Assembly: GCA_045639025.1 (NCBI GenBank)
Contig: JAZUCH010000005.1
Coordinates: forward strand, 2,806 to 66,805
Reading direction: 5' to 3'
Length of the DNA stretch: 64,000 bases
From: Bacteroidales bacterium
GTDB lineage: Bacteria > Bacteroidota > Bacteroidia > Bacteroidales > F082
Shown here: in pieces, positions 1-64,000 of the stretch
Position numbering within the stretch: the first letter of the stretch is position 1
Layout: each line of letters starts with the position of its first letter
Translations under genes and position numbers: made by a program
The notes under the pieces: generated by a model
Seen by the model: only the letters and a program-made list of their open reading frames with translations
What the model was told of the DNA's origin: nothing
The model's database searches: none

Positions 1-1181
1 TCAAGCACTTCGTAATATTGAGGGTTCTGGCGTCCGATGCGTATCTCGCGTTTGTAGGCTTTCTCGCCGCTCTCGTCCACGACGTAAATCCATCTACCGC
101 CTGTCTTCTGGAAGAACGAGCCTCTTGGTATTATCGCTGCTTCGGTAGGCTGTCCAAGCTGCAAATTTAAGTAATAAGTCTGACCTCTGCGTATGTTTTC
201 AGGCAACTCATCACTGAAACGGAAGTCGGCTTTGAACTGTCCGTTTCGCACTTCCGGATACACCTTCCTCAAACTCATCTCGAACTTATTATCCTGACGT
301 TCAAACGATGCTGTCAAGCCTGTCGTCACTCTGTCGATATAATGTTCGTCTATCTGAGCTTGCACCTTATAAGCAGACAAGTCGTTAATCTGTCCGATGT
401 TCATCCCTTGTAATAGCGACTGTCCGAGTACAGCGTCCAACATTCCGACTTCTCCGTCGATAGGAGCCTTGACTTTGAGGTTATCGACACGTTCACGGAT
501 GAGTTTCATATTCAGCTCCATCGACTTCAGGCTCTCTTCCATCTGCTGCACCTGAGAGCTACGATACAAAGAATCTTGCACCTGACGTTCCAGGATAAGA
601 GTACGTTTATTCACAGCGAGCTGATAATTCTCCTCCGACTGAAGATATTCTTCCTTAGCGATGAGGTCGTTTTCATAAAGCTCCTTGTTTTGTTCGTATG
701 TTCTTCTCAGACGGCTAACCTCCAAGTCGAGCTGCAGTTTCTCCTGACGTAATGAGAGACGCTCCTGTTCCATAGAGATGAGCGTGTTACGCAAGATATT
801 CTGTTTCTCGGCGAGGTCAGCTTCCGACTGCAATATCTGCATCGAGAGAGAGTTGTTCGACATCTCCAAGATTACGTCGCCGCGTTTCACCTTGCTGCCT
901 TCTTCATGGACAATACGCTCTACCACTCCCGACTCCAAGGGCGTGAGCTGCACCGTGGTGATAGGCTGCACCGTTCCCGTAAGGCGCACATAGTCATTAA
1001 ACTCTCCTCGCTCCACGGCAGCCACCGTCATAGTAGCCGCATTGACTCTCAGCGTACTCTTGTTATCACGCACAGCAAGCCACACAATAAACACCACCAA
1101 TGCCGCAGCACCGAAATACGGCACGTTCTTCTTCTGAAACAATGCCTTCAATCCTTTTTTCTTTTCTAATTTGATGTCCAT
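1..1181 (-). CDS. HlyD-family efflux periplasmic adaptor (membrane fusion protein); the C-terminal end runs off the window
   Basis: Absent from the ORF track because it is open at the window edge. Hand translation from the ATG at 1181..1179 gives MDIKLEKKKGLKALFQKKNVPYFGAAALVVFIVWLAVRDNKSTLRVNAATMTVAAVERGEFNDYVRLTGTVQPITTVQLTPLESGVVERIVHEEGSKVKRGDVILEMSNN... It has an N-terminal TM anchor, a lipoyl/barrel-sandwich-like segment and a long coiled coil, and lies directly downstream of a TolC gene. Confidence 0.8.
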   Translation of the reverse strand, partial: MDIKLEKKKGLKALFQKKNVPYFGAAALVVFIVWLAVRDNKSTLRVNAATMTVAAVERGEFNDYVRLTGTVQPITTVQLTPLESGVVERIVHEEGSKVKRGDVILEMSNNSLSMQILQSEADLAEKQNILRNTLISMEQERLSLRQEKLQLDLEVSRLRRTYEQNKELYENDLIAKEEYLQSEENYQLAVNKRTLILERQVQDSLYRSSQVQQMEESLKSMELNMKLIRERVDNLKVKAPIDGEVGMLDAVLGQSLLQGMNIGQINDLSAYKVQAQIDEHYIDRVTTGLTASFERQDNKFEMSLRKVYPEVRNGQFKADFRFSDELPENIRRGQTYYLNLQLGQPTEAAIIPRGSFFQKTGGRWIYVVDESGEKAYKREIRIGRQNPQYYEVL

Positions 1182-1194
1182 ACTTTTTTTATTT

Positions 1195-1372
1195 AGTCAA
1201 CAGACTACGGTCAACAGACAACAGTCTTTGTCCACATAGTCTTTAAATCAGTAATTTATTTTTATCAATATTTTTTGTCAACTGTCTACAGTCTACCGTC
1301 AACAGTCTTGTCCACTATCTTTATTATTTACTCATGGTCTGTTGTCCGTTGTCTGTTGTCCGTTGACCAGGT
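1195..1372. repeat. Imperfect heptamer stutter arrays of the GTCYGTT / GACAACAGAC family, in both orientations, filling the TolC-HlyD spacer and the TolC 3' end
   Basis: The sequence shows gtcaacagactacggtcaacagacaacagtc ... gtcaactgtctacagtctaccgtcaacagtc ... ggtctgttgtccgttgtctgttgtccgttgacc. The same motif recurs at 2757-2803, 3221-3236 (reverse orientation) and 48121-48146. Confidence 0.85.
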
Positions 1373-2825
1373 CACCTCCATTATAATATTCCACCATTTT
1401 ATATTCTATAATGTATTGCAACTTCGAGCGCAGGCAGTCTGATTTAGCTTGTAATAATGTCGTTGAAGCTGTCTGTAAATCTATTGCGGTGACGAGTCCT
1501 TTCTCGAACTTGGCAGCGATGCCGTCGTATGCGAGTTGTGCTGCCTCCACTTTCTTCTGTCCGAGAAGATATTGTTTTGCAAAGCCTTTCATCTGCTGAT
1601 ATGAAGTCGTCACTTCGCTTTCCACGGCATTACGTACCGCAATCTCGTCGAGCTCGGCATTACGCCATGCGTTACGAGCCTTATGCGTTGATGTCTTTAT
1701 GCTTAATCCTGAAAATATTGGGATGGAAAGTCCAACTTGAATATATGAACCGACGTTGTTTCTCAGCTGGTTCAGGAAAGCGTCATAAGCCGCCTGATTT
1801 TCCATATTGACGAAATAGCTGGTGTTATAACCGCCATAGAGATATAATGATGGGAAATAATTTCCTTTCATTCTTTTATATAAAATCTTGGCGTATTCTG
1901 TATTCAATTTTGAAGAAATGATTTTATCGTTGTTATCAAGAGCATGATTCACTACATCTTCCATAGGTGTCAGCATTGTAACAAATTCGATGTCGATATT
2001 TTCGTCTATATTCAATTCTTGATCTTGAGGAAAATTCATAATCTCACGAAGACGAATCTCGGCGAGTGCGAGATTATTCTGCTGTTCGGTGAGAAGATAA
2101 TCGTAATTGGCTTCCTGCGACTCCATTTCTGCCACGTCGGCTGCGCTCTTACGACCAATCTCGTAAAGTTTCTTCGCTTCCTTGAGCATCTGACGTGAAT
2201 CTTCAAGTTGCTGCTGAGCTATTTTCACAGTACCTATATAATATAATACGTCGATGTAAGCCTGCATCGTCTGCATAGCAATTTCATCGCGAGAGATTTG
2301 CAGCTCGTGAGTGCCACGTTCGCGAGCGACCTTGGCAGCGCGCACCGTGTTGACGCCTTGCAATCCTGCGAACAAAGGCATGGAACCTGATATTCCGTAA
2401 GAATTGCTGAAAGTAGATACGTTGGTATAGCTGTTAGTCTCCGGGTCGATGGAACGTCCGAAGTTAGTTGCACCAGAGACGCTAGCCGAGAACGAAGGAA
2501 AGAGAGATGCCACGGAAGAATTATAATCCTGTTTAGCATCGTTGAGGGAGTTTATTTTCTTTCCAACAGAAGTAGAATGTTCCACGGCGTATGCCATGCA
2601 GTCGTTCATGTTCATCAATGACGACTGCGCAGCAAGACCGAGTGTCAAAAAATTAGACACCAATAAAATGAAAATAGTTCTTATAATACTTTGGCTTTTA
2701 GCTGTTGACTTTTGAGCTAAGGCATTTGGTTGTTGAGTCTTATGACATATTAAACTGAGGACAATATCTGTTGTCCTTTGTCTGTTGTCCGTTGTCCTTA
2801 AAAATTTTCTCATTTCTTTAATCAT
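1332..2825 (-). CDS. TolC-family outer membrane efflux protein
   Basis: 497-aa ORF with signal peptide IIRTIFILLVSNFLTLGLAAQSS and two TolC-like repeat halves (LNDAKQDYNSSVASLFPS..., coiled-coil segments, ...LQTASTTLLQAKSDCLRSKLQYIIEYKMVEYY). An alternative ATG lies at 2813. The first ~20 and last ~10 codons are read from heptamer repeat DNA. Confidence 0.85.
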   Translation of the reverse strand: MIKEMRKFLRTTDNRQRTTDIVLSLICHKTQQPNALAQKSTAKSQSIIRTIFILLVSNFLTLGLAAQSSLMNMNDCMAYAVEHSTSVGKKINSLNDAKQDYNSSVASLFPSFSASVSGATNFGRSIDPETNSYTNVSTFSNSYGISGSMPLFAGLQGVNTVRAAKVARERGTHELQISRDEIAMQTMQAYIDVLYYIGTVKIAQQQLEDSRQMLKEAKKLYEIGRKSAADVAEMESQEANYDYLLTEQQNNLALAEIRLREIMNFPQDQELNIDENIDIEFVTMLTPMEDVVNHALDNNDKIISSKLNTEYAKILYKRMKGNYFPSLYLYGGYNTSYFVNMENQAAYDAFLNQLRNNVGSYIQVGLSIPIFSGLSIKTSTHKARNAWRNAELDEIAVRNAVESEVTTSYQQMKGFAKQYLLGQKKVEAAQLAYDGIAAKFEKGLVTAIDLQTASTTLLQAKSDCLRSKLQYIIEYKMVEYYNGGDLVNGQQTTDNRP

Positions 2826-2943
2826 TTACGTTTTTATAACGTGCCAAAGAAATGCCAAAATCAAGATTCGTTAATTATCAACGGATTAGAATTTTATCAT
2901 TAAAATATGGTGTAAAAAAATTAGACAGAGAGTGTAAAAAAAA

Positions 2944-3046
2944 TGGAATTGAGGAATTGATGGACTGAGGGGTTGAGGATTTGAGGATCTGAGGATTTGA
3001 GGATCTGAGGAATTTAGGATTTTAGGATTTTAGGTGTTGTAGGGAC
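2944..3046. repeat. Imperfect octamer stutter array (GAGGATYT / TAGGATTT)
   Basis: gaattgaggaattgatggactgaggggttgaggatttgaggatctgaggatttgaggatctgaggaatttaggattttaggattttagg. Confidence 0.85.
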
Positions 3047-3179
3047 ATGATTTATCGCGTCCTAAATTAGGTGTTGAGCCCTGAAAGGGCGAGACAAATA
3101 TAGGATAAGGCTACGCCTTATTAGTTAGGAGTTGGGAGTTATTTGTTTGACTCGCGACTTGGAATTAGTAGCTCCCAAT

Positions 3180-3321
3180 GCGTTAGGGATTGGAGCGGCA
3201 TCCTTTGCGAGCTTTTTCGGACAACAGACAACGGAAATTTTTGAGTGAGGTGAAATTTAAGCGAGCAAAGATATAGCGGAAAGCCCGACGGCGGAGCGAA
3301 GCGGAGCCGGAACGCCCAAAG
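3180..3321 (+). repeat. Dispersed structured repeat, copy A: conserved arms around a variable core
   Basis: The 33-nt block gcgttagggattggagcggcatcctttgcgagc (3180-3212) and the 29-nt block gcgagcaaagatatagcggaaagcccgac (3261-3289) are identical to 49209-49241 and 49333-49361. A related tail, gaagcgga(gccg)gaacgcccaaa, follows. The cores between the arms differ in sequence and length. Confidence 0.8.
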
Positions 3322-3336
3322 GCATCATCCAAGAAA

Positions 3337-3375
3337 TAAAAAAAAGATTGGAATCTCTCTCGAAATCCCAATCTT
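3337..3375 (-). terminator. Rho-independent terminator for the 802-aa lipoprotein gene
   Basis: On the minus strand, the stem agattgggat / attccaatct is followed by a T8 run. Confidence 0.7.
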
Positions 3376-3402
3376 TATTGAGTTATAAAATTTATAGAGT
3401 TC

Positions 3403-5811
3403 TTATTCTGTTACAGGTCGGATTGAGCGTCCGAATGCTCTGTACAACCAGTTAAGTTCGTAATAATCTATACCGAAGTGGAATCCGTATGCGAAGTTGA
3501 CATAGTCGCCGCACATCTTGTAGCTAAAGTACATGCCGTACTCGCCTACCATTTTTATTTCATTGGCGATGAAGCAGCCGGCTGCTGGCACGAAGATATG
3601 ATTGCCGTTAGGACCTGTGATTTTATATCCGTTCATGCCATCTATTGTTGTCCATTCCCAGGTACATTCTGCCACTATTTCTTCAATTTCTTCTCTTGAA
3701 GGGAGACGCCATGTAGAGCCCCATATAGCGCGTGCAGCGTCATATTGAGGGTTGCCGCCGATGTCTTCCATATATACGCCGTGTGTGAGGCTGTTTTCTT
3801 CAGTATATTCGTCTTTAGTTGTTATCTCGCCCCATGCGAAGTAGTCGCCGCATTCTGTTGGAGAAGTAGCACCAATGTTATAAGGAGCCCATCTTACGCT
3901 AAGACCCAAGTCAACATATTCAATGCCAGCGATAGTTCCGTCGTCGGTTGTCTTGAATGTGGTGACGTCGCCGTATGCTGTGCCGGCGCTGTTTGTTGCG
4001 TAAGCTCTTACATAGAATCTTGTGTTTTCATATAATCCTGTTATCTCGCTGGTGAAGACGCCAGTGCCTTCGCCTTCTGTTGTGAAGCCGAGGTTGTCTT
4101 CGAGAGATGGCTCGAGATGAGTTGCCCAGCAGAGGCCTCTTGCTGTGACAGGAGCGCCGCCGTCTTTGGTAATATTACCACCGCCTTGTGCTGTGGTGAT
4201 TCCAACATTTGACACTGTTGATGTCACTACTGTTGGCAAGTCGCATGTAGTGGTGAAACTATATTCTTCTCCGTAAGCAGTACCGACGCTGTTTGTTGCG
4301 TAAGCTCTTACATAGTATGTTGTGTTTACAGTCAAGTCGTTGATAATGCTGATATATTCGCCTTCGCCAATACCGTCTGTTGTGAATGCGTCGTTTGTTG
4401 TTGGATTTGCAGAAGTGCTCCAGCATATACCTTTAGCAGTAACGTCATCGCCGCCGTCGAATGTCACGTTGCCGCCTGACTTAGCAGATGTTGTTGTGAT
4501 ATCTGTAGGTTCCACTGTTGTCACCTGTGGAAGTTCAATATGTTTCGCTGTTGTAAAGCTCTTTTGTTCACCGTAAGATGTACCTTGCTCGTTTGTTGCG
4601 TAGGCTCTTACGTAATATGTTGTATTTGCAGCCAAGTCTGTGATATTGCTAACAAATTCACCTGTTCCTGTTCCGTCTGTTGTGTGGCTGCCTTCTGTTG
4701 TTGGCTCTTGCGACATGCTCCAGCAAACGCCTCTAGCTGACACCTCGCCGCCGCCGTCTGATGTCACGTTACCGCCTGTAACAGCAGTTGTCTCTGTGAC
4801 TTCAGTAACAGAGACTGTAACGACTGTAGGTTCAACTACAATATTTTCTTCTAATGTGGTGAAAGATACTTCTTCGCCGTAAGCAGTTCCTTCGCTATTT
4901 GTTGCGTAAGCTCTTACGTAATATGTAGTATTTGCTGTCAATCCTGATAGATTAGATTGATATTCACCAGTTCCAGTTCCGTCTGTTGTATGTTCGCCAT
5001 CGATTGTTGGTTCTTGTGATGTGCTATAACAAACGCCTCTTGCTGTGACTTCAGCGCCGCCATCTGATGTGACATTACCGCCAGCTACTGCTGTTGTTTG
5101 AGAAACGCCAGCTATTTCTAAAGTTGTAACCATTGGTTTAACTACAACGTTGTCCTGCAATGTTGTGAAACTTACCTCTTCGCCGTAAGCAGTACCTTCG
5201 CTGTTTGTTGCGTAAGCTCTTACGTAATAAGTTGTATTTTGTTCCAGACCAGACAATTCTGCTGTAAATTCACCAGTTCCGGCACCATTTTCAGTGTGTT
5301 CGCCATCAATTGTTGGTTCTTGAGATGTGCTCCAGCATACACCTCTTGCTGTGACTTCAGCGCCACCGTCGGCTGTAACATCGCCGCCTGCCATAGCTGA
5401 TGTTGATGTGATGTTTGTAACCAAAGATGTGTTAACTGTAGCAAGTTCAATAATTTCTTCCAATGTCATGAAACTGACTTGTTCGCCGTAAGAAGTGCCT
5501 TCGCTATTTGTTGCGTAAGCTCTTACATAATAAGTTGTATTGCTCAGCAATTCTGTCATGGTGCTTGTAAATGAACCGAGTCCTGCGCCAGCGTTAGAAT
5601 GTCCGTCAGCGATTGTAGGATTTTCGACAGTGCTCCAACAAATACCTCTTGCTGTCACTTCAGCTCTACCATCTTCTACGACTTCACCGCTTCCGACCGC
5701 AGCATTAGCTGATATTTCTGTAACAGGATGAGTTTTCACGACTGGTTCCTTAGGATTACATGACACCAAGAAAAAACCAATCAAAACAAAAAACAAAGAT
5801 AATTTTCTCAT
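3403..5811 (-). CDS. Lipoprotein with six tandem ~100-aa repeats and a C-terminal conserved Bacteroidales domain (YVDLGL..W...NIGA...YFAWGE type)
   Basis: Lipobox signal MRKLSLFFVLIGFFLVSC. There are six repeats of the form ...A(R/K)G(I/V/L)CWS....PT.......G.G.G.F......L..NTTYYVRAYATN..GTAYGEE.SFTT. The tail reads YVDLGLSVRWAPYNIGATSPTECGDYFAWGE...WRLPSREEIEEI, with the WRLP(S/T) motif typical of DUF1566/FISUMP-like domains. Confidence 0.8.
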   Translation of the reverse strand: MRKLSLFFVLIGFFLVSCNPKEPVVKTHPVTEISANAAVGSGEVVEDGRAEVTARGICWSTVENPTIADGHSNAGAGLGSFTSTMTELLSNTTYYVRAYATNSEGTSYGEQVSFMTLEEIIELATVNTSLVTNITSTSAMAGGDVTADGGAEVTARGVCWSTSQEPTIDGEHTENGAGTGEFTAELSGLEQNTTYYVRAYATNSEGTAYGEEVSFTTLQDNVVVKPMVTTLEIAGVSQTTAVAGGNVTSDGGAEVTARGVCYSTSQEPTIDGEHTTDGTGTGEYQSNLSGLTANTTYYVRAYATNSEGTAYGEEVSFTTLEENIVVEPTVVTVSVTEVTETTAVTGGNVTSDGGGEVSARGVCWSMSQEPTTEGSHTTDGTGTGEFVSNITDLAANTTYYVRAYATNEQGTSYGEQKSFTTAKHIELPQVTTVEPTDITTTSAKSGGNVTFDGGDDVTAKGICWSTSANPTTNDAFTTDGIGEGEYISIINDLTVNTTYYVRAYATNSVGTAYGEEYSFTTTCDLPTVVTSTVSNVGITTAQGGGNITKDGGAPVTARGLCWATHLEPSLEDNLGFTTEGEGTGVFTSEITGLYENTRFYVRAYATNSAGTAYGDVTTFKTTDDGTIAGIEYVDLGLSVRWAPYNIGATSPTECGDYFAWGEITTKDEYTEENSLTHGVYMEDIGGNPQYDAARAIWGSTWRLPSREEIEEIVAECTWEWTTIDGMNGYKITGPNGNHIFVPAAGCFIANEIKMVGEYGMYFSYKMCGDYVNFAYGFHFGIDYYELNWLYRAFGRSIRPVTE

Positions 5812-5999
5812 AATGATTTTATTATTTAAATGTATTTCTAATTTATTACAAAGTTCAGAATAATAACAACTTATATATGTTTCATCTATATAATTTCAGA
5901 TGTGCAAATGTAATAATATTTTATTACAAAATAAATTTATTTTTTATAAATTCATTCAAAACTTTTTGACAAATGATTTGTTACTTTTTAAAGAATTAT

Positions 6000-6007
6000 T
6001 ATTTTTG
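6000..6007 (+). promoter_or_regulatory. Bacteroidetes -7 promoter box (TAnnTTTG) for the USP gene
   Basis: TATTTTTG lies 21 bp upstream of the ATG at 6028. Confidence 0.5.
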
Positions 6008-6027
6008 TACAGATAATTTTTGACGAG

Positions 6028-6900
6028 ATGAAAATAATACTATCAACCGACTTCAGCGAAGAAAACAAGGTTCTTCTTCCTTACGCTATCGATTTTTTAA
6101 AGAATTCAGGTGGTGAAATCATCATCTTCCATGCTTATATGGATAATGTTTTTGTTGGAAGCAATTGTTATCCTGGCAATATGGATACCGACAATTACTT
6201 CACTACAGAACTTCTTGTTGAACTTGAAAAAAAGTCGCAACAGACAATGGTCGAGAAGACAGATTATCTCATCAATTTAATCAATGAAGAAGGATTAGAC
6301 AACATAAAAGTACGCCCTGTACTTGTAAGCGGCGATCCTGAAGAAGAGTTGATAGAATTATCCAAAAAAGAAAATCCCGACCTTATATTGATGGGCATCC
6401 GTGGCAAAGGTGGAAAACGTTTCCTTGAAGGAAGTCTCGTCAAAAGCGTCATGACAAAATGCGATGTCCCAATGCTCTTCATACCAGAAGGATACAGCTG
6501 GAGAAAGAGTAACGAAGTTGTCTATGCAACAGATTTCAATGAATTTGACATCGCCACAATTGATAGAATCTTCAATATCTTAAGACCTTACAAACCTCAT
6601 ATTCACGTCATTCATTTTGTGGAAGACGCCGAAAGTCAGAAAGAAGCCATCAAGATGGAAGAACTTGAACAGGCATTTCTCGAGAAAGAATTCGAAGGAG
6701 AAATACATTTCCAACTCGTCAACACCAACAACGCGCCACAGGCTCTTAAGATATTCTGCGAGCGCAACGACATCAGTCTCAGTTCATTCATAGCATACCA
6801 CAAAGGATTCTTCGACTTTATGTTCAAGGAGAAACTCGACAAAGACGACTTCCTGAATCTCAATATCCCGATGCTGACTTTTAAAGACGCAGAGTCTTAA
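6028..6900 (+). CDS. Universal stress protein, tandem USP domains
   Basis: 290 aa with two USP-like halves. The first half reads MKIILSTDFSEENKVLLPYAIDFLKNSGGEIIIFHAY ... PDLILMGIRGKGGKRFLEGSLVKSVMTKCDVPMLFIPEG. The second half has VVYATDFNE...HVIHFV. Confidence 0.8.
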   Translation: MKIILSTDFSEENKVLLPYAIDFLKNSGGEIIIFHAYMDNVFVGSNCYPGNMDTDNYFTTELLVELEKKSQQTMVEKTDYLINLINEEGLDNIKVRPVLVSGDPEEELIELSKKENPDLILMGIRGKGGKRFLEGSLVKSVMTKCDVPMLFIPEGYSWRKSNEVVYATDFNEFDIATIDRIFNILRPYKPHIHVIHFVEDAESQKEAIKMEELEQAFLEKEFEGEIHFQLVNTNNAPQALKIFCERNDISLSSFIAYHKGFFDFMFKEKLDKDDFLNLNIPMLTFKDAES

Positions 6901-6996
6901 AGTCGCAAAGTCGTAGAGTCGCAAAGTCGCAGAGACTCAGAGTCGCAGAGTCTTTGAATCTCTGTGTCTTTGTGTCTCTGTGTCTTTGCGTCTTTT
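6899..6996. repeat. Octamer stutter array with an inverted partner; likely bidirectional terminator hairpin between convergent genes
   Basis: agtcgcaaagtcgtagagtcgcaaagtcgcagagactcagagtcgcagagtctttgaatctctgtgtctttgtgtctctgtgtctttgcgtcttt. The left half (AGTCGCAR units) is roughly complementary to the right half (YGTGTCTY units). Confidence 0.7.
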
Positions 6997-7604
6997 TAAT
7001 GGAAAAATATCGCTCCTATATAGAATCTTGGTCCTGTTGGGAGATATAAGTCGCTTTTATTGAATCCGTTGAGGTAGTCGATTTTAAATGTGAGATGCAA
7101 AGCATCAGTAAGGCAATAATCACAACCTATATAAGGATCTATTGCGATGAATGCCGTTTTGTTTATAACCACTTTAGACTCGGGATTCCAATCGTGGCTG
7201 TCGCCTTCGAAGATGAAGCAATCGGTCAGGGTGCCGCCGCCAACAGTCAATCCTACGTATGGCATGAACTTACCGAATTGCCAATAGAAATCATTTATCA
7301 AACCTGCCCAGAAAGCCTTGACATAACTTCCTTCAACCAACTCTTTCTTAATAGACAATGTTGACACATAACCTTCTGTACCAATGCGATAATGTTCTCC
7401 AAAATGGAATCTTATCGCTCCACCGATACCTTTCGTCACGCCTTTTGCCTTAAAATCAACAGGACTGATATTTTTAGAAACAAATCCGGCATGAAGCATC
7501 ATTCCGCCATCATAACCATTGAAACCCTTTTTACTTTGACTCTGACCCAAACACTGCCCCAGACTTATAAATGCAATAAATACAATAAGTAATATCTTTC
7601 TCAT
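6996..7604 (-). CDS. Small outer membrane beta-barrel protein (OmpW/porin-like), function unknown
   Basis: Signal peptide MRKILLIVFIAFISLGQCLGQ. It is Gly/aromatic-rich with an alternating pattern (GGMMLHAGF, GGAIRFHFGEHYRIGTEGY, YVGLTVGGG) and an aromatic C-terminus, RFYIGAIFFH. Confidence 0.5.
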   Translation of the reverse strand: MRKILLIVFIAFISLGQCLGQSQSKKGFNGYDGGMMLHAGFVSKNISPVDFKAKGVTKGIGGAIRFHFGEHYRIGTEGYVSTLSIKKELVEGSYVKAFWAGLINDFYWQFGKFMPYVGLTVGGGTLTDCFIFEGDSHDWNPESKVVINKTAFIAIDPYIGCDYCLTDALHLTFKIDYLNGFNKSDLYLPTGPRFYIGAIFFH

Positions 7605-7617
7605 TTTATATATTAAT

Positions 7618-7650
7618 TTTATTCCTAATTCCTAACTCCTAATTCCTAAT
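7618..7650. repeat. Heptamer stutter array (TTCCTAA)n
   Basis: ttcctaattcctaactcctaattcctaatt lies between convergent/adjacent gene ends. Confidence 0.8.
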
Positions 7651-8314
7651 TAATTACGTTCCAAACCGCAATCATGTGGAAAACATCACCTAAGATGACG
7701 AAGACATGAAACACCGAATGCATATATTTTGTTTTCTTAAAGCTATAGAAAACAGCACCTATTATATAACTAAGTCCTTCTGCGACAATAAACAAAACCA
7801 CTTTTAAACCAACACTCTCATACAAAGGTTTTATGGCCACAAGAATAGACAGGCCCATCAGCACATAACAAGCAGTTTTGAAGTAACTATGAGGCTTCAT
7901 TTTTCTGAATGTCAGTATCGTTCCTAATATTGCACAAATCCAGATGAAAACAGTGACACCAATAGCCCATCCTATTTCGCCATAATTATACATGGCAATC
8001 AATGTTATAGGAGTATAACTACCTGCAATATGCCAATATATGGCGGCATGGTCAAATTTTCTAAATAAAAGTCTGTGATTCTCTTTTCTTATAGGACAAG
8101 AATGATACACAGAAGAAGCAATATAAGAACTTACGACGCCGAAGAAATAAATACACAAACTGAATATCGACAAAGCGTTTCCCGACTGGATGGACTTTTG
8201 AATAAAAACAGAACAAACTATGATGCTCATTATTGCACCAATGACATGAGAAATAGCATTAGCTTTCTCTTCAGAATGAGAATATCTGTTTATTTCTGGA
8301 ATATCGTTCCCCAT
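7646..8314 (-). CDS. Hemolysin III / PAQR family membrane protein
   Basis: 222 aa with seven predicted TM segments and the N-terminal motif SHSEEKANAISHVIGA. Conserved His residues (YHS, FDHAAIY, HVF) match the HlyIII/YqfA family. Confidence 0.85.
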   Translation of the reverse strand: MGNDIPEINRYSHSEEKANAISHVIGAIMSIIVCSVFIQKSIQSGNALSIFSLCIYFFGVVSSYIASSVYHSCPIRKENHRLLFRKFDHAAIYWHIAGSYTPITLIAMYNYGEIGWAIGVTVFIWICAILGTILTFRKMKPHSYFKTACYVLMGLSILVAIKPLYESVGLKVVLFIVAEGLSYIIGAVFYSFKKTKYMHSVFHVFVILGDVFHMIAVWNVIN

Positions 8315-8339
8315 AGCTTATAGTTTTACATCATAGAAC

Positions 8340-8370
8340 AAAAAAAAGGAAGCGATTTTCTTCACTTCCT
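8340..8370 (-). terminator. Terminator downstream of tRNA-Ser(TGA) copy 1
   Basis: Minus strand: stem aggaagtg / cgcttcct followed by a T run. Confidence 0.6.
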
Positions 8371-8379
8371 TTTCTTCCG

Positions 8380-8464
8380 CGGAGAAAGAGGGATTCGAAC
8401 CCCCGGTACATTGCTGTACAACGGTTTTCAAGACCGCCGCGATCGACCACTCTGCCATTTCTCC
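8380..8464 (-). tRNA. tRNA-Ser (anticodon TGA), copy 1
   Basis: The reverse complement is GGAGAAATGGCAGAGTGGTCGATCGCGGCGGTCTTGAAAACCGTTGTACAGCAATGTACCGGGGGTTCGAATCCCTCTTTCTCCG. It has a 7-bp acceptor stem, anticodon loop CT-TGA-AA, a long variable arm and a GGTTCGAATCC T-loop. Confidence 0.93.
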
Positions 8465-8468
8465 GCTG

Positions 8469-8476
8469 CAAAGATA
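8469..8476 (-). promoter_or_regulatory. -7 promoter box (TATCTTTG) for tRNA-Ser copy 1
   Basis: The plus strand reads caaagata, ending 5 nt upstream of the tRNA 5' end. The identical box is present at copy 2 (44667-44674). Confidence 0.6.
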
Positions 8477-8699
8477 CAACTTTTTTATTCCGCGCAAGCA
8501 TTTTTATAAAAATTTTTAATTTTATTTTAACTTATATAATATCAATTATTTACAAAACAATTTAATTGCATTTTCAAGAACAGAATACAATATTTCACGG
8601 CAAAGTTCATCAAAAAATATCACAAAAAGATTTAAAAAAGCATAAAATTGATGCAAAATTCAGCAATAATTTTCACGAATATCTAGTTGATTTTTTTAT

Positions 8700-8707
8700 T
8701 ACTTTTG
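8700..8707 (+). promoter_or_regulatory. -7 promoter box (TACTTTTG) for the CAT-family gene
   Basis: The box lies 16 bp upstream of the ATG at 8723. This supports the shorter start over the ORF-track start at 8687. Confidence 0.5.
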
Positions 8708-8722
8708 CAAAAAACGCAAGAA

Positions 8723-9343
8723 ATGAAAGAAATAAACCCAAAAGAAACCAAAAGAGCCTTCGCTTTTGAAATGTGGATGTCCTCCCCTATGCCAATGGTG
8801 ACATTGACAAAAACATTCGATATAACTCATATTGTCAGAATTAGCAAGAAAAGAAAAATGAAGCTCAACATGCTTCTCTGCTGGTGCATCGGAAAAGCAG
8901 CAAGTCAGATGGAGGAATTTTATCTATTGCCAGTAGAAGAAAAAATGTTTGAATATGACAAGCTAGCAATCAATGTGATTGTGAATAATGTAAAAGGCGG
9001 CATCAATTCCTGCGACATCAATTTCAATAATGATTTAAGTCAATTCAACAAAGATTACCTTTCATTGACAAAGCAAGTTGCAGAATCATGCGAGAGTATT
9101 TTCAACGAAGAAGCGATGATAGTTGGCACCTCAGCTGTAGTTGCGACAGAACTAGATTGCATTGTAAACCAATACACCGACAAATTCCTTAACCCGATGG
9201 TGATGTGGGGAAAATATCGCAGGAAATGGTTCAAAACAACATTGCCGATATCATTCCAGTTTCATCACGTACAGATGGACGGAGGCGACGCAGCAAGATT
9301 TTTAGAGATGCTGCAAAAGGAAATCAATAATTTGAAAATATAA
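8723..9343 (+). CDS. Chloramphenicol-acetyltransferase-family (CatA-like) O-acetyltransferase
   Basis: 206 aa from MKEINPKETKRAFAFEMWMSSPMPMVTLTKTFDITH. The C-terminal catalytic motif SFQFHHVQMDGGDAARFLEMLQ corresponds to the CAT HH..DG..(A/V)..F signature. Confidence 0.75.
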   Translation: MKEINPKETKRAFAFEMWMSSPMPMVTLTKTFDITHIVRISKKRKMKLNMLLCWCIGKAASQMEEFYLLPVEEKMFEYDKLAINVIVNNVKGGINSCDINFNNDLSQFNKDYLSLTKQVAESCESIFNEEAMIVGTSAVVATELDCIVNQYTDKFLNPMVMWGKYRRKWFKTTLPISFQFHHVQMDGGDAARFLEMLQKEINNLKI

Positions 9344-9349
9344 AAAAAT

Positions 9350-9384
9350 GTCCCCAATGTTTTTTTTAGGCATTGAGGACTTTT
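9350..9384. terminator. Bidirectional hairpin between the convergent CAT-like gene and the 2537-aa gene
   Basis: Stem gtccccaatg ... cattgaggac (one mismatch) with T runs in the loop and downstream. Confidence 0.55.
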
Positions 9385-9404
9385 CATTACGGACAGCTTT
9401 GACA

Positions 9405-12400
9405 TTACATAACTATCAATTTTGCTGTCAATACTCTTCCGGTACCTGTCACGACTCGTATCGTGTATGAACCCGAAGTATCAATTTCAGGCAATTCTAT
9501 AGGGAATCTACGTGGAACTATAGAGTGAATCTTCAATCCGACTGCATTAAAGACTTCAACCACCATTCCTGCTTTATCTTCTTCAGTGAAGTTAGACAAT
9601 ACCATGACTCTTTCTGTCTGTCTTGCCGGGTTCGGTGTCAACATAAGTTCCATTGTTTCATACATAAAGCTGCATACCATAATACTATCGCAACCATGTA
9701 CAGAAGTGTAGTTAAATGTATGTACGCCAGGTTCTTCAATCCAATTACCGTCATATTCGTATGGGAATTGTTTTACCAAAACATTTTCTTCTATGCGATA
9801 AACTGGATTGATATTAAGTTTGAGTTTAACAATACTATCGTTGCCATTGTTATCTTTCAACTTATTGAAATATGAACCTTCAGCACTGACATTAAATCCA
9901 TTTTCTTCATAAGTGTTACCGAAACAGATAGCATCTTCTATCAAAGTATTATATAAAGTATTGAACTCAAATGAATATGGGTTCAAGAGAGAACCGAATG
10001 TCTCATTGACCTTAAATTCAACTCTTTGATTTGATACCTGAGCTACAACATCCTGGCTTTCGTGATTGTACAGCATGAAGTAAATCTCATCGCCATTATT
10101 ACCGTATGTTGTCAAGAACACACGATAAGCGCCTATTTCTTTAATATAGATTGCGCGAGCATTACCGCGTTTCTCACCATTACAGAACGCTCCTACTTCT
10201 AAAGTATCAGAGTTGCATACCCAATCATCGACAACAATATCAGCGATGAATGTCATGTTATCAGGATAGTTATAGCTTGGAGACCAATTGAGTTCTGCCT
10301 TAGCGATTTCCCTAGTTCTATTTTGTGTCATTTGTGGATATGTAAGAGTGATATCATCATCATTATTTGACATATACTGATATCCCATACCTGGTTGTAA
10401 TGTAGTAAGATCACCGAACCACATGTCGAACGCATCAAAATAAACAGAGAAACCATCGCGGTATGACTTGATGATATCGCCGTCTTGAGGTGCCACGTCT
10501 AAACCTTCGAGAGCCTCGTTGACATCACTAGAATATTGAGAGATATATCCAATATGATTCCATCCTTTCTTGATGTTAATAGGATGTTCTTCAGGAGCTG
10601 CCAAACAACCATTGATAAGTGTATTCTGCAATTCCTTAGTCTTAATCATATACATCTGCTCATTCTCAATTTCATTGAGAGAACCCAGCCAACCGCCACT
10701 TGGTGAATATGTTATGAACTCAGTGCTTGACTTAATCATTTCAGCATATTGACCTAATCCAGTCTTGAGTTCTTCCATAACATCAGTACCTTCGTCATCA
10801 ATATATGTAGAGAACCAATCCCAGGAAGCTGAGAAGTTGTTATATTGATCTCCATTTTGGCGTACTGTAAGGTCTAAAGCGACGATACTGTCACATCCGT
10901 TTTCTGTAGGGAACACAACATCATAAGTTCCAGACACTGTTGATTCATCAAATATATACTCACCGAATGGGTAAGGCAATTCAGAAGCACAGATACTTAA
11001 TTTATCAACGCCATATTTTGTTGGAAGCACCTCGAGAGTCAGAACGACGCTACTGTCGCAATGATGTGACGACTCTCCCATCTTGTAATATGTTCCAGCC
11101 TCTCTGATTGTATCTCCGAACAACATATAATATTCGTTAGAACAGATTGTAGCGTAAACAGGAACGTCATAGTAAGATGGCGCTACTTCAAGGTTGACTG
11201 TGACGATGCTATCGCAGCCAGTGAGTTTAGAAGTAAAGTATACGTCCTTAGTTCCTGACTTGATAAATACACTATCGCCATAGATATATGGCATATCATT
11301 AGCACAAACCATAATATCGTGTACTATCCTTGAAGCAGGACGTATTGTTAGATTTACCTGAATCTCATCATAACATCCGTAGGCATTAACAGTATCTCTC
11401 TTGAATACCAGCGTAGTTTCATCAAGCTGATCCCATCCTACAAGATGTTCTTGAATACTATCCCAAGTTATGTTCATGCCATAGTTATCATAATCTTCAT
11501 ACATACAAATATCTTCATCAAAGACGTAAACAACTGGATCTGGACGATGCTTTACTATATGTTTCACTATACTGTCGCATCCATAAGGTGTAGGTATTGT
11601 ATCATAATAATAACCGTCTTCTGTGATGATATTACCTGCTATTTCTATATAGTCATCTTTACAGAGATAATGGTCGACCAATGTTGTTGGCGGTGTCATT
11701 GTCTGTTCTGCGAATAATATGAACGCCTTGTCGAAACAGTCTCCGCTAACGTCTGTCGTTTTGACCAATATTGTATACATATATCGACCAAAACAACGCA
11801 AGTCCTTATTCAATTTAAGTTTTTTACCATCTATCAAGAAGAAATCATTGTCATATCCATCTTCATCTACTAAAGAATAAGTAAAGGCATCAGATGACTG
11901 GTCGTCAAGGGTTGTGAATTCTCCGATGACAGTTCCAATCTCATCATCTTCATAGAAATATCTGTTAGATAATAATATGTCAATAGGTGGATTATTGTTA
12001 ATATATGTAATCTGAGGTTTATCAGGGAATGGTTCCTTATTACCGACATTATCTATTGCCTGGAACATAAACTGATACAAAGAACCTTCACCCAGTCTAT
12101 ATTGGAACAACATAGTGTCAGCAGGATTAAGAGAATCAGGATATACGGTTCCAACAAATACATATTGTGTTTTATCCACATTTGCATATAAATCCACCTG
12201 TCTTACACCAGAACCGTTTTCATCGTCAGCAGCAACTGATTTAAAGATGAGGTTATAATCTAAAAGTACACCAGACGAGTCGCATACTGTTGTTGAAGTT
12301 GGAGTTACCGCATCGAACATATTGGTATAAGTATTTGTCAAAATGTTTTCATTCTCGTCAAAAATGATATTCGCCTGTTCTGAAATAGTATCACCAGTTT

Positions 12401-15400
12401 TCATATCATCTATGCTCATCACTGAGAATGTCACGAAACCTTCTCCGCTACCAGTAAGAGTGTCATTGACAGGCAAGAAACCAATAGCATCTATAGGAGC
12501 GATACCTGTTTCTGGGTCTATAGATTGGAATATCCAATACATTTCGTTGTTTTCCACATCAATACCAGCTGTCACATCAAGCCACACACCCAGAGAGTCT
12601 GCGAGATCATGACGTTTGCTGTAATATGTTGACATAGGAGGCACTTCAAAGATATAGTCTCCGAAACCATACTGACCGAGATTTATTGTTGTAGGGTTAG
12701 CATGAGGATGCAACGGACAAGTGATCTTCACACGAGCAGCAGATGCAGTAGCGAAGTTAGGGTCATTTTCGAACATGATCTTATAGTCAATTCTGTCGGT
12801 TGCAGCAATCATCTTATCTTCACCATAACCTACAGGTCCGAAAATCTCATTAGGGTCATTAGAAAAACAAAGATCTTTCCAATAAATAGATTTTGAATCT
12901 GACATCGTTCTATCCGTTACCACTTTATGAGTAATAGGATCCAATGTTCTATGATGTGCAGTGAATGTAATTTTTTTCGCATTAAGTGTCAAGGCAATTG
13001 TTTCCCTAGGCTTAAAATATTGTGAATTGTTTTCATAGTTCATTTGGATTGGAGGAATATAAGTGAATGTTTCATCATTATTATTATCCAACACATTATC
13101 AATAAATTTTCCTTCATCTATACTCATTGTATACCACCAATCTGTAGCATTATCATTCTGAATATAAGTGAATATCTCACCACCTGCATCTAAATCAAAT
13201 TTACCTGTTTCATAATAATGATATCCTAATGTTTCCACATAACAATTTCCCCAGCCAACCGAGAGCAATGCCATATAAGGCATAGCAAGTATATGCATTT
13301 GCTTCTCTGAAATTTTAGCTATAAAACTATACAAAGGTGATTTTGGATTAAAATTCTTAGGATAAACATCAATATAATAAACACCTACACCAAGATATTT
13401 CTTCACAAGAGTATTTTCCTCGCCAGGACTAAAATTATAATTAGTACCGTTTTCATCTTTCAATGTTATATCATATGCATCGTAAACAGTCTGACCTTCC
13501 TCAAGCTGATCATTTTGTGGAATTCTTAGCACAATACTACCATCATTGCTTCCACTAAATGACAGATCATTTACTTCTATGACTTCAAAAGCAGAACTTT
13601 TTGGAGAAATCTTCACGAGATAATGAGAGATGGTATCGGCAACTTTATTACATGACGATGCTGATATATAATATTGTCTCATAGTTCTATTTGGAATAAG
13701 CTCCATTTCAAAATCCTTACTACTTATTGTGAGGTTGCTATACTCTCCACTGTAATCTAACTTAAGACCTTCATCAATCAAGGCATCTATATCAGTCTCA
13801 GCTTCGGGCAATTCATCTTCGTAATATACTGTTGGAAGATAGCCATAGACGTCAAGTTTTGCATACAGTATAAATGAATGAGTAATTTCAGCGAAAAGTG
13901 CATCAGTACATTTACTATATACCGCGTAATATCTATCATATTTAACCTCACAACCATCATCATAATCTATAGTTTCTTCTAACTTAACATCTATATTATA
14001 ATCCAATCCACAACTTTGAGGGATTGTCACGCCCACTTTTGCGAAGTCTTCGATTGTTGACAGCGGTTCAGGGAGACAGCTTGAATCAGTACATCCATAT
14101 ATAGTATCATTAGGAATTTTTTTCTCTATAGTAACAATATCTTCTTCATCGGAGTCGTAAGTACGTATTTCATAATTTTCAGTAAGAATATTCTTATATA
14201 CAAATCCGTAATATTGAAGCATAATAGTATAATTTCTAAAATAATCTTTAGAACATGGATTCTCTTCTTTACGATAAGTTTTGTAATGTATAGTTAATGT
14301 ACCTGATCCATCAAAAGGTTCTGTTCTTAATAACAGTTCATCCAAGCTGACGGGCAACTCTATTGTTTTTAAATATTCTATAATAGCATCTGTGTTATTT
14401 TCAGGTGGCAATGAAGATAAATCGTCGCCACAACCAAACCATACTGATTTATCTGGTACTTCTGCAGAATTCACCACATTAGGTTCATACCTCTGTCGAA
14501 CCTTAACACCTTCAGATTCAGCACCACATTCAACGTTACGGATAGTGAATTCTCTTTCAAATATATATGGGAGTTTTTCATCCTCAAAATCTTCATATTC
14601 TATAGTAAGTTTTGCTTCCAAGGAAAGATACGCTTCCCAATTATGGGAAGCATTACTTTTCGAAAAACCATTTATTGTAAGGCCTGACTGAAGCAAATGG
14701 TCAAGATTAATATCCACATCGTATGGCACATTTTTAATGTCATAATATACACGTGTTTGCATTTCTCCTTCAATCTTAAGACCGCTATTGATCTCAATAA
14801 CTTGAACCAATTCTGCTTCAACATTATTACTTTCATTAGCATCTTCAAAAGAACATTTATCCTTTATTTTATAATACCTATGATAAATCTCTTCACAATC
14901 TACAGACGACACGTTTTCATCTTTCACAAATTCCACTGACAATTTATCGTTATACATCGCTGATATCTGAATTTCCTTATTCGCGTCTGTCAGTTCTTCG
15001 ACTGTTGTATATTTAGGAAGTTCATCCAGGTTGTCCAATGCAGTATCTCTAATTGTATCCATCACACCTGTCACTTCAAACAAATCGTCATCATTAAAAT
15101 GAAGAATCTCTACTACAAGCTTTGCTTCATATACATAAGCAATCTTTTTGCCATCTTCATTGGTAGAAATTCTTTTTATTTTATGTTCTCTCATTAAGGT
15201 GGTGTAACAACGTTCTTCAATAGGTGTACTATTATCAGGATAAAATTCCTCCCATTCTATTGTCTGTTCAGCATAAGGATCATCACAATATTGATCCAAC
15301 AATGTTACATGTTCAGGGAATATATCAAGCAAATACTCTGCTATCGTTTCTTCATTATACATAATACCATCCATATAGTCTCTTATATCATCATCAGGAT

Positions 15401-17018
15401 GGTATAATGACGAGGGCTCCCAAGGAGAAGAACCCACAAGAATATATTCAATCTGATAAATAATCTGCTCCAGATGAGTTTTCACGGATTCATCACATTC
15501 ATCTGTTATATAATAATTTCTAGTGATTTTCTTTGTGCCTTCAGCAACCTCAACAGGGTCATCATCAAAGTTTGTAATTACAACATTATCAAGATTCTGG
15601 CATTCAAATGTGAAACCAGGATTGTCTTCCAACAATTCTTCTATTGATGAATAAGGTGAAGGGATACTCTCTTCATCAGATATAGTAAGTTCTCCCAATA
15701 ATCCAATAACATTGAATTTTTCATTGTAATGCTTCAAATTGAATTCAAGTACGCCGATATATCTATAAACAACGCCATCATTCTCTCTGTCGAGGAAAAA
15801 AGTCCTTTCTAATAAAGTGTTACAAAAATTCTCAGGGTCACCGCCGTATGTAATTTCCTCATACATTTTTCCAGTTTGGGGAGAATCCGGACATTTATCT
15901 GCCAACATCATTATACCAACATAAAAATATGTATTGACCTGTTCTAAAAGGACATTGTCGAGATAATAATATCCATCATTATATGTGCGCAAATCTGCGT
16001 TTTGATGATATAATTCCAGCTGAGCAAATTCTTCTCCTATTATTATAGTGGCATTGACATATATTGTTTGTACGATAGTGGCTGATACAGAACTATTACA
16101 TTTATCTCTCAGCACATATGTCCTTCTGTATTCTTTTTTGCCTTCCTTAACCTGTGCTACAAATTCATCGTGTGATGACACTTCTATCTTATCTAACGAC
16201 GTGGCTTGAACACTTATCGGATTTGCTGCCATAAGTTCAACTACAGAAGTAGCAGGTGTCGGGAAACTCTCCTCTTCTTTGATATTTATGGTCTGCATCG
16301 AACCGCTGACGGTTATTGACTGATTAGCATGATATACAATAATGTCAACTATTGCTGTATATCGGTATATCGTTCCACAATTTGCGTCGACGCTATGCGT
16401 TCTTCGTATTACCGTTTGACAATCATTCGATGATATTGTCGCATCACTATAATTTGAAATAACAACATTATTTATACAATAATTGGCCAATATACCATTT
16501 ATTTGAGGGAAATAAGTATTTATGTACGCGCTAATAGTACTTGGGTTGTACAAGCTTCCTCCGCTATAACTAGCGAGATTGGCATCAGGATGGTATATTT
16601 CCATGTTTGCCGAGCCTGTTCCTACATTAATTATTGCTGAACTTAATCTCTTGTTGATGATCTGTATGAGTTCATACTCCATATTGGAATCATCTTCCAG
16701 AATATAATATCTCTTGTATTTCCAATATTCATCATCGTTTTCATAGTATTCATCGCGATCATGAGACAATGTTATATTGTTCATATTTCCGCTACTTGTT
16801 GTAATCTCTATATCAGGATTATCATCCAGCAGTTCCTGTAAGTTGTCATAAGGTTCAGGGAGAGTTTCAGAGGCTTCTACCGTCAATGTTTTCATCTCAC
16901 CTTCAATGGACAATATCTTTGACGCATCTATGCCGATGCCGGAAGACGCTTTGAGCAAGAGACTTCCCAACATCATTATCGTCAATAGAATAAATTTTAT
17001 AGAAGTATATCTTTTCAT
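9405..17018 (-). CDS. 2537-aa modular cell-surface protein with a T9SS type-A C-terminal sorting domain (putative adhesin)
   Basis: Signal peptide MKRYTSIKFILLTIMMLGSLLLKASS. N-terminal modules alternate and end in R.YY(I/V).D.C....Q.I. A cadherin-like segment reads NNPPIDILLSNRYFYEDDEIGTVIGEFTTLDDQSSDAFTYSLVD. Six GCDS(I/S)(V/M) modules are present. The C-terminus ...EVFNAVGLKIHSIV....GSYTIRVVTGTGRVLTAKLIVM is typical of Por/T9SS CTDs. Confidence 0.85.
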   Translation of the reverse strand: MKRYTSIKFILLTIMMLGSLLLKASSGIGIDASKILSIEGEMKTLTVEASETLPEPYDNLQELLDDNPDIEITTSSGNMNNITLSHDRDEYYENDDEYWKYKRYYILEDDSNMEYELIQIINKRLSSAIINVGTGSANMEIYHPDANLASYSGGSLYNPSTISAYINTYFPQINGILANYCINNVVISNYSDATISSNDCQTVIRRTHSVDANCGTIYRYTAIVDIIVYHANQSITVSGSMQTINIKEEESFPTPATSVVELMAANPISVQATSLDKIEVSSHDEFVAQVKEGKKEYRRTYVLRDKCNSSVSATIVQTIYVNATIIIGEEFAQLELYHQNADLRTYNDGYYYLDNVLLEQVNTYFYVGIMMLADKCPDSPQTGKMYEEITYGGDPENFCNTLLERTFFLDRENDGVVYRYIGVLEFNLKHYNEKFNVIGLLGELTISDEESIPSPYSSIEELLEDNPGFTFECQNLDNVVITNFDDDPVEVAEGTKKITRNYYITDECDESVKTHLEQIIYQIEYILVGSSPWEPSSLYHPDDDIRDYMDGIMYNEETIAEYLLDIFPEHVTLLDQYCDDPYAEQTIEWEEFYPDNSTPIEERCYTTLMREHKIKRISTNEDGKKIAYVYEAKLVVEILHFNDDDLFEVTGVMDTIRDTALDNLDELPKYTTVEELTDANKEIQISAMYNDKLSVEFVKDENVSSVDCEEIYHRYYKIKDKCSFEDANESNNVEAELVQVIEINSGLKIEGEMQTRVYYDIKNVPYDVDINLDHLLQSGLTINGFSKSNASHNWEAYLSLEAKLTIEYEDFEDEKLPYIFEREFTIRNVECGAESEGVKVRQRYEPNVVNSAEVPDKSVWFGCGDDLSSLPPENNTDAIIEYLKTIELPVSLDELLLRTEPFDGSGTLTIHYKTYRKEENPCSKDYFRNYTIMLQYYGFVYKNILTENYEIRTYDSDEEDIVTIEKKIPNDTIYGCTDSSCLPEPLSTIEDFAKVGVTIPQSCGLDYNIDVKLEETIDYDDGCEVKYDRYYAVYSKCTDALFAEITHSFILYAKLDVYGYLPTVYYEDELPEAETDIDALIDEGLKLDYSGEYSNLTISSKDFEMELIPNRTMRQYYISASSCNKVADTISHYLVKISPKSSAFEVIEVNDLSFSGSNDGSIVLRIPQNDQLEEGQTVYDAYDITLKDENGTNYNFSPGEENTLVKKYLGVGVYYIDVYPKNFNPKSPLYSFIAKISEKQMHILAMPYMALLSVGWGNCYVETLGYHYYETGKFDLDAGGEIFTYIQNDNATDWWYTMSIDEGKFIDNVLDNNNDETFTYIPPIQMNYENNSQYFKPRETIALTLNAKKITFTAHHRTLDPITHKVVTDRTMSDSKSIYWKDLCFSNDPNEIFGPVGYGEDKMIAATDRIDYKIMFENDPNFATASAARVKITCPLHPHANPTTINLGQYGFGDYIFEVPPMSTYYSKRHDLADSLGVWLDVTAGIDVENNEMYWIFQSIDPETGIAPIDAIGFLPVNDTLTGSGEGFVTFSVMSIDDMKTGDTISEQANIIFDENENILTNTYTNMFDAVTPTSTTVCDSSGVLLDYNLIFKSVAADDENGSGVRQVDLYANVDKTQYVFVGTVYPDSLNPADTMLFQYRLGEGSLYQFMFQAIDNVGNKEPFPDKPQITYINNNPPIDILLSNRYFYEDDEIGTVIGEFTTLDDQSSDAFTYSLVDEDGYDNDFFLIDGKKLKLNKDLRCFGRYMYTILVKTTDVSGDCFDKAFILFAEQTMTPPTTLVDHYLCKDDYIEIAGNIITEDGYYYDTIPTPYGCDSIVKHIVKHRPDPVVYVFDEDICMYEDYDNYGMNITWDSIQEHLVGWDQLDETTLVFKRDTVNAYGCYDEIQVNLTIRPASRIVHDIMVCANDMPYIYGDSVFIKSGTKDVYFTSKLTGCDSIVTVNLEVAPSYYDVPVYATICSNEYYMLFGDTIREAGTYYKMGESSHHCDSSVVLTLEVLPTKYGVDKLSICASELPYPFGEYIFDESTVSGTYDVVFPTENGCDSIVALDLTVRQNGDQYNNFSASWDWFSTYIDDEGTDVMEELKTGLGQYAEMIKSSTEFITYSPSGGWLGSLNEIENEQMYMIKTKELQNTLINGCLAAPEEHPINIKKGWNHIGYISQYSSDVNEALEGLDVAPQDGDIIKSYRDGFSVYFDAFDMWFGDLTTLQPGMGYQYMSNNDDDITLTYPQMTQNRTREIAKAELNWSPSYNYPDNMTFIADIVVDDWVCNSDTLEVGAFCNGEKRGNARAIYIKEIGAYRVFLTTYGNNGDEIYFMLYNHESQDVVAQVSNQRVEFKVNETFGSLLNPYSFEFNTLYNTLIEDAICFGNTYEENGFNVSAEGSYFNKLKDNNGNDSIVKLKLNINPVYRIEENVLVKQFPYEYDGNWIEEPGVHTFNYTSVHGCDSIMVCSFMYETMELMLTPNPARQTERVMVLSNFTEEDKAGMVVEVFNAVGLKIHSIVPRRFPIELPEIDTSGSYTIRVVTGTGRVLTAKLIVM

Positions 17019-17037
17019 AAGACTATTATTTTAAAGG

Positions 17038-18330
17038 TTAGAAATCTTGACAAGCGTCGCCTATGCCATTACAATCTTCGTCTTCTTGTTCAGGGTTGTA
17101 ATGTTTAGGGCAGTTATCATATTTATCTGGTATGCCGTCGCCGTCGGTATCGTCGTCACAGGCGTCACCATCGCCATCGAAGTCCATATCTTCCTGTCCT
17201 GGATTATAGTGCAAAGGACAGCAGTCGCATTTATCACCCACTCCATCGCCGTCACTATCGATTTGGTTAGCGTTATATAGTCGAGGGCAGTTGTCTTTAT
17301 CATTAGGCCATCCGTCGCCATCCATGTCATCATCCACTTCATTAAGTATTCCGTCGCCGTCAATGTCGGGGTTACATGCAACACCTCTAACATTACCATC
17401 TTTGTCGAGAGCAACCTCTTGATAAGGGTCGAAGTCATCAGGGCAAACGTCGCAGACATCACCTACTCCATCATGGTCGCGGTCATCCTGTTCTGGGTTA
17501 TAATCATTACAGTTGTCGCAATCATCGCCCACTCCATCGCCATCGCTATCTCTCTGGTCAGGATTTGGTGTGTTAAGGCAGTTGTCACAAGCGTCACCTG
17601 CGCCATCAGCGTCGCTGTCTCTCTGGTCGTTATTCACAGTACAAGGACAGTTATCCAAGAGATTATTCAATCCATCGCCATCGATATCTGCGGATGACAA
17701 AATTGTTGTAGGACTATAATACTGAAGATATACAACGAGGTTTGCCGACAAGGAAGTGCTGTCGGTCATAGTAGCAAGTTTCCACTCTCCATCATCGATG
17801 ATACAAGCGAAAGTACCTTGTGATATAAGTTCATCATTATTATACATCTCAACGAACAGCTGAGTATATTCATTAACTTTATAGCTGAGCAGGAGGTTGA
17901 ACTTATTTACCATTGAAACAGCCTGCATATATCTCTCGCTAATAGAATCAATCGACAACAACTGGTTAATTGCAGCGGCATCTGAAGCTCTGTATAATTG
18001 TTTTATTTGGCTGATTTCACCTGAAGCGTAAGCCTTGAGTGTTCTGCAGAGAAGTGCCGGCGGAGTATTGGTATCGCCAGCATTTTGGTTTCCGCCGCTA
18101 GTCTTTATCCATCTGTTTCCAACAATAGGTTTCAGACCATATACATTATAATACATATAAGAATTACAGATGTTGTTTGGAGCATGGACGTTAAACATCT
18201 TGATTTCGTCAGCTTTATAATCCAAGGCAATGTCATAACTTTCAGGAGTGTAATCAGGGAACATATCAGTCTGGGCTTTAAGTCCCAATGACACTGCAAC
18301 TAATAATAACAATAAAAATTTATTTCTCAT
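17038..18330 (-). CDS. Exported thrombospondin type-3 repeat (calcium-binding) protein without an OmpA-like anchor domain
   Basis: Signal peptide MRNKFLLLLLVAVSLGLKAQ, then a ~210-aa unknown N-terminal domain. After that come about ten D.D.DG..D..D.C repeats (DIDGDGLNNLLDNCP, DSDADGAGDACDNC, DSDGDGVGDDCDNC ...) running to the stop codon. Confidence 0.8.
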   Translation of the reverse strand: MRNKFLLLLLVAVSLGLKAQTDMFPDYTPESYDIALDYKADEIKMFNVHAPNNICNSYMYYNVYGLKPIVGNRWIKTSGGNQNAGDTNTPPALLCRTLKAYASGEISQIKQLYRASDAAAINQLLSIDSISERYMQAVSMVNKFNLLLSYKVNEYTQLFVEMYNNDELISQGTFACIIDDGEWKLATMTDSTSLSANLVVYLQYYSPTTILSSADIDGDGLNNLLDNCPCTVNNDQRDSDADGAGDACDNCLNTPNPDQRDSDGDGVGDDCDNCNDYNPEQDDRDHDGVGDVCDVCPDDFDPYQEVALDKDGNVRGVACNPDIDGDGILNEVDDDMDGDGWPNDKDNCPRLYNANQIDSDGDGVGDKCDCCPLHYNPGQEDMDFDGDGDACDDDTDGDGIPDKYDNCPKHYNPEQEDEDCNGIGDACQDF

Positions 18331-18374
18331 ACGCTATATTTTAATCTGTTAATAATCATTCTATCCGTCAGCAA

Positions 18375-19820
18375 TCAAAATAATAAATATGTATATTCTG
18401 AAGTCTGAAGAGACATCACCGTTGTTGCAACTCTAAAATACAGGTGATTCTCAACGCCATCGGTTTCCAATCCAGTTTCCAATATATTTACACAATCTGG
18501 GCATAAAGATGTATCCGACTTCATCAATTTATTCACATTGATATAGCTATTTCCTTGTGTTTCTAATTTAAAACCTGCTGTAGCTGATATAATAGAAGGA
18601 TTTAATACCGATACTGTAAGACCTAAATAAAGGTAAGGATCTTGTTTTGCCGGTATCTTTAGTGATGAAGATCTTGTATCCAGAATATGCTCTTCGCCAT
18701 CTCCTACAATAAATTTTTGTCCATAAGTACCTGATGCATCTAGTCTAACTCCATATATATTTGCTATAGGAGCATCCATACTTACAGAAAGTTCAGCCTC
18801 AAGCTTTCCTTTATAATATATTTCTGGATATATCTTACCATTATCACATAAGAAATTGAATCCTACTCCCTCAAATTTGGAATTATATTTAAAACCTATT
18901 GAAGCAGGAAGAATACCTGTTACATCAACAAAAGTCTTGACAAAGGTAAAAGTGTTAACCGTTGAGTTTCCGCCATCAGAAACATCATATACCAACATAT
19001 AAAGCGGAGAAGGCAATATTGTGGCTGGATCCGACAGACAATGCAATCTATTTACACATCCTATAGTATTTGCTACATTATCAACATGTTCCTCTACCTC
19101 TGCTGGTATTTCACTCGCCAATGACAAATCACTACGTTCAATACTCTTCTGTTCGTTGATTACTGGTATATTGCATGTCATCTTGCTTTCATAATACTCG
19201 CCATCTTCATCTATCGCCATAAACTTGACAACGTGCATATATAACGGCCATAACTTATTCATACTGCCGTTAAGGACATCTGTTCCTTCCTTTATCTCCA
19301 CATATTCTTCAAGCCCAGGTGGCTGTGTGACAATGTTAAAGTCATCTCTTGTGAGAGTTGAACCTTGAATGAAACATTTTGATGCTTTAGGTTCTATATC
19401 AAGAATATCCACTCTTGATGTAGCATTGACCACTACATATTCTTTCTTATGTCCATATTTTGATACCTGAGTACATTTAAATATATATTCACCTGGAGCA
19501 AAAATAGACACCGTTGGATTTGATATCAATTCGTTATCAATAAAACACGATCCATCTTCTGATTGCCTATATACCTCCCACCTATAATAAACATCATCGT
19601 TTGTATCTGTCTTCCCCAATTTCACATCAACACTACCTACAGTCTTATCAAAGAAAACATATCTGTCTTCTCCAGCAAATACTGGACCTGACTGTGAATA
19701 AGACTTTAATCCCATTGAAACAAACAACAGAACAAACAACATTTTTGGATGCAGAACGCAAAACGCAGAACGCAAAACTTTTCTTGATATCATTGTGTAT
19801 TTTATATTATTCTTTTCCAT
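18375..19820 (-). CDS. Exported protein of unknown function. The C-terminal half is beta-strand-like and ends in Phe, so it may be an outer membrane beta-barrel.
   Basis: Hydrophobic signal MLFVLLFVSMGLKSYSQ. The true start may be the ATG at 19793 or 19742, because upstream codons are read from a heptamer array (gcagaacgcaaaacgcagaacgcaaaac). The N-terminal Ig/PKD-like segment reads YRWEVYRQSEDGSCFIDNELISNPTVSIFAPGEYIFKCTQVS. The C-terminus is ...LYFRVATTVMSLQTSEYTYLLF. The gap to the upstream giant gene is 9 bp. Confidence 0.6.
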   Translation of the reverse strand: MEKNNIKYTMISRKVLRSAFCVLHPKMLFVLLFVSMGLKSYSQSGPVFAGEDRYVFFDKTVGSVDVKLGKTDTNDDVYYRWEVYRQSEDGSCFIDNELISNPTVSIFAPGEYIFKCTQVSKYGHKKEYVVVNATSRVDILDIEPKASKCFIQGSTLTRDDFNIVTQPPGLEEYVEIKEGTDVLNGSMNKLWPLYMHVVKFMAIDEDGEYYESKMTCNIPVINEQKSIERSDLSLASEIPAEVEEHVDNVANTIGCVNRLHCLSDPATILPSPLYMLVYDVSDGGNSTVNTFTFVKTFVDVTGILPASIGFKYNSKFEGVGFNFLCDNGKIYPEIYYKGKLEAELSVSMDAPIANIYGVRLDASGTYGQKFIVGDGEEHILDTRSSSLKIPAKQDPYLYLGLTVSVLNPSIISATAGFKLETQGNSYINVNKLMKSDTSLCPDCVNILETGLETDGVENHLYFRVATTVMSLQTSEYTYLLF

Positions 19821-19829
19821 ATAGCGATA

Positions 19830-22800
19830 TTATTCCACCTCATCTTTTAATTGCTCAAACTGATATATTTCATCATTTGTATAGATAACGAATCCCAGTC
19901 CGTCATTTGTAAAACAGTAGATCGGCACAGTGTAGCGCACTCCAGGACGAAGGATGCCTTCTGGTTCTCCTTCCATTCCGATTGGAATGTCTAACTCTGT
20001 TCTGTGTACGTTTATCTCACCTCTTTCGAGACCGATCCACGCACCAGCAAGACTGCATAGTCTAATCTTAGGATTTACAATATCTGTGTTACCTATATTA
20101 CCATATTCAAGAGTCAAGATACAATATCTGTTAAGTCTCAATCCATCTGGGATGATAAGATTTGTTGAGAGGTTTTCTGGCAGACCAGGCACCACAACGA
20201 AACTATTCATCAGATATGTATATCCAGCACAATAGTTATATGCTTCTATGCTATAGACGCCCTCTTCCGCACCTGTCATATCGAAGGTGACGCATACCTC
20301 ATTGAAGTTGATGTAATAGAGTTCTTCTGCTTCGATTATGTTATACATAGTGCTATCTGCAGGATTACCCATGAAGAGTCTGACCGGCATATCGTAACGG
20401 AACTTAGAACCTATGAGTTTCACAGTGACCTTACCTGTGTTACCAGCGGTGTTAGATTCTACAGAACGTATTTCAAATGGCAAGATGTTAGCTTCTATAG
20501 TAACCATCTGCTCATCATCGAGAGGGTCGTTACCCATAACGCTGATACCGTAGTAACCAGCTCTTGTCGTTGGGATATATACTTCAGAATTGCCTTCCAT
20601 ATCGCCGTCAGTTGAGAAGTCGTAATCCATATTGCTACCAATACTGTTATGTTTTACGTAGATGTTATTCACAGCACCTATTTCAGCATCCAGTGATGAA
20701 ACATGGATACGAACCGTCTCGTTGATATTTCCGTTGATATTAAGTTTGAAGTCTTTATGTACGAGGTCTTTCAACTTGAATGTAATCGGTGTATCGAAGA
20801 AGAGTTCTGGGACCTGTACCTCGAAAGGATAAGCAGAATATCCTCTATTGTTATTTTCATCCACTTCATAGAATGAGTTACGAGCATCACCATAAATGAT
20901 GATGTAATACTCGCCTTCTGGTATACCCGAGATATCTGCAGTGAAAGTATATTCTTCGTAAGAATAGTTAGGCAATACCAAATCATGATCTATGTTTCCT
21001 AACAAGATGTCGTCTGGACTGAATGTCTGGTCTGTTGAGAGATAAATAACATCGTTACAACCCTTACCTTCCAATTTGTTTGGTCCTAAGTTCTTGAGGT
21101 GATATTTTATTTCCATATCATCACCTGAAGTAACCATGTATGGATGAGAAATAGCTTCAACAATAATATCTCCTGGAGGATTATGATCTACATTAACTGT
21201 ATGCATTCCGAGGTTGTTTTCGTAATTCACCTCAAATAACATTCTTTCTCCGTTTGAAGCATTGACATCAATATAGAGAGCAAAGTTTCCTGTATTCGGC
21301 AATGGAATTATTAATTCTATAGTATCATTATAAGACTGACCAGGATCCAAATTGAGATTGTCGTTGTAATTAATTCCTCCCAAGATTCCATTATCATAAG
21401 TATTTCTTGACCAAAAGATCTTGTCTATCCATGATGCAGCAACTTTGTCGCCAATATTTGTAACAGTATAGGCAACACGTATCGGTTGACCCGCCGCAGG
21501 ATATTCCGTTACAATATCAACATTGCTAATCTCGAGGTCTGGAACTGGGACACTATAAACATTCTCACCCATACAAGCAATATTGTTACTTGGATTGGTA
21601 TCAGGATTATTATTTCCATCATCAGCAACCATTATGATATAAACATCAGGACCTATACCATAAGGAATAGTAACATCTATTACACCTATTTGCGATTCTC
21701 CAGCTTTCAATCTGTTAGCACGAAACGTTCTGATTTTAATATCACCACCGTCCAATACATTATCCTCAGACAGATAAATAGTATTAAAATAAGATTTAAC
21801 AGTAGGCTTGGTTCCATTATTTCTAACCTCATATTCATATGAAACAACATCTCCCCAGTATATATCACCTATTAATCTAGCCAAGTATCTAACTTCCAAA
21901 TCACAATCGTATAAACCAACATCTAATAGAGGACTCTGATATATATTATTATTTTCGCCAATATGCTCATATACAACATCTTCAGCATCCACTACTATGT
22001 AAAGGTATTGTGCCGTAGTTATATCTGCAGGAAGAACAAACTCAAAGTATCCTTTACAACCATTACCATAATGACTAAAATCAATTATGTCACCATATGT
22101 CATTGAATTTGAGCATAAATATTTAGCATTATTTATATTGAATTGTGGTTCAGATGAAATATAGAGTCTATTAGTCACAATTGTTTCACGTAAATTATAA
22201 AATTCCACGCCTTGGGTTTCTCCTATAGTGTAAGGCAATACAATAGTATCCCCTGCCATCGCACTTTCAGGCATATCAACATGCAATATTTCCAGATCAG
22301 AATAAGGGCGCAACGACACTTCGAAACTCTCAGATACTATGTAATTAGTATATGTATTATCACCTTCACAAACATTTTCATCATCATTGACTGAGACATA
22401 GAGGTAATATATACCCTCAGCCGATTGTGGCATTGTAACATATTCTGTTATAGTGACAGTCTCTCCTATTGCAAGAGACATAGGTTCATACTTGCTCAAC
22501 AACTCTTCTGCTGTGATGAAGTTAAGTTCAGGAGATAGACCAAGATAATATCTGATATTGACTGTATCATTAAAATCTACATAACCTCTATTTGTGATAG
22601 TATATGTAATTTCATTTCTTGAAATGAGCACAAGTTCATCTGCGAAAAAGTCTGGGTTGAAGAGCTGCAAGTCTATAGTCTGATTATTATTTGTAAATGT
22701 TTTTTCATTGCCAACATAACGGCTTTCAACCTTGAGAGTATTATCTGTATAGAAGTTACATTCAAGATGTATAGGCAACTTCATTATCAACGAATCATTA

Positions 22801-25800
22801 GGATTAAGATTGATTGACTCTATTCTATTATTAAATATCTGTGCATTGTTATAGTTGACAGTATTAGACATTTGACCGTCGATAATCTGACCTTGACCTA
22901 TATTCTTAACAATATATCTGACAGTATCTCTGTTCTCATCAAGTGTCAAACCATATACATAGAGATCTGGCAAGACCACTCTTACAGTATCACTTATCGC
23001 ATTATTATCTTCTTTATTGTATTCGAAGATGTTATCGCCTTGGTCAGTAAGAATATGTATGTAATACAATCCATCTTCATATTCTTCTGGAATAAGCACT
23101 TCTTTTTCTACGGTATAACTATTCTTGTATAGTTCAAGTTTCTCATGACGAAGAGCCTCGCGTTTCAAGTCCTGTATTTCTTTTTCCTGCAAATACTGGT
23201 TCCACTCATCCGAATCAACAGTAATAGTGTCAGAAGGTATGATTTCAGGGAACTTACAATTTACAAACACGTCAATAGTGTCAATTATAGCTTCTAATTC
23301 ACCAAGAGTCCATAATATCTTGTTATTATTGTACGTCATCAATTCTTCCGCAGAGTTATCAAACTCTGATTCTTTAGAAATATAAATCTCATCTCTCCAT
23401 GGTTTTCCGTAAATTGGAGGCAACATTGCACAAGTATCTTCCGACCATTTTGAGTTTTCGTTAGTATTCTTGTAACCTATATTCTTGACTGTATATGAAA
23501 TCTTGAATTTCTCATTTGGTGACAAGGTATCTGATGATATTACGATATTTTCTATTGTCAAGTCAGCAGGCGGCACTAGCATAAATACTGTAGGATGTTC
23601 TGAACAGAATGATATATTATTATGCTCGAATAATGATTCATAAACTTGGTCACGTACGTCAGTCTCTACGAAGAAGTAGAATGTGTCGATATCCTTCTCA
23701 TTGGTGATGAATTTTGCTGTACGAGTAAGTGTATCGTTACGTTCAATGCTGATAGTATCACGGAAAGCACCTAACATTATCGCATCATCATCGAAAACAT
23801 CTTTTGTTGACATATAGATATTGTCAGTTACAGGAATATTTTCGAAGGCAGCGCCACCTTGGTTGATGAGTTGCCATGAGATAGTGATGCTATCACCGGC
23901 GAAATGTTCGTAAGGAACGATAACATTCGTTGCTATGAGGTCAGGGATTGGAGGGATATCTACTTCAATAGCTTTATAGAAGAAGTTATCCACGCCGTTG
24001 ATTTCCTCGAAAGAAGCATTACCGGCTTTCTTATTATAACCAGACATAAAACCGTATGGTTTTCCTTCTCCATAGAGGTTTGGAGTATATGGATTAGGGA
24101 ACACACCACCATATTGTGCAAAGTTCAGACCTAATCCAGCGTTAGGGTTCCAGTTAGACAAGACGAACAAGAACACTGCGCCATACATATCGTCAGGTAC
24201 TGTGATAGTCGCTGTATTTGTATAGCTCTCTCCTACTTGCAAAGCAGTGAGGTTTTCCACTCTGTCAATGATAAATGACTCGTATGGAACCTGTGTGAAG
24301 CTTTCTGTTGTCCAGTCGATAGGATAAGAAAGAACTATGTAATCATACCATGTCTCGCCAACAGGTGTAGGACCGTGACCGTCGTTACGTACTGTCCATT
24401 CCACTGTCATAGGCTGACCTGTCTGTGCGTAAGAGCAGTCCATCGCTGTGATATGCAAGTCAGGCAATGCTGTGTTGAAATACATAGTGTCTGTTTCTAT
24501 AGCAGCACATTCTCTGTAAGCCACCACCTTCCATGCGTAATAAGCGATATCTTCTTCTAAAGTCTGCTCTAGATATCCTGGCAGTTGTTCTTCAATAGGT
24601 ATATAAGGAAGGAGTCTAGGATATCTGCCATAACCTTGATATACTGACGCTTTAAGGTCAATAGTATGATAGTTATTGGTGATGTTGTATGCTACAGGGA
24701 AGTCTGGTTCCGCAAGTCCATGACCATCATCGACACGCCATAACCATAACTCGTATGACTCAGCACCTTCTATGTGATCCCAAGAGAACAAGACTTTGCT
24801 GTTAGCTTGAAGAGCCTGGTCATTTTCTGGCAATAAGTTGTCTGTCTCGAAATAGTTTACCCAAACTACAGAATCTGGATTACATTCTGTAGTGAAGTAA
24901 ACAGGATTAGAATAAGGGCTCATTTCAATCTCGTTGCATATAGCGCGTACCTTGACGAAATATTCAAGGTTTGGAGAGAGACTATCGATAGTGATATATG
25001 TTGTATCGACTGTCATCAATGTTGGTGAGTTCTCTCCTGCTCTATCAAAATATACTAACCATTCTGCTTCTGTTCCGTTTGAAGTCCATGTAACATCAGC
25101 TGTTGTGAATGTCAGCTTATCTTCAGGAACGCTGAGGTCAGATATCATCTTACATGAAGTAGGATTATGTTCGCAAGCGCCCATATCAATATTAGCTCCT
25201 CTGACACGTTCATTGCCATCATAGTCAAAATCAAGGTAATGTGTCAGATCCTTATTACCTTTATCGATACAGTCTGATGTTTCACTGAGGTTGTACCAAC
25301 CATCTTCCAGACGCTCAAACGAAACATAATTAAGGGCAACATTACTACCACTATTTTCTGTCTCCAATATAATATTTGTTGCAGGATCAGGCACAAACTC
25401 GTCACGTTCACAAGCTGAATACTGGAAGTCCGGACCATAATGAGAATGTCTAATGTTACTTATATAATTACCTGCTCTATTTCCCCACACTATTGAATTA
25501 TATATAGGAAATTCACCTGATGCATAAATACCACCTGCATAAGCTCCTTGAGCATCGCCATCTGCAACATTATTCACGACAGTACTATTTACAATTTTAC
25601 CGTATGTAAAGACGCCTCCACCCTCTTTTGCCGAGTTTTGAATTATCACAGAATTGTATATTTTACATTGGACACCATATATACCACCGCCTCTAATATC
25701 CGCTTTGTTCAGTCCGATATAGCAATATGAGATAGTATCATTGATACCATTCGCCACCAAAATGGCGCCACCACTTGCCGTTGTAGTGTTATCTCTAAAA

Positions 25801-28800
25801 GCACAATCATGTACAGAAACATTATTTACAATATACAGAGCTCCACCGCCATTTGTACTCAAAGGACTGGAGAGATTGGTATTATATAAAAAACCTGAAT
25901 TATATACTTCTACATTACTGAGTCGAGCTGCAGCTCCCTTATTTACAGAGCGTCCATTCATGAATCTTATACCATCTATTCTATTACGAGTGCCAGATTT
26001 ATTATCCTTAAGATCTCTGATCAAGATTTGTTGCTTATTTTGTCCGTCAAAGACTGTCTTGTTTGTATCGAAGTCACGTAATGATAGGTCGAAGTTTGCC
26101 GCTTCATTACCAACGAAACCACCATATAAGCTGACATTATCTGGCATGATGAATGCTGGATTTGATGCCACGCCATTACCTTTATAAGTACCCTTTGCAA
26201 TCCAGAACTTGATAGGTCTTTCATATTGATATATTCTATCCATAGCGAACTGCAGATATGGAGTTGCATTAGCCCATGAAGAACCATCTTTAGTACCGGC
26301 ACCTTTTTCTGTCACATAGACAATATCGTTAGCATCAGGTATAATCTCATGGTTAATTTCGAAGTTACTTTCATAAGCACCCATATCGATGGAATCGTTT
26401 ATAATACGAGGATTGCCATCAAGGTCTACGTCTGTTACAAGTGAAATTGTAGAACCACGGTTAACACAGACAGAACCATCTTGCAATCTCCAGTCGCCTG
26501 CTCCATAGTTACCTACGCCAACTGCGGTTGTAGGATTTACGAACATCGGATAGTTGATATCATCGCTGCCTGAATTAGCGGCGTTAAGAATGATGTTGCC
26601 TTTACCGACACAACCACCTTCAACAGCAGAATAATTCACTTGTGTGTTATAGTAAGAAACATCAACATCATCCAAATTCAAGTTTGATGTGATGTTACCT
26701 TCTATCTTATTTCCCCAAATAATAGAATTCTCAACAAGTTCATAATTAGAGATACCACCTACTCCATCATAAGCATAGTTATTAACAATAGTAGAATTAT
26801 AATGCTTAGTCTTTGGAGATTTTGAATCTTGAGCACTTGTACCAGCGCCAGCATACGCATCAACGCCGCCATATCTATCATCTTTTACCGCACCATTGTT
26901 ATTGATGAGACAGTTTCTAAATGTAATAGGTCCATAATAACCACCACCAATAGCATTTGTCACTTTATTGTTTCTTATTACAGAATTTATAACAGAAACT
27001 TCTTTTGTATCAGCATATATACCTGCTGCTCCGCATTGTTCACCAAGACTATTCCAGAGACCTTCGATAGCTGCACCGTTCTCTATTATTGAGTTTCTCA
27101 ATTCACCCTTACGCATCAAAACGTTACCACCATAATTACAATATACGAAACCGTTTCTTATTGTGAGACCGTCATAGATGGCATAGTGCATTGGGTCGAG
27201 AGAATATTTGAAGTGAGTGCTATGAGCCTGATGCAATGTTCTTTGGATATTCTGACCGTCGAGGATTGTTGCGTTGTTGACAAGGTCACGTTGTGTAAGG
27301 TCATAGTCGTGAGCCTCGTTACCAACGAAACCGCCATAGATGTCAATACCATTAAGACCGATGAATGCATCTACGTATGGCCAGCCGTTACCGGTGTAAG
27401 TACCTTTGGCAATCCACACTTTTGGATGATTGTCATCATCAGCTGCAAAGTTAAGAGCGAGCTGCAAGTCGTTGATAGCGTTGTCCCAAGAAGAACCTGT
27501 CATATCGCTGCCTGTATTATTTGCATTGACGTAGATGATGTTATTTCCGTCAGGATAGATACGGAAACTGTTTGTTCCATTTGTCTCGTAAGCACCTATA
27601 TCTATTCTGTCTTGTTTTACACGTTTCTCATCATCGAGGTCTTGTTCAATCATATATTCGAGGCGTTCACCCATATTGATACAGATTGAACCTTCCTTGA
27701 TTCTCCAGTCGCCGCCCCAGTAGTTGGCACCCACTTTTTCAGTAGGATTTACGAAGCGTGGTGAGAACATATCGTTGCCGTTTTCAGCAGTGAGGTTGAT
27801 AGTACCGATACCGGCAGCACCTCCTTGGATAGCGCAGTATCTCACATAGATAGGAACATTAGAAGCAGACACCGCAACCTGTTGTGTATTGAGGTCTGTC
27901 TTGTTACCCCACATTATACAATTTATGAACTCGTTGTTGCTTCCTGAGTTTGCGCTATATACACCGCCACCGAGATAATATGAGAAGTTGTTTACCATAG
28001 TACAGTTGAGCAACTGTGATGGCAATGATGAATTACCTATATACATACCTCCACCGTATGATGACTCGGTGAGCACGCTGTTGTTAGCGATGAGACAGTT
28101 GTTGATAGTTGCGTTTTCTCCGTAGATACCACCACCATGTTTTGCTGAACCGGTGAGGTTGTCGATGAGGTTGTTGTTGATTTCGCAATATGTCAAAACT
28201 GAAGATTTACAGAATGCACCGCCACCTTGTGAAAGAGCAGTATTGCCATAAATCTTACAATCAGTTATTTCGCATTTATTGTCAGCATAGATACCTGCAC
28301 CAGCACTACCTTGGTTATTCTTGATGATACAGTTTCTAACCTTAACAAAGTTCTTGACATAAATACCGCCACCTTCTTTTGTTGTATAACCTTCTTGAAT
28401 TGTGAAACCGTCAATTACCGCATTTTCATTAACATTAAAATCCTCATATGCGTTATAGTTACCCAAGACTCTCTGACTTTGTGCACCGCTGAGAATTGTC
28501 TCATTTGTCACGAGGTCTCTGTCTTCGAACTCTATTCCATTCAACTCATTACCAGCGAAACCACCATAGATTTCAACACCTGGTTTTATCTGGAACGCCT
28601 GAGCACTGGATCCGTTACCCATATAAGTACCCTTAGCGACCCATACTTGTTTCTTGGATTCTGACTGGAATGAAGATGCCTTATTGATAGCTTCTTGTAT
28701 ATCCGACATAGCGTCATTCCATGAAGAACCGTCTTTCTTACCAGCACCTGTTTCAGTGACGAACCATATCATTCTTACTTCAAGGTCTAAAGTAACGAGA

Positions 28801-31800
28801 CTATCACATGCAGATCCTTCTGGAGTCCATTGTTTGCTGTAGTGTCCCGACTCTGTCAATATATCGCCATAGAACACATATTCCTCATTTGCAATGACCT
28901 TCATGTGTCTGTAACCGATACATCCGCCTTCGTAAGCACCCATATCTACATTATCATTATAGATACGGTCTTTTCCTGCCAAGTCGAACTCTCCTACAGA
29001 ATATGCATTGTTACCTTTATCGGTGACAGCAGAATTGCTTTGAAGCTGATATGCTCTTCCTTCAGGATCGATAAAGTTGACATAGTTGACACCTTCTTCT
29101 GTTCCTGTGTTATATTTATCGAGGTTAATATTACCTGTTCCTGTGTAACCGCCATGGATACCGCAGTATTCGTATGTATTGTCATAACCCTCTATCTGGT
29201 TAGAATAGTTACGGCTAACATTATTCCACAAGATACAGTTATAATACTTGTTATTATGATTTGTAGATGACAAGGTATCGAAGGCATACATTTCAGTGTT
29301 GTTACCAACGATAGTACTATTCAGAACCTTAGTCCAGTTGATATTCAAACCAGCAAAACGATCTGACTTGTTGTTACTGATTTCACAGTTGACAATACTA
29401 TCACATTGTGTTGCAATACCATCATACTTTCTTGACATTACAATGGCACCACCTTCTGTATGAGCATAATTATCATGGAACTTGGAATATGAAATAACAA
29501 CATTCATTTTACTACTGTTATTATCAGCATATATAGCACCACCTTTAACAGCCACGTTATTATACAACTCACAATTTGTGACTGTCACATTATCTTTCAG
29601 TCTTATAGCACCACCCATATATTCATCAGGGAACGATGTTATTGATATAGGAATACGTTCAAGGTATATAGGTTCAGCATTACCATTCTTGAATGTAAAG
29701 CCATCTATGATTGATTTCTCATAATCATATGTACTTGAATAATGATCAATAGCACGATAATAATCCTTAGCATCCAAAACTGTTTTGTTTTCAAACATAT
29801 CTCTGTCGTTCTTATTGAATGTTGCTGAATTTTCATCACCTGCAAAACCGCCATAGATTTTTGTTCCAGGCACTATTGTGAACATCGCCCAACCTTCATT
29901 AGCAGACATTGTATAAACACCTTTCTTCATCCAGATTTCAGGACGTGGGTCCATTGTAGCTGCATAGTTGATAGCTGTCTGAACATCAGCAGTGGCGTTA
30001 TTCCAAGAAGAACCGTCCTTGCTGCCTTTAGCGGTCACATCTACATAAATGACATTATTTGCATCTGGAACAATGATGTCTTCTCTTGAATAATCTGATT
30101 CCTGTGCTCCAATATCAACTCTACCTTGTCTTACACGGCTCTTGCCTTTGAGGTCGTATTCTGTAAGATCATATAGTGCATCTGTACCTGCATTGATACA
30201 TACAGAGTTAGGAGTAAGAGCAGTACCGTCAAGTGACAATGTATAATCTTTATTTATGGTTATATTACCTTCTCCTGGATAACCTCCTTCAACTGCACAA
30301 TAACGTAAATTTGAAAGTCCCACCCACTCTCTGGTTATTTTCATTTCATCATCAAAGAAGTAATAATAGTTGGAAAGGTTATTTGAATTACCATTAACTT
30401 TATTACCATAAATGATAGTATTTACTATTTCGTCAAACTTACCATAGAAAGCGCCACCAGATACTTTAGCACTGTTGTTTATGACAGTACAATTATAGAG
30501 ACTAATGCTACCGCCTATCTTACGGAAAGCACCGCCATTACCGTCTTCTTCACCATCAATAGTTCTTGTAACTTTATTATTTGAGATAACAGTATTATAA
30601 TAGCGTCCGTCTCCCCATCCGCCTACAATTTTAGGGTCTTCTTGATATACAGCACCTGCATTGTTGCTGATTATGGTATTATATACATCTTGGAAACTTA
30701 CAGCAATCCTCTCGTAACCATATTCATCCTTAAACGACTCTGCAGCCCACATAATCTTAATAGCACGACGCTTATTATTGGAGATACTACATCCATCTAA
30801 CATTGTATAAGTCTGTACTTCTACACCAAGTCCATCATTGTTATCAATATTACAATTGAAGAATGATGTATTTTCTGAGTGTATTACAGGAGTACCTTGG
30901 TTATGATGGATGTTACAATTTTCAAATGTATTGATTGATTTGCGTGCATTACAGTTATCAAAATCAGCAGCATCAATCCAAATAGGTCCTGGACCGTATT
31001 CTGAATTAGTACAGTTATCCGTAATGATACAATTTCTTATATAGAAATGCTTTTTCATAAATAAAGCAGTTCCTTTTGATACACTCTGACGTGAAAAACC
31101 TTTAGTGATGGTGAAACCATCAATGATTACAGGTGTTTCTTCTGTTGCGTCTTCTTCCATGCAGATGACACGTTGTATGTAACCGCCGTCGAGAATTGTC
31201 TCGTTAGCTGTAATATCACGTTGTGTGATGTCGTAGTCGGCAAACTCAGTTCCTGTGAAACCACCATAGAGACGTACGTTTGGTTTCAAGATGAAAGCAT
31301 TGACTGATGTACCATCGCCTCTATATCTTCCCTTAGCAACCCATATTTCTGTTAAGTTACCATTATCTTTTATTGAATCGCATGCCGTCTTAAGTTCGGT
31401 ATAAGCGTTTTCCCATGAAGTACCATTATTAAGACCCTTAGCTTCTGCATTGACATAAACGATGTGTTTGAAAGTGAGATGCATAACAATGATACTATCG
31501 CAATCATGCTTTGCTTCTTTACGATGGATATATATTCCAGGTTCGGTAAGCCATTCTCCATAGAAAGGATATTCATCCATCATAGTAACGACTTTATATT
31601 CACGTTTCAAGACACAGCTGCTTTCTATAGCACCTATATCAACAGTACCGTCACCGACACGTTCTTTTCCATACGCATCAATTTCTTCTGTCACTACAGA
31701 GTTGTCACCAGCGTCAATCAAAACTGAATTTTCACCAAGTTCATAGTTGTTGCCTTCTGGTGAAATGAAATTAGGATATTCATAAGTCTGACTTGTACCG

Positions 31801-34800
31801 CTGTTGCTTGGAGCAAGAGCAATAACTTCATCAATGCCATCCAAACCTAACTCAACAGCACAGTTGTTAAATGAATACTTTTCAAGATTATTTCTATCAA
31901 AGTCTGATGACACACCGATGTCATTAGTGTTATTCCAAACAACTGTATTATGGAACACACCTCCACTAATCATCTTATTTGTTGAAACATCCGCTGTTGT
32001 CTTATTACTTACAATATCACAGTTGATAAATTTATCATCATTAGTAAACTTATGGTTTACAACGGTAAAGCCTTCATTATCCGCGATTATAGTATTAATA
32101 TAGGTGTTTGCATATTGGACTCCGTTTACATTTGTCTTGAGAAGTGTAGCGCCTTTATTGCCTATAATCTCAGTATTCTTGACTGTAGTTGCAAAAATTT
32201 CAAAGATTGTAACTGAATTGTTTTCCATGTCAGGCATATCTTCAAATGTGCGGTTACCTTCTATATGACATTTATCCAACGTGCTGCCGTAAGTTTGTAT
32301 CTTACCTATATTATTCTTGAATGTTGAGTTTATAATATTGGAATTCACAGCATAGAGATAAGAACTCCTGGTATTATTTTTATCGCTTGTGACTGTGACT
32401 GCATTACTAATATTGATATTATCTGCAGTGGCACCTACTAATGCGAGATTGCTAGCCATCATCCAATTAGAATAAGCACCATCTAATGAAGCATCTGTAT
32501 CAATTCTGTTATTTTCAAATGTTATGTTCTTCAATGTTGTGTTTCCGAGGACTACAGCACCAGCACCAACAAGATGGTAGATTCCCATTCCACCATTAAG
32601 ATTACTTGCCTTACAATAAACCGAGTTATAACTATGGAAATCTTTTTGGTTAAGATAACCGTTTCTAATTACGAAACCGTCCCATGTCGTTGTCTCTCCA
32701 TCAGCGAAAGGCTCATCTTGGAATAAGACACGCTGTGTATTCTGTCCGTCAAGGATTGACTTGTTGTTTTCTAAATCTCTATCCTCAACACTTGTTTCTG
32801 TTCCTGCGAAACCGCCATATACATTGACATTCTCAACGATATTAAATGCATTGTTGCCAACTACACCATCACCATAATATGTTCCTGCTTCAACCCATAC
32901 TTCTGCTATAGGATCAAAGGTATTTGCCTGAGCGATAGCATATTGTAAATAAGGTGTCGCATTGCTCCATGAAGAACCGTCTTTCAATCCTGAACCTTCT
33001 GTACTTACATAGATGACTCCATCTGTTGGATTAAGACTCATTACAGAAGCTGCATCTGATGACATCGCTCCTATCGCCTTGCCGTCATCGGCATGACCGA
33101 AGAGTATTGAATTTGCCTTAAGACTCCAGTCGTATGTCTCTTGATTGAAGATGGTACCGAGGTCGGTGATAGGATTGACAAAACGAGGTGAGAAGATATC
33201 GCTATCATTAGCTTCTGTGATACGGATGTTGCCGATACCATTGTATAAAGCACCGTCAATGGCACAATAATCTACATTAGACAAATTATCTTTTGCTATG
33301 AAGTTATTGTCGAATGATGAGATTGCGTTGTTCCATAATACGCTGTTCTTAATATCTGAAGATTTTAATGCAATGATAACATTATTATATTGATAATAAT
33401 AATCCTCTGCATTGTCAAATTGTGATACTTCCCCTCCTGTAGAGAATGTCACCATATTATTCATCAAGTTTGAATTGCTGATGACACTATTGTCCTTAGC
33501 ATAGACTATAGCGAAGAAACCAGAAGTTCCGCCACTGATAGCATTATTGAATATCAATGAGTTTGTAATATTAGTTTCAATAGCTTCAATCATAGAATAC
33601 TTAGATGTATTCTTATAGATATGTGTCTTTTCAATATTACTTGCTGTTGCCTTGATGAGGTTACGGTTGGTGGTGTTGCCATAGACAAAACATGAGTCTA
33701 ATACAGCATTGTCAAGTTCTATAAGAGGAGAATAACCGCTAGTATTATTATCAACGAACTTACATCCTTTCACTGTTGAAGAAGCTTTTACCTTGAAGTT
33801 TTGGCCGCTTTGCAAATTGGTGATTGTACAGTTTTGCAATAAACCGCCATTGACTTCTGTCTTAACTGTAATCTCAGAATTTCTCAAGATGCAGTGATTA
33901 TTGATGACAGCATTATAACCATTGATGCAGAATCCGTCCCAGATAGCAGGATTTTCCGCTGTGGCTGGATTGTCTGTTGATTTGTCTAATACGTTGTAAC
34001 TTTTTGCTCCGTCGAGAATTGTCTTGTTGTTTTCTACATCGCGTTCTGAGAACAATGTCTCTGTTCCTGCGAAGCCGCCATATACTTCAACGCCTGAAAC
34101 CATTGGGAAGCGAGTGCTGCTATTATAACCTGAATAAGTTCCTGCAGCTACCCAGACTTGTCTGCTATCTACGCCGCTCTGAGCGAATGCAGCCATAACA
34201 GCGTCGTTGATATTATCCATAGCATTGTCCCATGAAGAACCGTCTTTGCTGCCGGCACCTGTTACTGTGACATATATCACAGAACTGCTTACTCTCACGT
34301 CCATAACGACCAAGCTATCGCATGAAGCATCTATAGCCCAACGTTTCTGATATTGTCCTGGTTCTGTGATGACAGAACCATAGAAGTTGATACTGCCGCC
34401 TTGTGCTAAAGTCTTGGAGATATGTCTGTATTTTACGCAATATCGTTCAAAAGCACCCATATCGATGGTTGTTCCGTTGATACGTTGCTTGCCGTTGAGG
34501 TCATACTCTGTGACATTGGCATTTTCATTATTACCGGCATCAACAGCGACTGAGTTGTCTTGAAGTTCGAAGATATTGTTTGCACCATCGAGGAAACGGA
34601 TGTAGTTAGCACCTCGAACATTGCCATCATTATCTAATTCAATGTTGATGTTGCCCTCTCCTTCCCAACCGCCTTGGATTGCAGAATAAGTGACATTGAC
34701 GCTGTTTCCTGTTCCAATTTGTGAGTATTCTCCGTTGTGAGTATTGCCCCAGATAATACTGTTGACCACTGTTGTACTATTCAAATATGCAGCAGGATAG

Positions 34801-37800
34801 ATTGCATTGTAATTATATTCTACACTGTTCTTTACGATGGTAGAGTTGACGATAACACCTGATGATGCTTCTACACCTGAATATAATCTCGCTTTGTTAT
34901 TGTTTACGAGACAGTTGACCATTGTAGATGCACCAAGATAGAGACCGCCGCCTTCACCTTTAGTTTCATTATTATAAATCTTGGTGTTTGTAATCTTTGC
35001 ATACGATATATAAGCACCGCCAGCATATGCAGAAGCGTAATTCTTATTATCTCTGATGACACTATTGTCTATCAATGAGTGGTTGTTCGCATCCACCATA
35101 ATACCTGCGGCATAACCATTTTCACTGACATTATCATAAATAATGAAGTTTCTCAAAGTGACATAATCCTGGATATATGCACCTGCCGCTTTGTAACTTT
35201 CCTCATCATAACCATTTCTTACAGTGAAACCATCCCATAATGCAGCTGTTGTTTCTGTGAAGTCTGACTCTTGATGTAAGACGCGTTTTGTATTATCACC
35301 ATCTAATATAGTTGCATTTGTGATAAAGTCTCTTTGTGAGAGGTCATAGTCGTGAGACTCATCGCCTGCGAAACCGCCATATACCTCAACTGCTGGTGCC
35401 AGTCTGAACGCATAGACTGAATTTGCATCGCTTTTATATGTTCCACCTTTAACCCAGACCTTTGATCCATAGATATTAGCAAGGTCGAGAGCTAACTGCA
35501 AGTCATCGGTTGCGTTAGTCCATGAAGAGCCGTCTTTGCTGCCAGCACCTGTTGTTGTTACATAAATAATATTATTATCTGAAGGAACTATATTAAGTGC
35601 AGGAACATGACTTGATTCGTATGCACCCAAATCCACTGCACCTTGTTGAACACGTTCGTTACCTATAATATCAGTTGCAGGCAAACTTACAATTGTCTTA
35701 GAACCTTTATTGATACAGATGGAGTTTTCTGTGAGTGTATAATCTCCGTTTTCAGGATCTGTGAAGCAAGGATAGAATCCATTGTCACCTGTGTTTTCTG
35801 AATTGAGATTTATGACACCTATTCCGTTATAACCTCCTTCAACAGCAGTATTTCTAATATCAAAATTATTATTATTATTATTGACATTTATTTCATCACT
35901 AGTGTTACCCCATAAAATACTGTTATAGATTCTTACCTCAGAACCACTTACATAGATACCAGCACTTGAAAAACTTGAACTGTTTATATTATTGACAACT
36001 GTATTATTAATAAATAAGGTGTTATCCGAAAGATATACCGCATAACCATTACTGCCACTTGATTTGTTATCTGTTATCAAACAGTTTATCACACTGACAT
36101 AACCAATAGCATAGATAGCAGAAGTGTATGTGGTAGATGTGTTGTTTCTAATGATACAGTTACGAAGTATTGTAAAATCACGGAGACTGACACCTGCGCC
36201 ACGATCTGTTGTGTAACCGTTTTGTATCACAAAACCATCTATTACAGAAGTCGTGTTTTGTGTAAAGTCATTTGCCTGATACAAGACACGTTTCTTGTTC
36301 TTACCATCGAGTATTGTCTGGTTAGCAGAGAGGTCTCTTTGTTCTAATGCTGTCTCTGTTCCTGCGAAACCGCCATATATCTCAACGCCTTCTGCTATAA
36401 TGATATAATGGTCGCCATCTTCTTCATTGCCGTATGTTCCTGCTTCAACCCAAACCTGAGGTTTATTATTATTTGCAGCAGCAACATTAATCGCCATCTG
36501 CAAATTGGAAACAGCGTTTTCCCATGAAGAACCGTCAGCTTCACCTCTTTCTTCCGTGGCAACATAAATGACATTGTTTGCTCCAGGAGTTATAGAAGAA
36601 CCTTTAAATGCAGATTCGTAAGCGCCTATATCTATCTTTCCGTTTTGGATACGGGCATTGCCTGCAAGGTCTTTCTCTGGAAGTGTAACCCCCAAGCCTT
36701 CTGTATTACCTTTATTGATGGCAGCAGATCCTTCCTGCAATGTCCAGTTGCCGCCTGAATATCCAGAGCCAGCACCTTCTGAAGGAGCGGTAAATTTAGG
36801 ATAACTAACTTCTGTAGAAGTTCCAGTGTTATCCGCAGATAATGTGATATTACCTGTACCATAACCGCCTTCAATGGCACTATAAGTTACATAAGTCAAT
36901 GTTGTAGGATGAATCTGATTTGATAAAGTTCCTTTCTTGTTACCCCATATTATACTATTGATGATAGTAGGATTACCTTGTCCATATATACCAGCACCAT
37001 TATAAATACTTGATGTACCTGTAAGATAATTGTTTACAATATTACAATTGACAATCTTACTATTTGAATTACTATATACACCACCTCCATTGTTAGATGA
37101 CGTATTATTGGCGATATTACATCCTATCATATCAACATAGGATTGCATAAATACACCTCCACCATTGTACCCTGAAGTATTATTTTCTATCCTACAATTT
37201 ACAACTATTGATAATTTTTTAGTATTAGTATATCCACTGACATAAATACCACCACCATTACCTTTACTGCTATTACGATAAATATTACAATCCTCTATTT
37301 TAGAAATATTATTTGTATTTGGTTTCACAATATACACACCACCACCTTGGGAATATGTTGAAGAACTACCATTAGTTTCATTATCATATATTTCGCAACC
37401 ACTAATGTAACCATCTTTCATATAAACACCAGCGCCAAATACATCACCACTACCAGTATTCTTAAGATGGTTCTCATAGACCTTACAGTTTTCTAATGTT
37501 CCGCCATTTACATAAATACCACCACCATACACATCTGTACTAGTTGCTAATGTTATACTGCCATTTCCTGTTATCTTACAGTTTCTCAATGTTCCGTAGG
37601 CATTGATGTATGCGCCTGCACCATTGAGCATTCCTCCTCCGTTCTTAATTGTGAAGCCGTCCCATACCGTTGCTGTCGCCTCGGTATATGCCTTCTCCTG
37701 ATACAAGACTCGCTGTGTGCCTTGTCCGTCCAATATTGTCACATTGGTCTCATAGTCTCTCTGTTCCAATGATGTCTCTGTTCCTGCAAAACCGCCATAA

Positions 37801-38096
37801 ACGTCAACGCCTTCTACCATAGTAAAAACATTGGCAGAAGTGCCGTCGCCTGTATATGTTCCTGCCGCAACCCAAATCTCAGGATAAGAGGCATGCTCTG
37901 CTATGATAGATGCCGCCATATTAAGGGCTACATTCAAATCGGTTACTGCATCATTCCATGATGTACCTTCATTAGAACCAGCCGCATCAGCATCGACATA
38001 AATCGTTGAGAGATTAGGCACACTCTGCGCCTTAAGATTTATAGTCGCTAATAAAATTAAACTTGTTGCTAACAGTAAAAGTCTTTTCATAAGCAT
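19830..38096 (-). CDS. 6088-aa secreted giant protein: ten tandem choice-of-anchor-Q-like right-handed beta-helix modules, then FN3-like and multiple CARDB-like domains; no recognisable T9SS CTD
   Basis: A single uninterrupted 18.27-kb ORF with signal peptide MLMKRLLLLATSLILLATINLKAQ. Ten module starts have the form (I/V)YV....G..DGSSW.NA...LQ.A......(I/V)WVA.GTY....(V/I)YGGF.G.E....RD...N.TILDG. Each module ends D(L/I).G..R...G..D(I/M)GA(Y/F)E. FN3 lies around 24890-25160 (DLSVPEDKLTFTTADVTWTSNG..YFVKVRAICNE). CARDB-like units run from about 24465 to the stop (PDLHITAMDCSYAQTGQPMTVEWTVRNDGHGPT, PDLIATNVIVPYEHFAGDSITISWQLINQGG ...). Confidence 0.85.
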   Translation of the reverse strand: MLMKRLLLLATSLILLATINLKAQSVPNLSTIYVDADAAGSNEGTSWNDAVTDLNVALNMAASIIAEHASYPEIWVAAGTYTGDGTSANVFTMVEGVDVYGGFAGTETSLEQRDYETNVTILDGQGTQRVLYQEKAYTEATATVWDGFTIKNGGGMLNGAGAYINAYGTLRNCKITGNGSITLATSTDVYGGGIYVNGGTLENCKVYENHLKNTGSGDVFGAGVYMKDGYISGCEIYDNETNGSSSTYSQGGGVYIVKPNTNNISKIEDCNIYRNSSKGNGGGIYVSGYTNTKKLSIVVNCRIENNTSGYNGGGVFMQSYVDMIGCNIANNTSSNNGGGVYSNSNSKIVNCNIVNNYLTGTSSIYNGAGIYGQGNPTIINSIIWGNKKGTLSNQIHPTTLTYVTYSAIEGGYGTGNITLSADNTGTSTEVSYPKFTAPSEGAGSGYSGGNWTLQEGSAAINKGNTEGLGVTLPEKDLAGNARIQNGKIDIGAYESAFKGSSITPGANNVIYVATEERGEADGSSWENAVSNLQMAINVAAANNNKPQVWVEAGTYGNEEDGDHYIIIAEGVEIYGGFAGTETALEQRDLSANQTILDGKNKKRVLYQANDFTQNTTSVIDGFVIQNGYTTDRGAGVSLRDFTILRNCIIRNNTSTTYTSAIYAIGYVSVINCLITDNKSSGSNGYAVYLSDNTLFINNTVVNNINSSSFSSAGIYVSGSEVRIYNSILWGNTSDEINVNNNNNNFDIRNTAVEGGYNGIGVINLNSENTGDNGFYPCFTDPENGDYTLTENSICINKGSKTIVSLPATDIIGNERVQQGAVDLGAYESSHVPALNIVPSDNNIIYVTTTGAGSKDGSSWTNATDDLQLALDLANIYGSKVWVKGGTYKSDANSVYAFRLAPAVEVYGGFAGDESHDYDLSQRDFITNATILDGDNTKRVLHQESDFTETTAALWDGFTVRNGYDEESYKAAGAYIQDYVTLRNFIIYDNVSENGYAAGIMVDANNHSLIDNSVIRDNKNYASAYAGGAYISYAKITNTKIYNNETKGEGGGLYLGASTMVNCLVNNNKARLYSGVEASSGVIVNSTIVKNSVEYNYNAIYPAAYLNSTTVVNSIIWGNTHNGEYSQIGTGNSVNVTYSAIQGGWEGEGNINIELDNDGNVRGANYIRFLDGANNIFELQDNSVAVDAGNNENANVTEYDLNGKQRINGTTIDMGAFERYCVKYRHISKTLAQGGSINFYGSVITEPGQYQKRWAIDASCDSLVVMDVRVSSSVIYVTVTGAGSKDGSSWDNAMDNINDAVMAAFAQSGVDSRQVWVAAGTYSGYNSSTRFPMVSGVEVYGGFAGTETLFSERDVENNKTILDGAKSYNVLDKSTDNPATAENPAIWDGFCINGYNAVINNHCILRNSEITVKTEVNGGLLQNCTITNLQSGQNFKVKASSTVKGCKFVDNNTSGYSPLIELDNAVLDSCFVYGNTTNRNLIKATASNIEKTHIYKNTSKYSMIEAIETNITNSLIFNNAISGGTSGFFAIVYAKDNSVISNSNLMNNMVTFSTGGEVSQFDNAEDYYYQYNNVIIALKSSDIKNSVLWNNAISSFDNNFIAKDNLSNVDYCAIDGALYNGIGNIRITEANDSDIFSPRFVNPITDLGTIFNQETYDWSLKANSILFGHADDGKAIGAMSSDAASVMSLNPTDGVIYVSTEGSGLKDGSSWSNATPYLQYAIAQANTFDPIAEVWVEAGTYYGDGVVGNNAFNIVENVNVYGGFAGTETSVEDRDLENNKSILDGQNTQRVLFQDEPFADGETTTWDGFVIRNGYLNQKDFHSYNSVYCKASNLNGGMGIYHLVGAGAVVLGNTTLKNITFENNRIDTDASLDGAYSNWMMASNLALVGATADNINISNAVTVTSDKNNTRSSYLYAVNSNIINSTFKNNIGKIQTYGSTLDKCHIEGNRTFEDMPDMENNSVTIFEIFATTVKNTEIIGNKGATLLKTNVNGVQYANTYINTIIADNEGFTVVNHKFTNDDKFINCDIVSNKTTADVSTNKMISGGVFHNTVVWNNTNDIGVSSDFDRNNLEKYSFNNCAVELGLDGIDEVIALAPSNSGTSQTYEYPNFISPEGNNYELGENSVLIDAGDNSVVTEEIDAYGKERVGDGTVDIGAIESSCVLKREYKVVTMMDEYPFYGEWLTEPGIYIHRKEAKHDCDSIIVMHLTFKHIVYVNAEAKGLNNGTSWENAYTELKTACDSIKDNGNLTEIWVAKGRYRGDGTSVNAFILKPNVRLYGGFTGTEFADYDITQRDITANETILDGGYIQRVICMEEDATEETPVIIDGFTITKGFSRQSVSKGTALFMKKHFYIRNCIITDNCTNSEYGPGPIWIDAADFDNCNARKSINTFENCNIHHNQGTPVIHSENTSFFNCNIDNNDGLGVEVQTYTMLDGCSISNNKRRAIKIMWAAESFKDEYGYERIAVSFQDVYNTIISNNAGAVYQEDPKIVGGWGDGRYYNTVISNNKVTRTIDGEEDGNGGAFRKIGGSISLYNCTVINNSAKVSGGAFYGKFDEIVNTIIYGNKVNGNSNNLSNYYYFFDDEMKITREWVGLSNLRYCAVEGGYPGEGNITINKDYTLSLDGTALTPNSVCINAGTDALYDLTEYDLKGKSRVRQGRVDIGAQESDYSREDIIVPDANNVIYVDVTAKGSKDGSSWNNATADVQTAINYAATMDPRPEIWMKKGVYTMSANEGWAMFTIVPGTKIYGGFAGDENSATFNKNDRDMFENKTVLDAKDYYRAIDHYSSTYDYEKSIIDGFTFKNGNAEPIYLERIPISITSFPDEYMGGAIRLKDNVTVTNCELYNNVAVKGGAIYADNNSSKMNVVISYSKFHDNYAHTEGGAIVMSRKYDGIATQCDSIVNCEISNNKSDRFAGLNINWTKVLNSTIVGNNTEMYAFDTLSSTNHNNKYYNCILWNNVSRNYSNQIEGYDNTYEYCGIHGGYTGTGNINLDKYNTGTEEGVNYVNFIDPEGRAYQLQSNSAVTDKGNNAYSVGEFDLAGKDRIYNDNVDMGAYEGGCIGYRHMKVIANEEYVFYGDILTESGHYSKQWTPEGSACDSLVTLDLEVRMIWFVTETGAGKKDGSSWNDAMSDIQEAINKASSFQSESKKQVWVAKGTYMGNGSSAQAFQIKPGVEIYGGFAGNELNGIEFEDRDLVTNETILSGAQSQRVLGNYNAYEDFNVNENAVIDGFTIQEGYTTKEGGGIYVKNFVKVRNCIIKNNQGSAGAGIYADNKCEITDCKIYGNTALSQGGGAFCKSSVLTYCEINNNLIDNLTGSAKHGGGIYGENATINNCLIANNSVLTESSYGGGMYIGNSSLPSQLLNCTMVNNFSYYLGGGVYSANSGSNNEFINCIMWGNKTDLNTQQVAVSASNVPIYVRYCAIQGGAAGIGTINLTAENGNDMFSPRFVNPTEKVGANYWGGDWRIKEGSICINMGERLEYMIEQDLDDEKRVKQDRIDIGAYETNGTNSFRIYPDGNNIIYVNANNTGSDMTGSSWDNAINDLQLALNFAADDDNHPKVWIAKGTYTGNGWPYVDAFIGLNGIDIYGGFVGNEAHDYDLTQRDLVNNATILDGQNIQRTLHQAHSTHFKYSLDPMHYAIYDGLTIRNGFVYCNYGGNVLMRKGELRNSIIENGAAIEGLWNSLGEQCGAAGIYADTKEVSVINSVIRNNKVTNAIGGGYYGPITFRNCLINNNGAVKDDRYGGVDAYAGAGTSAQDSKSPKTKHYNSTIVNNYAYDGVGGISNYELVENSIIWGNKIEGNITSNLNLDDVDVSYYNTQVNYSAVEGGCVGKGNIILNAANSGSDDINYPMFVNPTTAVGVGNYGAGDWRLQDGSVCVNRGSTISLVTDVDLDGNPRIINDSIDMGAYESNFEINHEIIPDANDIVYVTEKGAGTKDGSSWANATPYLQFAMDRIYQYERPIKFWIAKGTYKGNGVASNPAFIMPDNVSLYGGFVGNEAANFDLSLRDFDTNKTVFDGQNKQQILIRDLKDNKSGTRNRIDGIRFMNGRSVNKGAAARLSNVEVYNSGFLYNTNLSSPLSTNGGGALYIVNNVSVHDCAFRDNTTTASGGAILVANGINDTISYCYIGLNKADIRGGGIYGVQCKIYNSVIIQNSAKEGGGVFTYGKIVNSTVVNNVADGDAQGAYAGGIYASGEFPIYNSIVWGNRAGNYISNIRHSHYGPDFQYSACERDEFVPDPATNIILETENSGSNVALNYVSFERLEDGWYNLSETSDCIDKGNKDLTHYLDFDYDGNERVRGANIDMGACEHNPTSCKMISDLSVPEDKLTFTTADVTWTSNGTEAEWLVYFDRAGENSPTLMTVDTTYITIDSLSPNLEYFVKVRAICNEIEMSPYSNPVYFTTECNPDSVVWVNYFETDNLLPENDQALQANSKVLFSWDHIEGAESYELWLWRVDDGHGLAEPDFPVAYNITNNYHTIDLKASVYQGYGRYPRLLPYIPIEEQLPGYLEQTLEEDIAYYAWKVVAYRECAAIETDTMYFNTALPDLHITAMDCSYAQTGQPMTVEWTVRNDGHGPTPVGETWYDYIVLSYPIDWTTESFTQVPYESFIIDRVENLTALQVGESYTNTATITVPDDMYGAVFLFVLSNWNPNAGLGLNFAQYGGVFPNPYTPNLYGEGKPYGFMSGYNKKAGNASFEEINGVDNFFYKAIEVDIPPIPDLIATNVIVPYEHFAGDSITISWQLINQGGAAFENIPVTDNIYMSTKDVFDDDAIMLGAFRDTISIERNDTLTRTAKFITNEKDIDTFYFFVETDVRDQVYESLFEHNNISFCSEHPTVFMLVPPADLTIENIVISSDTLSPNEKFKISYTVKNIGYKNTNENSKWSEDTCAMLPPIYGKPWRDEIYISKESEFDNSAEELMTYNNNKILWTLGELEAIIDTIDVFVNCKFPEIIPSDTITVDSDEWNQYLQEKEIQDLKREALRHEKLELYKNSYTVEKEVLIPEEYEDGLYYIHILTDQGDNIFEYNKEDNNAISDTVRVVLPDLYVYGLTLDENRDTVRYIVKNIGQGQIIDGQMSNTVNYNNAQIFNNRIESINLNPNDSLIMKLPIHLECNFYTDNTLKVESRYVGNEKTFTNNNQTIDLQLFNPDFFADELVLISRNEITYTITNRGYVDFNDTVNIRYYLGLSPELNFITAEELLSKYEPMSLAIGETVTITEYVTMPQSAEGIYYLYVSVNDDENVCEGDNTYTNYIVSESFEVSLRPYSDLEILHVDMPESAMAGDTIVLPYTIGETQGVEFYNLRETIVTNRLYISSEPQFNINNAKYLCSNSMTYGDIIDFSHYGNGCKGYFEFVLPADITTAQYLYIVVDAEDVVYEHIGENNNIYQSPLLDVGLYDCDLEVRYLARLIGDIYWGDVVSYEYEVRNNGTKPTVKSYFNTIYLSEDNVLDGGDIKIRTFRANRLKAGESQIGVIDVTIPYGIGPDVYIIMVADDGNNNPDTNPSNNIACMGENVYSVPVPDLEISNVDIVTEYPAAGQPIRVAYTVTNIGDKVAASWIDKIFWSRNTYDNGILGGINYNDNLNLDPGQSYNDTIELIIPLPNTGNFALYIDVNASNGERMLFEVNYENNLGMHTVNVDHNPPGDIIVEAISHPYMVTSGDDMEIKYHLKNLGPNKLEGKGCNDVIYLSTDQTFSPDDILLGNIDHDLVLPNYSYEEYTFTADISGIPEGEYYIIIYGDARNSFYEVDENNNRGYSAYPFEVQVPELFFDTPITFKLKDLVHKDFKLNINGNINETVRIHVSSLDAEIGAVNNIYVKHNSIGSNMDYDFSTDGDMEGNSEVYIPTTRAGYYGISVMGNDPLDDEQMVTIEANILPFEIRSVESNTAGNTGKVTVKLIGSKFRYDMPVRLFMGNPADSTMYNIIEAEELYYINFNEVCVTFDMTGAEEGVYSIEAYNYCAGYTYLMNSFVVVPGLPENLSTNLIIPDGLRLNRYCILTLEYGNIGNTDIVNPKIRLCSLAGAWIGLERGEINVHRTELDIPIGMEGEPEGILRPGVRYTVPIYCFTNDGLGFVIYTNDEIYQFEQLKDEVE

Positions 38097-38168
38097 TTAT
38101 GTTTTGGCTATGAGCTACGGGCTATGAGTTGTGAGCAAAATAATGGTTCAATGCTCACCGCTCATGGC
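38097..38168 (-). promoter_or_regulatory. Intercistronic stem-loop built from heptamer stutter repeats, between the 729-aa and 6088-aa genes
   Basis: On the minus strand AUGAGCGGUGAGCA pairs with UGCUCACAACUCAU (12 of 14 positions) around a 13-nt loop. No U-run follows. The giant gene ATG lies about 35 nt downstream. Confidence 0.5.
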
Positions 38169-40358
38169 TCATCGCTCAAAGCATTTATTCAATAAAATTT
38201 TTTGTGTATTAATTCCTTTATCGTCAATTTTCTGAATGATATATACGCCTGCGCTATATCCGTTTGTCTGAACAGAATGAACATCGTCTCTGCTAAACAC
38301 ACGACGTCCAGTCACATCGTATATGTTAATCTGCGCATTACCATTTATATCGTCAATGATTATCTCACCATTATTTATATATGCGAAATGGCTGTGAGCT
38401 GTGGGCTGTGAGCTGTGAGCCATTGTCAATACAAATCTGTCACTGTCGTTATCTTCTGAATGAATAAAGGTATATGACTCTGTCTGAAGATTTACTTTTG
38501 CTCCTGTCTGTTTATCTTCCAGGATGATATTATCAAATTCGTTTCCTATTTCACTAAGAGAAATGGTATATCTTGACATACTACCTGCTTCAAAATTCAA
38601 AGGAAGTGATTTCTCATCGTCGATATAAACCACTGTATAATTTCCTACACCTTTATTAATATATAGAGATGGAGCTGATTCATTTAAACTGAACATCTTG
38701 AAGACATCGTCGTTGTCGCCAATAACTACCGCTATTTCATCTTGTCCTGATGCGCCATTGACTCTTACCTTGAAGATATTTTCGTCATTGTCTTTTCTGA
38801 AAGCTGATTTAGTTCTGGTTCTTATATCATTAGTCATCACGAAATCACCTGGAGTTTTTGCTTTCACGAAGAATCCTTGACAAGGTGCAATATATTGTGA
38901 GCCGCCGTTTGTCGCCACGCCACCAAGTGTGTAAGTGATGTAGTTATTCACGTCATCGTCATAAATCCATACAGTCTGAAGTTCCAGCATATCGCGATTC
39001 CAGCCTTTTGTTTCCCAGTCGATGTAACTAGGATAAGGATTTCCGAGGAGGTTGAAGCCTGTATATCTTTCTATTACAAATTCTCCGTCAGTGCTACATG
39101 AAAGAGGATATGTCACATCGCCATTATTCAAAACGCCTGTAAATTTCTTGTAATCCTCATTTTCGTAAGCCACGAGATAACCTCTTCCCTTTGCAAAGCT
39201 AGATCCGTTATCTGTATAAAAATCATTTGTCGTTGAATTGTCTTTTTTCTGGTTGTTCCATGTTGAGTTAAATTCCGACCAGGAATAGAAGTCGTAGTTT
39301 TCTTCTGTAGGAATGAAACTCTCAATCGTCTGATTTACGACAGGAGAAGAGATGAAATGCCAGTCGGCGCTCCAGTTTCTAGAAATACTGCTGTTATCGA
39401 TATAGCAATTCACTTTTGCTATGACATCATCATCATTATGAATCAAAGAACCTATACCGTTGATGTCTGCGTCCACTATCAAAGCGTTTTCATCTGTATT
39501 TGCGATATCGCCTATTATCTCAAGAGCTCCTGTTGATGTTATTTTCAAAGTGACATCTGGCAATATCTCCACATCTTTCACTATATAATTCGAGGTAGCG
39601 TCGAGGTCTTCTGCCACTATAATATCATCTATCATTTCTGGATTTGATGAAGGAAGTTCTGTCGCTGGCTGAGGATCGGTCCAGCCTTCACATACGAGTT
39701 GCCAATTAGATATCTCATTCCAGTCTTTGTCTGTTCCGATAAATTTATATTTGATTGTATAATAATCAACGACGCCAGCATTAAGGTTTGTATTTGAAGA
39801 AGAATACGTAATAAAGAAATCACCTACGACATTCAATTCTGTTCCGATTTCATGGTCATAAAAACGAAGTACTATATCGTCATTTTCATTGCCATAAATC
39901 GTAAGAAATAAAAGATACATGCTTCCTTGTTTCCTTATGAATGCCCTACCTCTCACCTCATCACCGCAGAATGCACCAATCTCGATGTTTTCACCAGCTA
40001 ATTCTCCGTCAATCTTAATCTGACCATAAACTGTCATGTTAGTTCCATCAGACGACTCGACAGGATTATCAAAATAAAAATTCTGAGCCACAGCAGATGC
40101 GTTGAAACTCAGAATCAATATCAATAAGACAAGTAATGACTTATTGTTTTTTTTATTGCGATTTGTACGTGATTTTATTGTCAGATAGCCCGCACCCAAT
40201 AATGACAGAGCAAACAGTCCATTACCGAGAGGTACCGGAGATTGAAAATTATCATTCAATCCGTGAGATTTTGGCAGACCAGGCGCAAAGATCTCATCAG
40301 AGCTTCTGTAGTATTCATTATTATTATAATTAAAGAAACTATCAGACTGAGCTTTCAC
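38169..40358 (-). CDS. 729-aa exported protein with a T9SS type-A C-terminal sorting domain. As sequenced it starts at a GTG inside a G8 tract and is probably the frameshifted body of a longer ORF starting at ATG 40437.
   Basis: C-terminus ...NAQINIYDVTGRRVFSRDDVHSVQTNGYSAGVYIIQKIDDKGINTQKILLNK is a typical Por CTD. An internal signal-like segment is KSLLVLLILILSFNASAVAQ. The ORF-track start is GTG at 40358. See the poly-G feature and finding. Confidence 0.75.
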   Translation of the reverse strand: MKAQSDSFFNYNNNEYYRSSDEIFAPGLPKSHGLNDNFQSPVPLGNGLFALSLLGAGYLTIKSRTNRNKKNNKSLLVLLILILSFNASAVAQNFYFDNPVESSDGTNMTVYGQIKIDGELAGENIEIGAFCGDEVRGRAFIRKQGSMYLLFLTIYGNENDDIVLRFYDHEIGTELNVVGDFFITYSSSNTNLNAGVVDYYTIKYKFIGTDKDWNEISNWQLVCEGWTDPQPATELPSSNPEMIDDIIVAEDLDATSNYIVKDVEILPDVTLKITSTGALEIIGDIANTDENALIVDADINGIGSLIHNDDDVIAKVNCYIDNSSISRNWSADWHFISSPVVNQTIESFIPTEENYDFYSWSEFNSTWNNQKKDNSTTNDFYTDNGSSFAKGRGYLVAYENEDYKKFTGVLNNGDVTYPLSCSTDGEFVIERYTGFNLLGNPYPSYIDWETKGWNRDMLELQTVWIYDDDVNNYITYTLGGVATNGGSQYIAPCQGFFVKAKTPGDFVMTNDIRTRTKSAFRKDNDENIFKVRVNGASGQDEIAVVIGDNDDVFKMFSLNESAPSLYINKGVGNYTVVYIDDEKSLPLNFEAGSMSRYTISLSEIGNEFDNIILEDKQTGAKVNLQTESYTFIHSEDNDSDRFVLTMAHSSQPTAHSHFAYINNGEIIIDDINGNAQINIYDVTGRRVFSRDDVHSVQTNGYSAGVYIIQKIDDKGINTQKILLNKCFER

Positions 40359-40365
40359 CCCCCCC
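40358..40365 (-). promoter_or_regulatory. G8 homopolymer (C8 on the plus strand) at the 5' end of the first gene of the giant operon; candidate slipped-strand phase switch or homopolymer sequencing error
   Basis: The plus strand reads ttcaCCCCCCCCgtc. ATG 40437 opens a 31-codon ORF, MRNICCLAKPLVVIIIFLLSVNQDGGGESSV*, that passes through the tract. A G7 or G10 tract would fuse it in frame to the 729-aa ORF. Confidence 0.7.
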
Positions 40366-40462
40366 GTCTTGATTTACAGAAAGTAAGAATATAATAATGA
40401 CAACCAAAGGTTTAGCTAAACAACAAATATTTCTCATAAAAACCTATTTTTAATTCAACATA

Positions 40463-40470
40463 CAAAAATA
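40463..40470 (-). promoter_or_regulatory. -7 promoter box (TATTTTTG) upstream of ATG 40437
   Basis: The plus strand reads caaaaata, about 26 bp upstream of ATG 40437. This points to 40437 as the real translation start of the first operon gene. Confidence 0.5.
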
Positions 40471-40527
40471 GGCTATAATATTTTAAAAGTCAATAAGTAA
40501 TATTACATATTTTTTTAATAATTCAAA

Positions 40528-41172
40528 TTACAGTTTAACAATGCCATGTTCTATTGACCATTTCAACAATTCTATAGTATTGTTAATGCCGAGCTTTTTA
40601 AAGATATTAGACTTGTGCATTTCTACAGTACGATGGCTTATATTTAGACGAGAAGCTATTTCCTTCGACAGCAATCCATCACAACACAAAACTATCACTT
40701 CTTTTTCTCTTTCAGTAAGTTCAGCTAATGAAGATGATGGCGTATCTTGGTTACTGCGTCCCATTATCTTAGTGACGTCAACGCCATAATAACTAATGCC
40801 AGAATGTACATTATGTATTGCTGTTTTAATTTTCTCAATATTAGTAGTCTTTGGCACAAATCCGTCTATTCCAACCTTAATAAGTCTATATATTATTTCA
40901 TCTTCATTTATCGATGATAAAATAAGTATCTTGAGTTTAGGGAAATCTTTTTTCAGTTTTCTCACAGCATCTTCACACGACATTCCTGGCATTTGAATAT
41001 CAAGCAAAACCACATCAACTTTTTTATCTGGCAATATAGAAAACAGTTCGTCTGCCGAAGATGCTTCTCCAGCTACATTTATCTCGTCCTTATATGACAT
41101 CAATGAAGCTTTGACGCCCAACCTCATCAAAGGATGGTCATCAACTAAAATGACATTTATCATATCACACAT
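40528..41172 (-). CDS. LuxR/NarL-family two-component response regulator
   Basis: The receiver domain has INVILVDDHPLMRLG ... DVVLLDIQMPGMS ... KILILSS. The C-terminal LuxR HTH reads LTEREKEVIVLCCDGLLSKEIASRLNISHRTVEMHKSNIFKKLG. It overlaps the kinase stop by 8 nt; an alternative ATG is at 41163. Confidence 0.9.
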   Translation of the reverse strand: MCDMINVILVDDHPLMRLGVKASLMSYKDEINVAGEASSADELFSILPDKKVDVVLLDIQMPGMSCEDAVRKLKKDFPKLKILILSSINEDEIIYRLIKVGIDGFVPKTTNIEKIKTAIHNVHSGISYYGVDVTKIMGRSNQDTPSSSLAELTEREKEVIVLCCDGLLSKEIASRLNISHRTVEMHKSNIFKKLGINNTIELLKWSIEHGIVKL

Positions 41173-42967
41173 TTCCTTTCTTTAATTTAAATGAAAACTC
41201 ACTGCCTTTTCCTGGAGTACTTTCTATATGCAACTTAGACTCGCAAATACTCAACATCTTATTTACTATTTCCAATCCGATTCCATTGCCATCCTCACCG
41301 TTTGTGCCAGACGTAGTAAATGTTTTTCCAGACAACAATAATTTCTTCTTTTCCTCTGAAATGCCAACACCATTATCTTTAACGACTATTCTTATACAAT
41401 CGTCCTCATCCATAAAATACAAACTCACTTCAGTATTTTCATAACTAAATTTCAACGCATTGCTTATAAGATTCCTTAATATCGTTGACACCATTTTAAT
41501 ATCAGAAAAGACATAACAATTATCAGAATCAGACGCCTCGTCTTCTTTAACTATTATATTTTTCTTTTTGAGCATTGTATTATACAATGGAACTATCTCA
41601 TCAAAGCACAATGCCTTAACATCGAATTTTAACGGGTTGTACTCTATTCTTTTCGCCTCATATCTAGTCCATTCTAGAAGATTTGTCAACAACTCTTCCA
41701 AAGAACTTACAGAATCTGTCAAAGCATCAATATACATCTTAAGTTCTTCATTGCTGAACGAATCAAGATTATCATTCAACTGATGCAACACAAGTTTCTG
41801 AGCTATGACAGGATTTTTCAGGTCATGCGACAATACCGACAAGGACTTTGTTCGGGTGTCATTCAGTTCTACCAAAGCTGTATTTCTTCTCTTTCTTGCG
41901 ATTCCGTTTATAATCAAAAGCACGACTATGACAATAAGCAATGCTATTACTAAAAACATCAATTGAAATATGTTTTTGTTATATTTCACTTCCTTCTTAT
42001 ACATTTCTATTTCAGTTTCCTTTTCCTGCATATTATACTTAGCTTGGAAATCATTAAGCATCTGCTGGTTTTTCTCATTGAATATCGAATCTTTTATATT
42101 CACATATTGTTCGAAATAATCTATGGCAAGTCGTGGGTTTATATCTTTATACACTTTAAACAATGACATTGATATTTCTTGTATCAGCAATCTATTATAG
42201 ATATTTTTCGCCAACTTCAAAGATTTCTCATAATAATATATTGCCGAATCTATTTTATCTTCCTGTCTGTTCAAATCTCCCAAAGAATGTAACACTATTG
42301 ACATTCCATATTTGCTTCCAGCTTTTTCAAAATATTGATATGCCTCCACTTCGCAGCGTTTAGCCTCCTCGGTACGATTTGTAGCCTGATACACTTCACC
42401 GAGCTGATTCAAGCGAATAGCAATCTTGTTTGGACGTCCAATCTCTCTATCTATAAGCAGGCCTTCTTCAGCAGAAGCTATCGCCTCTTCGTATCTGCCC
42501 ATCTTCAAGTATGCCGTCGATATATTTCCCAGACGAACAGCGAGCTGCGACTTCCTGCCTAATTCTCTCTCAATATCAATACTTTTGTTGAAATAAACAG
42601 AAGCAATACTATCCATATCATTAACCATATACACATTACCGATATTATTCAAGACAGAGCTTTGCAAGTCTGGCATTCTAAGTTTTATGGCCACATCGTA
42701 TGCTTGCATATTATATTCAAGAGCTTCATCCATGTTACCTAGCCTTTGGTTAGAGAATCCCATATAATAAAGGCTGTTGAATACCAATACGGTATCTGTT
42801 GTATTTATTGATTTTTCATATAAATCTTTAGCAAGATTACAACACTCCAAATACTTTTCAGCTTTAAATAGCTTTGATACATTATTGTATATTGTGTCAA
42901 GGTTTTCCGACTTCAAACTGTAGCAAGAAAACAATAATAAAAAAAACAACAGCAATTTTGATTTCAT
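41165..42967 (-). CDS. TPR-repeat sensor histidine kinase
   Basis: Signal peptide MKSKLLLFFLLLFSCYSLKSE, periplasmic TPR repeats, one TM segment (IFQLMFLVIALLIVIVVLLIINGI), HisKA H-box LSVLSHDLKNP, and HATPase N and G boxes (NLISNALKF, DNGVGI, GNGIGL). The start is set at ATG 42967 because the ORF-track start at 42988 is TTG. Confidence 0.88.
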   Translation of the reverse strand: MKSKLLLFFLLLFSCYSLKSENLDTIYNNVSKLFKAEKYLECCNLAKDLYEKSINTTDTVLVFNSLYYMGFSNQRLGNMDEALEYNMQAYDVAIKLRMPDLQSSVLNNIGNVYMVNDMDSIASVYFNKSIDIERELGRKSQLAVRLGNISTAYLKMGRYEEAIASAEEGLLIDREIGRPNKIAIRLNQLGEVYQATNRTEEAKRCEVEAYQYFEKAGSKYGMSIVLHSLGDLNRQEDKIDSAIYYYEKSLKLAKNIYNRLLIQEISMSLFKVYKDINPRLAIDYFEQYVNIKDSIFNEKNQQMLNDFQAKYNMQEKETEIEMYKKEVKYNKNIFQLMFLVIALLIVIVVLLIINGIARKRRNTALVELNDTRTKSLSVLSHDLKNPVIAQKLVLHQLNDNLDSFSNEELKMYIDALTDSVSSLEELLTNLLEWTRYEAKRIEYNPLKFDVKALCFDEIVPLYNTMLKKKNIIVKEDEASDSDNCYVFSDIKMVSTILRNLISNALKFSYENTEVSLYFMDEDDCIRIVVKDNGVGISEEKKKLLLSGKTFTTSGTNGEDGNGIGLEIVNKMLSICESKLHIESTPGKGSEFSFKLKKGNV

Positions 42968-42985
42968 ATAAGATATATTATTTCG

Positions 42986-42993
42986 CAAATATA
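42986..42993 (-). promoter_or_regulatory. -7 promoter box (TATATTTG) for the kinase / response regulator genes
   Basis: The plus strand reads caaatata, 19 bp upstream of ATG 42967. Confidence 0.5.
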
Positions 42994-43002
42994 AATAATT
43001 TA

Positions 43003-43010
43003 TATATTTG
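43003..43010 (+). promoter_or_regulatory. -7 promoter box (TATATTTG) for the BNR/T9SS gene
   Basis: The box lies 25 bp upstream of ATG 43035, divergent from the kinase promoter. Confidence 0.5.
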
Positions 43011-43034
43011 TGAAAAATTTTAACCTAAATTACT

Positions 43035-44333
43035 ATGAAAATTAATTTACGCTTTAACTTCATCAAGAAGGCAGCTATGACCTTAGCTTGCTTCTTATCT
43101 TTGTCAGTCTTTGCACAGACAAATCCATGGGAATTGATTCGTCATCAACCTGCTACCAACGCATTTCACATTACAGAAAGCGGCAACATGCTTATCGCCG
43201 ACTTCCTTTTAGAGAAAAACGGAGGCATATACATTTCCAATGACAAAGGCGTACAATGGAAAAAGACAGCCGTTGCGGATTACAATTACAACGTCTTTTT
43301 AGAAGGCAACGGATACATATTCGCTGCTGGCGAGGGCGCAAACATAGCACGTTCCTCCGATAATGGAGTCAACTGGGAATTACTCAGCTACGCATCTGCT
43401 GTTGAAGATGTTCTCGGAGAAAACGTTCCATACGCAATATGCTACGCCATAACATATCACAACGACAAACTCTTTGTCGGCGATTTTTCAGGCGGTGGCA
43501 TCGTATATTCCGAAGACAACGGCGAGACATGGAACAAGACCGACATTGCATCAATCACCTTCACCGTTAATGGAAAAGAGATGGTGGAAAACTTCTACAA
43601 CCTTGTTTCATATAATGGCGAACTTTACGCATACGGCGTTTATTTCGTATTCAAATATTTGCCAGACAGCAACTCATGGGAAGTAGTCCGTAACGACAGC
43701 AACTTTATGGCAGTATCAGCTATATATCAAGACAAGCTCTGCACAGGACGTTCCGTCATGAACGACGGCACCAACATCCCTTTCATCGTGACATTTGACG
43801 AAAACGGAGAATGGGGAGAATTGCCTCGTCCAGAAAACACCGTAGATAACAATATCAGAGCGATGTTTGCAACAGACGAACATCTTTTCGTAGGAATGCA
43901 GATGACAGGACTTTATTATACAGATAACGCAGGCGAAGAATGGTATGCTTTAAACGAAGGTATTCCTTACTACACAGGTACTTACTTCACTCCTATGAAA
44001 TTCCAGAGCGATGATGAATACATTTATCTCGCAGCATACGAGCCTCCATTTGCCACCACACAAAACAGCGGTATCTATCGTCTCTCTAAAAAAGATTTGC
44101 CAACATACGATGGAATAAACGACATCATAGAATCTGAAAATGCGATTTATAACGGCAAAACACTTATATTTAGCGGAGAAATTGAAAACATCACAATATG
44201 CGACATAAACGGACGCACATTACCAATAGAATTATCTGGCAACAGCGTAGATATTGAAAACCTTGAACGAGGAGTATATATCTACACAGCCATTATCGAT
44301 GGAAAAAGAGTGAATGGAAAATTCGTCAAATAA
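43035..44333 (+). CDS. BNR/Asp-box repeat beta-propeller protein with a T9SS type-A C-terminal sorting domain
   Basis: A signal peptide is present. Asp-box motifs are SNDKGVQWKK, SSDNGVNWEL, SEDNGETWNK and TDNAGEEWYA. The C-terminus ITICDINGRTLPIELSGNSVDIENLERGVYIYTAIIDGKRVNGKFVK is Por-CTD-like. Confidence 0.8.
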   Translation: MKINLRFNFIKKAAMTLACFLSLSVFAQTNPWELIRHQPATNAFHITESGNMLIADFLLEKNGGIYISNDKGVQWKKTAVADYNYNVFLEGNGYIFAAGEGANIARSSDNGVNWELLSYASAVEDVLGENVPYAICYAITYHNDKLFVGDFSGGGIVYSEDNGETWNKTDIASITFTVNGKEMVENFYNLVSYNGELYAYGVYFVFKYLPDSNSWEVVRNDSNFMAVSAIYQDKLCTGRSVMNDGTNIPFIVTFDENGEWGELPRPENTVDNNIRAMFATDEHLFVGMQMTGLYYTDNAGEEWYALNEGIPYYTGTYFTPMKFQSDDEYIYLAAYEPPFATTQNSGIYRLSKKDLPTYDGINDIIESENAIYNGKTLIFSGEIENITICDINGRTLPIELSGNSVDIENLERGVYIYTAIIDGKRVNGKFVK

Positions 44334-44352
44334 ACACATCTAATAAAAAAAG

Positions 44353-44393
44353 AAATCTCAGGGATTCTAAATAGAGTTCCTGAGATTTTTTTT
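44353..44393 (+). terminator. Rho-independent terminator of the BNR/T9SS gene
   Basis: Stem aaatctcagg ... cctgagattt followed by a T run. Confidence 0.75.
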
Positions 44394-44394
44394 G

Positions 44395-44481
44395 CGGAGA
44401 AAGAGGGATTCGAACCCTCGGATCGCTGATGCGATCAACGGTTTTCGAGACCGCCCCATTCGACCACTCTGGCATTTCTCC
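44395..44481 (-). tRNA. tRNA-Ser (anticodon CGA)
   Basis: The reverse complement is GGAGAAATGCCAGAGTGGTCGAATGGGGCGGTCTCGAAAACCGTTGATCGCATCAGCGATCCGAGGGTTCGAATCCCTCTTTCTCCG, with anticodon loop CT-CGA-AA and a long variable arm. Confidence 0.92.
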
Positions 44482-44577
44482 TAAATTTAAGACTAAAGAC
44501 AAATGACTAAAGTCTAAAGTTTTGTTGACAACTAGCCTTTAAAGAACAAAAGCGACTTGTCAGTCGCTTAATCTCCG

Positions 44578-44662
44578 CGGAGAAAGAGGGATTCGAACCC
44601 CCGGTACATTGCTGTACAACGGTTTTCAAGACCGCCGCGATCGACCACTCTGCCATTTCTCC
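44578..44662 (-). tRNA. tRNA-Ser (anticodon TGA), copy 2, identical to 8380-8464
   Basis: The 85 nt are identical to copy 1, and identity extends to 111 bp (44574-44684 = 8376-8486) including the -7 box. The hairpin aagcgac/gtcgctt at 44553-44572 looks like its terminator. Confidence 0.93.
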
Positions 44663-44746
44663 GCTGCAAAGATACAACTTTTTTTTATCGCGCAAGTATT
44701 TTTGAAAAAAAAATTATTTTTTCTTATTTTCACCAAATAAAAGCAG

Positions 44747-44754
44747 TATTTTTG
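44747..44754 (+). promoter_or_regulatory. -7 promoter box (TATTTTTG)
   Basis: The box lies 11 bp upstream of ATG 44765. Confidence 0.5.
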
Positions 44755-44764
44755 CACTCGTAAA

Positions 44765-46360
44765 ATGAAGAGATTTTTTGCAAATATAACATACTTAATA
44801 TTGATAATCACAACATTGAATATCATTTCATGTAGTGATATATCAAAGTCGTATTGTGAAGAAATACTTAATTATTCTTTCACAGAAAATGACACATTAA
44901 TTGAGAATAAGATATCTCTAGCAAAAAAATGCTCTGAAAAATATCACAAAAAGCCAGAATATCTTCAAAAAATATCACAAATTTACTATTCAAATGCTAT
45001 TACAGACTATTCTTATGAAGATTTAATTTCATCTGCAAAAAAACTATTCCTCTCCCTCGATTATATAAATGAGTATTTCGCAAAGATTGAAACCATAAAA
45101 TCATTCGACTATCAGTTCAGAGGCGAGATTTATGAAAGAATCGCTGACATATACAAAGACATCAATTCATTGAAACCTGCAGCAGAACTTTATGACAAAG
45201 CTCTAGCTGATTACGAATCTTCAGGAAACAAAGAAAAAGTCTTGAACACTCTTATCAAAACAGGCAAACTTTATCAATACAATCATATTCCTAATATTGC
45301 AATGATTTATTTTGAAATAGCAGAGGAATATGAAGAAATACCTTTAAATATATATAGAAAAATTATCGACAATAAAATTGTAACACTATATGAATTAAAT
45401 GATTACAAAAATGCAGATTCTATTTTTCAAAATCATTTCAACATAAAGATTCAAGACTACGATTTTCATTCCGCAATAGGAACAAAATACTTCTATGAGA
45501 GAAATTACGACAAAGCTCTACCCCACCTTTTATATTGTTTCGAAAACGGCAACCAACAGGAAAAGCTTTCCACTTCAGAAAAACTTGCTGAAGCTTATTT
45601 CAATATGAATGACCATGACAATGAAATGTTCTACATACAACATCAAGCAAAAAACAACTCCATTGAAATCAGAAGAACACCTCTGAAATTAGATTTGGAA
45701 AAACTTTTCGATACACATTATAATAACATCAACAATCAGAATAAAAAAGAATCCAATAATTCAAACATTGTAATTCTCATTGTTTTTGCTTTAGCAATCG
45801 TTTTCTTCATCATTCTTTATATTCAAAACAAGAAAAAATACCAGGAAAGAATTAGAAAAGCTGAAGAAACAATCAACGACAATCACGTAAAGATTCAAAG
45901 CAAAGACAAAATCATAGACAACATCTATAAAAAGATAGAAGATTTAGAATCTACCAAAAACAATGTCAACTTTGAAGAAGCATACCAGACATTCTGTGCG
46001 AGTCTCATTTACAAAAAAATCAAGACTCTTATGGAAGGTAGAATTATTCTTATTAAAAATATTCAAGAGCATTCCAAACTAGCGCTTTCAAACAACGATA
46101 TCATTTCGTTGGTAAAAACCTTCAACAAGCATTTTCCAAATACATTCTCTTCTCTGAAGAAAGATTACGAAGGAATAACAAGTGGCGACACTAAATTCTT
46201 CATACTAAGCTTTATGAATTTCAATGACATTGAAATTGCAGTCCTCTTAGGATTGACATATAGCGCTTCAAATAAAAGAAGCAAAAAAATCAAAGATATT
46301 TTTAACATTAAAAGCGATTTAAGCGACTTTGTTGTACAATATACAAAATCGAAATTTTAG
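44765..46360 (+). CDS. Membrane-anchored TPR-like protein with a C-terminal HTH-like domain (putative transmembrane regulator)
   Basis: Lipobox-like signal MKRFFANITYLILIITTLNIISC, then a helical-repeat N-terminal half and one TM segment (IVILIVFALAIVFFIILYI) followed by a coiled coil. The C-terminal segment GDTKFFILSFMNFNDIEIAVLLGLTYSASNKRSKKIKDIF resembles LuxR/sigma-region-4-type HTH tails of Bacteroidetes regulators. The family name was not verified. Confidence 0.5.
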   Translation: MKRFFANITYLILIITTLNIISCSDISKSYCEEILNYSFTENDTLIENKISLAKKCSEKYHKKPEYLQKISQIYYSNAITDYSYEDLISSAKKLFLSLDYINEYFAKIETIKSFDYQFRGEIYERIADIYKDINSLKPAAELYDKALADYESSGNKEKVLNTLIKTGKLYQYNHIPNIAMIYFEIAEEYEEIPLNIYRKIIDNKIVTLYELNDYKNADSIFQNHFNIKIQDYDFHSAIGTKYFYERNYDKALPHLLYCFENGNQQEKLSTSEKLAEAYFNMNDHDNEMFYIQHQAKNNSIEIRRTPLKLDLEKLFDTHYNNINNQNKKESNNSNIVILIVFALAIVFFIILYIQNKKKYQERIRKAEETINDNHVKIQSKDKIIDNIYKKIEDLESTKNNVNFEEAYQTFCASLIYKKIKTLMEGRIILIKNIQEHSKLALSNNDIISLVKTFNKHFPNTFSSLKKDYEGITSGDTKFFILSFMNFNDIEIAVLLGLTYSASNKRSKKIKDIFNIKSDLSDFVVQYTKSKF

Positions 46361-46467
46361 AGAAACTTTTTCAATATCGCAATATAAAACAACAACTTAC
46401 AAAAATTACGTAAATAAATTTCTATAATTTAAACGTTAAAATTTATTGACATAATTCAAAGTATAAG

Positions 46468-46475
46468 TATCTTTG
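46468..46475 (+). promoter_or_regulatory. -7 promoter box (TATCTTTG)
   Basis: The box lies 24 bp upstream of ATG 46499. Confidence 0.5.
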
Positions 46476-46498
46476 CAATCAAAATAAATTTTAACAAA

Positions 46499-47983
46499 AT
46501 GAAAAGAATTTTAACATTAGTTTTTGCGTGTTTATTTGCAACACAAATCATAGCTCAAGAAAAAAATATCAACGCTTTTATTTCTTACGGTACATTTAAT
46601 ATCATAGGTGAAGAATCAACACCTTATTTAGAAACCTACATCACATTCGACTGTAACAGTTTGGTTTATGTAAAAAATGCAGACCAGTATCAAGCTGCAA
46701 TAAATTTGACAGTCATATTTAAACAAGGTGAGTCAATCAAAAATTACGACAAATATTCTGTAAACAGTCCAATAGTCAACGACACTACAAATTTAAGCGG
46801 TTTCTTCATGGATGTTCAACGCTATTCATTAGCAAACGGAGAATATCAAATGGAGATAACAATTGAAGATGCTAACAACAAAAACGAAAATCCATTAAAA
46901 GTTTCAGAAACTATCGTAATAGATTACCCTGAAAATATCTGTTTTTCAAGCATCATCGCTCTTGAAGACTACAGACCAGCTACAGAAGTCACAGCTAACA
47001 CCAAAAATGGATATGACATCATCCCTATGATTATGCCTTATTATCCTGAATCAATTAACAGACTTACATTCTATGCTGAAATTTACAACACAAAGAAATT
47101 TTTAGGGGAAAACGAGAAATATCTTCTCAACACTTACTTGAAAACTTTTGAAAGCAACACAAGAATAGACAATTATTTCTTCACAAAAAGAATGAATGTT
47201 AAAGATACTGAAGTTGTTATCAATACTATGGATATCAGCAATCTTCCAACAGGAAACTACTATTTGGTTCTTGAAGCACGCAACAGAAATAATGAAATAA
47301 TCGGTTACAACCAATTCTTCTTCCAAAGAAGCAATTCAAATTATCAAATTGACAATAGCGCTCTAGCTTCTATCGACCCTGCAAAAGTCTTCTCAGGAAA
47401 CATCAACAACATTGATACAATTAGAGAATATATCAGAACATTAGTGCCTATTTCTTCACAAATTGAAATAGAATACGCAAACAACTTAATCAAGAGCAAC
47501 GACTTAACAACAATGCAACAATATTTCTACAGTTTCTGGTCAAGCCGCAATGCATTATCACCACAAATAGAATGGGAGAAATACTTCACACAAGTGAAAC
47601 GTGTAAACGCTTCATTCACAGCTGTTAAATTAAAAGGCTACCAAACAGACAGAGGTCGTATATTCTTGAAATATGGAGCACCTGACAGAATAGTTCAAAA
47701 CCATAATGAAGCAGGCGCTTATCCTTACGAAATATGGCATTACTACACATTAGCCAACCAAAGAAACAAGAAGTTTGTCTTCATGAGTAAAGACGTAGTA
47801 ACCAATGATTTCCAACTCATCCACTCAGATGCTATCGGTGAACTTAACAACTCTCGCTGGACTAACGAAATCTACTCAAGAACATATAGCACATACGAAG
47901 AGTTCTATAATTCAGACGAAAGTGTTAACCCAGACTTCTACTACGGAGACGACGCTAAAGATTATTACGATAATCCAAGATAA
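46499..47983 (+). CDS. GWxTD domain-containing secreted protein
   Basis: Signal peptide MKRILTLVFACLFATQIIAQ. The C-terminal motif is KGYQTDRGRIFLKYGAPDRIVQNHNEAGAYPYEIWHY (the GWxTD family signature with Y in place of W). Confidence 0.7.
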   Translation: MKRILTLVFACLFATQIIAQEKNINAFISYGTFNIIGEESTPYLETYITFDCNSLVYVKNADQYQAAINLTVIFKQGESIKNYDKYSVNSPIVNDTTNLSGFFMDVQRYSLANGEYQMEITIEDANNKNENPLKVSETIVIDYPENICFSSIIALEDYRPATEVTANTKNGYDIIPMIMPYYPESINRLTFYAEIYNTKKFLGENEKYLLNTYLKTFESNTRIDNYFFTKRMNVKDTEVVINTMDISNLPTGNYYLVLEARNRNNEIIGYNQFFFQRSNSNYQIDNSALASIDPAKVFSGNINNIDTIREYIRTLVPISSQIEIEYANNLIKSNDLTTMQQYFYSFWSSRNALSPQIEWEKYFTQVKRVNASFTAVKLKGYQTDRGRIFLKYGAPDRIVQNHNEAGAYPYEIWHYYTLANQRNKKFVFMSKDVVTNDFQLIHSDAIGELNNSRWTNEIYSRTYSTYEEFYNSDESVNPDFYYGDDAKDYYDNPR

Positions 47984-48060
47984 AAAAAAGAAATTCTTAA
48001 CATACCACATATTTTATCTTATACCTCATGAGGCTCTCAGAAATGGGAGCCTTTTTTTTT

Positions 48061-48148
48061 AGTTGGAAACTGAAAATTGAAAACTGAAAATTACTTTCCA
48101 TTTTCAACTTAAAAAAACTGTTGTCTGTTGTCTGTTGTCTGTTGACTT
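48061..48148. repeat. Heptamer stutter arrays: (GAAAAYT)n with an inverted partner, then (TTGTCTG)3 abutting the GT2 promoter
   Basis: agttggaaactgaaaattgaaaactgaaaattactttccattttcaactt ... ttgtctgttgtctgttgtctgttgac. Confidence 0.8.
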
Positions 48149-48152
48149 TTAC

Positions 48153-48160
48153 TATATTTG
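48153..48160 (+). promoter_or_regulatory. -7 promoter box (TATATTTG) for the GT2 gene
   Basis: The box lies 6 bp upstream of ATG 48166, which supports 48166 over the TTG at 48121 as the start. Confidence 0.5.
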
Positions 48161-48165
48161 CAAAC

Positions 48166-49185
48166 ATGAAAAAGGTTGCAATAGTAATATTAAATTATAA
48201 CGGCAGAAAATTCTTAGAGGCATTTCTTCCTAATGTCATCGAGAATAGTTCTGGCATAGCTGATATTATTGTTGCCGACAACAAATCCACTGATGACTCG
48301 GTGGAATTCATGAGAAACAACTTCCCTGATATAAAACTGATTCTTAACGACTTCAACGGAGGTTTCGCTACAGGATACAATATCGCCTTGCGGCAAGTTG
48401 AAGCAGATTATTATGTATTGTTAAATTCAGACATTGAGGTTACATCAAATTGGATTGAACCAGTCATCGAATTGATGGAAAGCGATGAATGCATAGCAGC
48501 TTGTCAACCGAAAATATTATCATACCACGACAAAACAAAATTCGAATACGCCGGAGCTGCTGGCGGTTATATCGATAAATACGGCTACCCATTCTGCCGC
48601 GGAAGAGTGTTCCAACACCTTGAAACCGATAACGGGCAATATAATGACGTAAAAGAAATATTCTGGGCAACAGGAGCCTGCATGTTTGTAAGAGCATCTC
48701 TATATCACGAACTCGGAGGTTTAGACGATGACTTCTTCGCCCACATGGAAGAAATAGATTTGTGCTGGAGACTGAAAAACGCCGGATATAAAATAATGTA
48801 CTGCCCTGACTCAAAGATATATCATATTGGTGGAGGCACATTACCAAAGTCATCTGCGAGAAAGACTTACCTCAATTTCAGAAACAACCTTTCCTTATTG
48901 ATGAAAAACCTTCCAAAAGGGAAAGTCTTCGGAACCATATTCTACCGATTTTTCTTAGATTGGGTCGCTGCATTTAAATTCCTCTGCGATGGCAGCTTCG
49001 CCGACTTCTTCGCTGTGACACGCGCACACTTCAGTTTCTTGAGACATCTCCCTTACTTAAAAAAGAAAAGGAGAAAACTCACTCAAAACAAAGTGTCACA
49101 AATTTATCAGAAAAATATCGTTTTCAAGCACTTCTTAGAGAAGAAGAAATTATACAGCGAATTGGAAGAGAAAGATTTCTCGTAA
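48166..49185 (+). CDS. Family 2 glycosyltransferase
   Basis: MKKVAIVILNYNGRKFLEAFLPNV....IIVADNKSTDDSVEFM ... YVLLNSDIEV ... the DxD-like MEEIDLCWR motif. This is a typical GT2 (rhamnosyltransferase-like) layout. Confidence 0.85.
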   Translation: MKKVAIVILNYNGRKFLEAFLPNVIENSSGIADIIVADNKSTDDSVEFMRNNFPDIKLILNDFNGGFATGYNIALRQVEADYYVLLNSDIEVTSNWIEPVIELMESDECIAACQPKILSYHDKTKFEYAGAAGGYIDKYGYPFCRGRVFQHLETDNGQYNDVKEIFWATGACMFVRASLYHELGGLDDDFFAHMEEIDLCWRLKNAGYKIMYCPDSKIYHIGGGTLPKSSARKTYLNFRNNLSLLMKNLPKGKVFGTIFYRFFLDWVAAFKFLCDGSFADFFAVTRAHFSFLRHLPYLKKKRRKLTQNKVSQIYQKNIVFKHFLEKKKLYSELEEKDFS

Positions 49186-49208
49186 AAATGCGCTACTTCC
49201 ATCCCTTT

Positions 49209-49382
49209 GCGTTAGGGATTGGAGCGGCATCCTTTGCGAGCGATTTAGGGGACGAGATTCGGGAACGGGAACGAGGTCACTGAGCCTGTCGAAGTGTCGA
49301 GTTCCGATTTTGAGAAGCGAGATGGAAACATGGCGAGCAAAGATATAGCGGAAAGCCCGACGCGAAGCGGAACGCCCAAAAG
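49209..49382 (+). repeat. Dispersed structured repeat, copy B
   Basis: It shares the 33-nt and 29-nt arms and the gaagcggaacgcccaaa tail with copy A at 3180-3321. The core differs (gatttaggggacgagattcgggaacgggaacgaggtcactgagcctgtcgaagtgtcgagttccgattttgagaagcgagatggaaacatg). Confidence 0.8.
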
Positions 49383-49450
49383 AAAGACCACAAGACTACA
49401 AGAAAATTTGAACGTTAGATGTCAGTGTCTGAGTTCAAAGTTTAGGGTTC

Positions 49451-49876
49451 TTAGTTCTTAGTTCCAACCAAATAAAGGACCGCTTCCTCGTAGCCTTTTA
49501 ATCCCTTGCCTACTATAGATTTCACAGAAGCTTCCGCTGTATATGAATGATGACGATATTCTTCTCGTGAATAAATGTCACTGATATGAACTTCAACGAC
49601 TGGAGTTTCTATAGAACGAATCGCGTCAGCCAAAGCGATAGAAGTGTGACAATAAGCACCAGGATTGAAGACGACGCCATCGTAATTATCCCAAGCCTCG
49701 TGTAATTTATCAATCAAAACACCTTCATGATTAGATTGAAAATAATCTAACTGATGCCCTGGAAAATTATTTTTCATTTTTTCAACAAAATCAACAAGCG
49801 ATTCCGTTCCATAAATTTCTGGTTCTCTTCTACCTATGAGATTCAAGTTAGGACCATTTAATATTAAAATCTTCAT
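49451..49876 (-). CDS. aroQ: Type II 3-dehydroquinate dehydratase
   Basis: 141 aa from MKILILNGPNLNLIGRREPEIYG ... FQSNHEG.LID ... GVVFNPGAYCHTSIALADAI ... VEVHISDIYSREEYRHHSY. The ORF-track extension to 50074 is rejected. A TAAGTTTG -7 box lies at 49894-49901. Confidence 0.92.
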   Translation of the reverse strand: MKILILNGPNLNLIGRREPEIYGTESLVDFVEKMKNNFPGHQLDYFQSNHEGVLIDKLHEAWDNYDGVVFNPGAYCHTSIALADAIRSIETPVVEVHISDIYSREEYRHHSYTAEASVKSIVGKGLKGYEEAVLYLVGTKN

Positions 49877-49914
49877 CGTCTTATTTTTTCTTGCAAACTT
49901 AAAAAAAAATATAA

Positions 49915-49922
49915 TATCTTTG
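49915..49922 (+). promoter_or_regulatory. -7 promoter box (TATCTTTG) driving the TPP riboswitch leader
   Basis: The box lies immediately upstream of the riboswitch 5' end. Confidence 0.55.
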
Positions 49923-49929
49923 CTATGAC

Positions 49930-50035
49930 TTTCAATAGGGGTGCCTTTTTTACGAGAGTAAAATGAAATACAGGCTGAGATCACACCCTCTGAACCGGAT
50001 ACGGATAATGCCGAGACCGGGAAATGAGACACATC
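49930..50035 (+). ncRNA. TPP (THI-box) riboswitch
   Basis: aataGGGGTGCc...caGGCTGAGAtcacACCCtctGAACCgGATacGGATAATGCCgagaccGGGAAatgag contains the conserved GGGGUGC, GCUGAGA, ACCC and GAACC.GAU..GGAUAAUGCC...GGGAA elements in the canonical order. It lies in the 5' leader of a TonB-dependent receptor. Confidence 0.85.
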
Positions 50036-50089
50036 AAAAACTTCCTCTATTGATTTAATTAAATTTATCAACAATTAAATCAATTGGTT

Positions 50090-52510
50090 ATGTTCAAAAC
50101 ATTAAAAACTTTAGTCTTAGTTGCAGTCATGATGCCACTGCAATTATTTGCACAATTCATTTTAAGCGGAAATGTGATAGACAAAGAGAACCACGAAGCT
50201 TTAATCGGCGCACACATCTCTTTAAAAGAATTAAACCTTATGACCGTAAGCGACGAGTTCGGCAACTTCAATTTTAAGAACATCAATAAAGGAACTTACA
50301 CATTAGAAGCTTCTTATGTAGGATTCAAGATTTATGAAACTTCAGTCAATATCAACAAAGACAGTATGATAAAAATCGCAATGACATCAGATTCCATGAT
50401 GGAAGACGAAATTATTGTGACAGCATCGCGTGTTGGAGAGAAGACGCCTCTCACCTATTCGGAGATAAATTCTAAAGAACTAATAAAGAGCAATCAAGGT
50501 GCAGACTTACCATTTCTTTTACAAAACACACCTTCCGTCATCGTGACTTCAGATGCGGGTGCCGGCGTGGGTTATACGAGCATGAGAGTTCGTGGCAGCG
50601 ACCTCACAAGAATCAACGTCACTTTGAACGGGGTTCCTATCAACGATGCAGAATCGAGTCTGGTTTATTTCGTCGACCTTCCTGACTTAGCATCATCAGT
50701 TGATAACATACAGATTCAGAGAGGTGTGGGAAATTCAAGTAACGGCGCAGCAGCATTCGGCGCTTCTATCAACATAAAAACCGACGAACAAACAACAGAG
50801 CCTTTCGCTAGATGGAGCAGTTCTGTTGGTTCGTTCAACACATTCAAAAACACATTGAATTTTTCTACAGGAAGAAACAGCAACGGCTTTAATTTCAACG
50901 GAAGAATAAGCAAGATAAATTCCGAAGGTTATATCGACAGAGCTTATTCCGACTTATTCTCATACCAACTCTCTGCTTCATGGTCGGATGATAATGATTT
51001 CCTTAAATTCATGATTATGAACGGTAAAGAACAGACCTATCAAGCTTGGAACGGAACACCTAAAGACAGCCTTGCCACAAATCCTACATTCAATCCTGCA
51101 GGAATAATGTACGACAAAGACGGCAATTTCATCGGTTATTACGAAAACGAAATAGACAAATATAACCAGACTTATTACCAATTGCACTATGCTCATAGCT
51201 TCAATCAAAATCTAATTTTAACAGCATCAGCATTTTTGACAACAGGAAAAGGTTATTACGAAAATTATAAAAACGACAAGAAACTTTCCAGTTATGGATT
51301 AGAACCTTTGATTATCGGCGACACTATAATTCAACGACTTAACTTGATACAACAGAAATGGTTAGACAACAAATTCTATGGCATCAACATAAACTTAAAT
51401 CAAAAAGTAGGAAGATTTGACATTAATTATGGTGGCAGTTGGAACAAATACGACGGCAATCATTATGGAATCATCAACTGGGCTGAATACGCTGTTCCTT
51501 TGAATTACAGATGGTACGAAAACAAAGGAAAGAAACAATATTACAACATCTATGTCTCAAGCAATTACGAGTTAAATTCATATCTCAATTTATTTGCGGA
51601 GATACAATATAGACATATCAATTACGATTTAAAAGGCATTCATGATGATTTGAACGACATCACGCAAAACCATATCTTCAATTTCTGGAATCCTAAAGGC
51701 GGCGTTTTTTACACCATAAATGAAAACAACTCAGCATATTTTTCAGTGGCATATTCCAACAGAGAACCCAATCGCGACATTTATACTGATGCCGACGAGA
51801 TTCAGAGAGAACGTATAACACACGAGAAACTCATTGATTACGAATTAGGCTATTCTTATAGAAATAGAAAAATAGCTTTGAGCACCAACCTTTTCTATAT
51901 GGATTACAGAGACCAATTAGTTTTGACTGGCGAGATTAACAATGTTGGAGCGACTATTATGACAAATGTCGATAAAAGCTACAGATTCGGTCTGGAGGGA
52001 AGCCTTGCTTATCAACCAAATAAATATTTTACATTAGATTTCAATTTCGCTTTAAGTCAAAATAAAATTTTGAATTTCGTTGATTTTGTTGAGAATTACG
52101 ATGCTGACTGGAATTATTTAGGACAAATAGAGAACAATCTTGGTACAACCGACATTTCATTCTCACCAGATGTTATTTCAGGTTTGAATCTGAAAGTAAC
52201 TCCAATAAAATATTTAGACATCGTATTTCAGGAGAAATATGTTGGAAGACAATACATTGACAACACCTCCACCCTTTCAAGAAGTCTAGACCCATATTTT
52301 ACAAGTAATGTTAATATTAATTATGAATGGAAGCAGTCATTGTTTAAGACATTGAATTTCAATCTTTCGATAAACAATATCTTCAACAACAAATATTGCA
52401 GCAATGCTTGGGTTTACAAGGCACTTGTAGGCGGAACGGAATATATTGAAGACGGATATTTCCCACAAGCCGGAATTAACTTTATGTTTGGAGTTATTGT
52501 GGAGATGTGA
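50090..52510 (+). CDS. TonB-dependent outer membrane receptor, probably for thiamine or a thiamine precursor (TPP-riboswitch controlled)
   Basis: Signal peptide MFKTLKTLVLVAVMMPLQLFAQ, a carboxypeptidase-regulatory-like domain (GNVIDKENHEALIGAHISL), a plug domain (IVTASRVGEKTPLTYSEI...GVGYTSMRVRG) and a beta-barrel with an aromatic-rich C-terminus (GINFMFGVIVEM). The ATG at 50090 is preferred over the TTG at 50084. Confidence 0.85.
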   Translation: MFKTLKTLVLVAVMMPLQLFAQFILSGNVIDKENHEALIGAHISLKELNLMTVSDEFGNFNFKNINKGTYTLEASYVGFKIYETSVNINKDSMIKIAMTSDSMMEDEIIVTASRVGEKTPLTYSEINSKELIKSNQGADLPFLLQNTPSVIVTSDAGAGVGYTSMRVRGSDLTRINVTLNGVPINDAESSLVYFVDLPDLASSVDNIQIQRGVGNSSNGAAAFGASINIKTDEQTTEPFARWSSSVGSFNTFKNTLNFSTGRNSNGFNFNGRISKINSEGYIDRAYSDLFSYQLSASWSDDNDFLKFMIMNGKEQTYQAWNGTPKDSLATNPTFNPAGIMYDKDGNFIGYYENEIDKYNQTYYQLHYAHSFNQNLILTASAFLTTGKGYYENYKNDKKLSSYGLEPLIIGDTIIQRLNLIQQKWLDNKFYGININLNQKVGRFDINYGGSWNKYDGNHYGIINWAEYAVPLNYRWYENKGKKQYYNIYVSSNYELNSYLNLFAEIQYRHINYDLKGIHDDLNDITQNHIFNFWNPKGGVFYTINENNSAYFSVAYSNREPNRDIYTDADEIQRERITHEKLIDYELGYSYRNRKIALSTNLFYMDYRDQLVLTGEINNVGATIMTNVDKSYRFGLEGSLAYQPNKYFTLDFNFALSQNKILNFVDFVENYDADWNYLGQIENNLGTTDISFSPDVISGLNLKVTPIKYLDIVFQEKYVGRQYIDNTSTLSRSLDPYFTSNVNINYEWKQSLFKTLNFNLSINNIFNNKYCSNAWVYKALVGGTEYIEDGYFPQAGINFMFGVIVEM

Positions 52511-52546
52511 TTTTATATAAAAAAACCAAACTACTTATCACTATAA

Positions 52547-52584
52547 AAAAGACGTCACTAACAATGATATGAAGTGACGTCTTA
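52547..52584. terminator. Bidirectional terminator hairpin
   Basis: Stem aaagacgtcact ... agtgacgtctt flanked by A/T runs, between convergent genes. Confidence 0.75.
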
Positions 52585-52602
52585 ACTATTATTTCAAATT
52601 TC

Positions 52603-52992
52603 TCATTTAACATTTGAAGAAACTTCTCCGTCCCAAGTCAGGATTCCGCCTTCTAATTCAACAACTTTGAAGCCAGCTGCTGACAGTTTCTCTGCAGCCT
52701 CTCTGCTCTGACGGCCGCCACGGCAATAAACCGCCACGGTATTATCCTTATCAAGCATCTCAATCTGCGACAAGAAATCTGGTGACTCAAGAGCTATATT
52801 TACTGCACCTGGAATATGACCTTCAGAATATAAGTCATTAGCTCTCACGTCTATCAACTGAACATCAGGTTTTTCAATTTCAACCTTAAATTGTTTAGCG
52901 TCAACTGTTTTAATTTCGTTTTTGTTAGTACAAGCCGTCATAAGGCTTATTGCAATTGTCATTAAAAATAATTTAGTTTTCATATAGTTCAT
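52603..52992 (-). CDS. Rhodanese-like domain lipoprotein
   Basis: Lipobox LMTAC. The rhodanese core is VQLIDVRANDLYSEGHIPGAVNI ... VAVYCRGGRQSREAAEKLSAAGFKVVELEGGILTW, with an active-site Cys loop CRGGRQS. Confidence 0.85.
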   Translation of the reverse strand: MNYMKTKLFLMTIAISLMTACTNKNEIKTVDAKQFKVEIEKPDVQLIDVRANDLYSEGHIPGAVNIALESPDFLSQIEMLDKDNTVAVYCRGGRQSREAAEKLSAAGFKVVELEGGILTWDGEVSSNVK

Positions 52993-53044
52993 ATTTTAGA
53001 TTAGTTTTACAAAGATACTATTTTTTTAAAAAAGCACTTCGCTT

Positions 53045-54871
53045 TTATTCTATAACAGGGCGTACACTTAGTCCATTATACCGATATCTAAATGTTGTTG
53101 AAAATCCTTTAATACCATAACTACAATATGCTTTGAACGCATCAATTGAGTCTGGTGTAGAACACCAATAGAACCCGTACATCGTCTCAACCAAATAGTT
53201 ATTACTATAATGACCTGCTATTGGTAAGAATATACAATTACCATTAACTTTAGACCTAAGCAATACTCCGCCGACACCATTTTGGCTAGACATCATATAA
53301 ATACAGTTACTGAAGAGTTCTTCAAATTCTGTTTTCGTTGGCATTCTCCATGCAGCTCCCCAATTTGCTGTCGCCGCATCATATTTGGGATTGCCAGAAA
53401 TATCGCTCATTTGCACTCCGTATGTACTGCAGTTAACATCATTATACCAATTATCAGGAGCAGGAGCCGTTTCCCCCCAAGCAAAATACTCACCATAATC
53501 TTCCGGCATATCAGCTCCAATATTACAAGTAGCCCATTTCAAACCACTTGGCAAGCCAAGGTCAACATATTCATGACCATTAACAGATGGCATTAATGTT
53601 GTAAAATAGAATTGTTCTCCATAACTTATACCTTTACTATTTGCCGCATACGATCTAACATAATATGTTGTATTTGCATTCAAGCCTGTAATATCAGCAA
53701 TAAAACTTCCTGTGCCAGAACCATTAATTGTTTTATTATCATCAACTGTTGGATTATGCGTTGTACTCCAGCAAACACCCCTTGCATCCACATAAGAACC
53801 TCCTTCTGATATAACATCCACACTACATTGAACCGATGTTTCTGTAATATTAAAAACAGAATCTGTTGTTACTGTTGGCAAGTCTATCAGCATACCATCA
53901 TTATCATCACCATCGTCGTCATCTTCGTCGTTGTCATTATCTCCGATTGTGGTTGTTTTAAAACTTCTCAATTCTCCAAAGATTACCTCATCATCAAGTA
54001 TCATATATGCCTTAAAAAAATATGTCATACCTTCTTGTAGACCGGATAGATTATAAGAAAACTCACCTATATTAGTTCCAGGAATACATTTCTTATTTGA
54101 GATATTGTAATCATTTCCATAATAGAAACCTTTTTCAGAAAAAGACACCTGTTTATTAATTACTCCACACAATATAGCAGAAGTTGTTGTTATATTTATC
54201 GCTTCTTTTGTTGAAACATCACCAGCTTTATTAGCTTTGACAACAAGCTGTTTACCCCCATTATTAGTTACTATAGTGATAGTTGTCACATTATCAGCAA
54301 CATATAATTTTGTTCTGTCAATATTAACAACAATAGTTTTTGTTGCACCAGGTTCCAATACACCTTGTGTACTTGAAATATTCATAATCCATGTTGCTGT
54401 TTCAAGTATCTCATATTCCAATGCCAAAGTACTATTGTTAAAAACACTAAACATACGAGTATTATCATCTTGCATACTACCAAAATCAAGTTCTTCTATT
54501 TCATTGCCATTAGAATCTAGAATTTTCAATTTGGCTGGTATTTTCTCTATCTGCACATCACGGCGCATAGCCTTATTACCATCTATCGTAATTACATAAT
54601 CATCAATCAAATCTGTATATTCCATTTTTGAAACAACGATAGAATAATTACCGTTTTTCAAATCGAGAAACTCATAACGGCCGTCATTACCAGTTAATGT
54701 TGTTTCACCAGAAGGACGAAGTTGCACATTCACATTCTTTACAGGCTCACCTGTAGCTTTGTCTGTTATGACACCGTAAATAGAACCATGTTCTTCTATA
54801 TGAGGTTTACATGAATTAAATATTGTTACATCTATCAATATAACTAACAATAAGGATAAAATGCGTTTCAT
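53045..54871 (-). CDS. Lipoprotein paralogous to 3403-5811: CarboxypepD_reg-like domain, repeat units, acidic linker and the same C-terminal domain
   Basis: Lipobox IFNSC and GVITDKATGEPVKNVNVQL. There is one degenerate and one canonical ARGVCWSTTHNPT...NTTYYVRSYAANSKGISYGEQFYFTT unit. The linker is GDNDNDEDDDDGDDNDG. The tail reads YVDLGLPSGLKWATCNIGADMPEDYGEYFAWGE...WRMPTKTEFEEL. Confidence 0.8.
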   Translation of the reverse strand: MKRILSLLLVILIDVTIFNSCKPHIEEHGSIYGVITDKATGEPVKNVNVQLRPSGETTLTGNDGRYEFLDLKNGNYSIVVSKMEYTDLIDDYVITIDGNKAMRRDVQIEKIPAKLKILDSNGNEIEELDFGSMQDDNTRMFSVFNNSTLALEYEILETATWIMNISSTQGVLEPGATKTIVVNIDRTKLYVADNVTTITIVTNNGGKQLVVKANKAGDVSTKEAINITTTSAILCGVINKQVSFSEKGFYYGNDYNISNKKCIPGTNIGEFSYNLSGLQEGMTYFFKAYMILDDEVIFGELRSFKTTTIGDNDNDEDDDDGDDNDGMLIDLPTVTTDSVFNITETSVQCSVDVISEGGSYVDARGVCWSTTHNPTVDDNKTINGSGTGSFIADITGLNANTTYYVRSYAANSKGISYGEQFYFTTLMPSVNGHEYVDLGLPSGLKWATCNIGADMPEDYGEYFAWGETAPAPDNWYNDVNCSTYGVQMSDISGNPKYDAATANWGAAWRMPTKTEFEELFSNCIYMMSSQNGVGGVLLRSKVNGNCIFLPIAGHYSNNYLVETMYGFYWCSTPDSIDAFKAYCSYGIKGFSTTFRYRYNGLSVRPVIE

Positions 54872-55003
54872 ATCTTATCATTTAATTATTTAAAATAATT
54901 TTCTCAAAGTTTAAAAACACTAACACTACATATTCTTAAATTGGTATACTTTTTAACATAACGCCAGCACATAATATCTATACTTGTTTATCATAAATAT
55001 GTT

Positions 55004-57742
55004 TCAACTTAATAATTTCTTGATTGCTCTCATTGCCTCTCCTATAACGAATACAGGCAATGTTCCAACTATAATATAAAGCCAATCTTTAGCGCTCATT
55101 GCTTCCACATGGAACATATCGCCTCCGAAGCTTACAATAAGTAATTGTCCAACAACTATTACAAACAATGCAAGGCCAAAACCCGCTATTACATCTTTTC
55201 TAAACAGACCTTTAAATGCAGAGCCTTCGCTATGAAATGCTTTAGCATTGAACAAGTTCCAGAATTGTAAGAATACGAATATTGTAAAGATGTAAGTTTG
55301 TTCAAGAACAGAAATGCCGCTAGATGTATATTTAAAATTGAAATAATTTTTTATATAATCTACCAAGGAGAAGTCTGCCAATGAAGTAAGTTCTATATGT
55401 TTGAAGTATTGAACCAAACCGAACATAAACAACACGAAGAATACACCTACACCGAAGATTTGCCATACCATAGGTTTTGTTATGATATTAGCATCTCTAT
55501 GACGAGGTTTCTCTTTCATAACCATTTCTGATGGTGGCAATGAAGCGAGAGCAAGAGCTGCAAATGTATCCATGATGAGGTTAACCCAAAGCATTTGAGT
55601 AACGGTGAGAACCATTTCTGTTCCAAGCAATGAGCCGAGCATAACTATGAGACATGCAGCCACGTTGATTGTCATTTGGAACACAATGAAGCGTTGGATA
55701 TTGATATACAAAGAACGTCCCCACATAACAGCGCGTGCAATGCTATTGAATGAGTTGTCGAGGATTGTGATGTCAGATGCCTCTTTTGCCACTGTTGTAC
55801 CATCGCCCATTGAGAGACCAACTTGAGCAGCTTTAAGAGCAGGTGCGTCGTTTGTACCATCACCAGTTACAGCAACCACTTCTCCATCACTTTGCAACAA
55901 TCTTACAAGGCGCTCTTTATCCATAGGACGTGCACGTGACATAATCTTTATGTTATGCATAACAGAAAGAGCCTCTTCATCAGAAAGAGCTTCCCAATCT
56001 TTACCAGTGATATGGTTTACTTCTTTAGAGTCAGTGCCGAGCCACAAACCAAGCTGGCGACCAATTTCTATAGCTGTACCTGGAGTGTCACCGGTAACGA
56101 TTTTAACATCAATACCTGCAGACATACAGTTTTTAACAGCTTCAGCCACATCGCCACGGATTGGGTCTGCGATAGCTACGACACCTAATAATATAAAGTT
56201 CTCAGCTACTAAATCATCGGTCTTTGGATCGAAGGATTGTTCATTAGGGTCACCCACTTTATATGCAAAAGCGAGAGTACGCATTGCCTTGCCTTGATAT
56301 TCAAGAAGTTGTTTTTCAACATCCAAACGATATGGAGTAATATCAACATTACCTTCTGGAGTTGCTATTTTGTTACAATGTTTCAAAAGAATTTCAGGCG
56401 CTCCTTTTACATAAAATATAGGTTTTCCCATTGAAGGAGATTCCACGATAGAAGCCATGAACTTATATTTTGTTGAGAAAGGAACTTGTTGATACATCTT
56501 AACGCCTTCTCTCACTTGCATATAATCGATGCCTTGCTTATTCAACCATAGCAATAAAGCACCTTCTGTAGGATTACCGATTGCCTTGATTTTCTTTTCA
56601 TCGCTGAAGTCGAGGAAGGCAGTTGTATTAAGAGCGAGGCTTTCTTTAATAAGATTGCTTATCTCATCATCTCCTAATTTCTTTTCAGGAAGAGCGAGGA
56701 AACTCATATCATTAACACTCATCTGATTTTGTGTCAATGTACCAGTCTTGTCTGTACAAATAACGGTAGCTGCGCCCATTGTCTCGCAAGCGTGCATCTT
56801 TCTTACTAGATTATTTGCTGTAAGCATACGTTTCATACTCAAAGCAAGACTGAGTGTCACGCTCATTGGAAGACCTTCTGGAACAGATACTACGATGATT
56901 GTAACAGCCATCATCAAAGTATTGAGCAAATACTGAGCGAAAGTGAGCCACTCAAAAGTGCCATAATCAAACATAACAAGACGCATCATAATGATAACAG
57001 CAGCTATTACATAACTTGCTATTGTAATAATCTTACCGAGATGATCTAATTGATTGTCAAGAGGCGTCTTGATATTATTATCAATTTGTGAACCTTTATA
57101 AACCTTACCCCATTCTGTAGCGTCACCGACTTTATCGACACGCATTACACCATGGCCATCAATAACCTTACTTCCGCGAAGTACGTAATTTGACGGATAT
57201 GTTGCATCTTGTTTAAAATCATTAGGGTCGATTGTTTTAGTTGCCATAGGTTCACCTGTAAGGTCCGACTCATTGACCTGAAGAGAAAATGCATCAATGA
57301 GTTCGCCATCAGCAGGAACCTCATCACCTGTTTCAATGATTACAATATCTCCAACAACGATTTCCTTACGACCTATAACTGTGATATTTCCATTACGTAC
57401 AACTTTAACTTCTTCATCATCGCTGACTTTATTAAGGACTTCAAATTTCTTGTTTGCACTTACCTCAAAAGCGAATCCGATACATGTCGCTAACATAATT
57501 GCCACGAATATTCCTATAGGTTCAAATAATACTTTCAAACCTTCATCATGTGCAAAAAACTCATACAATGACACGCCGATTGACAATGCCAATGCTATTA
57601 ATAAAATTCGGATTATCGGATCTGTGAATTTTTGCAAAAACTGATGCCACAGAGATTCCTTCTGTGGAGGTGTTAGCACATTACTGCCATGTTTCTTGCG
57701 ACTTTCTTCAACCTGTTCATTAGTTAAACCTTTGTGTATCAT
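55004..57742 (-). CDS. Cation-translocating P-type ATPase (PMCA/Ca2+-type, P2 family)
   Basis: 912 aa with the motifs TGE(P), the phosphorylation site ICTDKTGTLTQN, KGAPE, MRTLAFA, VTGDGTNDAPALK, and about ten TM helices. Confidence 0.9.
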   Translation of the reverse strand: MIHKGLTNEQVEESRKKHGSNVLTPPQKESLWHQFLQKFTDPIIRILLIALALSIGVSLYEFFAHDEGLKVLFEPIGIFVAIMLATCIGFAFEVSANKKFEVLNKVSDDEEVKVVRNGNITVIGRKEIVVGDIVIIETGDEVPADGELIDAFSLQVNESDLTGEPMATKTIDPNDFKQDATYPSNYVLRGSKVIDGHGVMRVDKVGDATEWGKVYKGSQIDNNIKTPLDNQLDHLGKIITIASYVIAAVIIMMRLVMFDYGTFEWLTFAQYLLNTLMMAVTIIVVSVPEGLPMSVTLSLALSMKRMLTANNLVRKMHACETMGAATVICTDKTGTLTQNQMSVNDMSFLALPEKKLGDDEISNLIKESLALNTTAFLDFSDEKKIKAIGNPTEGALLLWLNKQGIDYMQVREGVKMYQQVPFSTKYKFMASIVESPSMGKPIFYVKGAPEILLKHCNKIATPEGNVDITPYRLDVEKQLLEYQGKAMRTLAFAYKVGDPNEQSFDPKTDDLVAENFILLGVVAIADPIRGDVAEAVKNCMSAGIDVKIVTGDTPGTAIEIGRQLGLWLGTDSKEVNHITGKDWEALSDEEALSVMHNIKIMSRARPMDKERLVRLLQSDGEVVAVTGDGTNDAPALKAAQVGLSMGDGTTVAKEASDITILDNSFNSIARAVMWGRSLYINIQRFIVFQMTINVAACLIVMLGSLLGTEMVLTVTQMLWVNLIMDTFAALALASLPPSEMVMKEKPRHRDANIITKPMVWQIFGVGVFFVLFMFGLVQYFKHIELTSLADFSLVDYIKNYFNFKYTSSGISVLEQTYIFTIFVFLQFWNLFNAKAFHSEGSAFKGLFRKDVIAGFGLALFVIVVGQLLIVSFGGDMFHVEAMSAKDWLYIIVGTLPVFVIGEAMRAIKKLLS

Positions 57743-58147
57743 AAAAACATCAATTTACTTTTATTTATTTAACGTTATTTTTTTCATTTTCAAAAACAGT
57801 CATTTCGCCTAAATTATAATGACATCACTTTATTTATACAACTAACATAAAAATCATTTATTAGTTCTGCCACGATAACATATTTAACGAAATAGTCGTA
57901 TATGTAAGATACATTTAATTACTGCAAATATAGCAATTTTTCATTTTTCTAATATCACCCAATATGCATAAAGTTTATATTTTTCAATGAAAAATATACA
58001 ATCATACATAAAACTTATATTTTAATAAGTAATCGCGGTATAATTTTATTTTTATAGTCTCATTACATTTGGTTTATGTATTTTTTCAATAGATTATAAG
58101 TAAATGTAATTCATAAATTTTGGCATATTGGAACAATTTATTTTCAA

Positions 58148-58192
58148 AAAAAGGAGAAACAGAAGCTATGATTTCCTCTGCATCTCCTTTTA
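58148..58192 (-). terminator. Terminator of the four-gene lipoprotein operon
   Basis: Minus strand: stem aggagatgcagagg ... ttctgtttctcct followed by T7. Confidence 0.65.
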
Positions 58193-58238
58193 ATCATGAG
58201 AGAATAATGTTAATATGGAATAACATTATTTATGATGA

Positions 58239-58781
58239 TTATAACTTGCTCATTTCTTCTTCGAATACTTGTTTGAATTTTTCGTATTCAAAATCTGTTC
58301 TTAATTTTTCATCATTTGATATTGCTTTTACAACAGCGTCCAAAACAGTTTTACCTGTCAATTCCACGCAAGCGAAACAAATGATTCCACCTTGTACTGT
58401 TGTACTTGGCATTGTGCCTTCGCATATTACTGGTGTTCCTCTAAGAACTTGATTAACTACTGTGCGAGCAAGTCCTTGTGTACGTTGATTGAATTCAGCG
58501 TTATCGCCAGTGATGTATTCACTTGTATAATTATCGATAACGTTTTTCACTGTAGCTTCAACCATACTTGCCAACTCTGTACGTGCATTGTTTGCAGCCA
58601 TTGTACGAGCTTGTTGCATTTGTCTGTCTCCGGCTGCAACATGTTGACCTAAATAACGGAAGACTTCTGTTGAAGCTTTACATTCTGGGCAAGGGAAATT
58701 TGCAACATTTTTGTTTGAACCGCAAGAAGCCATCACTAATACCATCAGTGCTGCTCCTAATAATAATGTAATCTTTTTCAT
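58239..58781 (-). CDS. LPP20-like lipoprotein
   Basis: Lipobox MKKITLLLGAALMVLVMASCGS. The body (ARTMAANNARTELASMVEATVKNVIDNY...TVVNQVLRGTPVICE) resembles the LPP20 family, assigned by eye. Confidence 0.55.
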   Translation of the reverse strand: MKKITLLLGAALMVLVMASCGSNKNVANFPCPECKASTEVFRYLGQHVAAGDRQMQQARTMAANNARTELASMVEATVKNVIDNYTSEYITGDNAEFNQRTQGLARTVVNQVLRGTPVICEGTMPSTTVQGGIICFACVELTGKTVLDAVVKAISNDEKLRTDFEYEKFKQVFEEEMSKL

Positions 58782-58844
58782 TTTGATATTTTTTTTGTTA
58801 ATGCCTACTCTTTGCTTTTCGGCTTACGCATAATTATTTATTTT

Positions 58845-59792
58845 TTACAAATTTATAAGCACTTTATTAACTACTCTTTTTTTACCGAAATTAAATTTTA
58901 TTTCAACGTAATTGTCATCTTGTTCATAACAATCGAAAGTGTTGAAACCTATTTCTATAAGATTGCCATTATGTTTCTTGGTAAAATCTCTTGCGCAATC
59001 ACCTTTCAATTGAGGCAAAGACTTAGTCTTCAATACTTTCTCATCATATTTAAGCTGAACAACAAGTTTTCCTGCTTCATTCTGCAAAACGTCTATATAT
59101 ATATTTCCTATGACATTTTCATAGAGAGAAATATTATTTTTAAGCTTATTATATTTTGTCACATCATCTTCGCCATATTCTTGAATCATAGATTTCATTT
59201 CGTTGATATTTTCAAGCATGACATCAATACTTTCTATCTCATCTAGAATATTTCTAAAATTATCTATCTTATCGTTAATTGCTTTTTCCTGAGCATTATA
59301 AGCAGCTATAAGCTCTTCTAATTCATAACTAGAGAAAGGATAAAGCATATAATAGTCATAACAATATTCCTTTGTTTTTTTATGCTGATATTTTTCCCAA
59401 TACACATCTGCTTTTGATATACTAAAACCTTGAAGAGCAGGCATCTTTACTATTTTTAAAGTTGTATTGTTCTTGACTTGCTCCAGATATTGCTCTTGGG
59501 TTTTATCTTCAAGTTCAACGACTGTCCAATCGATATTCTTTTCTATTTCACCGACGACTTGGACCGCTATTGAAGAAGCCACTTGCGACAACAGAGAAGC
59601 CATGACATTATTTTGCGCCTCTTCCAAAGTAGCGACCTTGTTTGCCTGAATCATAAAGGCTCCCATCTTATTGCCATTTGTCAGCCATCCTGGTTTGCTT
59701 TTAGGATTCTGTTCAACAAGTTTGTAATCCTTTTGAGATAAAGCAAACAAAGGCATTATGGTCAATAATAATATAATTAAATTCTTCTTCAT
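58845..59792 (-). CDS. Exported protein of unknown function (LPP20-like N-terminal half plus coiled-coil C-terminal half)
   Basis: Signal peptide MKKNLIILLLTIMPLFALSQ. Motif ATLEEAQNNVMASLLSQVASSIAVQVVGEIE...VYWEKY. The gap to the upstream gene is 3 bp. Confidence 0.55.
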   Translation of the reverse strand: MKKNLIILLLTIMPLFALSQKDYKLVEQNPKSKPGWLTNGNKMGAFMIQANKVATLEEAQNNVMASLLSQVASSIAVQVVGEIEKNIDWTVVELEDKTQEQYLEQVKNNTTLKIVKMPALQGFSISKADVYWEKYQHKKTKEYCYDYYMLYPFSSYELEELIAAYNAQEKAINDKIDNFRNILDEIESIDVMLENINEMKSMIQEYGEDDVTKYNKLKNNISLYENVIGNIYIDVLQNEAGKLVVQLKYDEKVLKTKSLPQLKGDCARDFTKKHNGNLIEIGFNTFDCYEQDDNYVEIKFNFGKKRVVNKVLINL

Positions 59793-59795
59793 ATT

Positions 59796-60476
59796 TTATT
59801 CATTTATCCATGACACATCAGGAGTTACGTTCTTAATGTTAGCACTTGCTGCCTCTTGTTGTTCTTGAGATATCCTACTTAATATATTCAAGGTATTATC
59901 ATAGCAGCCGGTGTTTCCATCAATCTGAGGAATTGCATTCAATTCGCTAAGAGCTTCTTCATACATTCCGCAATCGATGTATGCGTTTATCGTCTTGACA
60001 ACAGTCTCACATTCTGTATTGTAATATTCGATTATTCTATTTTTTCCAATAGTAATCATCTTTTTAATTTTAGGGTCACGTGCCTTGATTGATTTTATAG
60101 CTTCGACGACTGCTTTTCTTTCATTATCCGCAACTCCTTTCTTAACGAATATTTCCTGCGACATCAGAAGTTTCTTGCTATTGTCAACGATAAACATTGT
60201 TATTTCCACCTCTGCAACATAATTTATCGGCACTGTCGTAGTTTGTTCAATCGACAATACCGTCACAGAAGGTATCAGAAGAAATTTGTTTGAGTTATCA
60301 GTAGAAGCTATTCCATTAAGAGTGACAGCCTGATTCAATCTGTTATATAAAACAGAAGAAGCCTCTTCGCTGATATTATCATTTGAAGGATATAGCACAC
60401 GAATTGATTGAGCTTCCGCCATATAAGAAACAGAAACAAGAAACAAAGCCAATAATAATGTTCTGATTTTTTTCAT
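59796..60476 (-). CDS. Exported protein of unknown function
   Basis: Signal peptide MKKIRTLLLALFLVSVSYMAEAQ. The gap to the upstream gene is 1 bp. Confidence 0.55.
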   Translation of the reverse strand: MKKIRTLLLALFLVSVSYMAEAQSIRVLYPSNDNISEEASSVLYNRLNQAVTLNGIASTDNSNKFLLIPSVTVLSIEQTTTVPINYVAEVEITMFIVDNSKKLLMSQEIFVKKGVADNERKAVVEAIKSIKARDPKIKKMITIGKNRIIEYYNTECETVVKTINAYIDCGMYEEALSELNAIPQIDGNTGCYDNTLNILSRISQEQQEAASANIKNVTPDVSWINE

Positions 60477-60477
60477 A

Positions 60478-61455
60478 TTATTTCTCTCCTATTATAATCC
60501 AGACTTCACCGAGTCCGCGTTCATATATTTTGCTTTCAATCAAGAAAGGTTCTTTTTTAAGATAACTTCTCAATCCATTGACGAATCCGCGAGCGTCTAA
60601 CGGTGACAATCTTCCGTTTCTTTCTCTATATAAAGGTATGCGAACTTGCTCGAAGGACAAATTTGTTGCAGTAGCAATATTACGTGTAGGAGCGTGATTT
60701 ACAGTATTATCTTCCATCCAGTATGAGATGATATCGGTAAGTTCAAGATAATCATCTTCAAAATCAAATTCAGATTCAAAATCGACATCTGCGTTATCCC
60801 ACACTTTAAGTTTAACAACTATTTCACGGCCGTTGTTAGCCATATCTTCAAAATGACTCATCAGCTGAGCGCAGAAAGAATCCATATAATTAAGGACTGC
60901 CTCTTCGAGCAGAAGATCAACAGGAGCCGATGTTGAAGGAGAGCCCACACCAGAATTAGCTGCTATGACTTTATTGGTATAAGCATCCAAGCCTCTCATA
61001 TTAAATGTTATATAACGTTGTGGACCTTTTTGCATAACTGTATAATCGAGGTCTATTATAATGTCAGCCTTTGCTGTCCTAAGCACTTTATCTATCATTG
61101 ACTCTGTTATATAAGCACCTGAAGAAGAACTTTCCAGGAGGCTCATCTCTACAGATTCCTGCTGAATAGACTTCAATGTCTGTTCGAGGTCTTTAAGAGG
61201 GAAGCCTCTCTCAGCCATTATCTTTGACAACTCCGAGATAACAAGTCGCAAATCTTCAATATTATCTTGTTTAAAAATATTAGCGATATCAGAGACTGTG
61301 TTTTTGGTTCCGTTTTCGTCAATCCACTCCGTTGTGTATCCATGTCTTGCGCAATAAACATCAGAAGGCATAACCATAATTGTAGGTTTCTTAGCCTGAG
61401 CCATGACAACTACAGACAAAACCATAAATACTATTGACAAAAATATTTTTTTCAT
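60478..61455 (-). CDS. Exported protein of unknown function (N-terminus resembles the PTIMV.PSD..C motif of Bacteroidales DUF6175-like proteins; unverified)
   Basis: Signal peptide MKKIFLSIVFMVLSVVVMAQA followed by KKPTIMVMPSDVYCARHGY. It is the first gene of the operon. A candidate -7 box, TACATTTG, lies at 61524-61531. Confidence 0.55.
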   Translation of the reverse strand: MKKIFLSIVFMVLSVVVMAQAKKPTIMVMPSDVYCARHGYTTEWIDENGTKNTVSDIANIFKQDNIEDLRLVISELSKIMAERGFPLKDLEQTLKSIQQESVEMSLLESSSSGAYITESMIDKVLRTAKADIIIDLDYTVMQKGPQRYITFNMRGLDAYTNKVIAANSGVGSPSTSAPVDLLLEEAVLNYMDSFCAQLMSHFEDMANNGREIVVKLKVWDNADVDFESEFDFEDDYLELTDIISYWMEDNTVNHAPTRNIATATNLSFEQVRIPLYRERNGRLSPLDARGFVNGLRSYLKKEPFLIESKIYERGLGEVWIIIGEK

Positions 61456-61574
61456 AACTATTATTTAAATTTCAAATTAAAATAATTACACAAATAGCAA
61501 GTATAAAATTCACTAAACACTTGCAAATGTATAAACTATTTTTTTACAAAACAAATTTTAAATCAAAAAATAAC

Positions 61575-61603
61575 AAAAAAAAGACGCCTTAGAAAGACGT
61601 CTT
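61575..61603 (-). terminator. Terminator of the DUF4251-like gene
   Basis: Minus strand: stem aagacg ... cgtctt followed by T8. Confidence 0.6.
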
Positions 61604-61638
61604 GAAAAAAAGCATATTTATATTAGTGTATCAATTAG

Positions 61639-62298
61639 TTATGGAAGTGGATAAATAGTAGATGCATTATCAGGAGAGACTATGTCGCCAGTGAAAGTCA
61701 CCTGTCCTCCATCATTTGAATAAAATATTATTCTTCCCGTTCCATCAGCCTGAATATACATCTTAAAACTTACAGGTATCACGCCTGTCCATGTCCTGAA
61801 GGAGCCAGATATCACGAATGGCCCATCAGGTTCAGACATATCAGGCATATAGGAAACCAATGTAGCAGGAGTGTTTGGAGTGTCCCACGACTGCCAGTTC
61901 CATCCCGGGAAGCCTGGGCTGCTATATCCAGGACCGATGCCAGGAACTCCAGGGCCATACCATGCCAAAGGCGCTGTTGCAGATGCAGGAGGCATATAAG
62001 AAGGCGGATTATTGAATGCCATACTTATTGCCACCTTATCGCCTATTATAGCGAAATAATTCTGAAACGAAGAAACTGGCGATTCCTGTCCAAAAGGACC
62101 GATAAAGGTGTTGGCCTCCAATACAAAAGTGGTGTCTTTCACCAACTTAATCATTTCGGCACGCGACTGTGCCAATTCCGCTGCCTGACGCGCCCTTCGA
62201 GCCTCGCGGCGCTGCATTCTCTCTGTCTTGGCGCTCTGAGCACAAAGAGTGCCGCCCAAGACCATCAGTAATGTCAATGTGAGAAATTTTGATTTCAT
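61639..62298 (-). CDS. Secreted DUF4251-like protein with a Pro/Gly/aromatic-rich insertion
   Basis: The signal peptide is followed by a basic helix (RMQRREARRARQAAELAQSRAEMIKLV) and then FVLEAN, as in DUF4251 proteins. The central segment is NNPPSYMPPASATAPLAWYGPGVPGIGPGYSSPGFPGWNWQSWDTPNTP. Confidence 0.5.
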   Translation of the reverse strand: MKSKFLTLTLLMVLGGTLCAQSAKTERMQRREARRARQAAELAQSRAEMIKLVKDTTFVLEANTFIGPFGQESPVSSFQNYFAIIGDKVAISMAFNNPPSYMPPASATAPLAWYGPGVPGIGPGYSSPGFPGWNWQSWDTPNTPATLVSYMPDMSEPDGPFVISGSFRTWTGVIPVSFKMYIQADGTGRIIFYSNDGGQVTFTGDIVSPDNASTIYPLP

Positions 62299-62342
62299 AA
62301 TTTGTTGTTTTTCCCACTAAACAACAGATATTTGTTTTTGTT

Positions 62343-62512
62343 CAATGAAAAAGAAATTCAGAAACTCAGAAACTCAGAATTTTCAAGACGCCACATGTCA
62401 GCTGTCAGCTATAAGCTATAAGCTATCAGTAAAAATAGCACATGGCGTAAAAAAAAGAAAGTTGAAAACCACTTTCAATTTTCAACTTTCTAATTTTCAA
62501 TTTTCAATTTAT
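62343..62512. repeat. Cluster of 7-8 bp stutter arrays in the pepE / DUF4251-like intergenic region
   Basis: cagaaactcagaaactcagaatt; gtcagctgtcagctataagctataagctatcag; ttcaattttcaactttctaattttcaattttcaattt. Confidence 0.8.
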
Positions 62513-63270
62513 TTTACATATTCTGTAACGTCTGTGTTTGGCTCAAGTTCAATCGGCTCCGTACCATATTTGAAGACAACCATTTTCTTGCCGCCCTTCA
62601 ATGCGATTTTGTCGCCTTTAACCCAAAGTGCTGATGCTTCACGAAGTCCAACGACTTTCATATCTTGATTTACAGCAAGATACTCATTGATACGATCTTG
62701 ACGTGTTTCACCGCCGTGCTTAATCATCTTGTCTATTTCAGGATGTGGGTCGAGATAGTGAGGGTTTATCTGGAATGGAACCAAGTTCAACGTGTTGAAT
62801 GAAGCTGGTTGCACTATAGGCATATCGTTGGTTGTGCATAATGTCGGTGCTGCGATATTAGAACCTGCGCTCCATCCGATGTATGCTGTGCCTTTCTTAG
62901 CCGCTTCAGCGATAGCGTCCATAAGACCATATTTATGAAGTTCAGCGACAAGGTGGAATGTGTTGCCGCCACCGACAACGATACATGCAGCTTCTTTAAC
63001 GAGTTGAACCTTATCTTCCACTTCATGAACAGAAACGAAATTACGAAGTCCTAATTTTTCTTCGAAAACCTTCTTTACTCTCGCTGTATATGCATCGTAG
63101 CTTTGTGGATAAGGATTGCCGTTGATATATACGCCTGCAAAAGGAACGAAAACGATTTTGCTGTCAGAAGTGAGATTGTTTTTCTCGCAGAAAGACTCAA
63201 GCTGGCTCATTGCCCATGCCAAATATGTCTCTCCAAAATTTGTTGAGTTACTTATTAATAATAGATTCAT
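62509..63270 (-). CDS. pepE: Dipeptidase E (peptidase S51)
   Basis: 253 aa from MNLLLISNSTNFGETYL ... VFVPFAG ... IVVGGGNTFHLV ... GTAYIGWSAGSNIA ... INPHY. The ORF-track N-terminal extension (63271-63372) is rejected. Confidence 0.85.
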   Translation of the reverse strand: MNLLLISNSTNFGETYLAWAMSQLESFCEKNNLTSDSKIVFVPFAGVYINGNPYPQSYDAYTARVKKVFEEKLGLRNFVSVHEVEDKVQLVKEAACIVVGGGNTFHLVAELHKYGLMDAIAEAAKKGTAYIGWSAGSNIAAPTLCTTNDMPIVQPASFNTLNLVPFQINPHYLDPHPEIDKMIKHGGETRQDRINEYLAVNQDMKVVGLREASALWVKGDKIALKGGKKMVVFKYGTEPIELEPNTDVTEYVK

Positions 63271-63378
63271 TTTATTCAATTTTTGTTTTGCCAAAATTAA
63301 ACATTTTTTCTTAATTATTTCAATATTTTTCATATCTTTGAGACAATTATTTTCGCATGAATTCAAAATCACAATACT

Positions 63379-64000
63379 ATGAAAATTAAATCATTTATAA
63401 TCTGTTTGATAATTTTATCCATCAGCAATTTAATATACGCTCAAAAGAAATACACTTTGCAGTCTCCTGACAAAAGGACTAATGTCAGCATTACTATAGG
63501 CAATGATTTTTTAACATATTCGGTGACACAAGACGATGTTATCATCATCAACGACTCTCCTATCACAATGGAACTCAGCAACGGCAAAATACTAGGAGCG
63601 AATCCTGTGGTGAGAAGTTACGACAACAAGACCGTTGACAAACTCATCAAAGCAGAATTTTACAAAAAAGAATATATAGAAGATTATTACAATGAACTAA
63701 CAATAAGATTCAAAGGAAGCTATAATGTGGAATTCAGAGCATACAACGATGGCGTTGCTTATCGTTTCTGCACCGTATTACCTAAACAAATCACAATAGT
63801 GAGAGAAGGCGTTTTCTATAACTTCGAAGAAGACTACACCGCTCATATTCCTTACGTCAACGAGAGAAGAAGCGAATTGGACTTCCTTCAAAAGCAATTT
63901 TTCAATTCATTTGAAAATACATATACAATAACTCCTATATCAAAAATGGAGAACGACAGAATCGCATTCATGCCTGTCATGGTTTCATTAAAAGACGGAA
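63379..64000 (+). CDS. Glycoside hydrolase family 97 (SusB-like alpha-glucosidase), N-terminal fragment running off the window
   Basis: Hand translation gives MKIKSFIICLIILSISNLIYAQKKYTLQSPDKRTNVSITIGNDFLTYSVTQDDVIIINDSPITMELSNGKILG...YNELTIRFKGSYNVEFRAYNDGVAYRF. This is the pattern of the GH97 N-terminal domain. Confidence 0.65.
   Translation, partial: MKIKSFIICLIILSISNLIYAQKKYTLQSPDKRTNVSITIGNDFLTYSVTQDDVIIINDSPITMELSNGKILGANPVVRSYDNKTVDKLIKAEFYKKEYIEDYYNELTIRFKGSYNVEFRAYNDGVAYRFCTVLPKQITIVREGVFYNFEEDYTAHIPYVNERRSELDFLQKQFFNSFENTYTITPISKMENDRIAFMPVMVSLKDG

Follow-up and report, generated by a model that had tools for sequence, protein, structure and literature searches.

What kind of system is encoded by five consecutive genes for exported proteins (A-E) that occupy 48.4% of the 64-kb stretch of DNA analysed here (the window)? 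The 31-kb block proves to be both real and conserved, and it encodes exported proteins of uncultured gut Bacteroidales. Our tentative reading of it, to which we assign a probability of roughly 0.45, is a T9SS-dependent multi-protein apparatus that may form a cell-surface fibre or adhesin.

Organization and conservation of the cluster

The ORF check of the window returned five minus-strand open reading frames of 729, 6088, 481, 430 and 2537 aa (10,265 codons in total, ~31 kb), with gaps of 72, 9, 44 and 19 bp for A/B, B/C, C/D and D/E, respectively, and with coordinates, strand and lengths exactly as given in the initial annotation (Table 1). The obvious signal peptides that it had reported for four of the frames were read directly from the translations as typical Sec signal peptides at the N-termini of B, C, D and E, that of B being MLMKRLLLLATSLILLATINLKAQS.

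Table 1. Positions of genes and sequence features of the locus within the window
Feature	Position	Strand	Basis or remark
Gene E	9405-17018	-	2537 aa
T9SS type-A tail of E	9408-9638	-	TIGR04183, 24.4 bits vs cutoff 23
DUF7619 segment of E	12321-12476	-	50.7 bits
Gene D	17038-18330	-	430 aa
TSP3 repeats of D	17041-17694	-	TSP_3, 98 bits
Gene C	18375-19820	-	481 aa
Gene B	19830-38096	-	6088 aa, giant secreted protein
Conserved C-terminal module of B (CARDB + terminal domain)	19833-21146	-	residues 5651-6088
Ten tandem beta-helix + choice-of-anchor-Q units of B, ~400-480 aa	25107-38009	-	residues ~30-4330
Long stem-loop, A stop to B start	38097-38185	-	MFE folding
Gene A as sequenced	38169-40358	-	729 aa, GTG start
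Gene A, full length (~755 aa) if tract is G7	38169-40437	-	homologue leaders, TIGR04183
T9SS type-A C-terminal sorting domain of A	38190-38369	-	TIGR04183, residues 666-723
Poly-G tract (G8) in signal-peptide codons of A	40358-40365	-	sequence; C8 on + strand
Imperfect palindrome I20, 16-nt arms, 12-nt gap	40436-40479		inverted-repeat scan
Promoter-like element (TTGAC 40493-40489, TATTTTTG 40470-40463)	40463-40493	-	conserved in alignment
LuxR/GerE-type response regulator, 214 aa	40528-41172	-	Response_reg and GerE matches
TPR-repeat histidine kinase, 607 aa	41165-42988	-	TPR_12, HisKA and HATPase_c matches

Regarding conservation, relatives carry the five genes in synteny. The order B-C-D-E recurs in five further lineages (L001, L002/3, L004/5, L014 and L018) at identities of 48-98% for B, 26-96% for C and 56-92% for D, with gaps of 3 to ~55 bp and completely changed flanks, and it is kept even where the identity of C is only 24-37%. 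A immediately precedes B in each of the six lineages examined; the distant L018 cluster has an A-like T9SS protein downstream of E. The closest records in public databases bear the labels of Bacteroidales or Lentimicrobiaceae MAGs, and not of Prevotellaceae, the family initially proposed for a survey.

These data bear on an unlikely alternative, according to which A-E would be co-located, independently acting surface or secreted proteins, for example separate adhesins, with C and D playing no role in export or anchoring of B. Independence would be consistent with the failure of C and D in all sequence-based carrier and anchor family tests, with the different placement of A in L018 and with an N-terminus of E that can be exchanged separately from C (window against L002: 75% identity for C, only 36% for the E N-terminus). 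It is harder to reconcile with a B-C-D-E order and short gaps that survive both a drop of C to 24% identity and a complete change of flanks, with the co-conservation of D and the B C-terminus at 68-70% mean identity, and with a C family recovered only in this context: of 185,579 species representatives, the two that yielded it each carry the cluster.

Domain content and variability of the encoded proteins

Gene B is uninterrupted by a stop codon over 18.3 kb and its product contains Beta_helix matches, ten choice-of-anchor-Q units, weak, sub-threshold fn3 matches and CARDB (110 bits). The units start at residues ~30, 508, 844, 1272, 1690, 2213, 2676, 3112, 3521 and 3910 (self-BLAST of 150-aa chunks), and NCBIfam model NF041518 matched in 6+4 stretches. 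The C-terminal module is 82-95% identical in L002, L004 and L014 and 52-71% identical in L018, the 400 aa before it only 34-65%; a scan of the module gave CARDB at 25.3 bits and nothing further. Neither a type-A nor a type-B sorting domain was detected in B, even at E<=10, nor were sequence relatives found in the PDB. Since B has no such domain, its export by the T9SS is an assumption. B thus described has its ten beta-helix units arrayed on an fn3/CARDB stalk; in the proposed apparatus it would reach the surface and be retained there by means of the conserved C-terminal module, with C and D as partners. The modules initially listed for the locus were recovered by profiles in the case of beta-helix, CARDB and TSP3, fn3 falling below threshold, while no profile recovers any cadherin-like domain.

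The product of gene C, whose likely start is M10 at 19793, begins with a signal peptide, followed by a pair of Ig/PKD-like domains, a helical linker and a C-terminal domain of ~10 long beta strands; the AF2 model (pLDDT 74) likewise has two Ig domains, helices and a long-hairpin beta domain. Foldseek with C gave matches to tandem-Ig structures only, and a fold search with the C-terminal domain alone gave no significant match (best E = 0.13, TM <= 0.31). Profile searches detected no PorP/SprF family signature, and the C-terminal ends of the family members do not share a conserved OMP beta-signal. The family keeps vicinal cysteines (CC or CxxC). The gene is mosaic, because module identities are discordant between homologues: P0008 is 67% identical in the Ig part and 95% in the beta domain, P0041 81% and 34%, respectively.

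The product of gene D has a signal peptide, an N-terminal domain (~20-210) and calcium-binding TSP3 repeats (~213-430), the latter matching in the PDB the calcium-binding wire of COMP (3fby, 2.7e-49) and thrombospondin-2 as well as the TSP3 segment of 5wtl, an OmpA-family protein of the Bacteroidota; an OmpA_C peptidoglycan-binding domain and a lipoprotein signal are both missing. These repeats are the sole basis for the earlier description of the apparatus as calcium-dependent, which is over-stated. Neither C nor the N-terminal domain of D matches a family in Pfam, NCBIfam or the PDB, and the giant fibre or adhesin that the cluster most likely builds would use accessory proteins of unknown families. 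C may act as a carrier or anchor for B, and D as a calcium-stiffened strut or tether.

The product of gene E comprises a signal peptide, hypervariable N-terminal repeats (approximately six of ~100 aa at residues 32-700 by self-similarity analysis), a DUF7619 segment, repeats that contain cysteines, a module in common with A (residues 2251-2348 of E resemble residues 105-190 of A) and a T9SS type-A tail. Of the type-A tails reported for the first and last genes, that of A passes TIGR04183 at 27.9 bits (cutoff 23; PF18962 at residues 664-722, below cutoff) and that of E is marginal, passing TIGR04183 only if scanned in isolation and having no reported PF18962 match. Both proteins would cross the outer membrane via the T9SS and attach to the surface like other type-A cargo. 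The surface fibre or adhesin reading of the initial annotation fits this content of beta-helix, CARDB, TSP3 and isopeptide-type (DUF7619) domains together with two T9SS tails.

Mean identities are 46% for C and 38% for the E N-terminus, and 70% for the B C-terminus and 68% for D. The hypervariable mosaic parts (C linker and beta domain, E N-terminal repeats) may be exposed and selected, or ligand-facing. Such rapid divergence of C and the E N-terminus, the mosaic structure of C seen in P0008 and P0041 and a phase-variable switch typical of contingency loci (see below) could also point to recognition or antagonism driven by diversity, be it kin recognition, contact-dependent inhibition or specificity in co-aggregation, with hypervariable C and E N-terminus as allele-specific determinants presented on a stalk formed by B. 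We consider this improbable: profile and PADLOC searches of the locus returned no family of toxins, nucleases, Rhs or immunity-like proteins and none from PADLOC, the variable genes are large and encode signal peptides, and the extreme C-terminus of B, the position where polymorphic toxins sit, is its most conserved part. Immune or phage pressure on exposed parts of an adhesin explains the hypervariability equally well.

Leader, promoter and regulatory neighbourhood of gene A

The start of A is placed at ATG 40437 because homologues show an in-frame leader from there, which supports the earlier suggestion that A gains an N-terminal signal peptide from this codon. The leader is bipartite, with a first signal peptide, a 45-aa segment, a PLGNG-TM-basic segment and a second signal-peptide-like TM ending in AVAQ, followed by the mature domain and the type-A CTD; it is present in 85 homologues of at least 740 aa, down to 36% identity. 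Comparison with homologues shows the window copy to be frameshifted by one G in a poly-G tract, G8 being out of frame (OFF) and G7 in frame (ON). The tract, at the reported 162 bp from the regulator stop, is the sole G or C run of at least 7 in the 64 kb, where ~0.2 runs of at least 8 are expected from composition.

The G8 state recurs in L012, an independent lineage at 87% identity, whose near-identical siblings L015/16/17 are G7; L019/20 are also G7. Nine 90%-identity clusters of A, including P0046 of the window, begin with 'MKAQ' or 'MGGVKAQ', and the in-frame siblings of truncated clusters read 'NQGGGVKAQ'. The occurrence of G7 or G8 in near-identical metagenome sequences suggests phase variation of A, the slippery G run apparently turning the gene on and off; G8 in individual records could be a homopolymer assembly error. 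Slipped-strand G7/G8 variation in the signal-peptide codons would thereby gate expression. The out-of-frame A, in a window whose source is apparently a metagenome-assembled genome (P0046, 100% identical, occurs in NCBI only), might instead reflect a decaying or mis-assembled locus, through a pseudogenising mutation or homopolymer error, with a presumed operon that does not function here. This is very unlikely given intact B, C, D and E, 18.3 kb of it stop-free in B, the recurrence of G8 in the independent lineage and a G/C run of at least 7 that is unique in the window and falls right within the leader codons.

Phase variation of surface-protein genes through repeats in leader-peptide codons is known from Neisseria opa (CTCTT repeats), and poly-G contingency genes occur in Campylobacter and Haemophilus. 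Gene A resembles these in having a slippery tract in signal-peptide codons, in which a one-unit change toggles the frame, and in the presence of both tract states in natural near-identical sequences. It differs in its host, a gut Bacteroidales, and in being known from sequence records and not from within-population switching. Documented phase variation in Bacteroidales is mainly via invertible promoters.

Expression probably begins at a promoter directly upstream of A. The promoter-like element is kept in four lineages in the alignment, whatever the upstream gene, and a sigma-70 scan also marks 40493-40465. The Bacteroidetes -33/-7 consensus is TTTG/TAnnTTTG, which TTGAC and TATTTTTG match. 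Palindrome I20 overlaps the -7 box and the A start codon, its arms are retained in L012 and L015, and it may serve as an operator or form a 5' structure. Downstream of A, the stem-loop between A and B folds with an MFE of -22.5 kcal/mol (z = -3.8), the extended identical stem-loop of L019 with -35.3 (z = -5.9), and the spacers of L015, L008 and L023, of an unrelated sequence type, fold equally well (z = -5.1 to -6.5). The stem-loop is not followed by a U-tract. With this conserved hairpin between A and B, the single five-gene operon of the initial annotation is a presumed unit, and the hairpin probably fixes the ratio of A to B-E transcript.

The TPR sensor kinase and LuxR regulator reported upstream on the same strand have full HisKA/HATPase_c and Response_reg/GerE matches, in agreement with that assignment. 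A kinase orthologue (63% identical) adjoins the cluster in L008-11, with a regulator copy in L008 that is 66% identical to that of the window, and a kinase homologue adjoins it in L019/20; in L021/22 the regulator is reduced to an 88-aa GerE (LuxR) HTH, and in L015-17 and L023/24 unrelated neighbours take the place of the kinase beside A. The pair adjoins A in two outer contexts, a BNR gene (window and L019) and RmuC/SbcCD (L008). With the pair beside A in no more than three of the six lineages, a remnant in one and none in two, it is a frequent, non-obligatory neighbour. The dedicated two-component control proposed earlier thus lacks support; a conserved Bacteroidetes-type promoter travels with gene A itself, and the pair probably modulates expression in about half of the lineages.

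Comparison with known surface systems

Profile, PDB-sequence and fold searches place the set in no characterised system, as initially stated. A parallel with operons of a T9SS type-B cargo, SprF-like carrier and PorE-like anchor had been missed. Genes of type-B cargo are directly followed by a SprF-like carrier gene, and in five operons of F. johnsoniae a PorE-like gene also follows (PMC12618676, PMC9143113). Compared for gene order with such operons (F. johnsoniae Fjoh_3952-3951-3950; P. gingivalis PG1035-PorP-PorE), the B-C-D arrangement likewise has a large surface protein gene, then one for a mid-sized beta-rich protein and then a third accessory gene, in a Bacteroidota host and with T9SS tails on other genes of the locus (A and E). 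D-like TSP3 repeats occur in the OmpA-family protein 5wtl, and the vicinal cysteines of the C family loosely recall the Cys-X-Cys of the SprF tail (PMC12635249). Every sequence-based membership test for this arrangement fails, however: B has neither a type-B nor a type-A CTD; a PorP_SprF signature is missing from C, which has two Ig domains at its N-terminus and ~10 predicted strands against 14; and D has no OmpA_C, TPR, beta-propeller or lipobox. Among known systems this arrangement is the closest in its logic, and the function of A-E is inferred only.

SprB/RemA of Flavobacterium are similarly multi-thousand-residue repetitive Bacteroidota surface proteins with small accessory genes nearby; B differs in its beta-helix units and in having no SprB-repeat or lectin domains and no CTD, gliding genes are not in evidence and the accessory proteins are unrelated.

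Export of B by a two-partner or autotransporter-like route, with C as a dedicated outer-membrane pore in which Ig domains replace POTRA and the C-terminal domain forms a barrel, has the slightest probability: like FHA/FhaC and ShlA/ShlB the locus pairs a giant beta-helical exoprotein, which we take to resemble TpsA/FHA-type proteins, with a beta-rich partner modelled as two N-terminal beta-sandwich domains before a beta-rich domain, FhaC, FapF, Pla and BAM components are among the low-ranking fold neighbours of C, and 5 of 16 C-family members end in Phe, but a TPS/Haemagg_act domain is missing from B, C gives no match to ShlB, POTRA (Omp85) or Bac_surface_Ag and lies downstream, its beta domain of ~175 aa and ~10 strands cannot accommodate a 16-strand Omp85 pore, none of its fold matches is significant (probability <= 0.6) and its C-terminal residue is not conserved.

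Regarding the preferred fibre or adhesin apparatus, E finds a further parallel in fibrillar adhesins with CLIPPER/DUF11, DUF7507 and DUF7619 stalks, DUF7619 being one of their isopeptide-type stalk domains (PMC12617251). The DUF7619 match of E is partial (profile positions 81-132) and its anchor is a T9SS tail instead of a sortase or other signal; like these adhesins, E has a DUF7619 segment and long Ig-like repeat arrays, and it is variable in the distal N-terminal region with a cell-proximal anchor signal.

Organization, conservation and regulation of the cluster

The five minus-strand genes of the 31-kb cluster, called A to E in order of transcription, are located exactly where the initial annotation had placed them, separated by 72, 9, 44 and 19 bp and together comprising 10,265 codons, or 48% of the window. 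The cluster is genuine and conserved. The initial annotation had made its proposal depend on synteny of the five genes in relatives, and this was found, as the order B-C-D-E and the adjacency of A and B are kept across lineages: the giant gene is followed by C, D and E in every locus where the context of C could be examined, and A lies directly 5' of B in six of six lineages sampled. B and C lie 9 bp apart in the window, as they do in the related contigs L001-L005 and L014; the distance is 19 bp in L018, a contig that was found by profile search and was the sole locus from a metagenome scan with a narrower C-family alignment; in L018 the gene for an A-like type IX secretion system (T9SS) protein sits after E. 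Homologs of C are rare, amounting to 45 clusters in 5.8 billion proteins and present in two of 185,579 GTDB species representatives, both of them gut Bacteroidales MAGs, and the gut assemblies in which the cluster occurs are of human type and from roe deer and rhinoceros. No recorded contig was retrieved by exact look-up of C, D or P0046 (a protein cluster 100% identical to A), and a search with the conserved C-terminus of B returned nine fragmentary matches only, with no further gene context.

Features of the cluster in the window and of related loci (window coordinates unless a contig is named)
Feature	Location	Strand	Description
Gene A	38169-40358	-	729 aa, GTG start as sequenced
Gene B	19830-38096	-	6088 aa
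Gene C	18375-19820	-	481 aa
Gene D	17038-18330	-	430 aa
Gene E	9405-17018	-	2537 aa
LuxR-type response regulator	40528-41172	-	upstream of A; full domain set
TPR histidine kinase	41165-42988	-	upstream of A; full domain set
Poly-G tract	40358-40365	- (C8 on + strand)	G8, in A signal-peptide codons
Tract sites in relatives	L012:254-283; L015:10063-10091
Bipartite leader of A	40160-40437	-	residues ~1-95 of in-frame form
A-B hairpin	38097-38185; L015:12254-12331; L008:12251-12328; L023:10257-10341		between A stop and B start
L001/L013			B-C-D-E order; C 96% identical to window C
L002/3			B-C-D-E order; C 75% identical to window C
L004/5			B-C-D-E order; C 37% identical to window C
L014			B-C-D-E order; C 34% identical to window C
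L018 (rhinoceros-gut contig)			B-C-D-E order; B 50%, C 24%, D 56%, E 35-45% identical

The kinase, with HisKA and HATPase_c domains, and the regulator, with a receiver and a DNA-binding output, have the composition of a classical two-component system. Control by this pair had been described as dedicated, which is only partly borne out: the pair adjoins A in three of six lineages (the window, L019/20 and L008-11); of the others, one (L021/22) has lost the kinase and is cut down to an 88-aa GerE HTH, while L015-17 and L023/24 have no pair next to A. L008-11, whose pair shares 63-66% identity with that of the window, has an inserted AAA_14 gene and different outer flanks. The stand-alone 88-aa GerE/LuxR HTH gene of L021 (7656-7922) is situated between RmuC and gene A.

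A conserved promoter-like element, TTGAC...TAnnTTTG (about 40463-40493), accompanies A in every gene context. An imperfect palindrome with 16-nt arms (40436-40479) extends over both the -7 box and A's start codon, and might serve as an operator for the LuxR-type regulator or form a 5' structure in the RNA. Between A and B a hairpin of 25-30 bp is found in all five lineages checked (z = -3.8 to -6.5), built of two unrelated sequence types, GAGC/GCTC and TTTAAGG/CCTTAAA repeats, and in none of the five is it followed by a U-tract. The hairpin may act as an attenuator or stabilizer, and a single uniform transcript of five genes should therefore not be assumed. Scans for sigma-70 promoters and for terminators did not rise above background, with no terminator in the short gaps between genes, and Rfam assigned nothing inside the cluster to a known RNA family. 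Independent adhesins that happen to be co-located are an unlikely alternative in view of the tight gene order conserved across lineages.

The poly-G tract and leader of gene A

That ATG 40437 is the real start of A is borne out by its homologs, about 110 in number and most of them ~750 aa long, which start with MRN/KxxC...VNQ(D/G)GGVKAQ, corresponding to ATG 40437 read in frame through the tract. With the eight G of the window, this frame runs into a stop five codons past the tract, whereas seven G give the full ORF, and the N-terminal Sec signal peptide of A is encoded in the G7 frame only, being out of frame in the window. No other G/C run of 7 or more occurs in the 64 kb. Contigs from different samples that are near-identical around the tract are one G apart, with G8 in L012 and G7 in L015/16/17; G7 is also found in L019/20 and G4 in L023/24, and the commonest lineage is without a tract. 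Starts downstream of the tract ('MKAQ' or 'MGGVKAQ'), representing the OFF form, were found in nine protein clusters at 90% identity, that of the window included; eight OFF clusters have an ON sibling, P0061, in the same lineage, and other tract-bearing lineages are in frame.

A homopolymer that decides the reading frame at the 5' end, with length polymorphism between near-identical sequences, are the marks of a contingency gene, and on this sequence evidence the tract appears to be the signature of a slipped-strand switch, making A a candidate for phase variation. Documented phase variation in Bacteroidales mainly involves invertible promoters; the tract of gene A is a possible case of the homopolymer type in these bacteria. 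Individual G8 records may be assembly errors; that the locus as a whole reflects decay or artefact, as the out-of-frame A might be taken to imply, is very improbable.

The bipartite leader of A consists of a signal peptide followed, in this order, by ~45 residues (FF..Y...R...APGLPxSHG), a PLGNG-TM-KSRKNRNKK segment and an unusual second signal-like TM ending in AxAQ. It is retained in homologs down to 36% identity, and no family was assigned to it by Pfam or NCBIfam. This arrangement predicts that a small membrane hairpin peptide of roughly 70 aa would be released from the T9SS cargo. The cluster of PLGNG, TM and basic residues resembles a C-terminal sorting signal.

Protein architecture and possible modes of export

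Ordinary Sec signal peptides were present at the N-termini of B, C, D and E, as the initial annotation had indicated, and the type-A sorting tails that it assigned to A and E were recovered with NCBIfam model TIGR04183, that of E marginally. The tail of A scored 27.9 bits, above the cutoff of 23 (19.3-21.4 bits with PF18962, under its cutoff of 27), and that of E scored 24.4 against 23 as an isolated 99-aa tail only, TIGR04183 not being reported for the full protein and Pfam reporting no tail either. Regarding domain content, Beta_helix, choice-of-anchor-Q, CARDB and TSP_3 were present, fn3 was seen below threshold and the 'cadherin-like' modules were not recovered. No significant PDB sequence match was obtained for A, for a profile of C, for E or for either part of B.

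The giant protein B is made up of ten tandem units of ~400-480 aa, each of beta-helix and choice-of-anchor-Q (residues ~30-4330), followed by a CARDB region with sub-threshold fn3. Neither a type-A (TIGR04183) nor a type-B (TIGR04131) C-terminal sorting domain (CTD) was detected in its full-length halves or, even at E<=10, in its last 150, 300 or 438 aa. Over its last 440 residues B reaches some of its highest conservation (82-95% in nearer lineages, 52-71% in L018), and the 400 residues preceding them are variable. A polymorphic-toxin reading was rejected because the extreme C-terminus is among the most conserved parts of B; toxin domains were not found with Pfam. Export of so large a beta-helix protein by a two-partner secretion-like route is the least probable of the explanations considered, as B has no TPS domain (Haemagg_act) and C no POTRA or Omp85 domain in Pfam and NCBIfam.

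Protein C matched no family in Pfam and NCBIfam at E<=10, PorP_SprF included, apart from a sub-threshold PKD match. In its AF2 model (pLDDT 74), two Ig/PKD-like domains precede a helical linker, after which comes a domain with roughly ten long beta strands (pLDDT 64-80), to be set against the 14-strand barrel of PorP/SprF. With full-length C, Foldseek retrieved generic tandem-Ig proteins only, and the linker and beta domain, predicted again on their own, gave no significant match in PDB and BFVD, the non-significant neighbors being outer-membrane barrels mixed with pore-former hairpins (TM <= 0.31), so that assignment to the outer-membrane barrels is not claimed. Among 1.84 billion representatives, a profile search picked up several dozen proteins of 400-520 aa whose architecture is apparently the same; the 13 members read share vicinal cysteines, as CC or CxxC, and a conserved GFAGED motif, and the 10 scanned had no Pfam match. 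Most distant members have CC, and the subfamily of the window has a single Cys and CxxC (C325, C440, C443). SprF is disulfide-linked to GldK via a Cys-X-Cys tail (PMC12635249), and the cysteines of C recall, as a lead only, the twin-cysteine motif of SprF/PorG that forms disulfides with GldK/PorK.

Protein D has an N-terminal domain without assigned family and TSP3 repeats, which match the calcium-binding wire of COMP/thrombospondin (PDB, E = 2.7e-49) as well as a Bacteroidota OmpA-family protein; it is the only protein of the cluster with PDB sequence matches, and these cover the TSP3 repeats only. Apart from TSP_3, no domain was found in Pfam and NCBIfam, including OmpA_C-like peptidoglycan-binding domains, and the signal peptide ends in ...GLKAQ without the Cys of a lipoprotein signal. 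Identification of D as the MYXO-CTERM cohesion protein MtsC (NF047638) was rejected at 175 bits of the 350 needed, all within the TSP3 repeats. Protein E comprises about six N-terminal repeats of ~100 aa, a partial DUF7619 segment, Cys-containing repeats and, ahead of the T9SS tail, a module common to A and E. DUF7619 has predicted intramolecular isopeptide bonds in fibrillar-adhesin stalks (PMC12617251).

The cluster is best read, at a probability of about 45%, as encoding a surface apparatus (fibre or adhesin) linked to T9SS; this reading is based on the Sec signals, two type-A tails, adhesin-type modules and conserved tight gene order. A and E would be T9SS cargo, and B would be held on the surface via its conserved C-terminal module by C as carrier or anchor and by D as a calcium-stiffened tether. 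Nearly half of the 64-kb window would then represent one conserved surface apparatus of uncultured gut Bacteroidales. In general plan the cluster is of a familiar type, since giant surface-protein loci that include accessory genes and T9SS tails are known from Bacteroidota. It is set apart from these by a CTD-less giant protein, by two accessory families that have no known relatives, by components that are hypervariable and mosaic, and by a homopolymer switch. No part of it has a characterized homolog, and in every search made here it matched no characterized system, in agreement with the initial annotation.

In known operons, a type-B cargo gene has the gene for its SprF-like carrier directly after it and then one for a PorE-like protein (PMC12618676, PMC9143113). 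The arrangement of B, C and D is parallel to this, with C directly downstream of the putative cargo gene in the position of a PorP/SprF-like gene; however, B is without a CTD, C without the PorP_SprF signature and D without OmpA_C or lipobox. As every sequence-based mark of membership is missing, B-C-D may work like that system and is not called a member of it. A more far-reaching and rather doubtful proposal is that B-C-D constitute an unrecognized export and anchoring route for a giant CTD-less beta-helix fibre, in which C replaces PorP/SprF, D replaces PorE, the poly-G tract of A phase-varies the whole apparatus and the leader of A co-produces an inner-membrane hairpin peptide and T9SS cargo. 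As a new carrier family in that route, C would be defined by its signal peptide, GFAGED, two PKD-like domains, helical linker and twin-cysteine long-hairpin beta domain. If C and D help B to the surface and no known T9SS signal is involved, this would be a new class of cargo and a new carrier family in Bacteroidota.

Mean pairwise identity among six lineages was higher for the C-terminus of B (70%) and for D (68%) than for C (46%) and the N-terminus of E (38%), and the quick modular divergence of the latter two suggests that they are parts exposed to selection. Discordant identities of C modules (Ig domains 67% and beta domain 95% in protein cluster P0008; 81% and 34% in P0041) indicate, from sequence comparison, recombination between them. 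Strict co-variation of C type and E N-terminal type was rejected, C being 75% and the E N-terminus 36% identical between the window and L002. A diversity-driven system of recognition or antagonism would fit such variability and is nonetheless distinctly unlikely, with no matches of A, C, D and E in PADLOC. Within the surface fibre or adhesin reading, the hypervariable mosaic parts of C and E and the G7/G8 switch mark strong selection by host, phage or competitors, which makes the locus a candidate determinant of colonization or aggregation.

Flanking region

Two 100%-identical tRNA-Ser(UGA) genes in direct orientation (8379-8464 and 44577-44662; also 44394-44481), with ~35 nt of common upstream sequence, bracket a 36-kb segment, in which a CAT-like gene, the cluster itself (E-D-C-B-A), the regulator and kinase genes and a BNR-repeat gene are located. 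The tRNA copies have no integrase between them; through these repeats the entire segment could be lost or duplicated. In L001 (20437-21419) and L002 (21017-21440), E is followed on the same strand by a gene for a 359-369-aa protein with Flg_new_2, a T9SS tail and the module of A residues 73-205, in place of which the window has a convergent CAT-like acetyltransferase gene (8687-9343) and tRNA-Ser.

Two further fn3-rich, exported-looking proteins, of 802 aa (3403-5811, minus strand) and 608 aa (53045-54871, minus strand; CarboxypepD_reg and BACON_2), point to a general abundance of surface proteins in the region. A Flavo-1 sRNA match (3166-3294, plus strand) and a TPP riboswitch (49927-50039, plus strand) are unrelated to the cluster; the riboswitch is just upstream of an 808-aa ORF (50084-52510), by position the counterpart of a TonB-dependent receptor of L015.

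Follow-up and report, generated by a model that had tools for sequence, protein, structure and literature searches.

Cargo proteins of the T9SS are defined by a C-terminal domain (CTD) located on the same polypeptide, and the question raised by the locus described here is how a giant protein that ends without such a domain could be exported or anchored by this system, and which of the proteins encoded beside it would be its partner. The five genes of the locus, designated A to E, lie in the window, by which we mean the whole stretch of 64,000 nucleotides of a Bacteroidales bacterium that was analyzed (Table 1). The genome encodes SprA (2557 bits), PorV (476 bits) and PorP/SprF, and type-B tails (TIGR04131) are found on other contigs of the same genome. 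In our reading, whose chance of being right as a whole we put at about even, B and C belong to a conserved cassette of Bacteroidales surface proteins, A-B-C-D-E, in which B is one half of a split cargo. B would then probably end without a tail because this tail is located on a separate protein, E.

Table 1. Features of the A-B-C-D-E locus; positions are counted from the first nucleotide of the window.
Feature	Positions	Strand	Basis
Gene E, 2537-aa protein, DUF7619 and type-A CTD	9405..17018	(-)	DUF7619 50.7 bits, residues 1515-1566
DUF7619-containing conserved core of E, residues 1381-1663	12030..12878	(-)	homolog comparison
Gene D, 430-aa protein	17038..18330	(-)	TSP_3 E 2.1e-28
Gene C, 481-aa exported protein, new family	18375..19820	(-)	translation; no Pfam/NCBIfam family
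C-terminal beta domain of C, residues 302-481	18378..18917	(-)	AF2 on domain alone
Helical, partly disordered linker of C, residues 229-301	18918..19136	(-)	AF2 secondary structure
Two tandem Ig/PKD-like beta-sandwich domains of C, residues 49-228 (predicted)	19137..19676	(-)	AF2, Foldseek
N-terminal region and signal peptide of C, residues 1-42	19695..19820	(-)	invariant residues, hydrophobic core
Spacer from B stop to C start, 9 nt	19821..19829	(-)	read from sequence; both genes in-frame
Gene B, 6088-aa giant	19830..38096	(-)	translation
Conserved ~420-aa terminal module of B	19833..21092	(-)	13 B tails aligned
Gene A, 729-aa protein, T9SS type-A CTD	38169..40358	(-)	TIGR04183 27.9 bits, residues 666-723

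B consists of a signal peptide, beta-helix modules, fn3 and a CARDB array (matches to the Beta_helix, fn3 and CARDB models), with CARDB occurring in six stretches (Pfam, E 1.6e-32), and its C-terminal end reads ...RPGVRYTVPIYCFTNDGLGFVIYTNDEIYQFEQLKDEVE (last residues YQFEQLKDEVE). Neither Pfam nor NCBIfam has any match to the last 200 residues at E<=10, and in the last 400 residues the sole Pfam match is a partial CARDB (E 0.013), with none from NCBIfam. In particular, no T9SS model of type A (PF18962/TIGR04183), type B (PF13585/TIGR04131) or type C (NF033708, ChiA-like) matches the last 200 or 400 residues at E<=10. The type-A models do detect the CTDs of both neighboring big genes, A with 27.9 bits and E, in its last 100 residues, with 24.3 bits (cut-off 23 bits). 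A cryptic CTD was rejected as well, since the HMMs at E<=10 and an hhalign comparison of the B terminal-domain profile with 20 type-A CTDs of cassette genes (probability 0.5%) were both negative. The earlier note had described B as free of any recognizable T9SS tail and its two operon neighbors as carrying type-A CTDs, and had held that a cryptic canonical CTD in B would speak against its proposal; both descriptions stand, and no such domain was found with these models.

What B carries instead of a CTD is a conserved terminal module, in which the last CARDB is followed in turn by PPC-like and IPT-like domains and, at the very end, by a CARDB-like domain that has an LRPG motif, whose columns are invariant in an alignment of the window's tail with 12 homologs. 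A CARDB array followed by a terminal module with LRPG defines the B-type family, and the giant of the window has both. Across 401 sampled genomes of the order, the module has 22 full-length matches, including the window's own, which scores 404.9 bits against a profile that includes this very sequence and is therefore partly a self-match. Among all parts of B, the last ~100 residues show the strongest conservation across orders, and every split form has them as its very C-terminus. This conservation, together with the invariant LRPG, would suit a rival explanation, according to which the terminal CARDB-like domain (LRPG...GLGF) is itself a new class of T9SS signal that would be read by the translocon or by a novel shuttle without any need for E or C. 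Known CTDs are likewise small beta-sandwiches, and the rare third CTD type (type C, ChiA; NF033708) illustrates that unrecognized classes can exist. However, in other lineages a B-type module with a corresponding IL(S/A)PG motif is embedded within proteins that continue for ~1800 residues beyond it, no likeness is seen to type-A CTDs (the profile probability of 0.5% given above) or to any CTD model, and lineages with fused forms still end in a canonical type-A CTD, so that we regard a new signal class as unlikely. A point against the split-cargo reading is that, in the fused forms, the match to the B-tail profile stops at about position 351 of 420, so that the final ~70 residues of B, LRPG included, may serve a separate function where B and E are split.

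Otherwise, the fused forms argue for the split-cargo reading. In five genomes, three of Bacteroidales (G261, G101, G288) and two of another class (G701, G737), B and E are present as a single ORF, composed of the CARDB array with the module, an E-like region that is 36-42% identical to residues 1381-1663 of the window's E (E 1e-48 to 1e-63), and finally a type-A CTD. Since B and E form one polypeptide ending in a type-A CTD in these genomes, B probably represents that half of a split T9SS cargo which lacks the CTD. The same core of E shares 36-47% identity with the E proteins of other loci and with the distal part of the fused proteins (E 1e-48 to 1e-69). In all E proteins, the match to the Pfam model of DUF7619 is limited to the final ~50 positions of the model. 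Moreover, an E-type protein is located downstream of B in every Bacteroidales locus that was read far enough. Judged from these sequence comparisons, E is the probable CTD-bearing partner of B, and the fused homologs point to E rather than C as the functional partner. Neither C nor D has a BLAST or HMM match in the segment that joins the B and E portions of the fused proteins.

The order B-C-D-E was found in 11 of the 11 Bacteroidales loci that were read from eight genomes of five families, all located with the C profile, and also in the metagenome contigs L001, L002 and L005, in which C is only 36-37% identical to that of the window; gene order in metagenomes was judged on contigs long enough to show the cassette. 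D follows C in all 11 of these loci, in the same three contigs and in contig L044, and CTD proteins equivalent to A lie upstream of B in related loci. The adjacency of B and C is thus far beyond chance and recurs across several Bacteroidales families, which bears out the conservation of the gene pair that the earlier note had made a condition of its proposal, with the addition that the pair is part of a larger cassette. Seen from the B side, 12 of the 22 B-tail matches (the window's included) are followed by a C protein of ~400-480 residues. In three further loci that were read (G226, G117, G102), B is followed by a ~945-aa protein whose likeness to C is confined to the first domain of C, and the unread locus G331 probably encodes the same type of protein. 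E follows B directly, with no C between them, in three read loci (G261, G288, G114:C62) and probably in three unread loci of the same families (G142, G364, G235:C28). In line with the split-cargo reading, C and the N-terminal region of E have diverged to a similar extent between the window and contig L001 (37% and 36% identity), whereas identity is still 72% in the B tail and 70% in D. D is built from a signal peptide, an uncharacterized ~210-aa domain, and thrombospondin type-3 repeats. Cohesin or dockerin domains were not found in the window's own proteins and are present in relatives. A search of the literature on this cassette yielded nothing specific.

The gene following B, C, starts with ATG, and the 9-nt gap reported by the earlier note is confirmed by the sequence; in other loci the spacer between both genes measures 9-32 nt. 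We discarded the idea that the in-frame TAA separating both genes is read through, as C has a signal peptide of its own and as the spacers elsewhere are not all in frame. The predicted export of C is likewise supported, the signal peptide being of the Sec type with the hydrophobic core MLFVLLFVSMGL and without a lipobox cysteine. Ser42 and Gln43 are invariant in two family alignments, and Gln43 also in a third, and from this pattern Gln43 is likely to be at the start of the mature protein. No Pfam or NCBIfam match was obtained with whole C, with its C-terminal half or with the corresponding domain of 15 family members, nor does C match any PDB family, so that it represents an undescribed family. 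It has 45 homologs among 5.8 billion clusters and 212 profile matches among 1.8 billion representatives; the pattern of the C subfamily had no match in the genome contigs searched. The tandem domains following the signal peptide are modeled by AF2 with a pLDDT of 80-91, and a Foldseek search with the full C model returned only tandem-Ig matches, all from the N-terminal half (E~1e-5). The C family profile reaches the PKD domain of KIAA0319L in the PDB below threshold (E 0.0016), and PF22352 (K319L-like) scores 13.6 bits on the N-terminal domain against a cut-off of 27. At the level of the predicted fold the resemblance to PKD/Ig domains therefore holds, the sequence evidence lying below cut-off. 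The linker, with low pLDDT at residues 274-300, is a clade-specific insertion.

As the full model gave only these N-terminal Ig matches, the C-terminal beta domain was refolded alone. With moderate confidence (pLDDT 79.3), AF2 predicts for its ~180 residues a meander of seven long antiparallel strands that starts at one pole and finishes at the other, the C-terminus sharing its pole with the tips of hairpins 1-2, 3-4 and 5-6; the placement of the C-terminus was derived from the conserved cysteines. In most relatives the domain has 5-10 cysteines and may be stapled by disulfides at one pole. Foldseek against PDB and BFVD gave no match at E<0.001 (best match E 0.05, TM 0.35), and no Pfam or PDB sequence match was obtained for the domain.

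It had been proposed that C, ending in ...YTYLLF, is a PorP/SprF-like outer-membrane beta-barrel partner of B. In this explanation, C would be a dedicated barrel carrier or anchor of a new class which reads the novel tail of B. The immediate adjacency of B and C in 12 of 22 B loci, with three to four more encoding the longer first-domain relative, would fit such a carrier, and the C-terminal domain is all-beta with amphipathic strands, ends in Phe in the window, and has weak Foldseek matches to Legionella porin III (E 0.05, probability 0.91, TM 0.35) and Thermus TtoA (TM 0.34). PorP/SprF carriers adjoin their cargo gene, and C likewise adjoins B, with a gap of 9 nt in the window and with the adjacency conserved in 11 of 11 loci and in the metagenome contigs; the cognate cargo of PorP/SprF, however, has a type-B CTD, which B lacks. 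PF11751/TIGR03519 (PorP_SprF) did not match C at E<=0.1, nor its C-terminal 241 residues at E<=10, while the model finds true members elsewhere in the genome with 185 and 26 bits, and a comparison of C with these two PorP/SprF proteins of the genome gave an hhalign probability of only 0.1-0.4%. The absence of a PorP/SprF motif, already remarked on from the sequence, is thereby confirmed, and the suggested HMM comparison with PorP/SprF came out negative. The predicted odd number of strands with N- and C-terminal ends at opposite poles is also at variance with the 14-stranded FadL-type barrel of such carriers (PMC9143113), a comparison that was made from the AF2 strand count and the Foldseek scores. 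Nor does the C family, as predicted, show the features of barrels in general, namely an even number of strands, termini on the same side and an aromatic beta-signal, and Foldseek gave no significant match of the OmpA, OmpX or OmpW type. The terminal aromatic, which had been likened to a beta-signal, recurs (F, Y or W) in no more than 18 of 72 C representatives outside the window's clade, and many representatives end in D or E; the terminal Phe is confined to the window's clade. Moreover, the polar face of the strands of the window's C is rich in K, E and D, and the cysteines of most relatives count against a barrel as well. Finally, the terminal motif of B is retained in loci wholly without the C family, and this, with the internal module of other lineages, speaks against a dedicated class of cargo tail and partner formed by B and C. 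The AlphaFold check suggested for C supports a beta-rich C-terminal domain, preceded by two Ig-like domains and a linker. According to these models, in which the seven strands might still close into a barrel, C does not look like an outer-membrane barrel carrier, and we regard such a carrier as quite improbable.

We judge it to be very improbable that the beta domain is instead a membrane-inserting or lipid-binding tether, resembling aerolysin/leukocidin-type hairpins or a TULIP/takeout-type fold. Weak Foldseek matches lead to pore forms of MAC, perforin-2, gasdermin and leukocidin and to takeout/JHBP (probability up to 0.75), the C family profile touches a natterin-like aerolysin module (E 0.052), and in many relatives hydrophobic residues alternate with Gly, Ser or Thr in the strands. 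However, all matches are non-significant (E>=0.05, TM<=0.35), the natterin match is gone when the profile of the C-terminal domain alone is used, and no Pfam aerolysin or ETX/MTX2 match was obtained.

Returning to B as half of a split cargo, all cassette proteins would reach the periplasm by Sec, where B would associate with E and, in this type of cassette, presumably also contact C and D. The type-A CTD of E would then bring B to the cell surface and hold it there, involving the SprA translocon, the PorV shuttle and surface attachment. C would be an accessory subunit that is secreted without lipidation, rather than a membrane barrel, and most likely an adaptor or an extra fibre subunit between B and E. 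In its most specific version, the T9SS would export or anchor the CTD-less B in trans, with B docking together with C and D on E and using its type-A CTD, and with the C family acting as cassette-specific coupling subunit; we consider this version less likely than not and propose it only tentatively. C and D are also without a CTD, so that three proteins would need to be carried, which counts against the split-cargo model. To our knowledge, export of a CTD-less protein via the T9SS by a CTD-bearing partner has not been reported, and a word search of the literature for CTD-less T9SS cargo or export by association returned nothing relevant or specific.

The cassette comprises a widespread family of very large surface-type proteins without a CTD, while close homologs carry a fused type-A CTD. 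Counts of T9SS substrates that are based on CTDs may overlook the largest adhesins. It is a concrete and genetically tractable case for asking whether the T9SS moves or anchors complexes in trans, and it gives two unannotated families, C and the TSP3 protein D, a place in a defined system.

Type-A CTD cargo, such as the gingipains and other Por_Secre_tail proteins, is shuttled by PorV. The fused B homologs and the neighbors A and E are ordinary type-A proteins in this respect, and SprA and PorV are encoded; B, C and D differ in having no CTD, and the use of the CTD of E by B would amount to secretion or anchoring in trans. In the SprB/SprF and PG1035/PorP systems, a type-B cargo is encoded alongside a dedicated PorP-like carrier (PMC9143113, PMC12618676, PMC12635249), and these carriers are 14-stranded barrels of the FadL type (PMC9143113). 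The likeness of B and C to these systems lies in the operon layout, with a giant surface protein directly preceding a smaller exported one in a T9SS-bearing member of the Bacteroidota, and in the conservation of the pairing across genomes. However, B has no type-B CTD and C no similarity to PF11751, C is dispensable in related loci, its predicted architecture of two Ig-like domains, helical linker and seven-stranded beta domain is different from that of SprF/PorP, and it lacks the C-terminal Cys-X-Cys tail of that system, having a CPDC in an internal loop. DUF7619 has been grouped with intramolecular-isopeptide stalk domains of elongated adhesins (CLIPPER/DUF11, DUF7507; bioRxiv 10.1101/2025.04.25.650565). 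E and the fused forms contain DUF7619 and B is a long Ig-like CARDB array, as would suit fibrillar adhesins with isopeptide stalks, the DUF7619 match of E covering those ~50 positions. In Tat "hitchhiker" co-export, as in PaoABC and the small and large subunits of hydrogenases, a signal-less subunit crosses in folded form bound to a signal-bearing partner (PMC4273604). Although machine, membrane and signal differ, this hitchhiking is, by analogy only, a conceptual precedent for the proposed transport of B on E.

In the window, the genes A to E form an operon in which A and E end in a type-A CTD (the Por_Secre_tail type of T9SS C-terminal domain), whereas the giant B does not (see table). The genome has a T9SS and encodes SprA (2557 bits) and PorV (476 bits). 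It further contains two PorP/SprF proteins, and all of its type-B (SprB-like) tails are located on contigs other than that of the window. An earlier note had described B as a giant without T9SS tail, followed directly by C, and this observation was confirmed as a whole when the sequence was re-read, including the C-termini of B (...RPGVRYTVPIYCFTNDGLGFVIYTNDEIYQFEQLKDEVE) and of C (...YTYLLF). The TAA stop of B, the spacer and the ATG of C share one reading frame (19821-19832), as is also the case in two related loci, L001 and L005 (spacer of 12 nt in L005). Since other loci have B-C spacers of 16 or 32 nt, this arrangement is probably no read-through device.

Genes and spacer in the window, predicted parts of protein C, counterparts in the fetched loci, and fused B+E polypeptides (2270-3106 aa) of relatives
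Feature	Position	Strand	Properties
A, 729-aa protein	38169-40358	minus	type-A CTD (TIGR04183, 27.9 bits)
B, 6088-aa giant	19830-38096	minus	CARDB array, without CTD
B-C spacer		minus	9 nt between B stop and C start
C, 481-aa protein	18375-19820	minus	without Pfam/NCBIfam family
D, 430-aa protein	17038-18330	minus	TSP3 repeats
E, 2537-aa protein	9405-17018	minus	type-A CTD (24.3 bits on last 100 aa); DUF7619
C, signal peptide	N-terminus		AF2 of full protein
C, two beta-sandwich domains	residues 49-228		AF2, pLDDT 80-91
C, helical, partly disordered linker	residues 229-301		AF2
C, all-beta region	C-terminal, after linker		AF2
A, fetched loci			type-A CTD
B, fetched loci			CARDB array, roughly 860-2420 aa, LRPG tail
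C, fetched loci			~400 aa
D, fetched loci			~450 aa, TSP3 repeats
E, fetched loci			865-984 aa where complete; DUF7619 + type-A CTD, sometimes SprB repeats or dockerin
F, fetched loci			often present; cohesin + CTD
Fused B+E, L071	2276-11596		
Fused B+E, L072	2584-10752		
Fused B+E, L073	7164-15578		
Fused B+E, L062	7485-14999		
Fused B+E, L063	8175-14999		

In a Pfam search the CARDB array occupied the last 1500 aa of B. With Pfam and NCBIfam at E<=10, a partial CARDB was the sole match in the last 400 aa, and no model matched the last 200 aa. A profile of the terminal domain showed no relation to 20 type-A CTDs of cassette genes (hhalign probability 0.5%). A cryptic canonical CTD, whose presence would have spoken against the earlier note, was thus not found with HMMs or hhalign. 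The last ~420 aa of B can be aligned throughout among the loci, with an invariant LRPG and the consensus ...ILRPGxxGSIxIYxxxxxGLGFTIxxPxY in the fetched loci. In further lineages this module is internal, carries a matching IL(S/A)PG motif and has about 1800 residues after it. The split B proteins lack a CTD as a family trait.

A profile of the B tail gave 22 full-length matches in 401 genomes of the order, the window's own counted, and in 12 of these 22 loci a C of ~400-480 aa directly follows B. Besides the window's, full-length C genes were found by family-profile search of the 401 genomes in 8 genomes of 5 families. Eleven loci were fetched and read for cassette order, and all of them share the order A-B-C-D-E. 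In L001, L002 and L005, C is just 36-37% identical, yet the order of giant tail, C, 430-aa TSP3 protein and large protein is kept, and three more metagenome contigs retain as much of it as their short length allows. The pairing of B and C is thus conserved across genomes. Three genomes of the window's genus (G124, G244, G349) were sampled and yielded no B tail and no member of the C family, which suggests an accessory cassette with a patchy distribution. Contigs whose C proteins share just 37% identity have D proteins that are 70% identical. In all loci D ends near-invariantly in ...NPDQxDxDCxGxGDxCE; it has neither an OmpA-like nor another anchoring domain, and its ~210-aa N-terminal domain matched no family. 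In relatives of the cassette, B and F contain cohesin domains, and A and E type-I dockerin domains (L032 10075-15003; L036 1-3921, 12460-15087, 15092-16114), which hints at a cohesin-dockerin assembly; neither domain was detected in the window's own proteins.

C matched no family in Pfam or NCBIfam. Among 5.8 billion clusters, a word-indexed search yielded 45 homologues with identities down to 36%, all unnamed and, where the source is named, from Bacteroidales MAGs only. Searching 1.8 billion representatives with a profile gave 212 matches, of which ~107 (390-530 aa) span both halves of the protein. The AF2 model of full-length C (pLDDT 72) retrieved only tandem-Ig proteins with Foldseek, and the family profile touches the PKD domain of KIAA0319L (E 0.0016). 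A lipobox is missing from C. Its close homologues all have S42 and Q43, and Q43 is kept without exception in the broad family too, a sequence pattern that fits signal-peptidase-I cleavage immediately before a Gln.

The earlier note had raised the possibility that C is an outer-membrane beta-barrel partner of B, by analogy with PorP/SprF. When residues 300-481 were refolded alone with AF2 from a 15-sequence alignment spanning the family, seven antiparallel, very long strands (20-27 residues), the third kinked, were predicted (pLDDT 79.3). Foldseek against PDB and BFVD returned nothing at E<0.001 and no OmpA-, OmpX- or OmpW-class match of weight. The top PDB matches were Legionella porin III (E 0.05, TM 0.35) and Thermus TtoA (TM 0.34), with pore-toxin hairpins and takeout/JHBP proteins interspersed among the weak matches; sequence searches with this domain were empty. 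The terminal Phe is present in 40/40 members of the window's own clade and exclusive to it, whereas the last residue is F, Y or W in 18 of 72 other representatives and D or E in 24. The last 175 aa of C relatives contain a median of 4 cysteines, and many relatives have 5-10. On the model the conserved cysteines gather at one pole, together with the C-terminus and the tips of hairpins 1-2, 3-4 and 5-6, which places the N and C ends at opposite poles, with an odd strand count. Terminal residue, cysteines and topology together make a family-level case against an integral barrel. Lys, Glu and Asp are abundant on the polar strand face of the window's C. A closed roll is possible for the modelled domain. 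PorP-like carriers and PorV are 14-stranded FadL-type barrels (PMC9143113), in contrast to the seven predicted strands of C, and hhalign gave probabilities of 0.1-0.4% between the C family and the genome's own PorP/SprF proteins. A PorP/SprF-type carrier is excluded for C. Of the earlier proposal, the conserved pair and the missing CTD stand, while an outer-membrane barrel is not predicted.

A different partner is suggested by loci in which C is replaced or missing. In three of the loci read (G226, G117 and G102), the gene after B encodes a ~945-aa protein that has only the first PKD-like domain in common with C (E 1e-26 to 1e-29), and next come a 600-700-aa protein of no assigned family and then E; G331, of the same family, probably belongs to this group. 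In three others that were read (G261, G288 and G114:C62), an E-type protein of 1458-1662 aa directly follows B, with an M4 peptidase or SprB repeats plus DUF7619. In L067 and L068, where the reading reached the C-terminus, it closes with a type-A CTD; L069 runs off the contig earlier. G142, G364 and G235:C28, of the same families, probably have this arrangement as well. Moreover, the B and E halves are one polypeptide in five genomes, three of the order (G261, G101, G288) and two of another class (G701, G737), and split and fused versions coexist in G261 and G288. The fused proteins consist of a CARDB array and the module, an E-like region about 400-550 aa further, with 36-42% identity to residues 1381-1663 of the window's E (E 1e-48 to 1e-63), and a terminal type-A CTD; nothing resembling C or D was found in them. 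These gene fusions link B functionally to the CTD-bearing E and are the decisive point, suggesting at sequence level that E, and not C, is the conserved partner of B.

Some E-type proteins have a thermolysin-like M4 peptidase and an FTP propeptide motif N-terminal to DUF7619 (L067 2849-7591; L069 1-4374). In every E examined, Pfam DUF7619 aligns over just the last ~50 of 133 positions (residues 1515-1566 in the window); the part upstream seems to be there in divergent form (...DYKIMFENDP...), preceded by a conserved DPN(E/D)xxGPxG(Y/F)G motif. B-type proteins without CTD also occur in another order of the class, where proteins of 1440-1950 aa come after them (L057 4983-9308; L058 4653-10493; L064 4152-10010). 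The follower in L057 is an RHS-repeat protein (DUF6531 and RHS), that in L058 has YD/RHS-type repeats by eye, and those in L058 and L064 end in putative type-A CTDs, judged by the look of the sequence. Such followers are a possible link between the B family and polymorphic-toxin-like cargo.

Most economically, B would join E and be exported or held at the surface via the type-A CTD of E, with C and D as lineage-specific accessory subunits. The T9SS literature searched contained no account of such use of a CTD in trans, and no earlier description of this cassette was found. Between the window and L001, C (37%) and the N-terminal part of E (36%) diverge equally and fast, compared with 72% identity for the B tail and 70% for D, which fits a view of C and E as exposed or as co-adapting. 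DUF7619 has been placed in one group with the isopeptide-bond stalk domains that fibrillar adhesins carry (bioRxiv 10.1101/2025.04.25.650565), which fits a surface fibre. The cassette is best filed as a variant of the T9SS adhesin operons, with a probable split cargo and two undescribed accessory families.

Follow-up and report, generated by a model that had tools for sequence, protein, structure and literature searches.

Bacteroidales of the rumen and hindgut are abundant, and most are uncultured; to our knowledge little has been established about their attachment to plant particles, to mucus or to other cells. The window analysed here, a stretch of 64,000 nucleotides from a herbivore-gut Bacteroidales bacterium, contains one giant open reading frame. 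It raises the question of whether a gene of this size is genuine and, if so, what its product does and how it is held at the cell.

19830..38096, minus strand: giant ORF of 6088 aa (orthologs of 6092-7282 aa elsewhere; dN/dS of about 0.1)

The frame opens with an ATG and has zero internal stops, in agreement with the single stop-free ORF described in the initial annotation. An assembly artefact, whether from the collapse or chimeric joining of repeats or from the erroneous fusion of separate genes, could be suspected, the closest relatives of the window being short-read MAG assemblies. However, the DNA repeats between modules are merely 60-75% identical and the longest spans 118 nt; Tandem Repeats Finder reported no arrays, and the earlier statement that the modules have diverged at the DNA level thus stands. 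A related MAG contig is colinear with the window over 21 kb at 94% identity and carries a called gene for a 6092-aa ortholog, and contigs from other samples encode orthologs of 7282 aa (MEGAHIT-style, k141) and 6760 aa (SPAdes-style, NODE). As the initial annotation had maintained, an artefact is scarcely credible given these contiguous orthologs in other assemblies and a dN/dS of about 0.1 all along the ORF, which indicates purifying selection. The giant gene is real, intact and conserved. When three parts of it were compared, the lowest dN/dS (0.05-0.06) was obtained for the C-terminal region, the most constrained of the three. Modules at the same position in orthologs are 40-98% identical versus 30-37% between paralogs, which together with the dN/dS supports the view that the array is old and maintained.

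The first part of the protein is made of ten modules and three small spacer domains, arranged as follows.

36606..38015, minus strand: module 1 (aa 28-497; NF041518 and motifs)
35607..36581, minus strand: module 2, the shortest (aa 506-830; NF041518 and motifs)
34437..35579, minus strand: module 3 (aa 840-1220; NF041518 and motifs)
34278..34442, minus strand: small two-Cys spacer domain 1 (aa 1219-1273)
33027..34289, minus strand: module 4, lacking the closing DIGAYE motif (aa 1270-1690)
31614..33026, minus strand: module 5 (aa 1691-2161; motifs)
31458..31619, minus strand: small two-Cys spacer domain 2 (aa 2160-2213)
30090..31472, minus strand: module 6 (aa 2209-2669; motifs)
28920..30062, minus strand: module 7 (aa 2679-3059; motifs and positional orthologs)
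28764..28925, minus strand: small two-Cys spacer domain 3 (aa 3058-3111)
27576..28781, minus strand: module 8, with the best Pfam Beta_helix stretch (aa 3106-3507)
26361..27548, minus strand: module 9 (aa 3517-3912; motifs and positional orthologs)
25161..26333, minus strand: module 10 (aa 3922-4312; NF041518, motifs and positional orthologs)

The N-terminal motif (I/V)(Y/W)(V/F)..G..(D)G(S/T)SW occurs ten times (aa 32, 510, 844, 1274, 1695, 2213, 2683, 3110, 3521 and 3926), as do the motifs (I/V/L)YGGFxG and RD..N.(T/S)(I/V)(L/F). The closing motif (I/V)D(I/L/M)GA.E is present in nine of the ten units and absent from unit 4; the DIGAYE-type ending once attributed to every unit therefore holds for nine. 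Likewise, the ten units proposed at about 430 aa each are all there, although their lengths range from 325 to 471 aa (mean of about 410); their pairwise identity is 26-45%. The NCBIfam choice-of-anchor Q model NF041518 (cut-off 25 bits) matched aa 1-4333 with 235 bits in 9 stretches, the tenth module, scanned inside the tail piece, reaching 24.5 bits, slightly below the cut-off, and Pfam Beta_helix (PF13229, cut-off 25.9) gave 53.2 bits in 4 stretches. The assignment to right-handed beta-helix modules of the choice-of-anchor Q type was thus correct: the N-cap and C-cap motifs of the giant are the signature of this family (NF041518/PF13229). What sets the giant apart is the presence of ten modules in one chain, the top of the observed range. 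The small two-Cys domain of the spacers recurs at least five times in a neighbouring 2537-aa protein.

Such a fold makes it conceivable that the ten modules are enzymes, polysaccharide lyases or glycanases, forming a cell-tethered multi-catalytic array for plant-cell-wall degradation. The predicted fold class, supported by Pfam Beta_helix, is that of the pectate lyase superfamily (PL1/PL9-type), the habitat is the herbivore gut, and the identity of each module is kept across species, which fits module-specific functions. On the other hand, neither Pfam nor NCBIfam gave a pectate-lyase or glycoside-hydrolase family, and a search with the module profile found no relative among PDB sequences. In a reference module of 402 aa, the charged residues invariant over the ten modules are confined to the first 124 or the last ~40 residues; between these ends only Asn, Gly and Ile are kept, so that the rung region has no charged residue invariant across all ten modules and, as judged from sequence alone, none of the conserved catalytic or Ca-binding residues of the pectate lyase superfamily. 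From one module to another, whole rungs are also inserted or missing, and in homologous proteins the same tail bears clearly non-enzymatic heads (cohesin, LRR, PKD). An enzymatic array is accordingly improbable, although single modules may have a catalytic site of their own, and the rungs and the lack of a pectate-lyase match suggest that the modules would bind rather than catalyse.

After module 10 the architecture changes at nt 25160 (aa 4313), where the initial annotation had placed the switch, and Pfam supports both the FN3 and the CARDB class proposed for the tail.

24882..25160, minus strand: FN3 domain (aa 4313-4405; Pfam fn3, PF00041, 27.7 bits for a cut-off of 25)
24477..24881, minus strand: segment formerly called a second FN3 domain (aa 4406-4540; no Pfam match)
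20835..24476, minus strand: stalk of nine CARDB-like units, unit 3 with an insert (aa 4541-5754)
19833..20834, minus strand: conserved C-terminal region of 334 aa, modelled as three Ig-like beta-sandwich domains (aa 5755-6088)

Two FN3-like domains had been announced; the first was recovered (27.7 bits), whereas the second stretch (aa 4400-4545) had no Pfam match. CARDB (PF07705, cut-off 22.7) scored 117 bits for the tail, and six of the nine units passed the threshold when scanned singly, the remaining three being linked through an internal profile only. The units are thus CARDB-like as stated, with nine rather than about ten counted over aa 4541-5754. The C-terminal region gave an all-beta model with a pLDDT of 90, for which Foldseek returned generic Ig and macroglobulin-type folds only, and its profile retrieved nothing useful from PDB sequences. 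A PPC-like domain had also been suggested near the end. PF04151 did not match the giant (E<=1), although it matched 7 of 21 homologous C-terminal regions (best E 1.2e-4); since the structural matches of the model are only of the generic Ig type, its first domain could not be confirmed as PPC.

We then looked at the distribution of the tail, using its 1776 aa as the query for a homolog search. The FN3-CARDB-C-terminal arrangement recurs in about 60 homologs under differing heads (Beta_helix, Cohesin, Flg_new_2, LRR_5, PKD, GEVED, Lysyl_oxidase and Cleaved_Adhesin), and in most of them the 320-aa C-terminal region ends 3-20 residues from the C-terminus. The tail is therefore a conserved portable cassette. 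Choice-of-anchor Q relatives show one head type with many anchors, the multi-module ones ending in T9SS-like, dockerin-like or other domains; the "anchor" of the giant consists of the FN3-CARDB stalk and the three-Ig region, the latter not being a curated sorting signal.

Genomes were also scanned for tail genes with a profile built from a 7-sequence C-terminal alignment. Among 31 loci from MAGs of rumen and hindgut Bacteroidales, the tail ORF runs past the 5' end of the fetched locus in 27, and in 24 of these 27 its open stretch exceeds 3640 aa. This does not agree with the view that proteins of such size are very unusual in host-associated Bacteroidales. Nor is the ten-module array unique, as had been implied: among the best 150 representatives of 50%-identity clusters, most of them 2000-7800 aa long with 3-23 matched stretches, 25 have at least seven modules by motif count, with a maximum of 10. 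Many database proteins of 4000-7800 aa have 5-10 choice-of-anchor Q modules, and the giant ten-module gene is a member of a large, common, sequenced but unstudied family. Our search of the literature on choice-of-anchor Q, on CARDB with T9SS and on giant Bacteroidota beta-helix adhesins found neither the family nor its operon described.

The partner genes of this operon lie immediately downstream of the giant gene; the last two entries below are found upstream of it.

18375..19820, minus strand: 481-aa secreted protein of unknown family, directly downstream of the giant gene
17038..18330, minus strand: 430-aa protein, conserved N-terminal domain followed by thrombospondin type 3 (Ca-binding) repeats
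9405..17018, minus strand: 2537-aa protein with DUF7619, small two-Cys domains and a type-A-like T9SS C-terminal domain
38169..40358, minus strand: upstream gene, 729-aa protein with a T9SS type-A CTD (NCBIfam)
40528..42988, minus strand: genes for a FimS-like histidine kinase and a LuxR-type response regulator, next upstream and in the same orientation

The gaps between the giant gene and its three downstream partners are 9, 44 and 19 bp, none with a terminator-like site; the scan for sigma-70 promoters and terminators was, however, uninformative, with promoter-like sites at chance frequency only. A tail gene is followed by a thrombospondin-repeat gene in 33 of 39 loci (36 from the genome scan and 3 look-ups), and in most of these 33 the 481-like and DUF7619 genes are there too, neighbouring genes overlapping or lying apart by tens of bases; members of the first partner family are about 400-500 aa long across operons. 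Tail genes thus share one small conserved operon comprising an unknown ~400-500-aa gene, a thrombospondin-repeat gene and a DUF7619 gene. In other genomes, relatives of the gene for the 729-aa protein follow the DUF7619 gene; in the window a G8 tract lies upstream of the 729-aa gene. In surface adhesins, DUF7619 is predicted to be a stalk domain with an intramolecular isopeptide bond (PMC12617251); proteins with DUF7619 have classical type-A CTDs at their C-terminal ends, and the C-terminal end of the 2537-aa protein reads, by eye, as a type-A-like sequence. The tail and the DUF7619 protein are also found joined in other phyla: in three proteins (P0067, P0072, from a member of the Planctomycetales, and P0086), a single chain contains, in this order, CARDB units, the full three-Ig region and a stretch homologous to aa 1386-1682 of the DUF7619 protein. 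The conserved operon, the portable tail and the missing recognisable sorting signal are additions to the initial annotation.

How, then, would the giant be exported and anchored? Its N-terminus carries a candidate signal peptide.

38028..38096, minus strand: Sec signal peptide, aa 1-23 (MLMKRLLLLATSLILLATINLKA followed by QS; read from the sequence, with a putative cleavage site)

No lipobox is present in the giant, and it matched none of the NCBIfam T9SS models (type A TIGR04183, type B TIGR04131, type C NF033708). Several T9SS-CTD proteins are encoded in the window, so that the organism has a T9SS, and we considered that the giant could be a T9SS cargo ending in an Ig-like domain of a new and so far unrecognised CTD class, with the 481-aa protein as shuttle or anchor and the thrombospondin-repeat protein as cell-wall tether. 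In Flavobacterium johnsoniae, SprB and further T9SS adhesins of type B have cognate PorP/SprF shuttles and PorE-like tethers (PMC9143113, PMC12618676), and the order of cargo, small secreted protein and Ca-repeat gene mirrors these F. johnsoniae operons. As with SprB, a very large repetitive Bacteroidota gene precedes small conserved accessory genes in a T9SS-bearing organism. The C-terminal region occupies the very end of the chain and is under the strongest constraint of the parts compared, and by eye many homologs end in G-x-Y...hydrophobic...K/R, recalling CTD motifs D and E.

However, the T9SS CTD models matched none of 21 family C-termini even at E<=10, and hhalign of the last domain, taken as a diverged T9SS CTD, against the type-A CTDs of the operon gave a probability of 0.45%. 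Unlike SprB, the giant has no SprB repeats (PF13573) in Pfam and no type-A, B or C CTD in NCBIfam, and its accessory proteins fall outside the PorP/SprF and OmpA/PorE families: 23 members of the 481-aa family gave no PorP_SprF match (E<=0.1), and the thrombospondin-repeat protein has no OmpA-like domain. The 481-aa protein was modelled, with moderate confidence (pLDDT 73), as a pair of PKD/Ig-like domains followed by a helical linker and an all-beta C-terminal domain of 175 aa with long strands; the model shows no large barrel and thus not the FadL-like beta-barrel of about 300 aa expected of PorP/SprF. Foldseek of this model retrieved Ig folds only and left the C-terminal beta domain without a structural match; the family profile found nothing useful among PDB sequences and did not match other family models. 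An exact look-up of the 481-aa sequence gave no record, and the window is thus absent from the collection consulted. Finally, the three-Ig region is internal in P0072, P0067 and P0086 and is therefore not an intrinsically terminal signal. Taken together, a new T9SS signal in the giant itself is unlikely.

We rather favour, as the probable reading, a Sec-exported and very long fibrillar adhesin-like protein that would cross the outer membrane and be docked at the cell surface via its C-terminal cassette. The N-terminal two thirds, with ten beta-helices and three disulfide-type spacers, would form the distal, ligand-contacting part, FN3 and the nine CARDB Ig-like domains the stalk, and the last 334 residues, with their three Ig-like domains, the conserved proximal end. 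Instead of serving as a classical T9SS signal, the cassette would most likely dock the giant onto products of the presumably co-transcribed genes, chiefly the 2537-aa DUF7619 protein but also the 481-aa and thrombospondin-repeat proteins. The DUF7619 protein has a type-A sorting domain for the T9SS and for this reason would be the covalently surface-anchored partner; gene neighbourhood and the logic of the fusions point to it as the most likely docking site. The layout of head, stalk and proximal end, the variable heads on a conserved stalk and the partner with a predicted isopeptide stalk domain recall fibrillar adhesins, which combine an adhesive head, tandem Ig-like repeats as a stalk and an anchor at the C-terminus (PMC12617251). 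The tandem Ig-like stalk is present in the giant; the distal binding region and the cell-surface anchor are putative. Unlike fibrillar adhesins, its head is made of ten beta-helices rather than a single binding domain, with a putative role in adhesion, and LPXTG, T9SS CTD and lipobox are all missing.

A broader and more tentative possibility is that the tail and the 481-aa, thrombospondin-repeat and DUF7619/T9SS proteins make up a display system of gut Bacteroidales that has not been described before, in which giants devoid of a T9SS signal would reach the surface and be held there by a split-off partner and dedicated accessory proteins. It may work through a T9SS signal of a new class that has a shuttle of its own, or through non-covalent docking on the T9SS-anchored partner, and the beta-helix array and the cohesin, LRR and lysyl-oxidase-like heads may be swappable on one chassis.

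Taken by itself, the giant protein is one further member of a large, sequenced and unstudied family. These results also show that rumen and hindgut Bacteroidales commonly devote 18-22 kb to one putative surface-protein gene, and that one conserved tail and one accessory operon, without a known sorting signal, are common to the whole family of giant proteins. If the tail and operon are indeed a display or anchoring system, they would constitute an additional route for decorating the Bacteroidota surface, and a chassis whose heads are naturally exchanged.

The minus-strand ORF running from 38096 to 19830 comprises 6088 codons with no internal stop, as the initial annotation had stated, and starts with ATG. 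Its product, hereafter the giant, opens with a Sec-type signal peptide, read from the sequence as MLMKRLLLLATSLILLATINLKA followed by QS. A motif search found ten copies each of the N-terminal motifs (I/V)YV..G..DGSSW, (I/V/L)YGGFxG and RD..N.TILDG. With boundaries set at the conserved motifs, the ten beta-helix modules that had been proposed were recovered, but not their uniform length of about 430 aa; they range from 325 to 471 aa (mean ~410) and share 26–45% pairwise identity. Likewise, the DIGAYE-type ending ascribed to every unit is present in nine, as (I/V)D(I/L/M)GA.E, and is gone from module 4. The modules are indeed of the choice-of-anchor Q type: the NCBIfam model NF041518 matched nine stretches within aa 1–4333 (235 bits), and module 10, scanned in an overlapping piece of the tail, scored 24.5 bits against a cut-off of 25. 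Pfam Beta_helix matched four stretches (53 bits). A ~50-residue two-cysteine domain, with the consensus C..Y....(F/Y)G..(I/L)TE.G.Y.......CDS.V...L.V and no family matched in the domain scans run, follows modules 3, 5 and 7 (three copies, 28764–34442); the same domain occurs at least five times in the 2537-aa protein encoded at 9405–17018.

We then considered the age of the array. The module copies are diverged at the DNA level, as first noted (60–75% identity, in aligned stretches no longer than 118 nt), and no arrays were reported by Tandem Repeats Finder. The closest relative in the genome scan, the Bacteroidales MAG contig JAZQYR010000006.1, shares 21 kb of colinear sequence with the window (94% DNA identity) and carries an ortholog called at 6092 aa. 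Two more distant orthologs, called at 7282 and 6760 aa, come from other samples, with contig names typical of different assemblers. Modules at the same position in orthologs are 40–98% identical, compared with 30–37% for paralogs, and the 6363-aa and 6746-aa full-length relatives have the same module order. The dN/dS of the giant against three relatives was 0.10–0.12 over the 3640–3660 codons available, and lowest (0.05–0.06) in the C-terminal region. Since position-matched modules are the closest, their order is kept and dN/dS is low, these comparisons indicate that the array is old and maintained, as the initial annotation had argued, and under purifying selection; that the ORF is an assembly artefact is extremely improbable given the orthologs in other assemblies.

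The claim that such proteins are very unusual in host-associated Bacteroidales was not borne out. The genome scan returned 36 loci with a giant-type C-terminal region, almost all in MAGs from the rumen, abomasum, colon or faeces of ruminants, deer, horses and comparable animals, bearing the label Bacteroidales or Candidatus Limimorpha. Of 31 loci examined, 27 have a tail-ending ORF that continues past the 5' limit of the retrieved DNA; 24 of these 27 ORFs show no stop for more than 3640 aa, and two to four modules are usually visible in them. When a profile of the ten modules was run on 1.84 billion cluster representatives, 117,138 proteins matched, the best 150 of which measure 1480–7792 aa with 3–23 matched stretches. 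By motif count, 25 of these best 150 have at least seven modules, and the maximum of ten is reached by two, one being the 6363-aa representative of the giant's own orthologs. Ten modules thus marks the top of a range that many proteins occupy. Only 24 of the best 150 bear the CARDB tail, the others ending T9SS-like, dockerin-like or otherwise; such varied tails behind the same modules are the sense of the name 'choice of anchor'.

The domain switch placed at nt 25160 corresponds to aa 4313, where the tail begins with one FN3 domain (27.7 bits scanned alone). A second FN3-like domain had been proposed, but the 135-residue segment that follows has no Pfam match. The CARDB array is present with nine units (aa 4541–5754) rather than about ten; six reach the Pfam threshold individually and three are tied in via an internal profile. 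The last 334 residues (aa 5755–6088) matched no Pfam or NCBIfam family. The PPC-like domain expected there was not recovered in the giant, PPC matching instead in 7 of 21 homologous C-terminal regions. AlphaFold, given 21 homologs, models this region as all-beta with a mean pLDDT of 90, which we interpret as three sandwiches of Ig-like type; Foldseek returned generic Ig, FN3 and macroglobulin-type matches only. Searching with the 1776-aa tail gave ~60 proteins in which CARDB units and the C-terminal region sit behind differing heads, these heads carrying the precomputed Pfam labels Beta_helix, Cohesin, Flg_new_2, LRR_5, PKD, GEVED, Lysyl_oxidase and Cleaved_Adhesin. In most tail homologs the 320-residue region stops 3–20 residues short of the stop codon. 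The tail is thus a portable cassette under variable heads.

Three genes lie downstream of the giant, with gaps of 9, 44 and 19 bp in which no terminator-like site was seen.

Operon partners of the giant
18375–19820, minus strand: 481-aa protein, no family, directly after the giant
17038–18330, minus strand: 430-aa protein with thrombospondin type 3 repeats
9405–17018, minus strand: 2537-aa protein with DUF7619

The same trio (9405–19820 in the window) follows tail-bearing genes in nearly all related loci (L001, L003–L037, L040–L044), whatever the head, its first member being a ~400–500-aa protein of no assigned family. The thrombospondin-repeat gene comes after the tail-bearing gene in 33 of 39 loci (36 from the scan and three from earlier look-ups), most of which also have both other partners, and one MAG has two operon copies (L033 and L034). 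The 481-aa family is fast-evolving, with ~16–36% identity from genome to genome, and every member has a signal peptide, then an FAGEDK-like motif. Modelled at pLDDT 73, the protein combines a pair of PKD/Ig-like domains with a 175-residue domain of ten long strands, the helical linker being predicted poorly; no family was assigned, and Ig folds were the only structural neighbours returned. The thrombospondin-repeat protein belongs to a well-defined family, whose best 120 homologs listed span 427–489 aa. Classical type-A T9SS domains (PNP, GxY, K/R-rich last strands) form the C-termini of the 2537-aa protein and its relatives, and PMC12617251 counts DUF7619 among the domains of surface adhesin stalks for which intramolecular isopeptides are predicted. 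When window 9300–9405 is compared with L044 20390–21419, synteny with the closest relative is seen to break off right at the stop codon that closes the 2537-aa gene. In that relative the next gene encodes Flg_new_2 and Por_Secre_tail; in the window, a weak hairpin and T-run come next, with a CatA-like O-acetyltransferase on the opposite strand (8687–9343).

Genes on the other side of the giant
38169–40358, minus strand: 729-aa protein with a type-A CTD
40528–42988, minus strand: TPR-containing histidine kinase and LuxR-type response regulator, directly upstream of the operon
within 43035–47983, plus strand: BNR/sortilin-like protein, T9SS type-A CTD near threshold (22.5 vs 23 bits)
within 43035–47983, plus strand: 531-aa protein, no family
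within 43035–47983, plus strand: GWxTD-domain protein

The best match of the kinase is the model for FimS of Porphyromonas, at 260 bits where the cut-off is 600, and the three plus-strand genes adjoin the two-component genes. In several relatives the 729-aa homolog sits after the DUF7619 gene instead. At 40340–40440 (minus strand) a signal-peptide-like mini-ORF with an ATG start, MRNICCLAKPLVVIIIFLLSVNQDGGG, extends into eight consecutive G residues, which also contain the listed GTG start of the 729-aa ORF; the two reading frames differ by one base. The 729-aa ORF goes on with a hydrophobic segment that has a basic cluster, and with a second signal-peptide-like stretch that lacks an ATG; its orthologs begin directly with MNIVKK...AQAQ. 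Either a poly-G switch for phase variation or an error in the homopolymer might account for this. The N-terminal domain of the mature protein (...IEIGAFCGDEVRG...LRFYDHE...) is repeated near the C-terminus of the 2537-aa protein (~aa 2270–2330), and this common domain explains their cross-matches in related loci.

The giant carries a Sec signal with neither a lipobox nor a T9SS C-terminal domain (sequence; NCBIfam). No NCBIfam T9SS model matched in it, nor in 21 family C-termini at E≤10, and hhalign against the type-A CTDs of the operon partners gave a probability of 0.45%. The operon layout resembles that of F. johnsoniae, where a type-B cargo has a cognate PorP/SprF shuttle and a PorE-like tether (PMC9143113; PMC12618676), but the giant operon proteins do not belong to these families. 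In P0067, P0072 (from a Planctomycetales MAG, L045 8001–17030) and P0086, a single chain runs from CARDB units through a complete three-Ig region to a region, 300–800 residues further on, homologous to aa 1386–1682 of the 2537-aa protein, the DUF7619 core; the 481-aa and 430-aa types are absent near these fusion genes. By Rosetta-stone reasoning, the C-terminal region of the giant would act together with the DUF7619 core. Because it lies mid-chain, the fusions also show the three-Ig region to be a structural or interaction module, not an intrinsically terminal signal.

We read the giant as probably a fibrillar adhesin-like surface protein, with far less confidence in any particular export route. 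Among the main rivals, a so far unrecognised kind of T9SS signal served by a dedicated shuttle is rather unlikely. The ten modules would form the distal binding surface and the CARDB units the stalk, and the three-Ig end may dock on the T9SS-anchored DUF7619 protein, on the two small partners, or both. For the modules we prefer binding over catalysis, since invariant charged residues are confined to the N-terminal and C-terminal conserved parts, the rungs conserve only Asn, Gly and Ile with whole-rung indels between modules, no lyase family matched (Pfam, NCBIfam), and plainly binding-type heads ride the same chassis; a multi-enzyme array is, on the same grounds, quite improbable. The module family is already curated, multi-module giants are numerous in databases and giant modular Bacteroidota surface proteins are a known kind. 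Our literature search found no published description of multi-module giants, the tail cassette or the operon, and the parts that deserve follow-up are the operon and the absent sorting signal.

Follow-up and report, generated by a model that had tools for sequence, protein, structure and literature searches.

The window, a 64-kb stretch of Bacteroidales DNA, carries on its minus strand a 31-kb adhesin-like operon headed by the gene of a T9SS protein. The body of this first gene is a 729-codon open reading frame (ORF; 38169–40358). A 6088-aa secreted protein with Beta_helix and CARDB domain matches is encoded 72 nt downstream (19830–38096), followed by three tightly spaced genes (9405–19820) for proteins of 481, 430, and 2537 aa, with intergenic gaps of 9, 44, and 19 nt and an N-terminal signal peptide in each; the 430-aa protein contains thrombospondin type 3 repeats (TSP_3). 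Wherever a related locus extends far enough, the homologue of the first gene is followed by a counterpart of 6000–7600 aa. No terminator-like site was found in the interval separating the first gene from the giant one, and no TAnnTTTG motif within 500 nt upstream of the latter, which hints that the two genes may share a single transcript. Directly upstream of the first gene, on the same strand, domain matches identified a two-component system (40528–42988) consisting of a TPR/FimS-like histidine kinase and a LuxR-type response regulator, and the same regulator precedes the homologue in several related lineages.

The sole promoter-like match just upstream of the first gene's ATG (40437–40435) has TTGACT (40488–40493, minus strand) as its first hexamer, and the TTGA is invariant in 15 loci from divergent lineages. 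It is followed by TATTTTTG at 40470–40463, confirming the -7 box called in the initial annotation; TAnnTTTG is the Bacteroidetes -7 consensus, and TA..TTTG is invariant in 15/15 aligned loci, approximately 26 nt before the ATG. Translation from this ATG yields MRNICCLAKPLVVIIIFLLSVNQDGGGESSV and ends at a TGA at 40344–40342, so that the window allele has a 31-codon ORF (40342–40437) made up of a signal peptide, GGGESSV, and the stop. Its frame is set by a G8 homopolymer (40358–40365; C8 on the plus strand), which begins 72 nt after the ATG as a mutable repeat within the reading frame and leaves the window allele out of frame. With respect to the ATG, the 729-codon ORF occupies the +1 frame, and its earliest possible start is a GTG formed by the last G of the run; the public annotation also starts the ORF at this GTG (P0001, identical to the ORF product). 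The coordinates originally given for the ATG, the G run, the stop, and the neighbouring-frame ORF were all correct, as was the prediction that deleting one G (G7) restores an uninterrupted ORF, here of 755 codons. By frame arithmetic across alleles, G7 encodes 750–755 aa, and G6, G8, and G9 lead to a stop after 26–31 codons.

Over 80 protein clusters of homologues approximately 750 aa long align with 99% of the G7-repaired protein, signal peptide included. Because these homologues begin with this signal peptide, the repaired 755-aa reading is the normal form of the gene family, in agreement with the predicted repair, and the ATG and signal peptide therefore belong to the gene. The first signal peptide (SP1; 40350–40437) has a hydrophobic core at residues 3–23, and only G7 or G10 restores its A-Q cleavage site. 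In sets of 16 and of 39 homologues, Q30 never varies, in keeping with the Q-rule for cleavage by signal peptidase I in Bacteroidetes (PMC5837995). The product had been described as having a normal N-terminal signal. This was right in that the signal peptide belongs to the gene, with an N-terminal Sec signal present only in the repaired frame, but the region is not plain: SP1 is followed by a small membrane module and a second, internal signal peptide. The module (40140–40358) comprises the conserved motifs SDSFF, APGLPxxHG, and PLGNG, a transmembrane helix, and a basic cluster, and its homologues occur both as free-standing proteins of 81–90 aa and as fusions to other proteins. The internal signal-peptide-like segment (SLLVLLILILSFNASAVA, followed by Q; 40086–40139) has its hydrophobic core at residues 98–117 of the repaired protein; A117 and Q118 are invariant among homologues, and a low-confidence structure model predicts a helix at this segment.

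At the other end of the protein, a T9SS type A C-terminal sorting domain (38172–38369) was recognized by TIGR04183 at 27.9 bits (cut-off 23), with the corresponding Pfam model (PF18962) below its cut-off (19.3 vs 27). In its C-terminal half, the protein matches RemZ, a T9SS substrate (PDB 8gl8_D, E = 4e-16). Structure prediction from 39 homologues gave a mean pLDDT of 39.9 and a pTM of 0.24, and only the sorting domain was confidently modelled (pLDDT ~80). On the basis of this homology, the product of the first gene is a putative surface determinant.

The initial annotation regarded a G8 run as conspicuous in AT-rich DNA, and this was borne out. The tract is the sole G or C run of at least 7 in the window (37% GC), for which a first-order Markov model gave an expectation of 0.11 runs of at least 8. 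GGG accounts for 15/1313 glycine codons (1.1%) in the window's ORFs, and GGG-GGG for 0/122 Gly-Gly dicodons. Among 149 kb of related loci, G/C runs of at least 7 occurred only at the G8 tract site or at a second-site counterpart in the same gene. The G run persists between lineages separated by a dS of 0.3–1.1 despite the rarity of GGG, and the tract is thus kept against strong codon bias.

Comparison of relatives revealed that the length of the tract is not fixed. The second assembly of the window's species (L019), which has an identical promoter region, carries G6. One sister species has G7 in frame (L001–L004) and G8 (L005, L006), and another has G7 (L099), G8 (L114, L115), and G9 (L007); among the lengths of 6 to 9 in these three species, only G7 is in frame. 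Further relatives carry G7 (L105–L107) or G4 (L100–L104, in frame in 5/5), so that G4, G6, G7, G8, and G9 were all found at this position on otherwise conserved flanks. The close relatives P0002 and P0003 have an interrupted tract, read as DGEV, which is always in frame. In one comparison (L002 and L004 with G7 vs L006 with G8), identity was 99.46% over 2576 bp and the tract was the only indel. The closest in-frame/out-of-frame pair differs by 13 substitutions, and the data therefore describe polymorphism between strains rather than switching within a clone. The codon after the tract is GTA instead of GTG in four related lineages, and the GTG is thus not a conserved start. The variable lengths and the unconserved GTG both favour the slipped-strand ON/OFF reading put forward in the initial annotation.

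That annotation gave equal weight to a homopolymer sequencing or assembly error in a genome that truly has G7 and an intact gene. The window apparently derives from a metagenome-assembled genome, judging by its relatives, and an exact-sequence look-up found the 729-aa product on no other contig, which could fit an error. However, independent assemblies from different assemblers (MEGAHIT-type k141 contigs, scaffolded assemblies, and Logan contigs) repeatedly show out-of-frame lengths, three different wrong lengths (6, 8, and 9) would have to be explained, and the other assembly of the window's species has G6 rather than G7. Out-of-frame forms are also as common as in-frame forms, which consensus errors would not produce; lineages without the tract are essentially never frame-broken; and the second tract elsewhere in the gene, described below, behaves alike. 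We therefore consider an error highly improbable.

The second tract was found in another lineage of this gene family, approximately 140 nt further into the gene, where CCAATC-Gn-TAATGC lies in a PIGGGN motif. Here G8 is in frame (L010, L018), and G7 (L008, L009) and G6 (L013) are out of frame; the off-state fragment ending in PIGGVMRFLSYYQ and a stop corresponds to six further protein clusters. This tract arose independently, at another site of the same N-terminal region. Across the family, 25/35 protein clusters were frame-broken in tract-bearing lineages, compared with 1/75 where the tract was absent, short, or interrupted (Fisher p = 1.2e-15); these clusters and the metagenome contigs are not independent samples, several coming from the same studies. 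An A8 run in the basic cluster (NRNKKNNK; 40147–40154, minus strand), which is in frame in the window, was considered as the source of truncated homologues of 618–650 aa, but the DNA showed the second poly-G tract instead, and no length variation of the A8 run was seen in the related loci read.

Tract length differs among close relatives, and the rest of the gene is open and under purifying selection. Where both alleles were out of frame (window/L019, L005/L006, and L114/L007), dN/dS was 0.15–0.16, compared with 0.11–0.31 in comparisons including in-frame alleles. All out-of-frame alleles retain the open 724–729-codon body, the ATG, and the signal peptide intact, and no second disabling mutation was seen in them. 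These values bear on one-way gene decay, in which the tract would be a mere mutational hot spot and the out-of-frame alleles pseudogenes without adaptive or reversible switching. Such decay would account for out-of-frame alleles being at least as frequent as in-frame alleles in tract-bearing lineages, and for the interrupted (P0002, P0003) and short (G4) tracts always being in frame. It fits poorly with the intact coding body and start region, with a dN/dS of 0.15 between out-of-frame alleles, with a run kept across lineages in codons that are so rarely used, and with the independent evolution of a second tract. We regard decay as unlikely.

Purifying selection on out-of-frame alleles would also fit their continued expression, through polymerase or ribosome slippage or through (re-)initiation at the GTG, yielding a product that lacks SP1 and retains the internal signal peptide. 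The body indeed contains that internal segment with its invariant A-Q pair, and the G6 allele has its stop overlapping the GTG (GGGTGA), an arrangement known to permit coupled re-initiation. Programmed recoding sites, however, hold one fixed out-of-frame configuration, whereas the relatives here are mostly in frame and their tract lengths vary in both directions, and programmed recoding was set aside on these grounds. The GTA found in the four lineages further speaks against initiation at the GTG, and the second tract has no conserved start after the break, with gene callers choosing four different downstream starts. Continued expression from out-of-frame alleles thus seems very unlikely.

We consider it probable that the G run is a natural, slippage-driven on/off contingency locus and that the window captures its OFF state. 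The hypermutable homopolymer would act from within the stretch encoding the last part of the signal peptide, in the first gene of a surface-protein operon. Replication slippage would add or remove one G; G7 (or G10) would place the 729-codon body in frame with the promoter-proximal ATG and its signal peptide (ON), and the early termination at G6, G8, or G9 would turn the gene OFF, as in the window. Switching of this kind would be frequent and reversible within a population, for which the low dN/dS between out-of-frame alleles and their lack of further disabling mutations give indirect support, and the OFF state would presumably abolish the protein. Given the tight spacing and the lack of a terminator-like site or a second promoter-like motif, the OFF state may also be polar on downstream genes, with premature termination reducing the output of the 6088-aa gene and of those beyond it. 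That a second tract originated independently within this N-terminal region suggests that variable operon expression is itself under selection.

Known systems offer close parallels. PMC5354566, citing Jonsson et al. 1991, describes pilC of Neisseria gonorrhoeae as having a poly-G run in its signal-peptide codons, where frameshifts switch the gene on and off. Both loci share a homo-guanine run in the signal-peptide codons of a surface-structure gene. The window locus differs in belonging to Bacteroidota rather than Proteobacteria, in being a T9SS cargo gene at the head of a 31-kb operon with a 6088-aa protein, and in having, in addition, a membrane module and an internal signal peptide at the N-terminus, and its switching is predicted from sequence. 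A homopolymer contingency locus of the kind known from pilC, here in Bacteroidales, is the most likely identity of the window locus. In the "phasomes" of Campylobacter jejuni, Helicobacter pylori, and Haemophilus/Neisseria, G/C homopolymers of ~7–11 lie in the 5' part of surface-related genes (PMC11868660; PMC5084427). Length polymorphism between strains and an ON/OFF state set by the reading frame are common to those systems and ours. They have dozens of tracts per genome, whereas only one gene was affected in the 64 kb and related loci surveyed here; C. jejuni lacks mismatch repair.

Within Bacteroides, known phase variation uses site-specific invertases acting on invertible promoters and shufflons (PMC11868660). 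Those systems share with the window locus the order Bacteroidales and a stochastic on/off logic for surface structures, but the mechanism differs. Partial coverage of the literature, which is not proof of absence, turned up nothing specific on frameshift switching mediated by repeats, either in Bacteroidales or in T9SS genes; for adhesin-like genes of Ornithobacterium hominis, one paper speaks of a "putative phase variation mechanism" that it leaves unspecified. The operon also resembles the RemZ/RemA genes and giant SprB operon of Flavobacterium johnsoniae in its RemZ-homologous C-terminal half, its type A sorting domain, and a surface protein of several thousand residues in the operon. To our knowledge, the F. 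johnsoniae RemZ/RemA/SprB genes are not under poly-G control, and an N-terminus with two signals has not been described for those adhesins.

Nearly all known phase variation in gut Bacteroidales relies on DNA invertases; a slippage switch on a T9SS and giant-adhesin operon, if true, would add a second mechanism in the order. Metagenome annotations such as "729 aa, GTG start" would then record the state of a switch rather than the gene, and the tract could be used as it stands to track, directly in metagenomic reads, how ON and OFF states shift within populations of an uncultured gut lineage.

The N-terminal architecture allows a more tentative proposal, which we rate as possible but doubtful. 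The first gene might encode a two-in-one precursor, in which SP1 would export the small membrane-anchored module, the internal signal peptide would export the T9SS cargo, and signal peptidase would separate the two. Poly-G would have evolved twice in the module, and a single slippage event could gate the module, the cargo, and possibly the giant adhesin operon, with G6 perhaps giving a third, partly coupled state. Such a reading would accord with the module existing also as a free-standing Bacteroidales protein and, in other families, preceding lipoprotein signals. Independently of the switch, this uncatalogued module and the internal signal peptide offer a further starting point for understanding how secreted proteins are built in Bacteroidales. 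When the module and its free-standing and fused relatives were scanned against Pfam and NCBIfam, no family scored above threshold. A PEP-CTERM, PID-CTERM, or LPXTG-type sorting signal was considered for the module and rejected, as no curated model exceeded its cut-off; the window's own segment gave no matches to these models, and the free-standing relatives scored below threshold for PID_CTERM (14.9–16 bits, cut-off 26), PEP_CTERM (12, cut-off 16), and LPXTG (13, cut-off 15.9). Beside one free-standing small-protein gene, a length difference of 401 vs 447 aa between L108 and L110 proved to reflect sequence replacement and not a frameshift.

Re-reading of the minus strand reproduced all details of the initial annotation. 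TTGACT (40493-40488) is located 17 nt before the Bacteroidetes-type -7 box TATTTTTG (TAnnTTTG; 40470-40463), which lies 25 nt before ATG 40437. This ATG opens a short ORF, MRNICCLAKPLVVIIIFLLSVNQDGGGESSV, which starts with a signal peptide (SP1) and terminates at TGA 40344-40342, and the G8 run GGGGGGGG occupies positions 40365-40358. The 729-codon ORF forming the body of the gene (38169-40358, minus strand) lies in the neighbouring frame, and its earliest possible start was, as claimed, a GTG that takes its first base from the 3'-most G of the tract; deletion of one G gave an unbroken ORF of 755 codons, matching the approximately 755 aa predicted. The run had been described as conspicuous in AT-rich DNA, and it was indeed the only G/C homopolymer of at least 7 in the 64-kb window (37% GC), for which a first-order Markov model puts the expected number of runs of at least 8 at 0.11. 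Codon usage is strongly biased against GGG (15 of 1313 glycine codons, 1.1%), and GGG-GGG was found in 0 of 122 Gly-Gly dicodons.

A search with the protein read after deletion of one G (G7-repaired) retrieved more than 100 close homologues, and 84 protein clusters of approximately 750 aa carried the same kind of N-terminal signal peptide as the query. Judged by sequence comparison, the G7-repaired reading is the normal form of the gene. An alignment of 15 loci representing divergent lineages showed no variation in the promoter elements or the ATG. The codon following the tract was GTA instead of GTG in four lineages; the GTG of the window is therefore a valine codon that merely happens to be a start codon. 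The gene body was mosaic, with identical promoter and signal-peptide regions and bodies differing by 5-10% between strains (bodies P0001-P0111; loci L001-L007, L099, and L114), and the closest body relatives often came from another N-terminal lineage, which suggests recombination between alleles.

Comparison of related loci revealed not one fixed tract length but G4, G6, G7, G8, and G9. In the window's species (GAC-Gn-TGAAAGCT, response regulator upstream), the window carries an out-of-frame G8, and locus L019, with an identical promoter region, carries an out-of-frame G6 with an immediate TGA. In the sister species (GGT-Gn-TGAAAGCT, dehydroquinase gene upstream), L001-L004 had G7 (in frame) and L005 and L006 had G8 (out of frame), and six further protein clusters began exactly at the tract. 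The G7 loci L002 and L004 shared 99.46% identity with the G8 locus L006 over 2576 bp, and the sole indel was the tract. In a third species (GGC-Gn-TAAAAGCT, Piwi gene upstream), L099 had G7 (in frame), L114 and L115 had G8, and L007 had G9 (all out of frame). Other lineages carried G7 (L105-L107) or G4 (L100-L104, 5/5 contigs), all in frame.

Another lineage showed no run at the signal-peptide site (…NQELYAQ…), and its PLGNG motif was replaced by PIGGGN, coded CCAATC-Gn-TAATGC. This second tract, which we infer is independent of the first, was G8 in L010 and L018 (in frame), G7 in L008 and L009, and G6 in L013, a Candidatus Limimorpha genome (both out of frame). Its out-of-frame alleles were represented by downstream remnants (13 protein clusters, 617-673 aa) and upstream remnants (six clusters, 72-83 aa, ending '…PIGGVMRFLSYYQ'). 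Across 149 kb of related loci, the two tract sites held the only G/C runs of at least 7.

The evidence best fits a homopolymer contingency locus, in which replication slippage would alter the length of the G-run, with G7 (or G10) as the on state and G6, G8, and G9 as off states; the G8 of the window would then be off. The length polymorphism and the second tract lend support to the original suggestion that the position of the run suits slipped-strand ON/OFF switching. A sequencing error behind G8, initially considered equally likely, now appears highly improbable: broken-frame lengths recurred across different assemblers and samples, three different wrong lengths were found, the second tract showed the same behaviour, and in the window's species the other assembly had G6, not G7. 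Frame breaks affected 25 of 35 protein clusters in tract-bearing lineages, compared with 1 of 75 in lineages that lack the tract or carry a short or interrupted one (Fisher p = 1.2e-15, a value overstated by the non-independence of clusters, although the contrast is still large). The lone exception, P0086 (754 aa) from a tract-less lineage, has its N-terminus in another frame as far as '…VLYLYNNEHY', indicating an indel near the FFTYNNNE codons; either a genuine mutation or faulty assembly could account for it.

The dN/dS values were 0.149-0.159 for pairs with both alleles out of frame and 0.11-0.31 for comparisons including in-frame alleles, and no out-of-frame allele carried a second disabling mutation. 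Together, these results indicate that the body stays functional over time, as would be expected for a transient off state. One-way gene decay is unlikely, since the body is open and constrained and the run is conserved. The run was retained across lineages dS 0.3-1.1 apart despite the rarity of GGG, and the corresponding residues in tract-less lineages are Asp-Leu-Tyr, a pattern suggesting that selection acts on the DNA run and not on the glycines. It is also quite unlikely that out-of-frame alleles are still expressed, via slippage or a GTG restart. The G6 allele favours this most, as its short-ORF stop overlaps the body GTG (GGGTGA; L019, approximately 1573-1582) and could permit termination-reinitiation; however, the tract configuration is not fixed, unlike recoding sites, and the GTG is not conserved.

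A contingency locus of this kind is classical in mechanism. Gonococcal pilC has a homo-guanine tract in its signal-peptide region (PMC5354566), the same design as proposed for the window; poly-G loci known from Campylobacter, Helicobacter, and Neisseria also share it (PMC11868660, PMC5084427). What is new about the proposed locus is that it lies in an order known for switching by invertases, that its target is a T9SS gene at the head of a giant-adhesin operon, and that a second tract has arisen convergently.

In the body, TIGR04183 (27.9 bits, cut-off 23) identifies a C-terminal sorting domain of T9SS type A, and the C-terminal half shows homology to RemZ, a T9SS substrate of Flavobacterium johnsoniae (PDB 8gl8_D, E = 4e-16). 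The gene is the first of five closely spaced genes (gaps of 72, 9, 44, and 19 nt), all encoding N-terminal signal peptides; the products of the other four measure 6088 aa (containing Beta_helix and CARDB domains), 481 aa, 430 aa (built of thrombospondin type 3 repeats; 17038-18330, minus strand), and 2537 aa. The best NCBIfam resemblance of the 430-aa protein was to the myxobacterial cell-cohesion protein MtsC, far under the cut-off. No terminator-like site was found between the first two genes, nor any TAnnTTTG in the 500 nt upstream of the 6088-aa gene. Immediately upstream of the operon are genes for a TPR/FimS-like histidine kinase and a LuxR-type response regulator. The relatives derive from metagenome-assembled genomes of gut origin, which bear the labels Bacteroidales, Lentimicrobiaceae, and Candidatus Limimorpha; in every sufficiently long locus, the homologue is followed downstream by a counterpart of the 6088-aa gene that encodes 6000-7600 aa, and upstream neighbours vary from lineage to lineage. 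The gene directly upstream of the operon in one sister species encodes a 732-aa Piwi-domain protein (prokaryotic Argonaute) (L007 1-1345; L099 1-417; L114 and L115 1-61).

The N-terminus is more than a plain signal peptide: SP1 ends at an invariant A|Q, and the roughly 70 residues that follow form a conserved module containing, in order, xDxFF (SDxFF), APxLPxxHG, PLGNG (PLGxG), a hydrophobic/transmembrane helix, and a basic cluster. After this module comes a second hydrophobic segment, likewise ending at an invariant A|Q (module and segment, 40086-40358, minus strand, by homologue comparison). Both A|Q sites conform to the Q-rule that applies to signal peptidase I in Bacteroidetes (PMC5837995, PMC10653852). 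An A8 run (40147-40154, minus strand) within the basic cluster NRNKKNNK is in frame in the window, with no length change in the loci read. Relatives of the module (P0131-P0186) include free-standing proteins of 81-90 aa in Bacteroidales, one of them encoded directly 3' of the gene for a 790-aa Cleaved_Adhesin/T9SS protein belonging to a family of distant homologues of the body. N-terminal fusions of the module to unrelated bodies also occur; these bodies have internal signal peptides of their own, among them lipoprotein signals (…LTQCKK). The module was not covered by any model in Pfam or NCBIfam, and we infer that it is an uncatalogued Bacteroidales family. One ORF may yield two processed products; a further, tentative and rather doubtful reading is a two-in-one precursor that convergent poly-G tracts would switch on and off.

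The free-standing P0131, P0132, and P0141 end in 6-8 lysines, which implies that their genes carry long poly-A tracts close to the 3' end, where another slippage-prone site could lie. Downstream of a free-standing small-protein gene, the otherwise identical contigs L108 (6250-6410) and L110 (5779-5960) differ by a replacement of approximately 150 nt, and the gene that follows is consequently called with a different start (401 versus 447 aa). A tyrosine-integrase-like gene (Phage_int_SAM_5) adjoins on the opposite strand.
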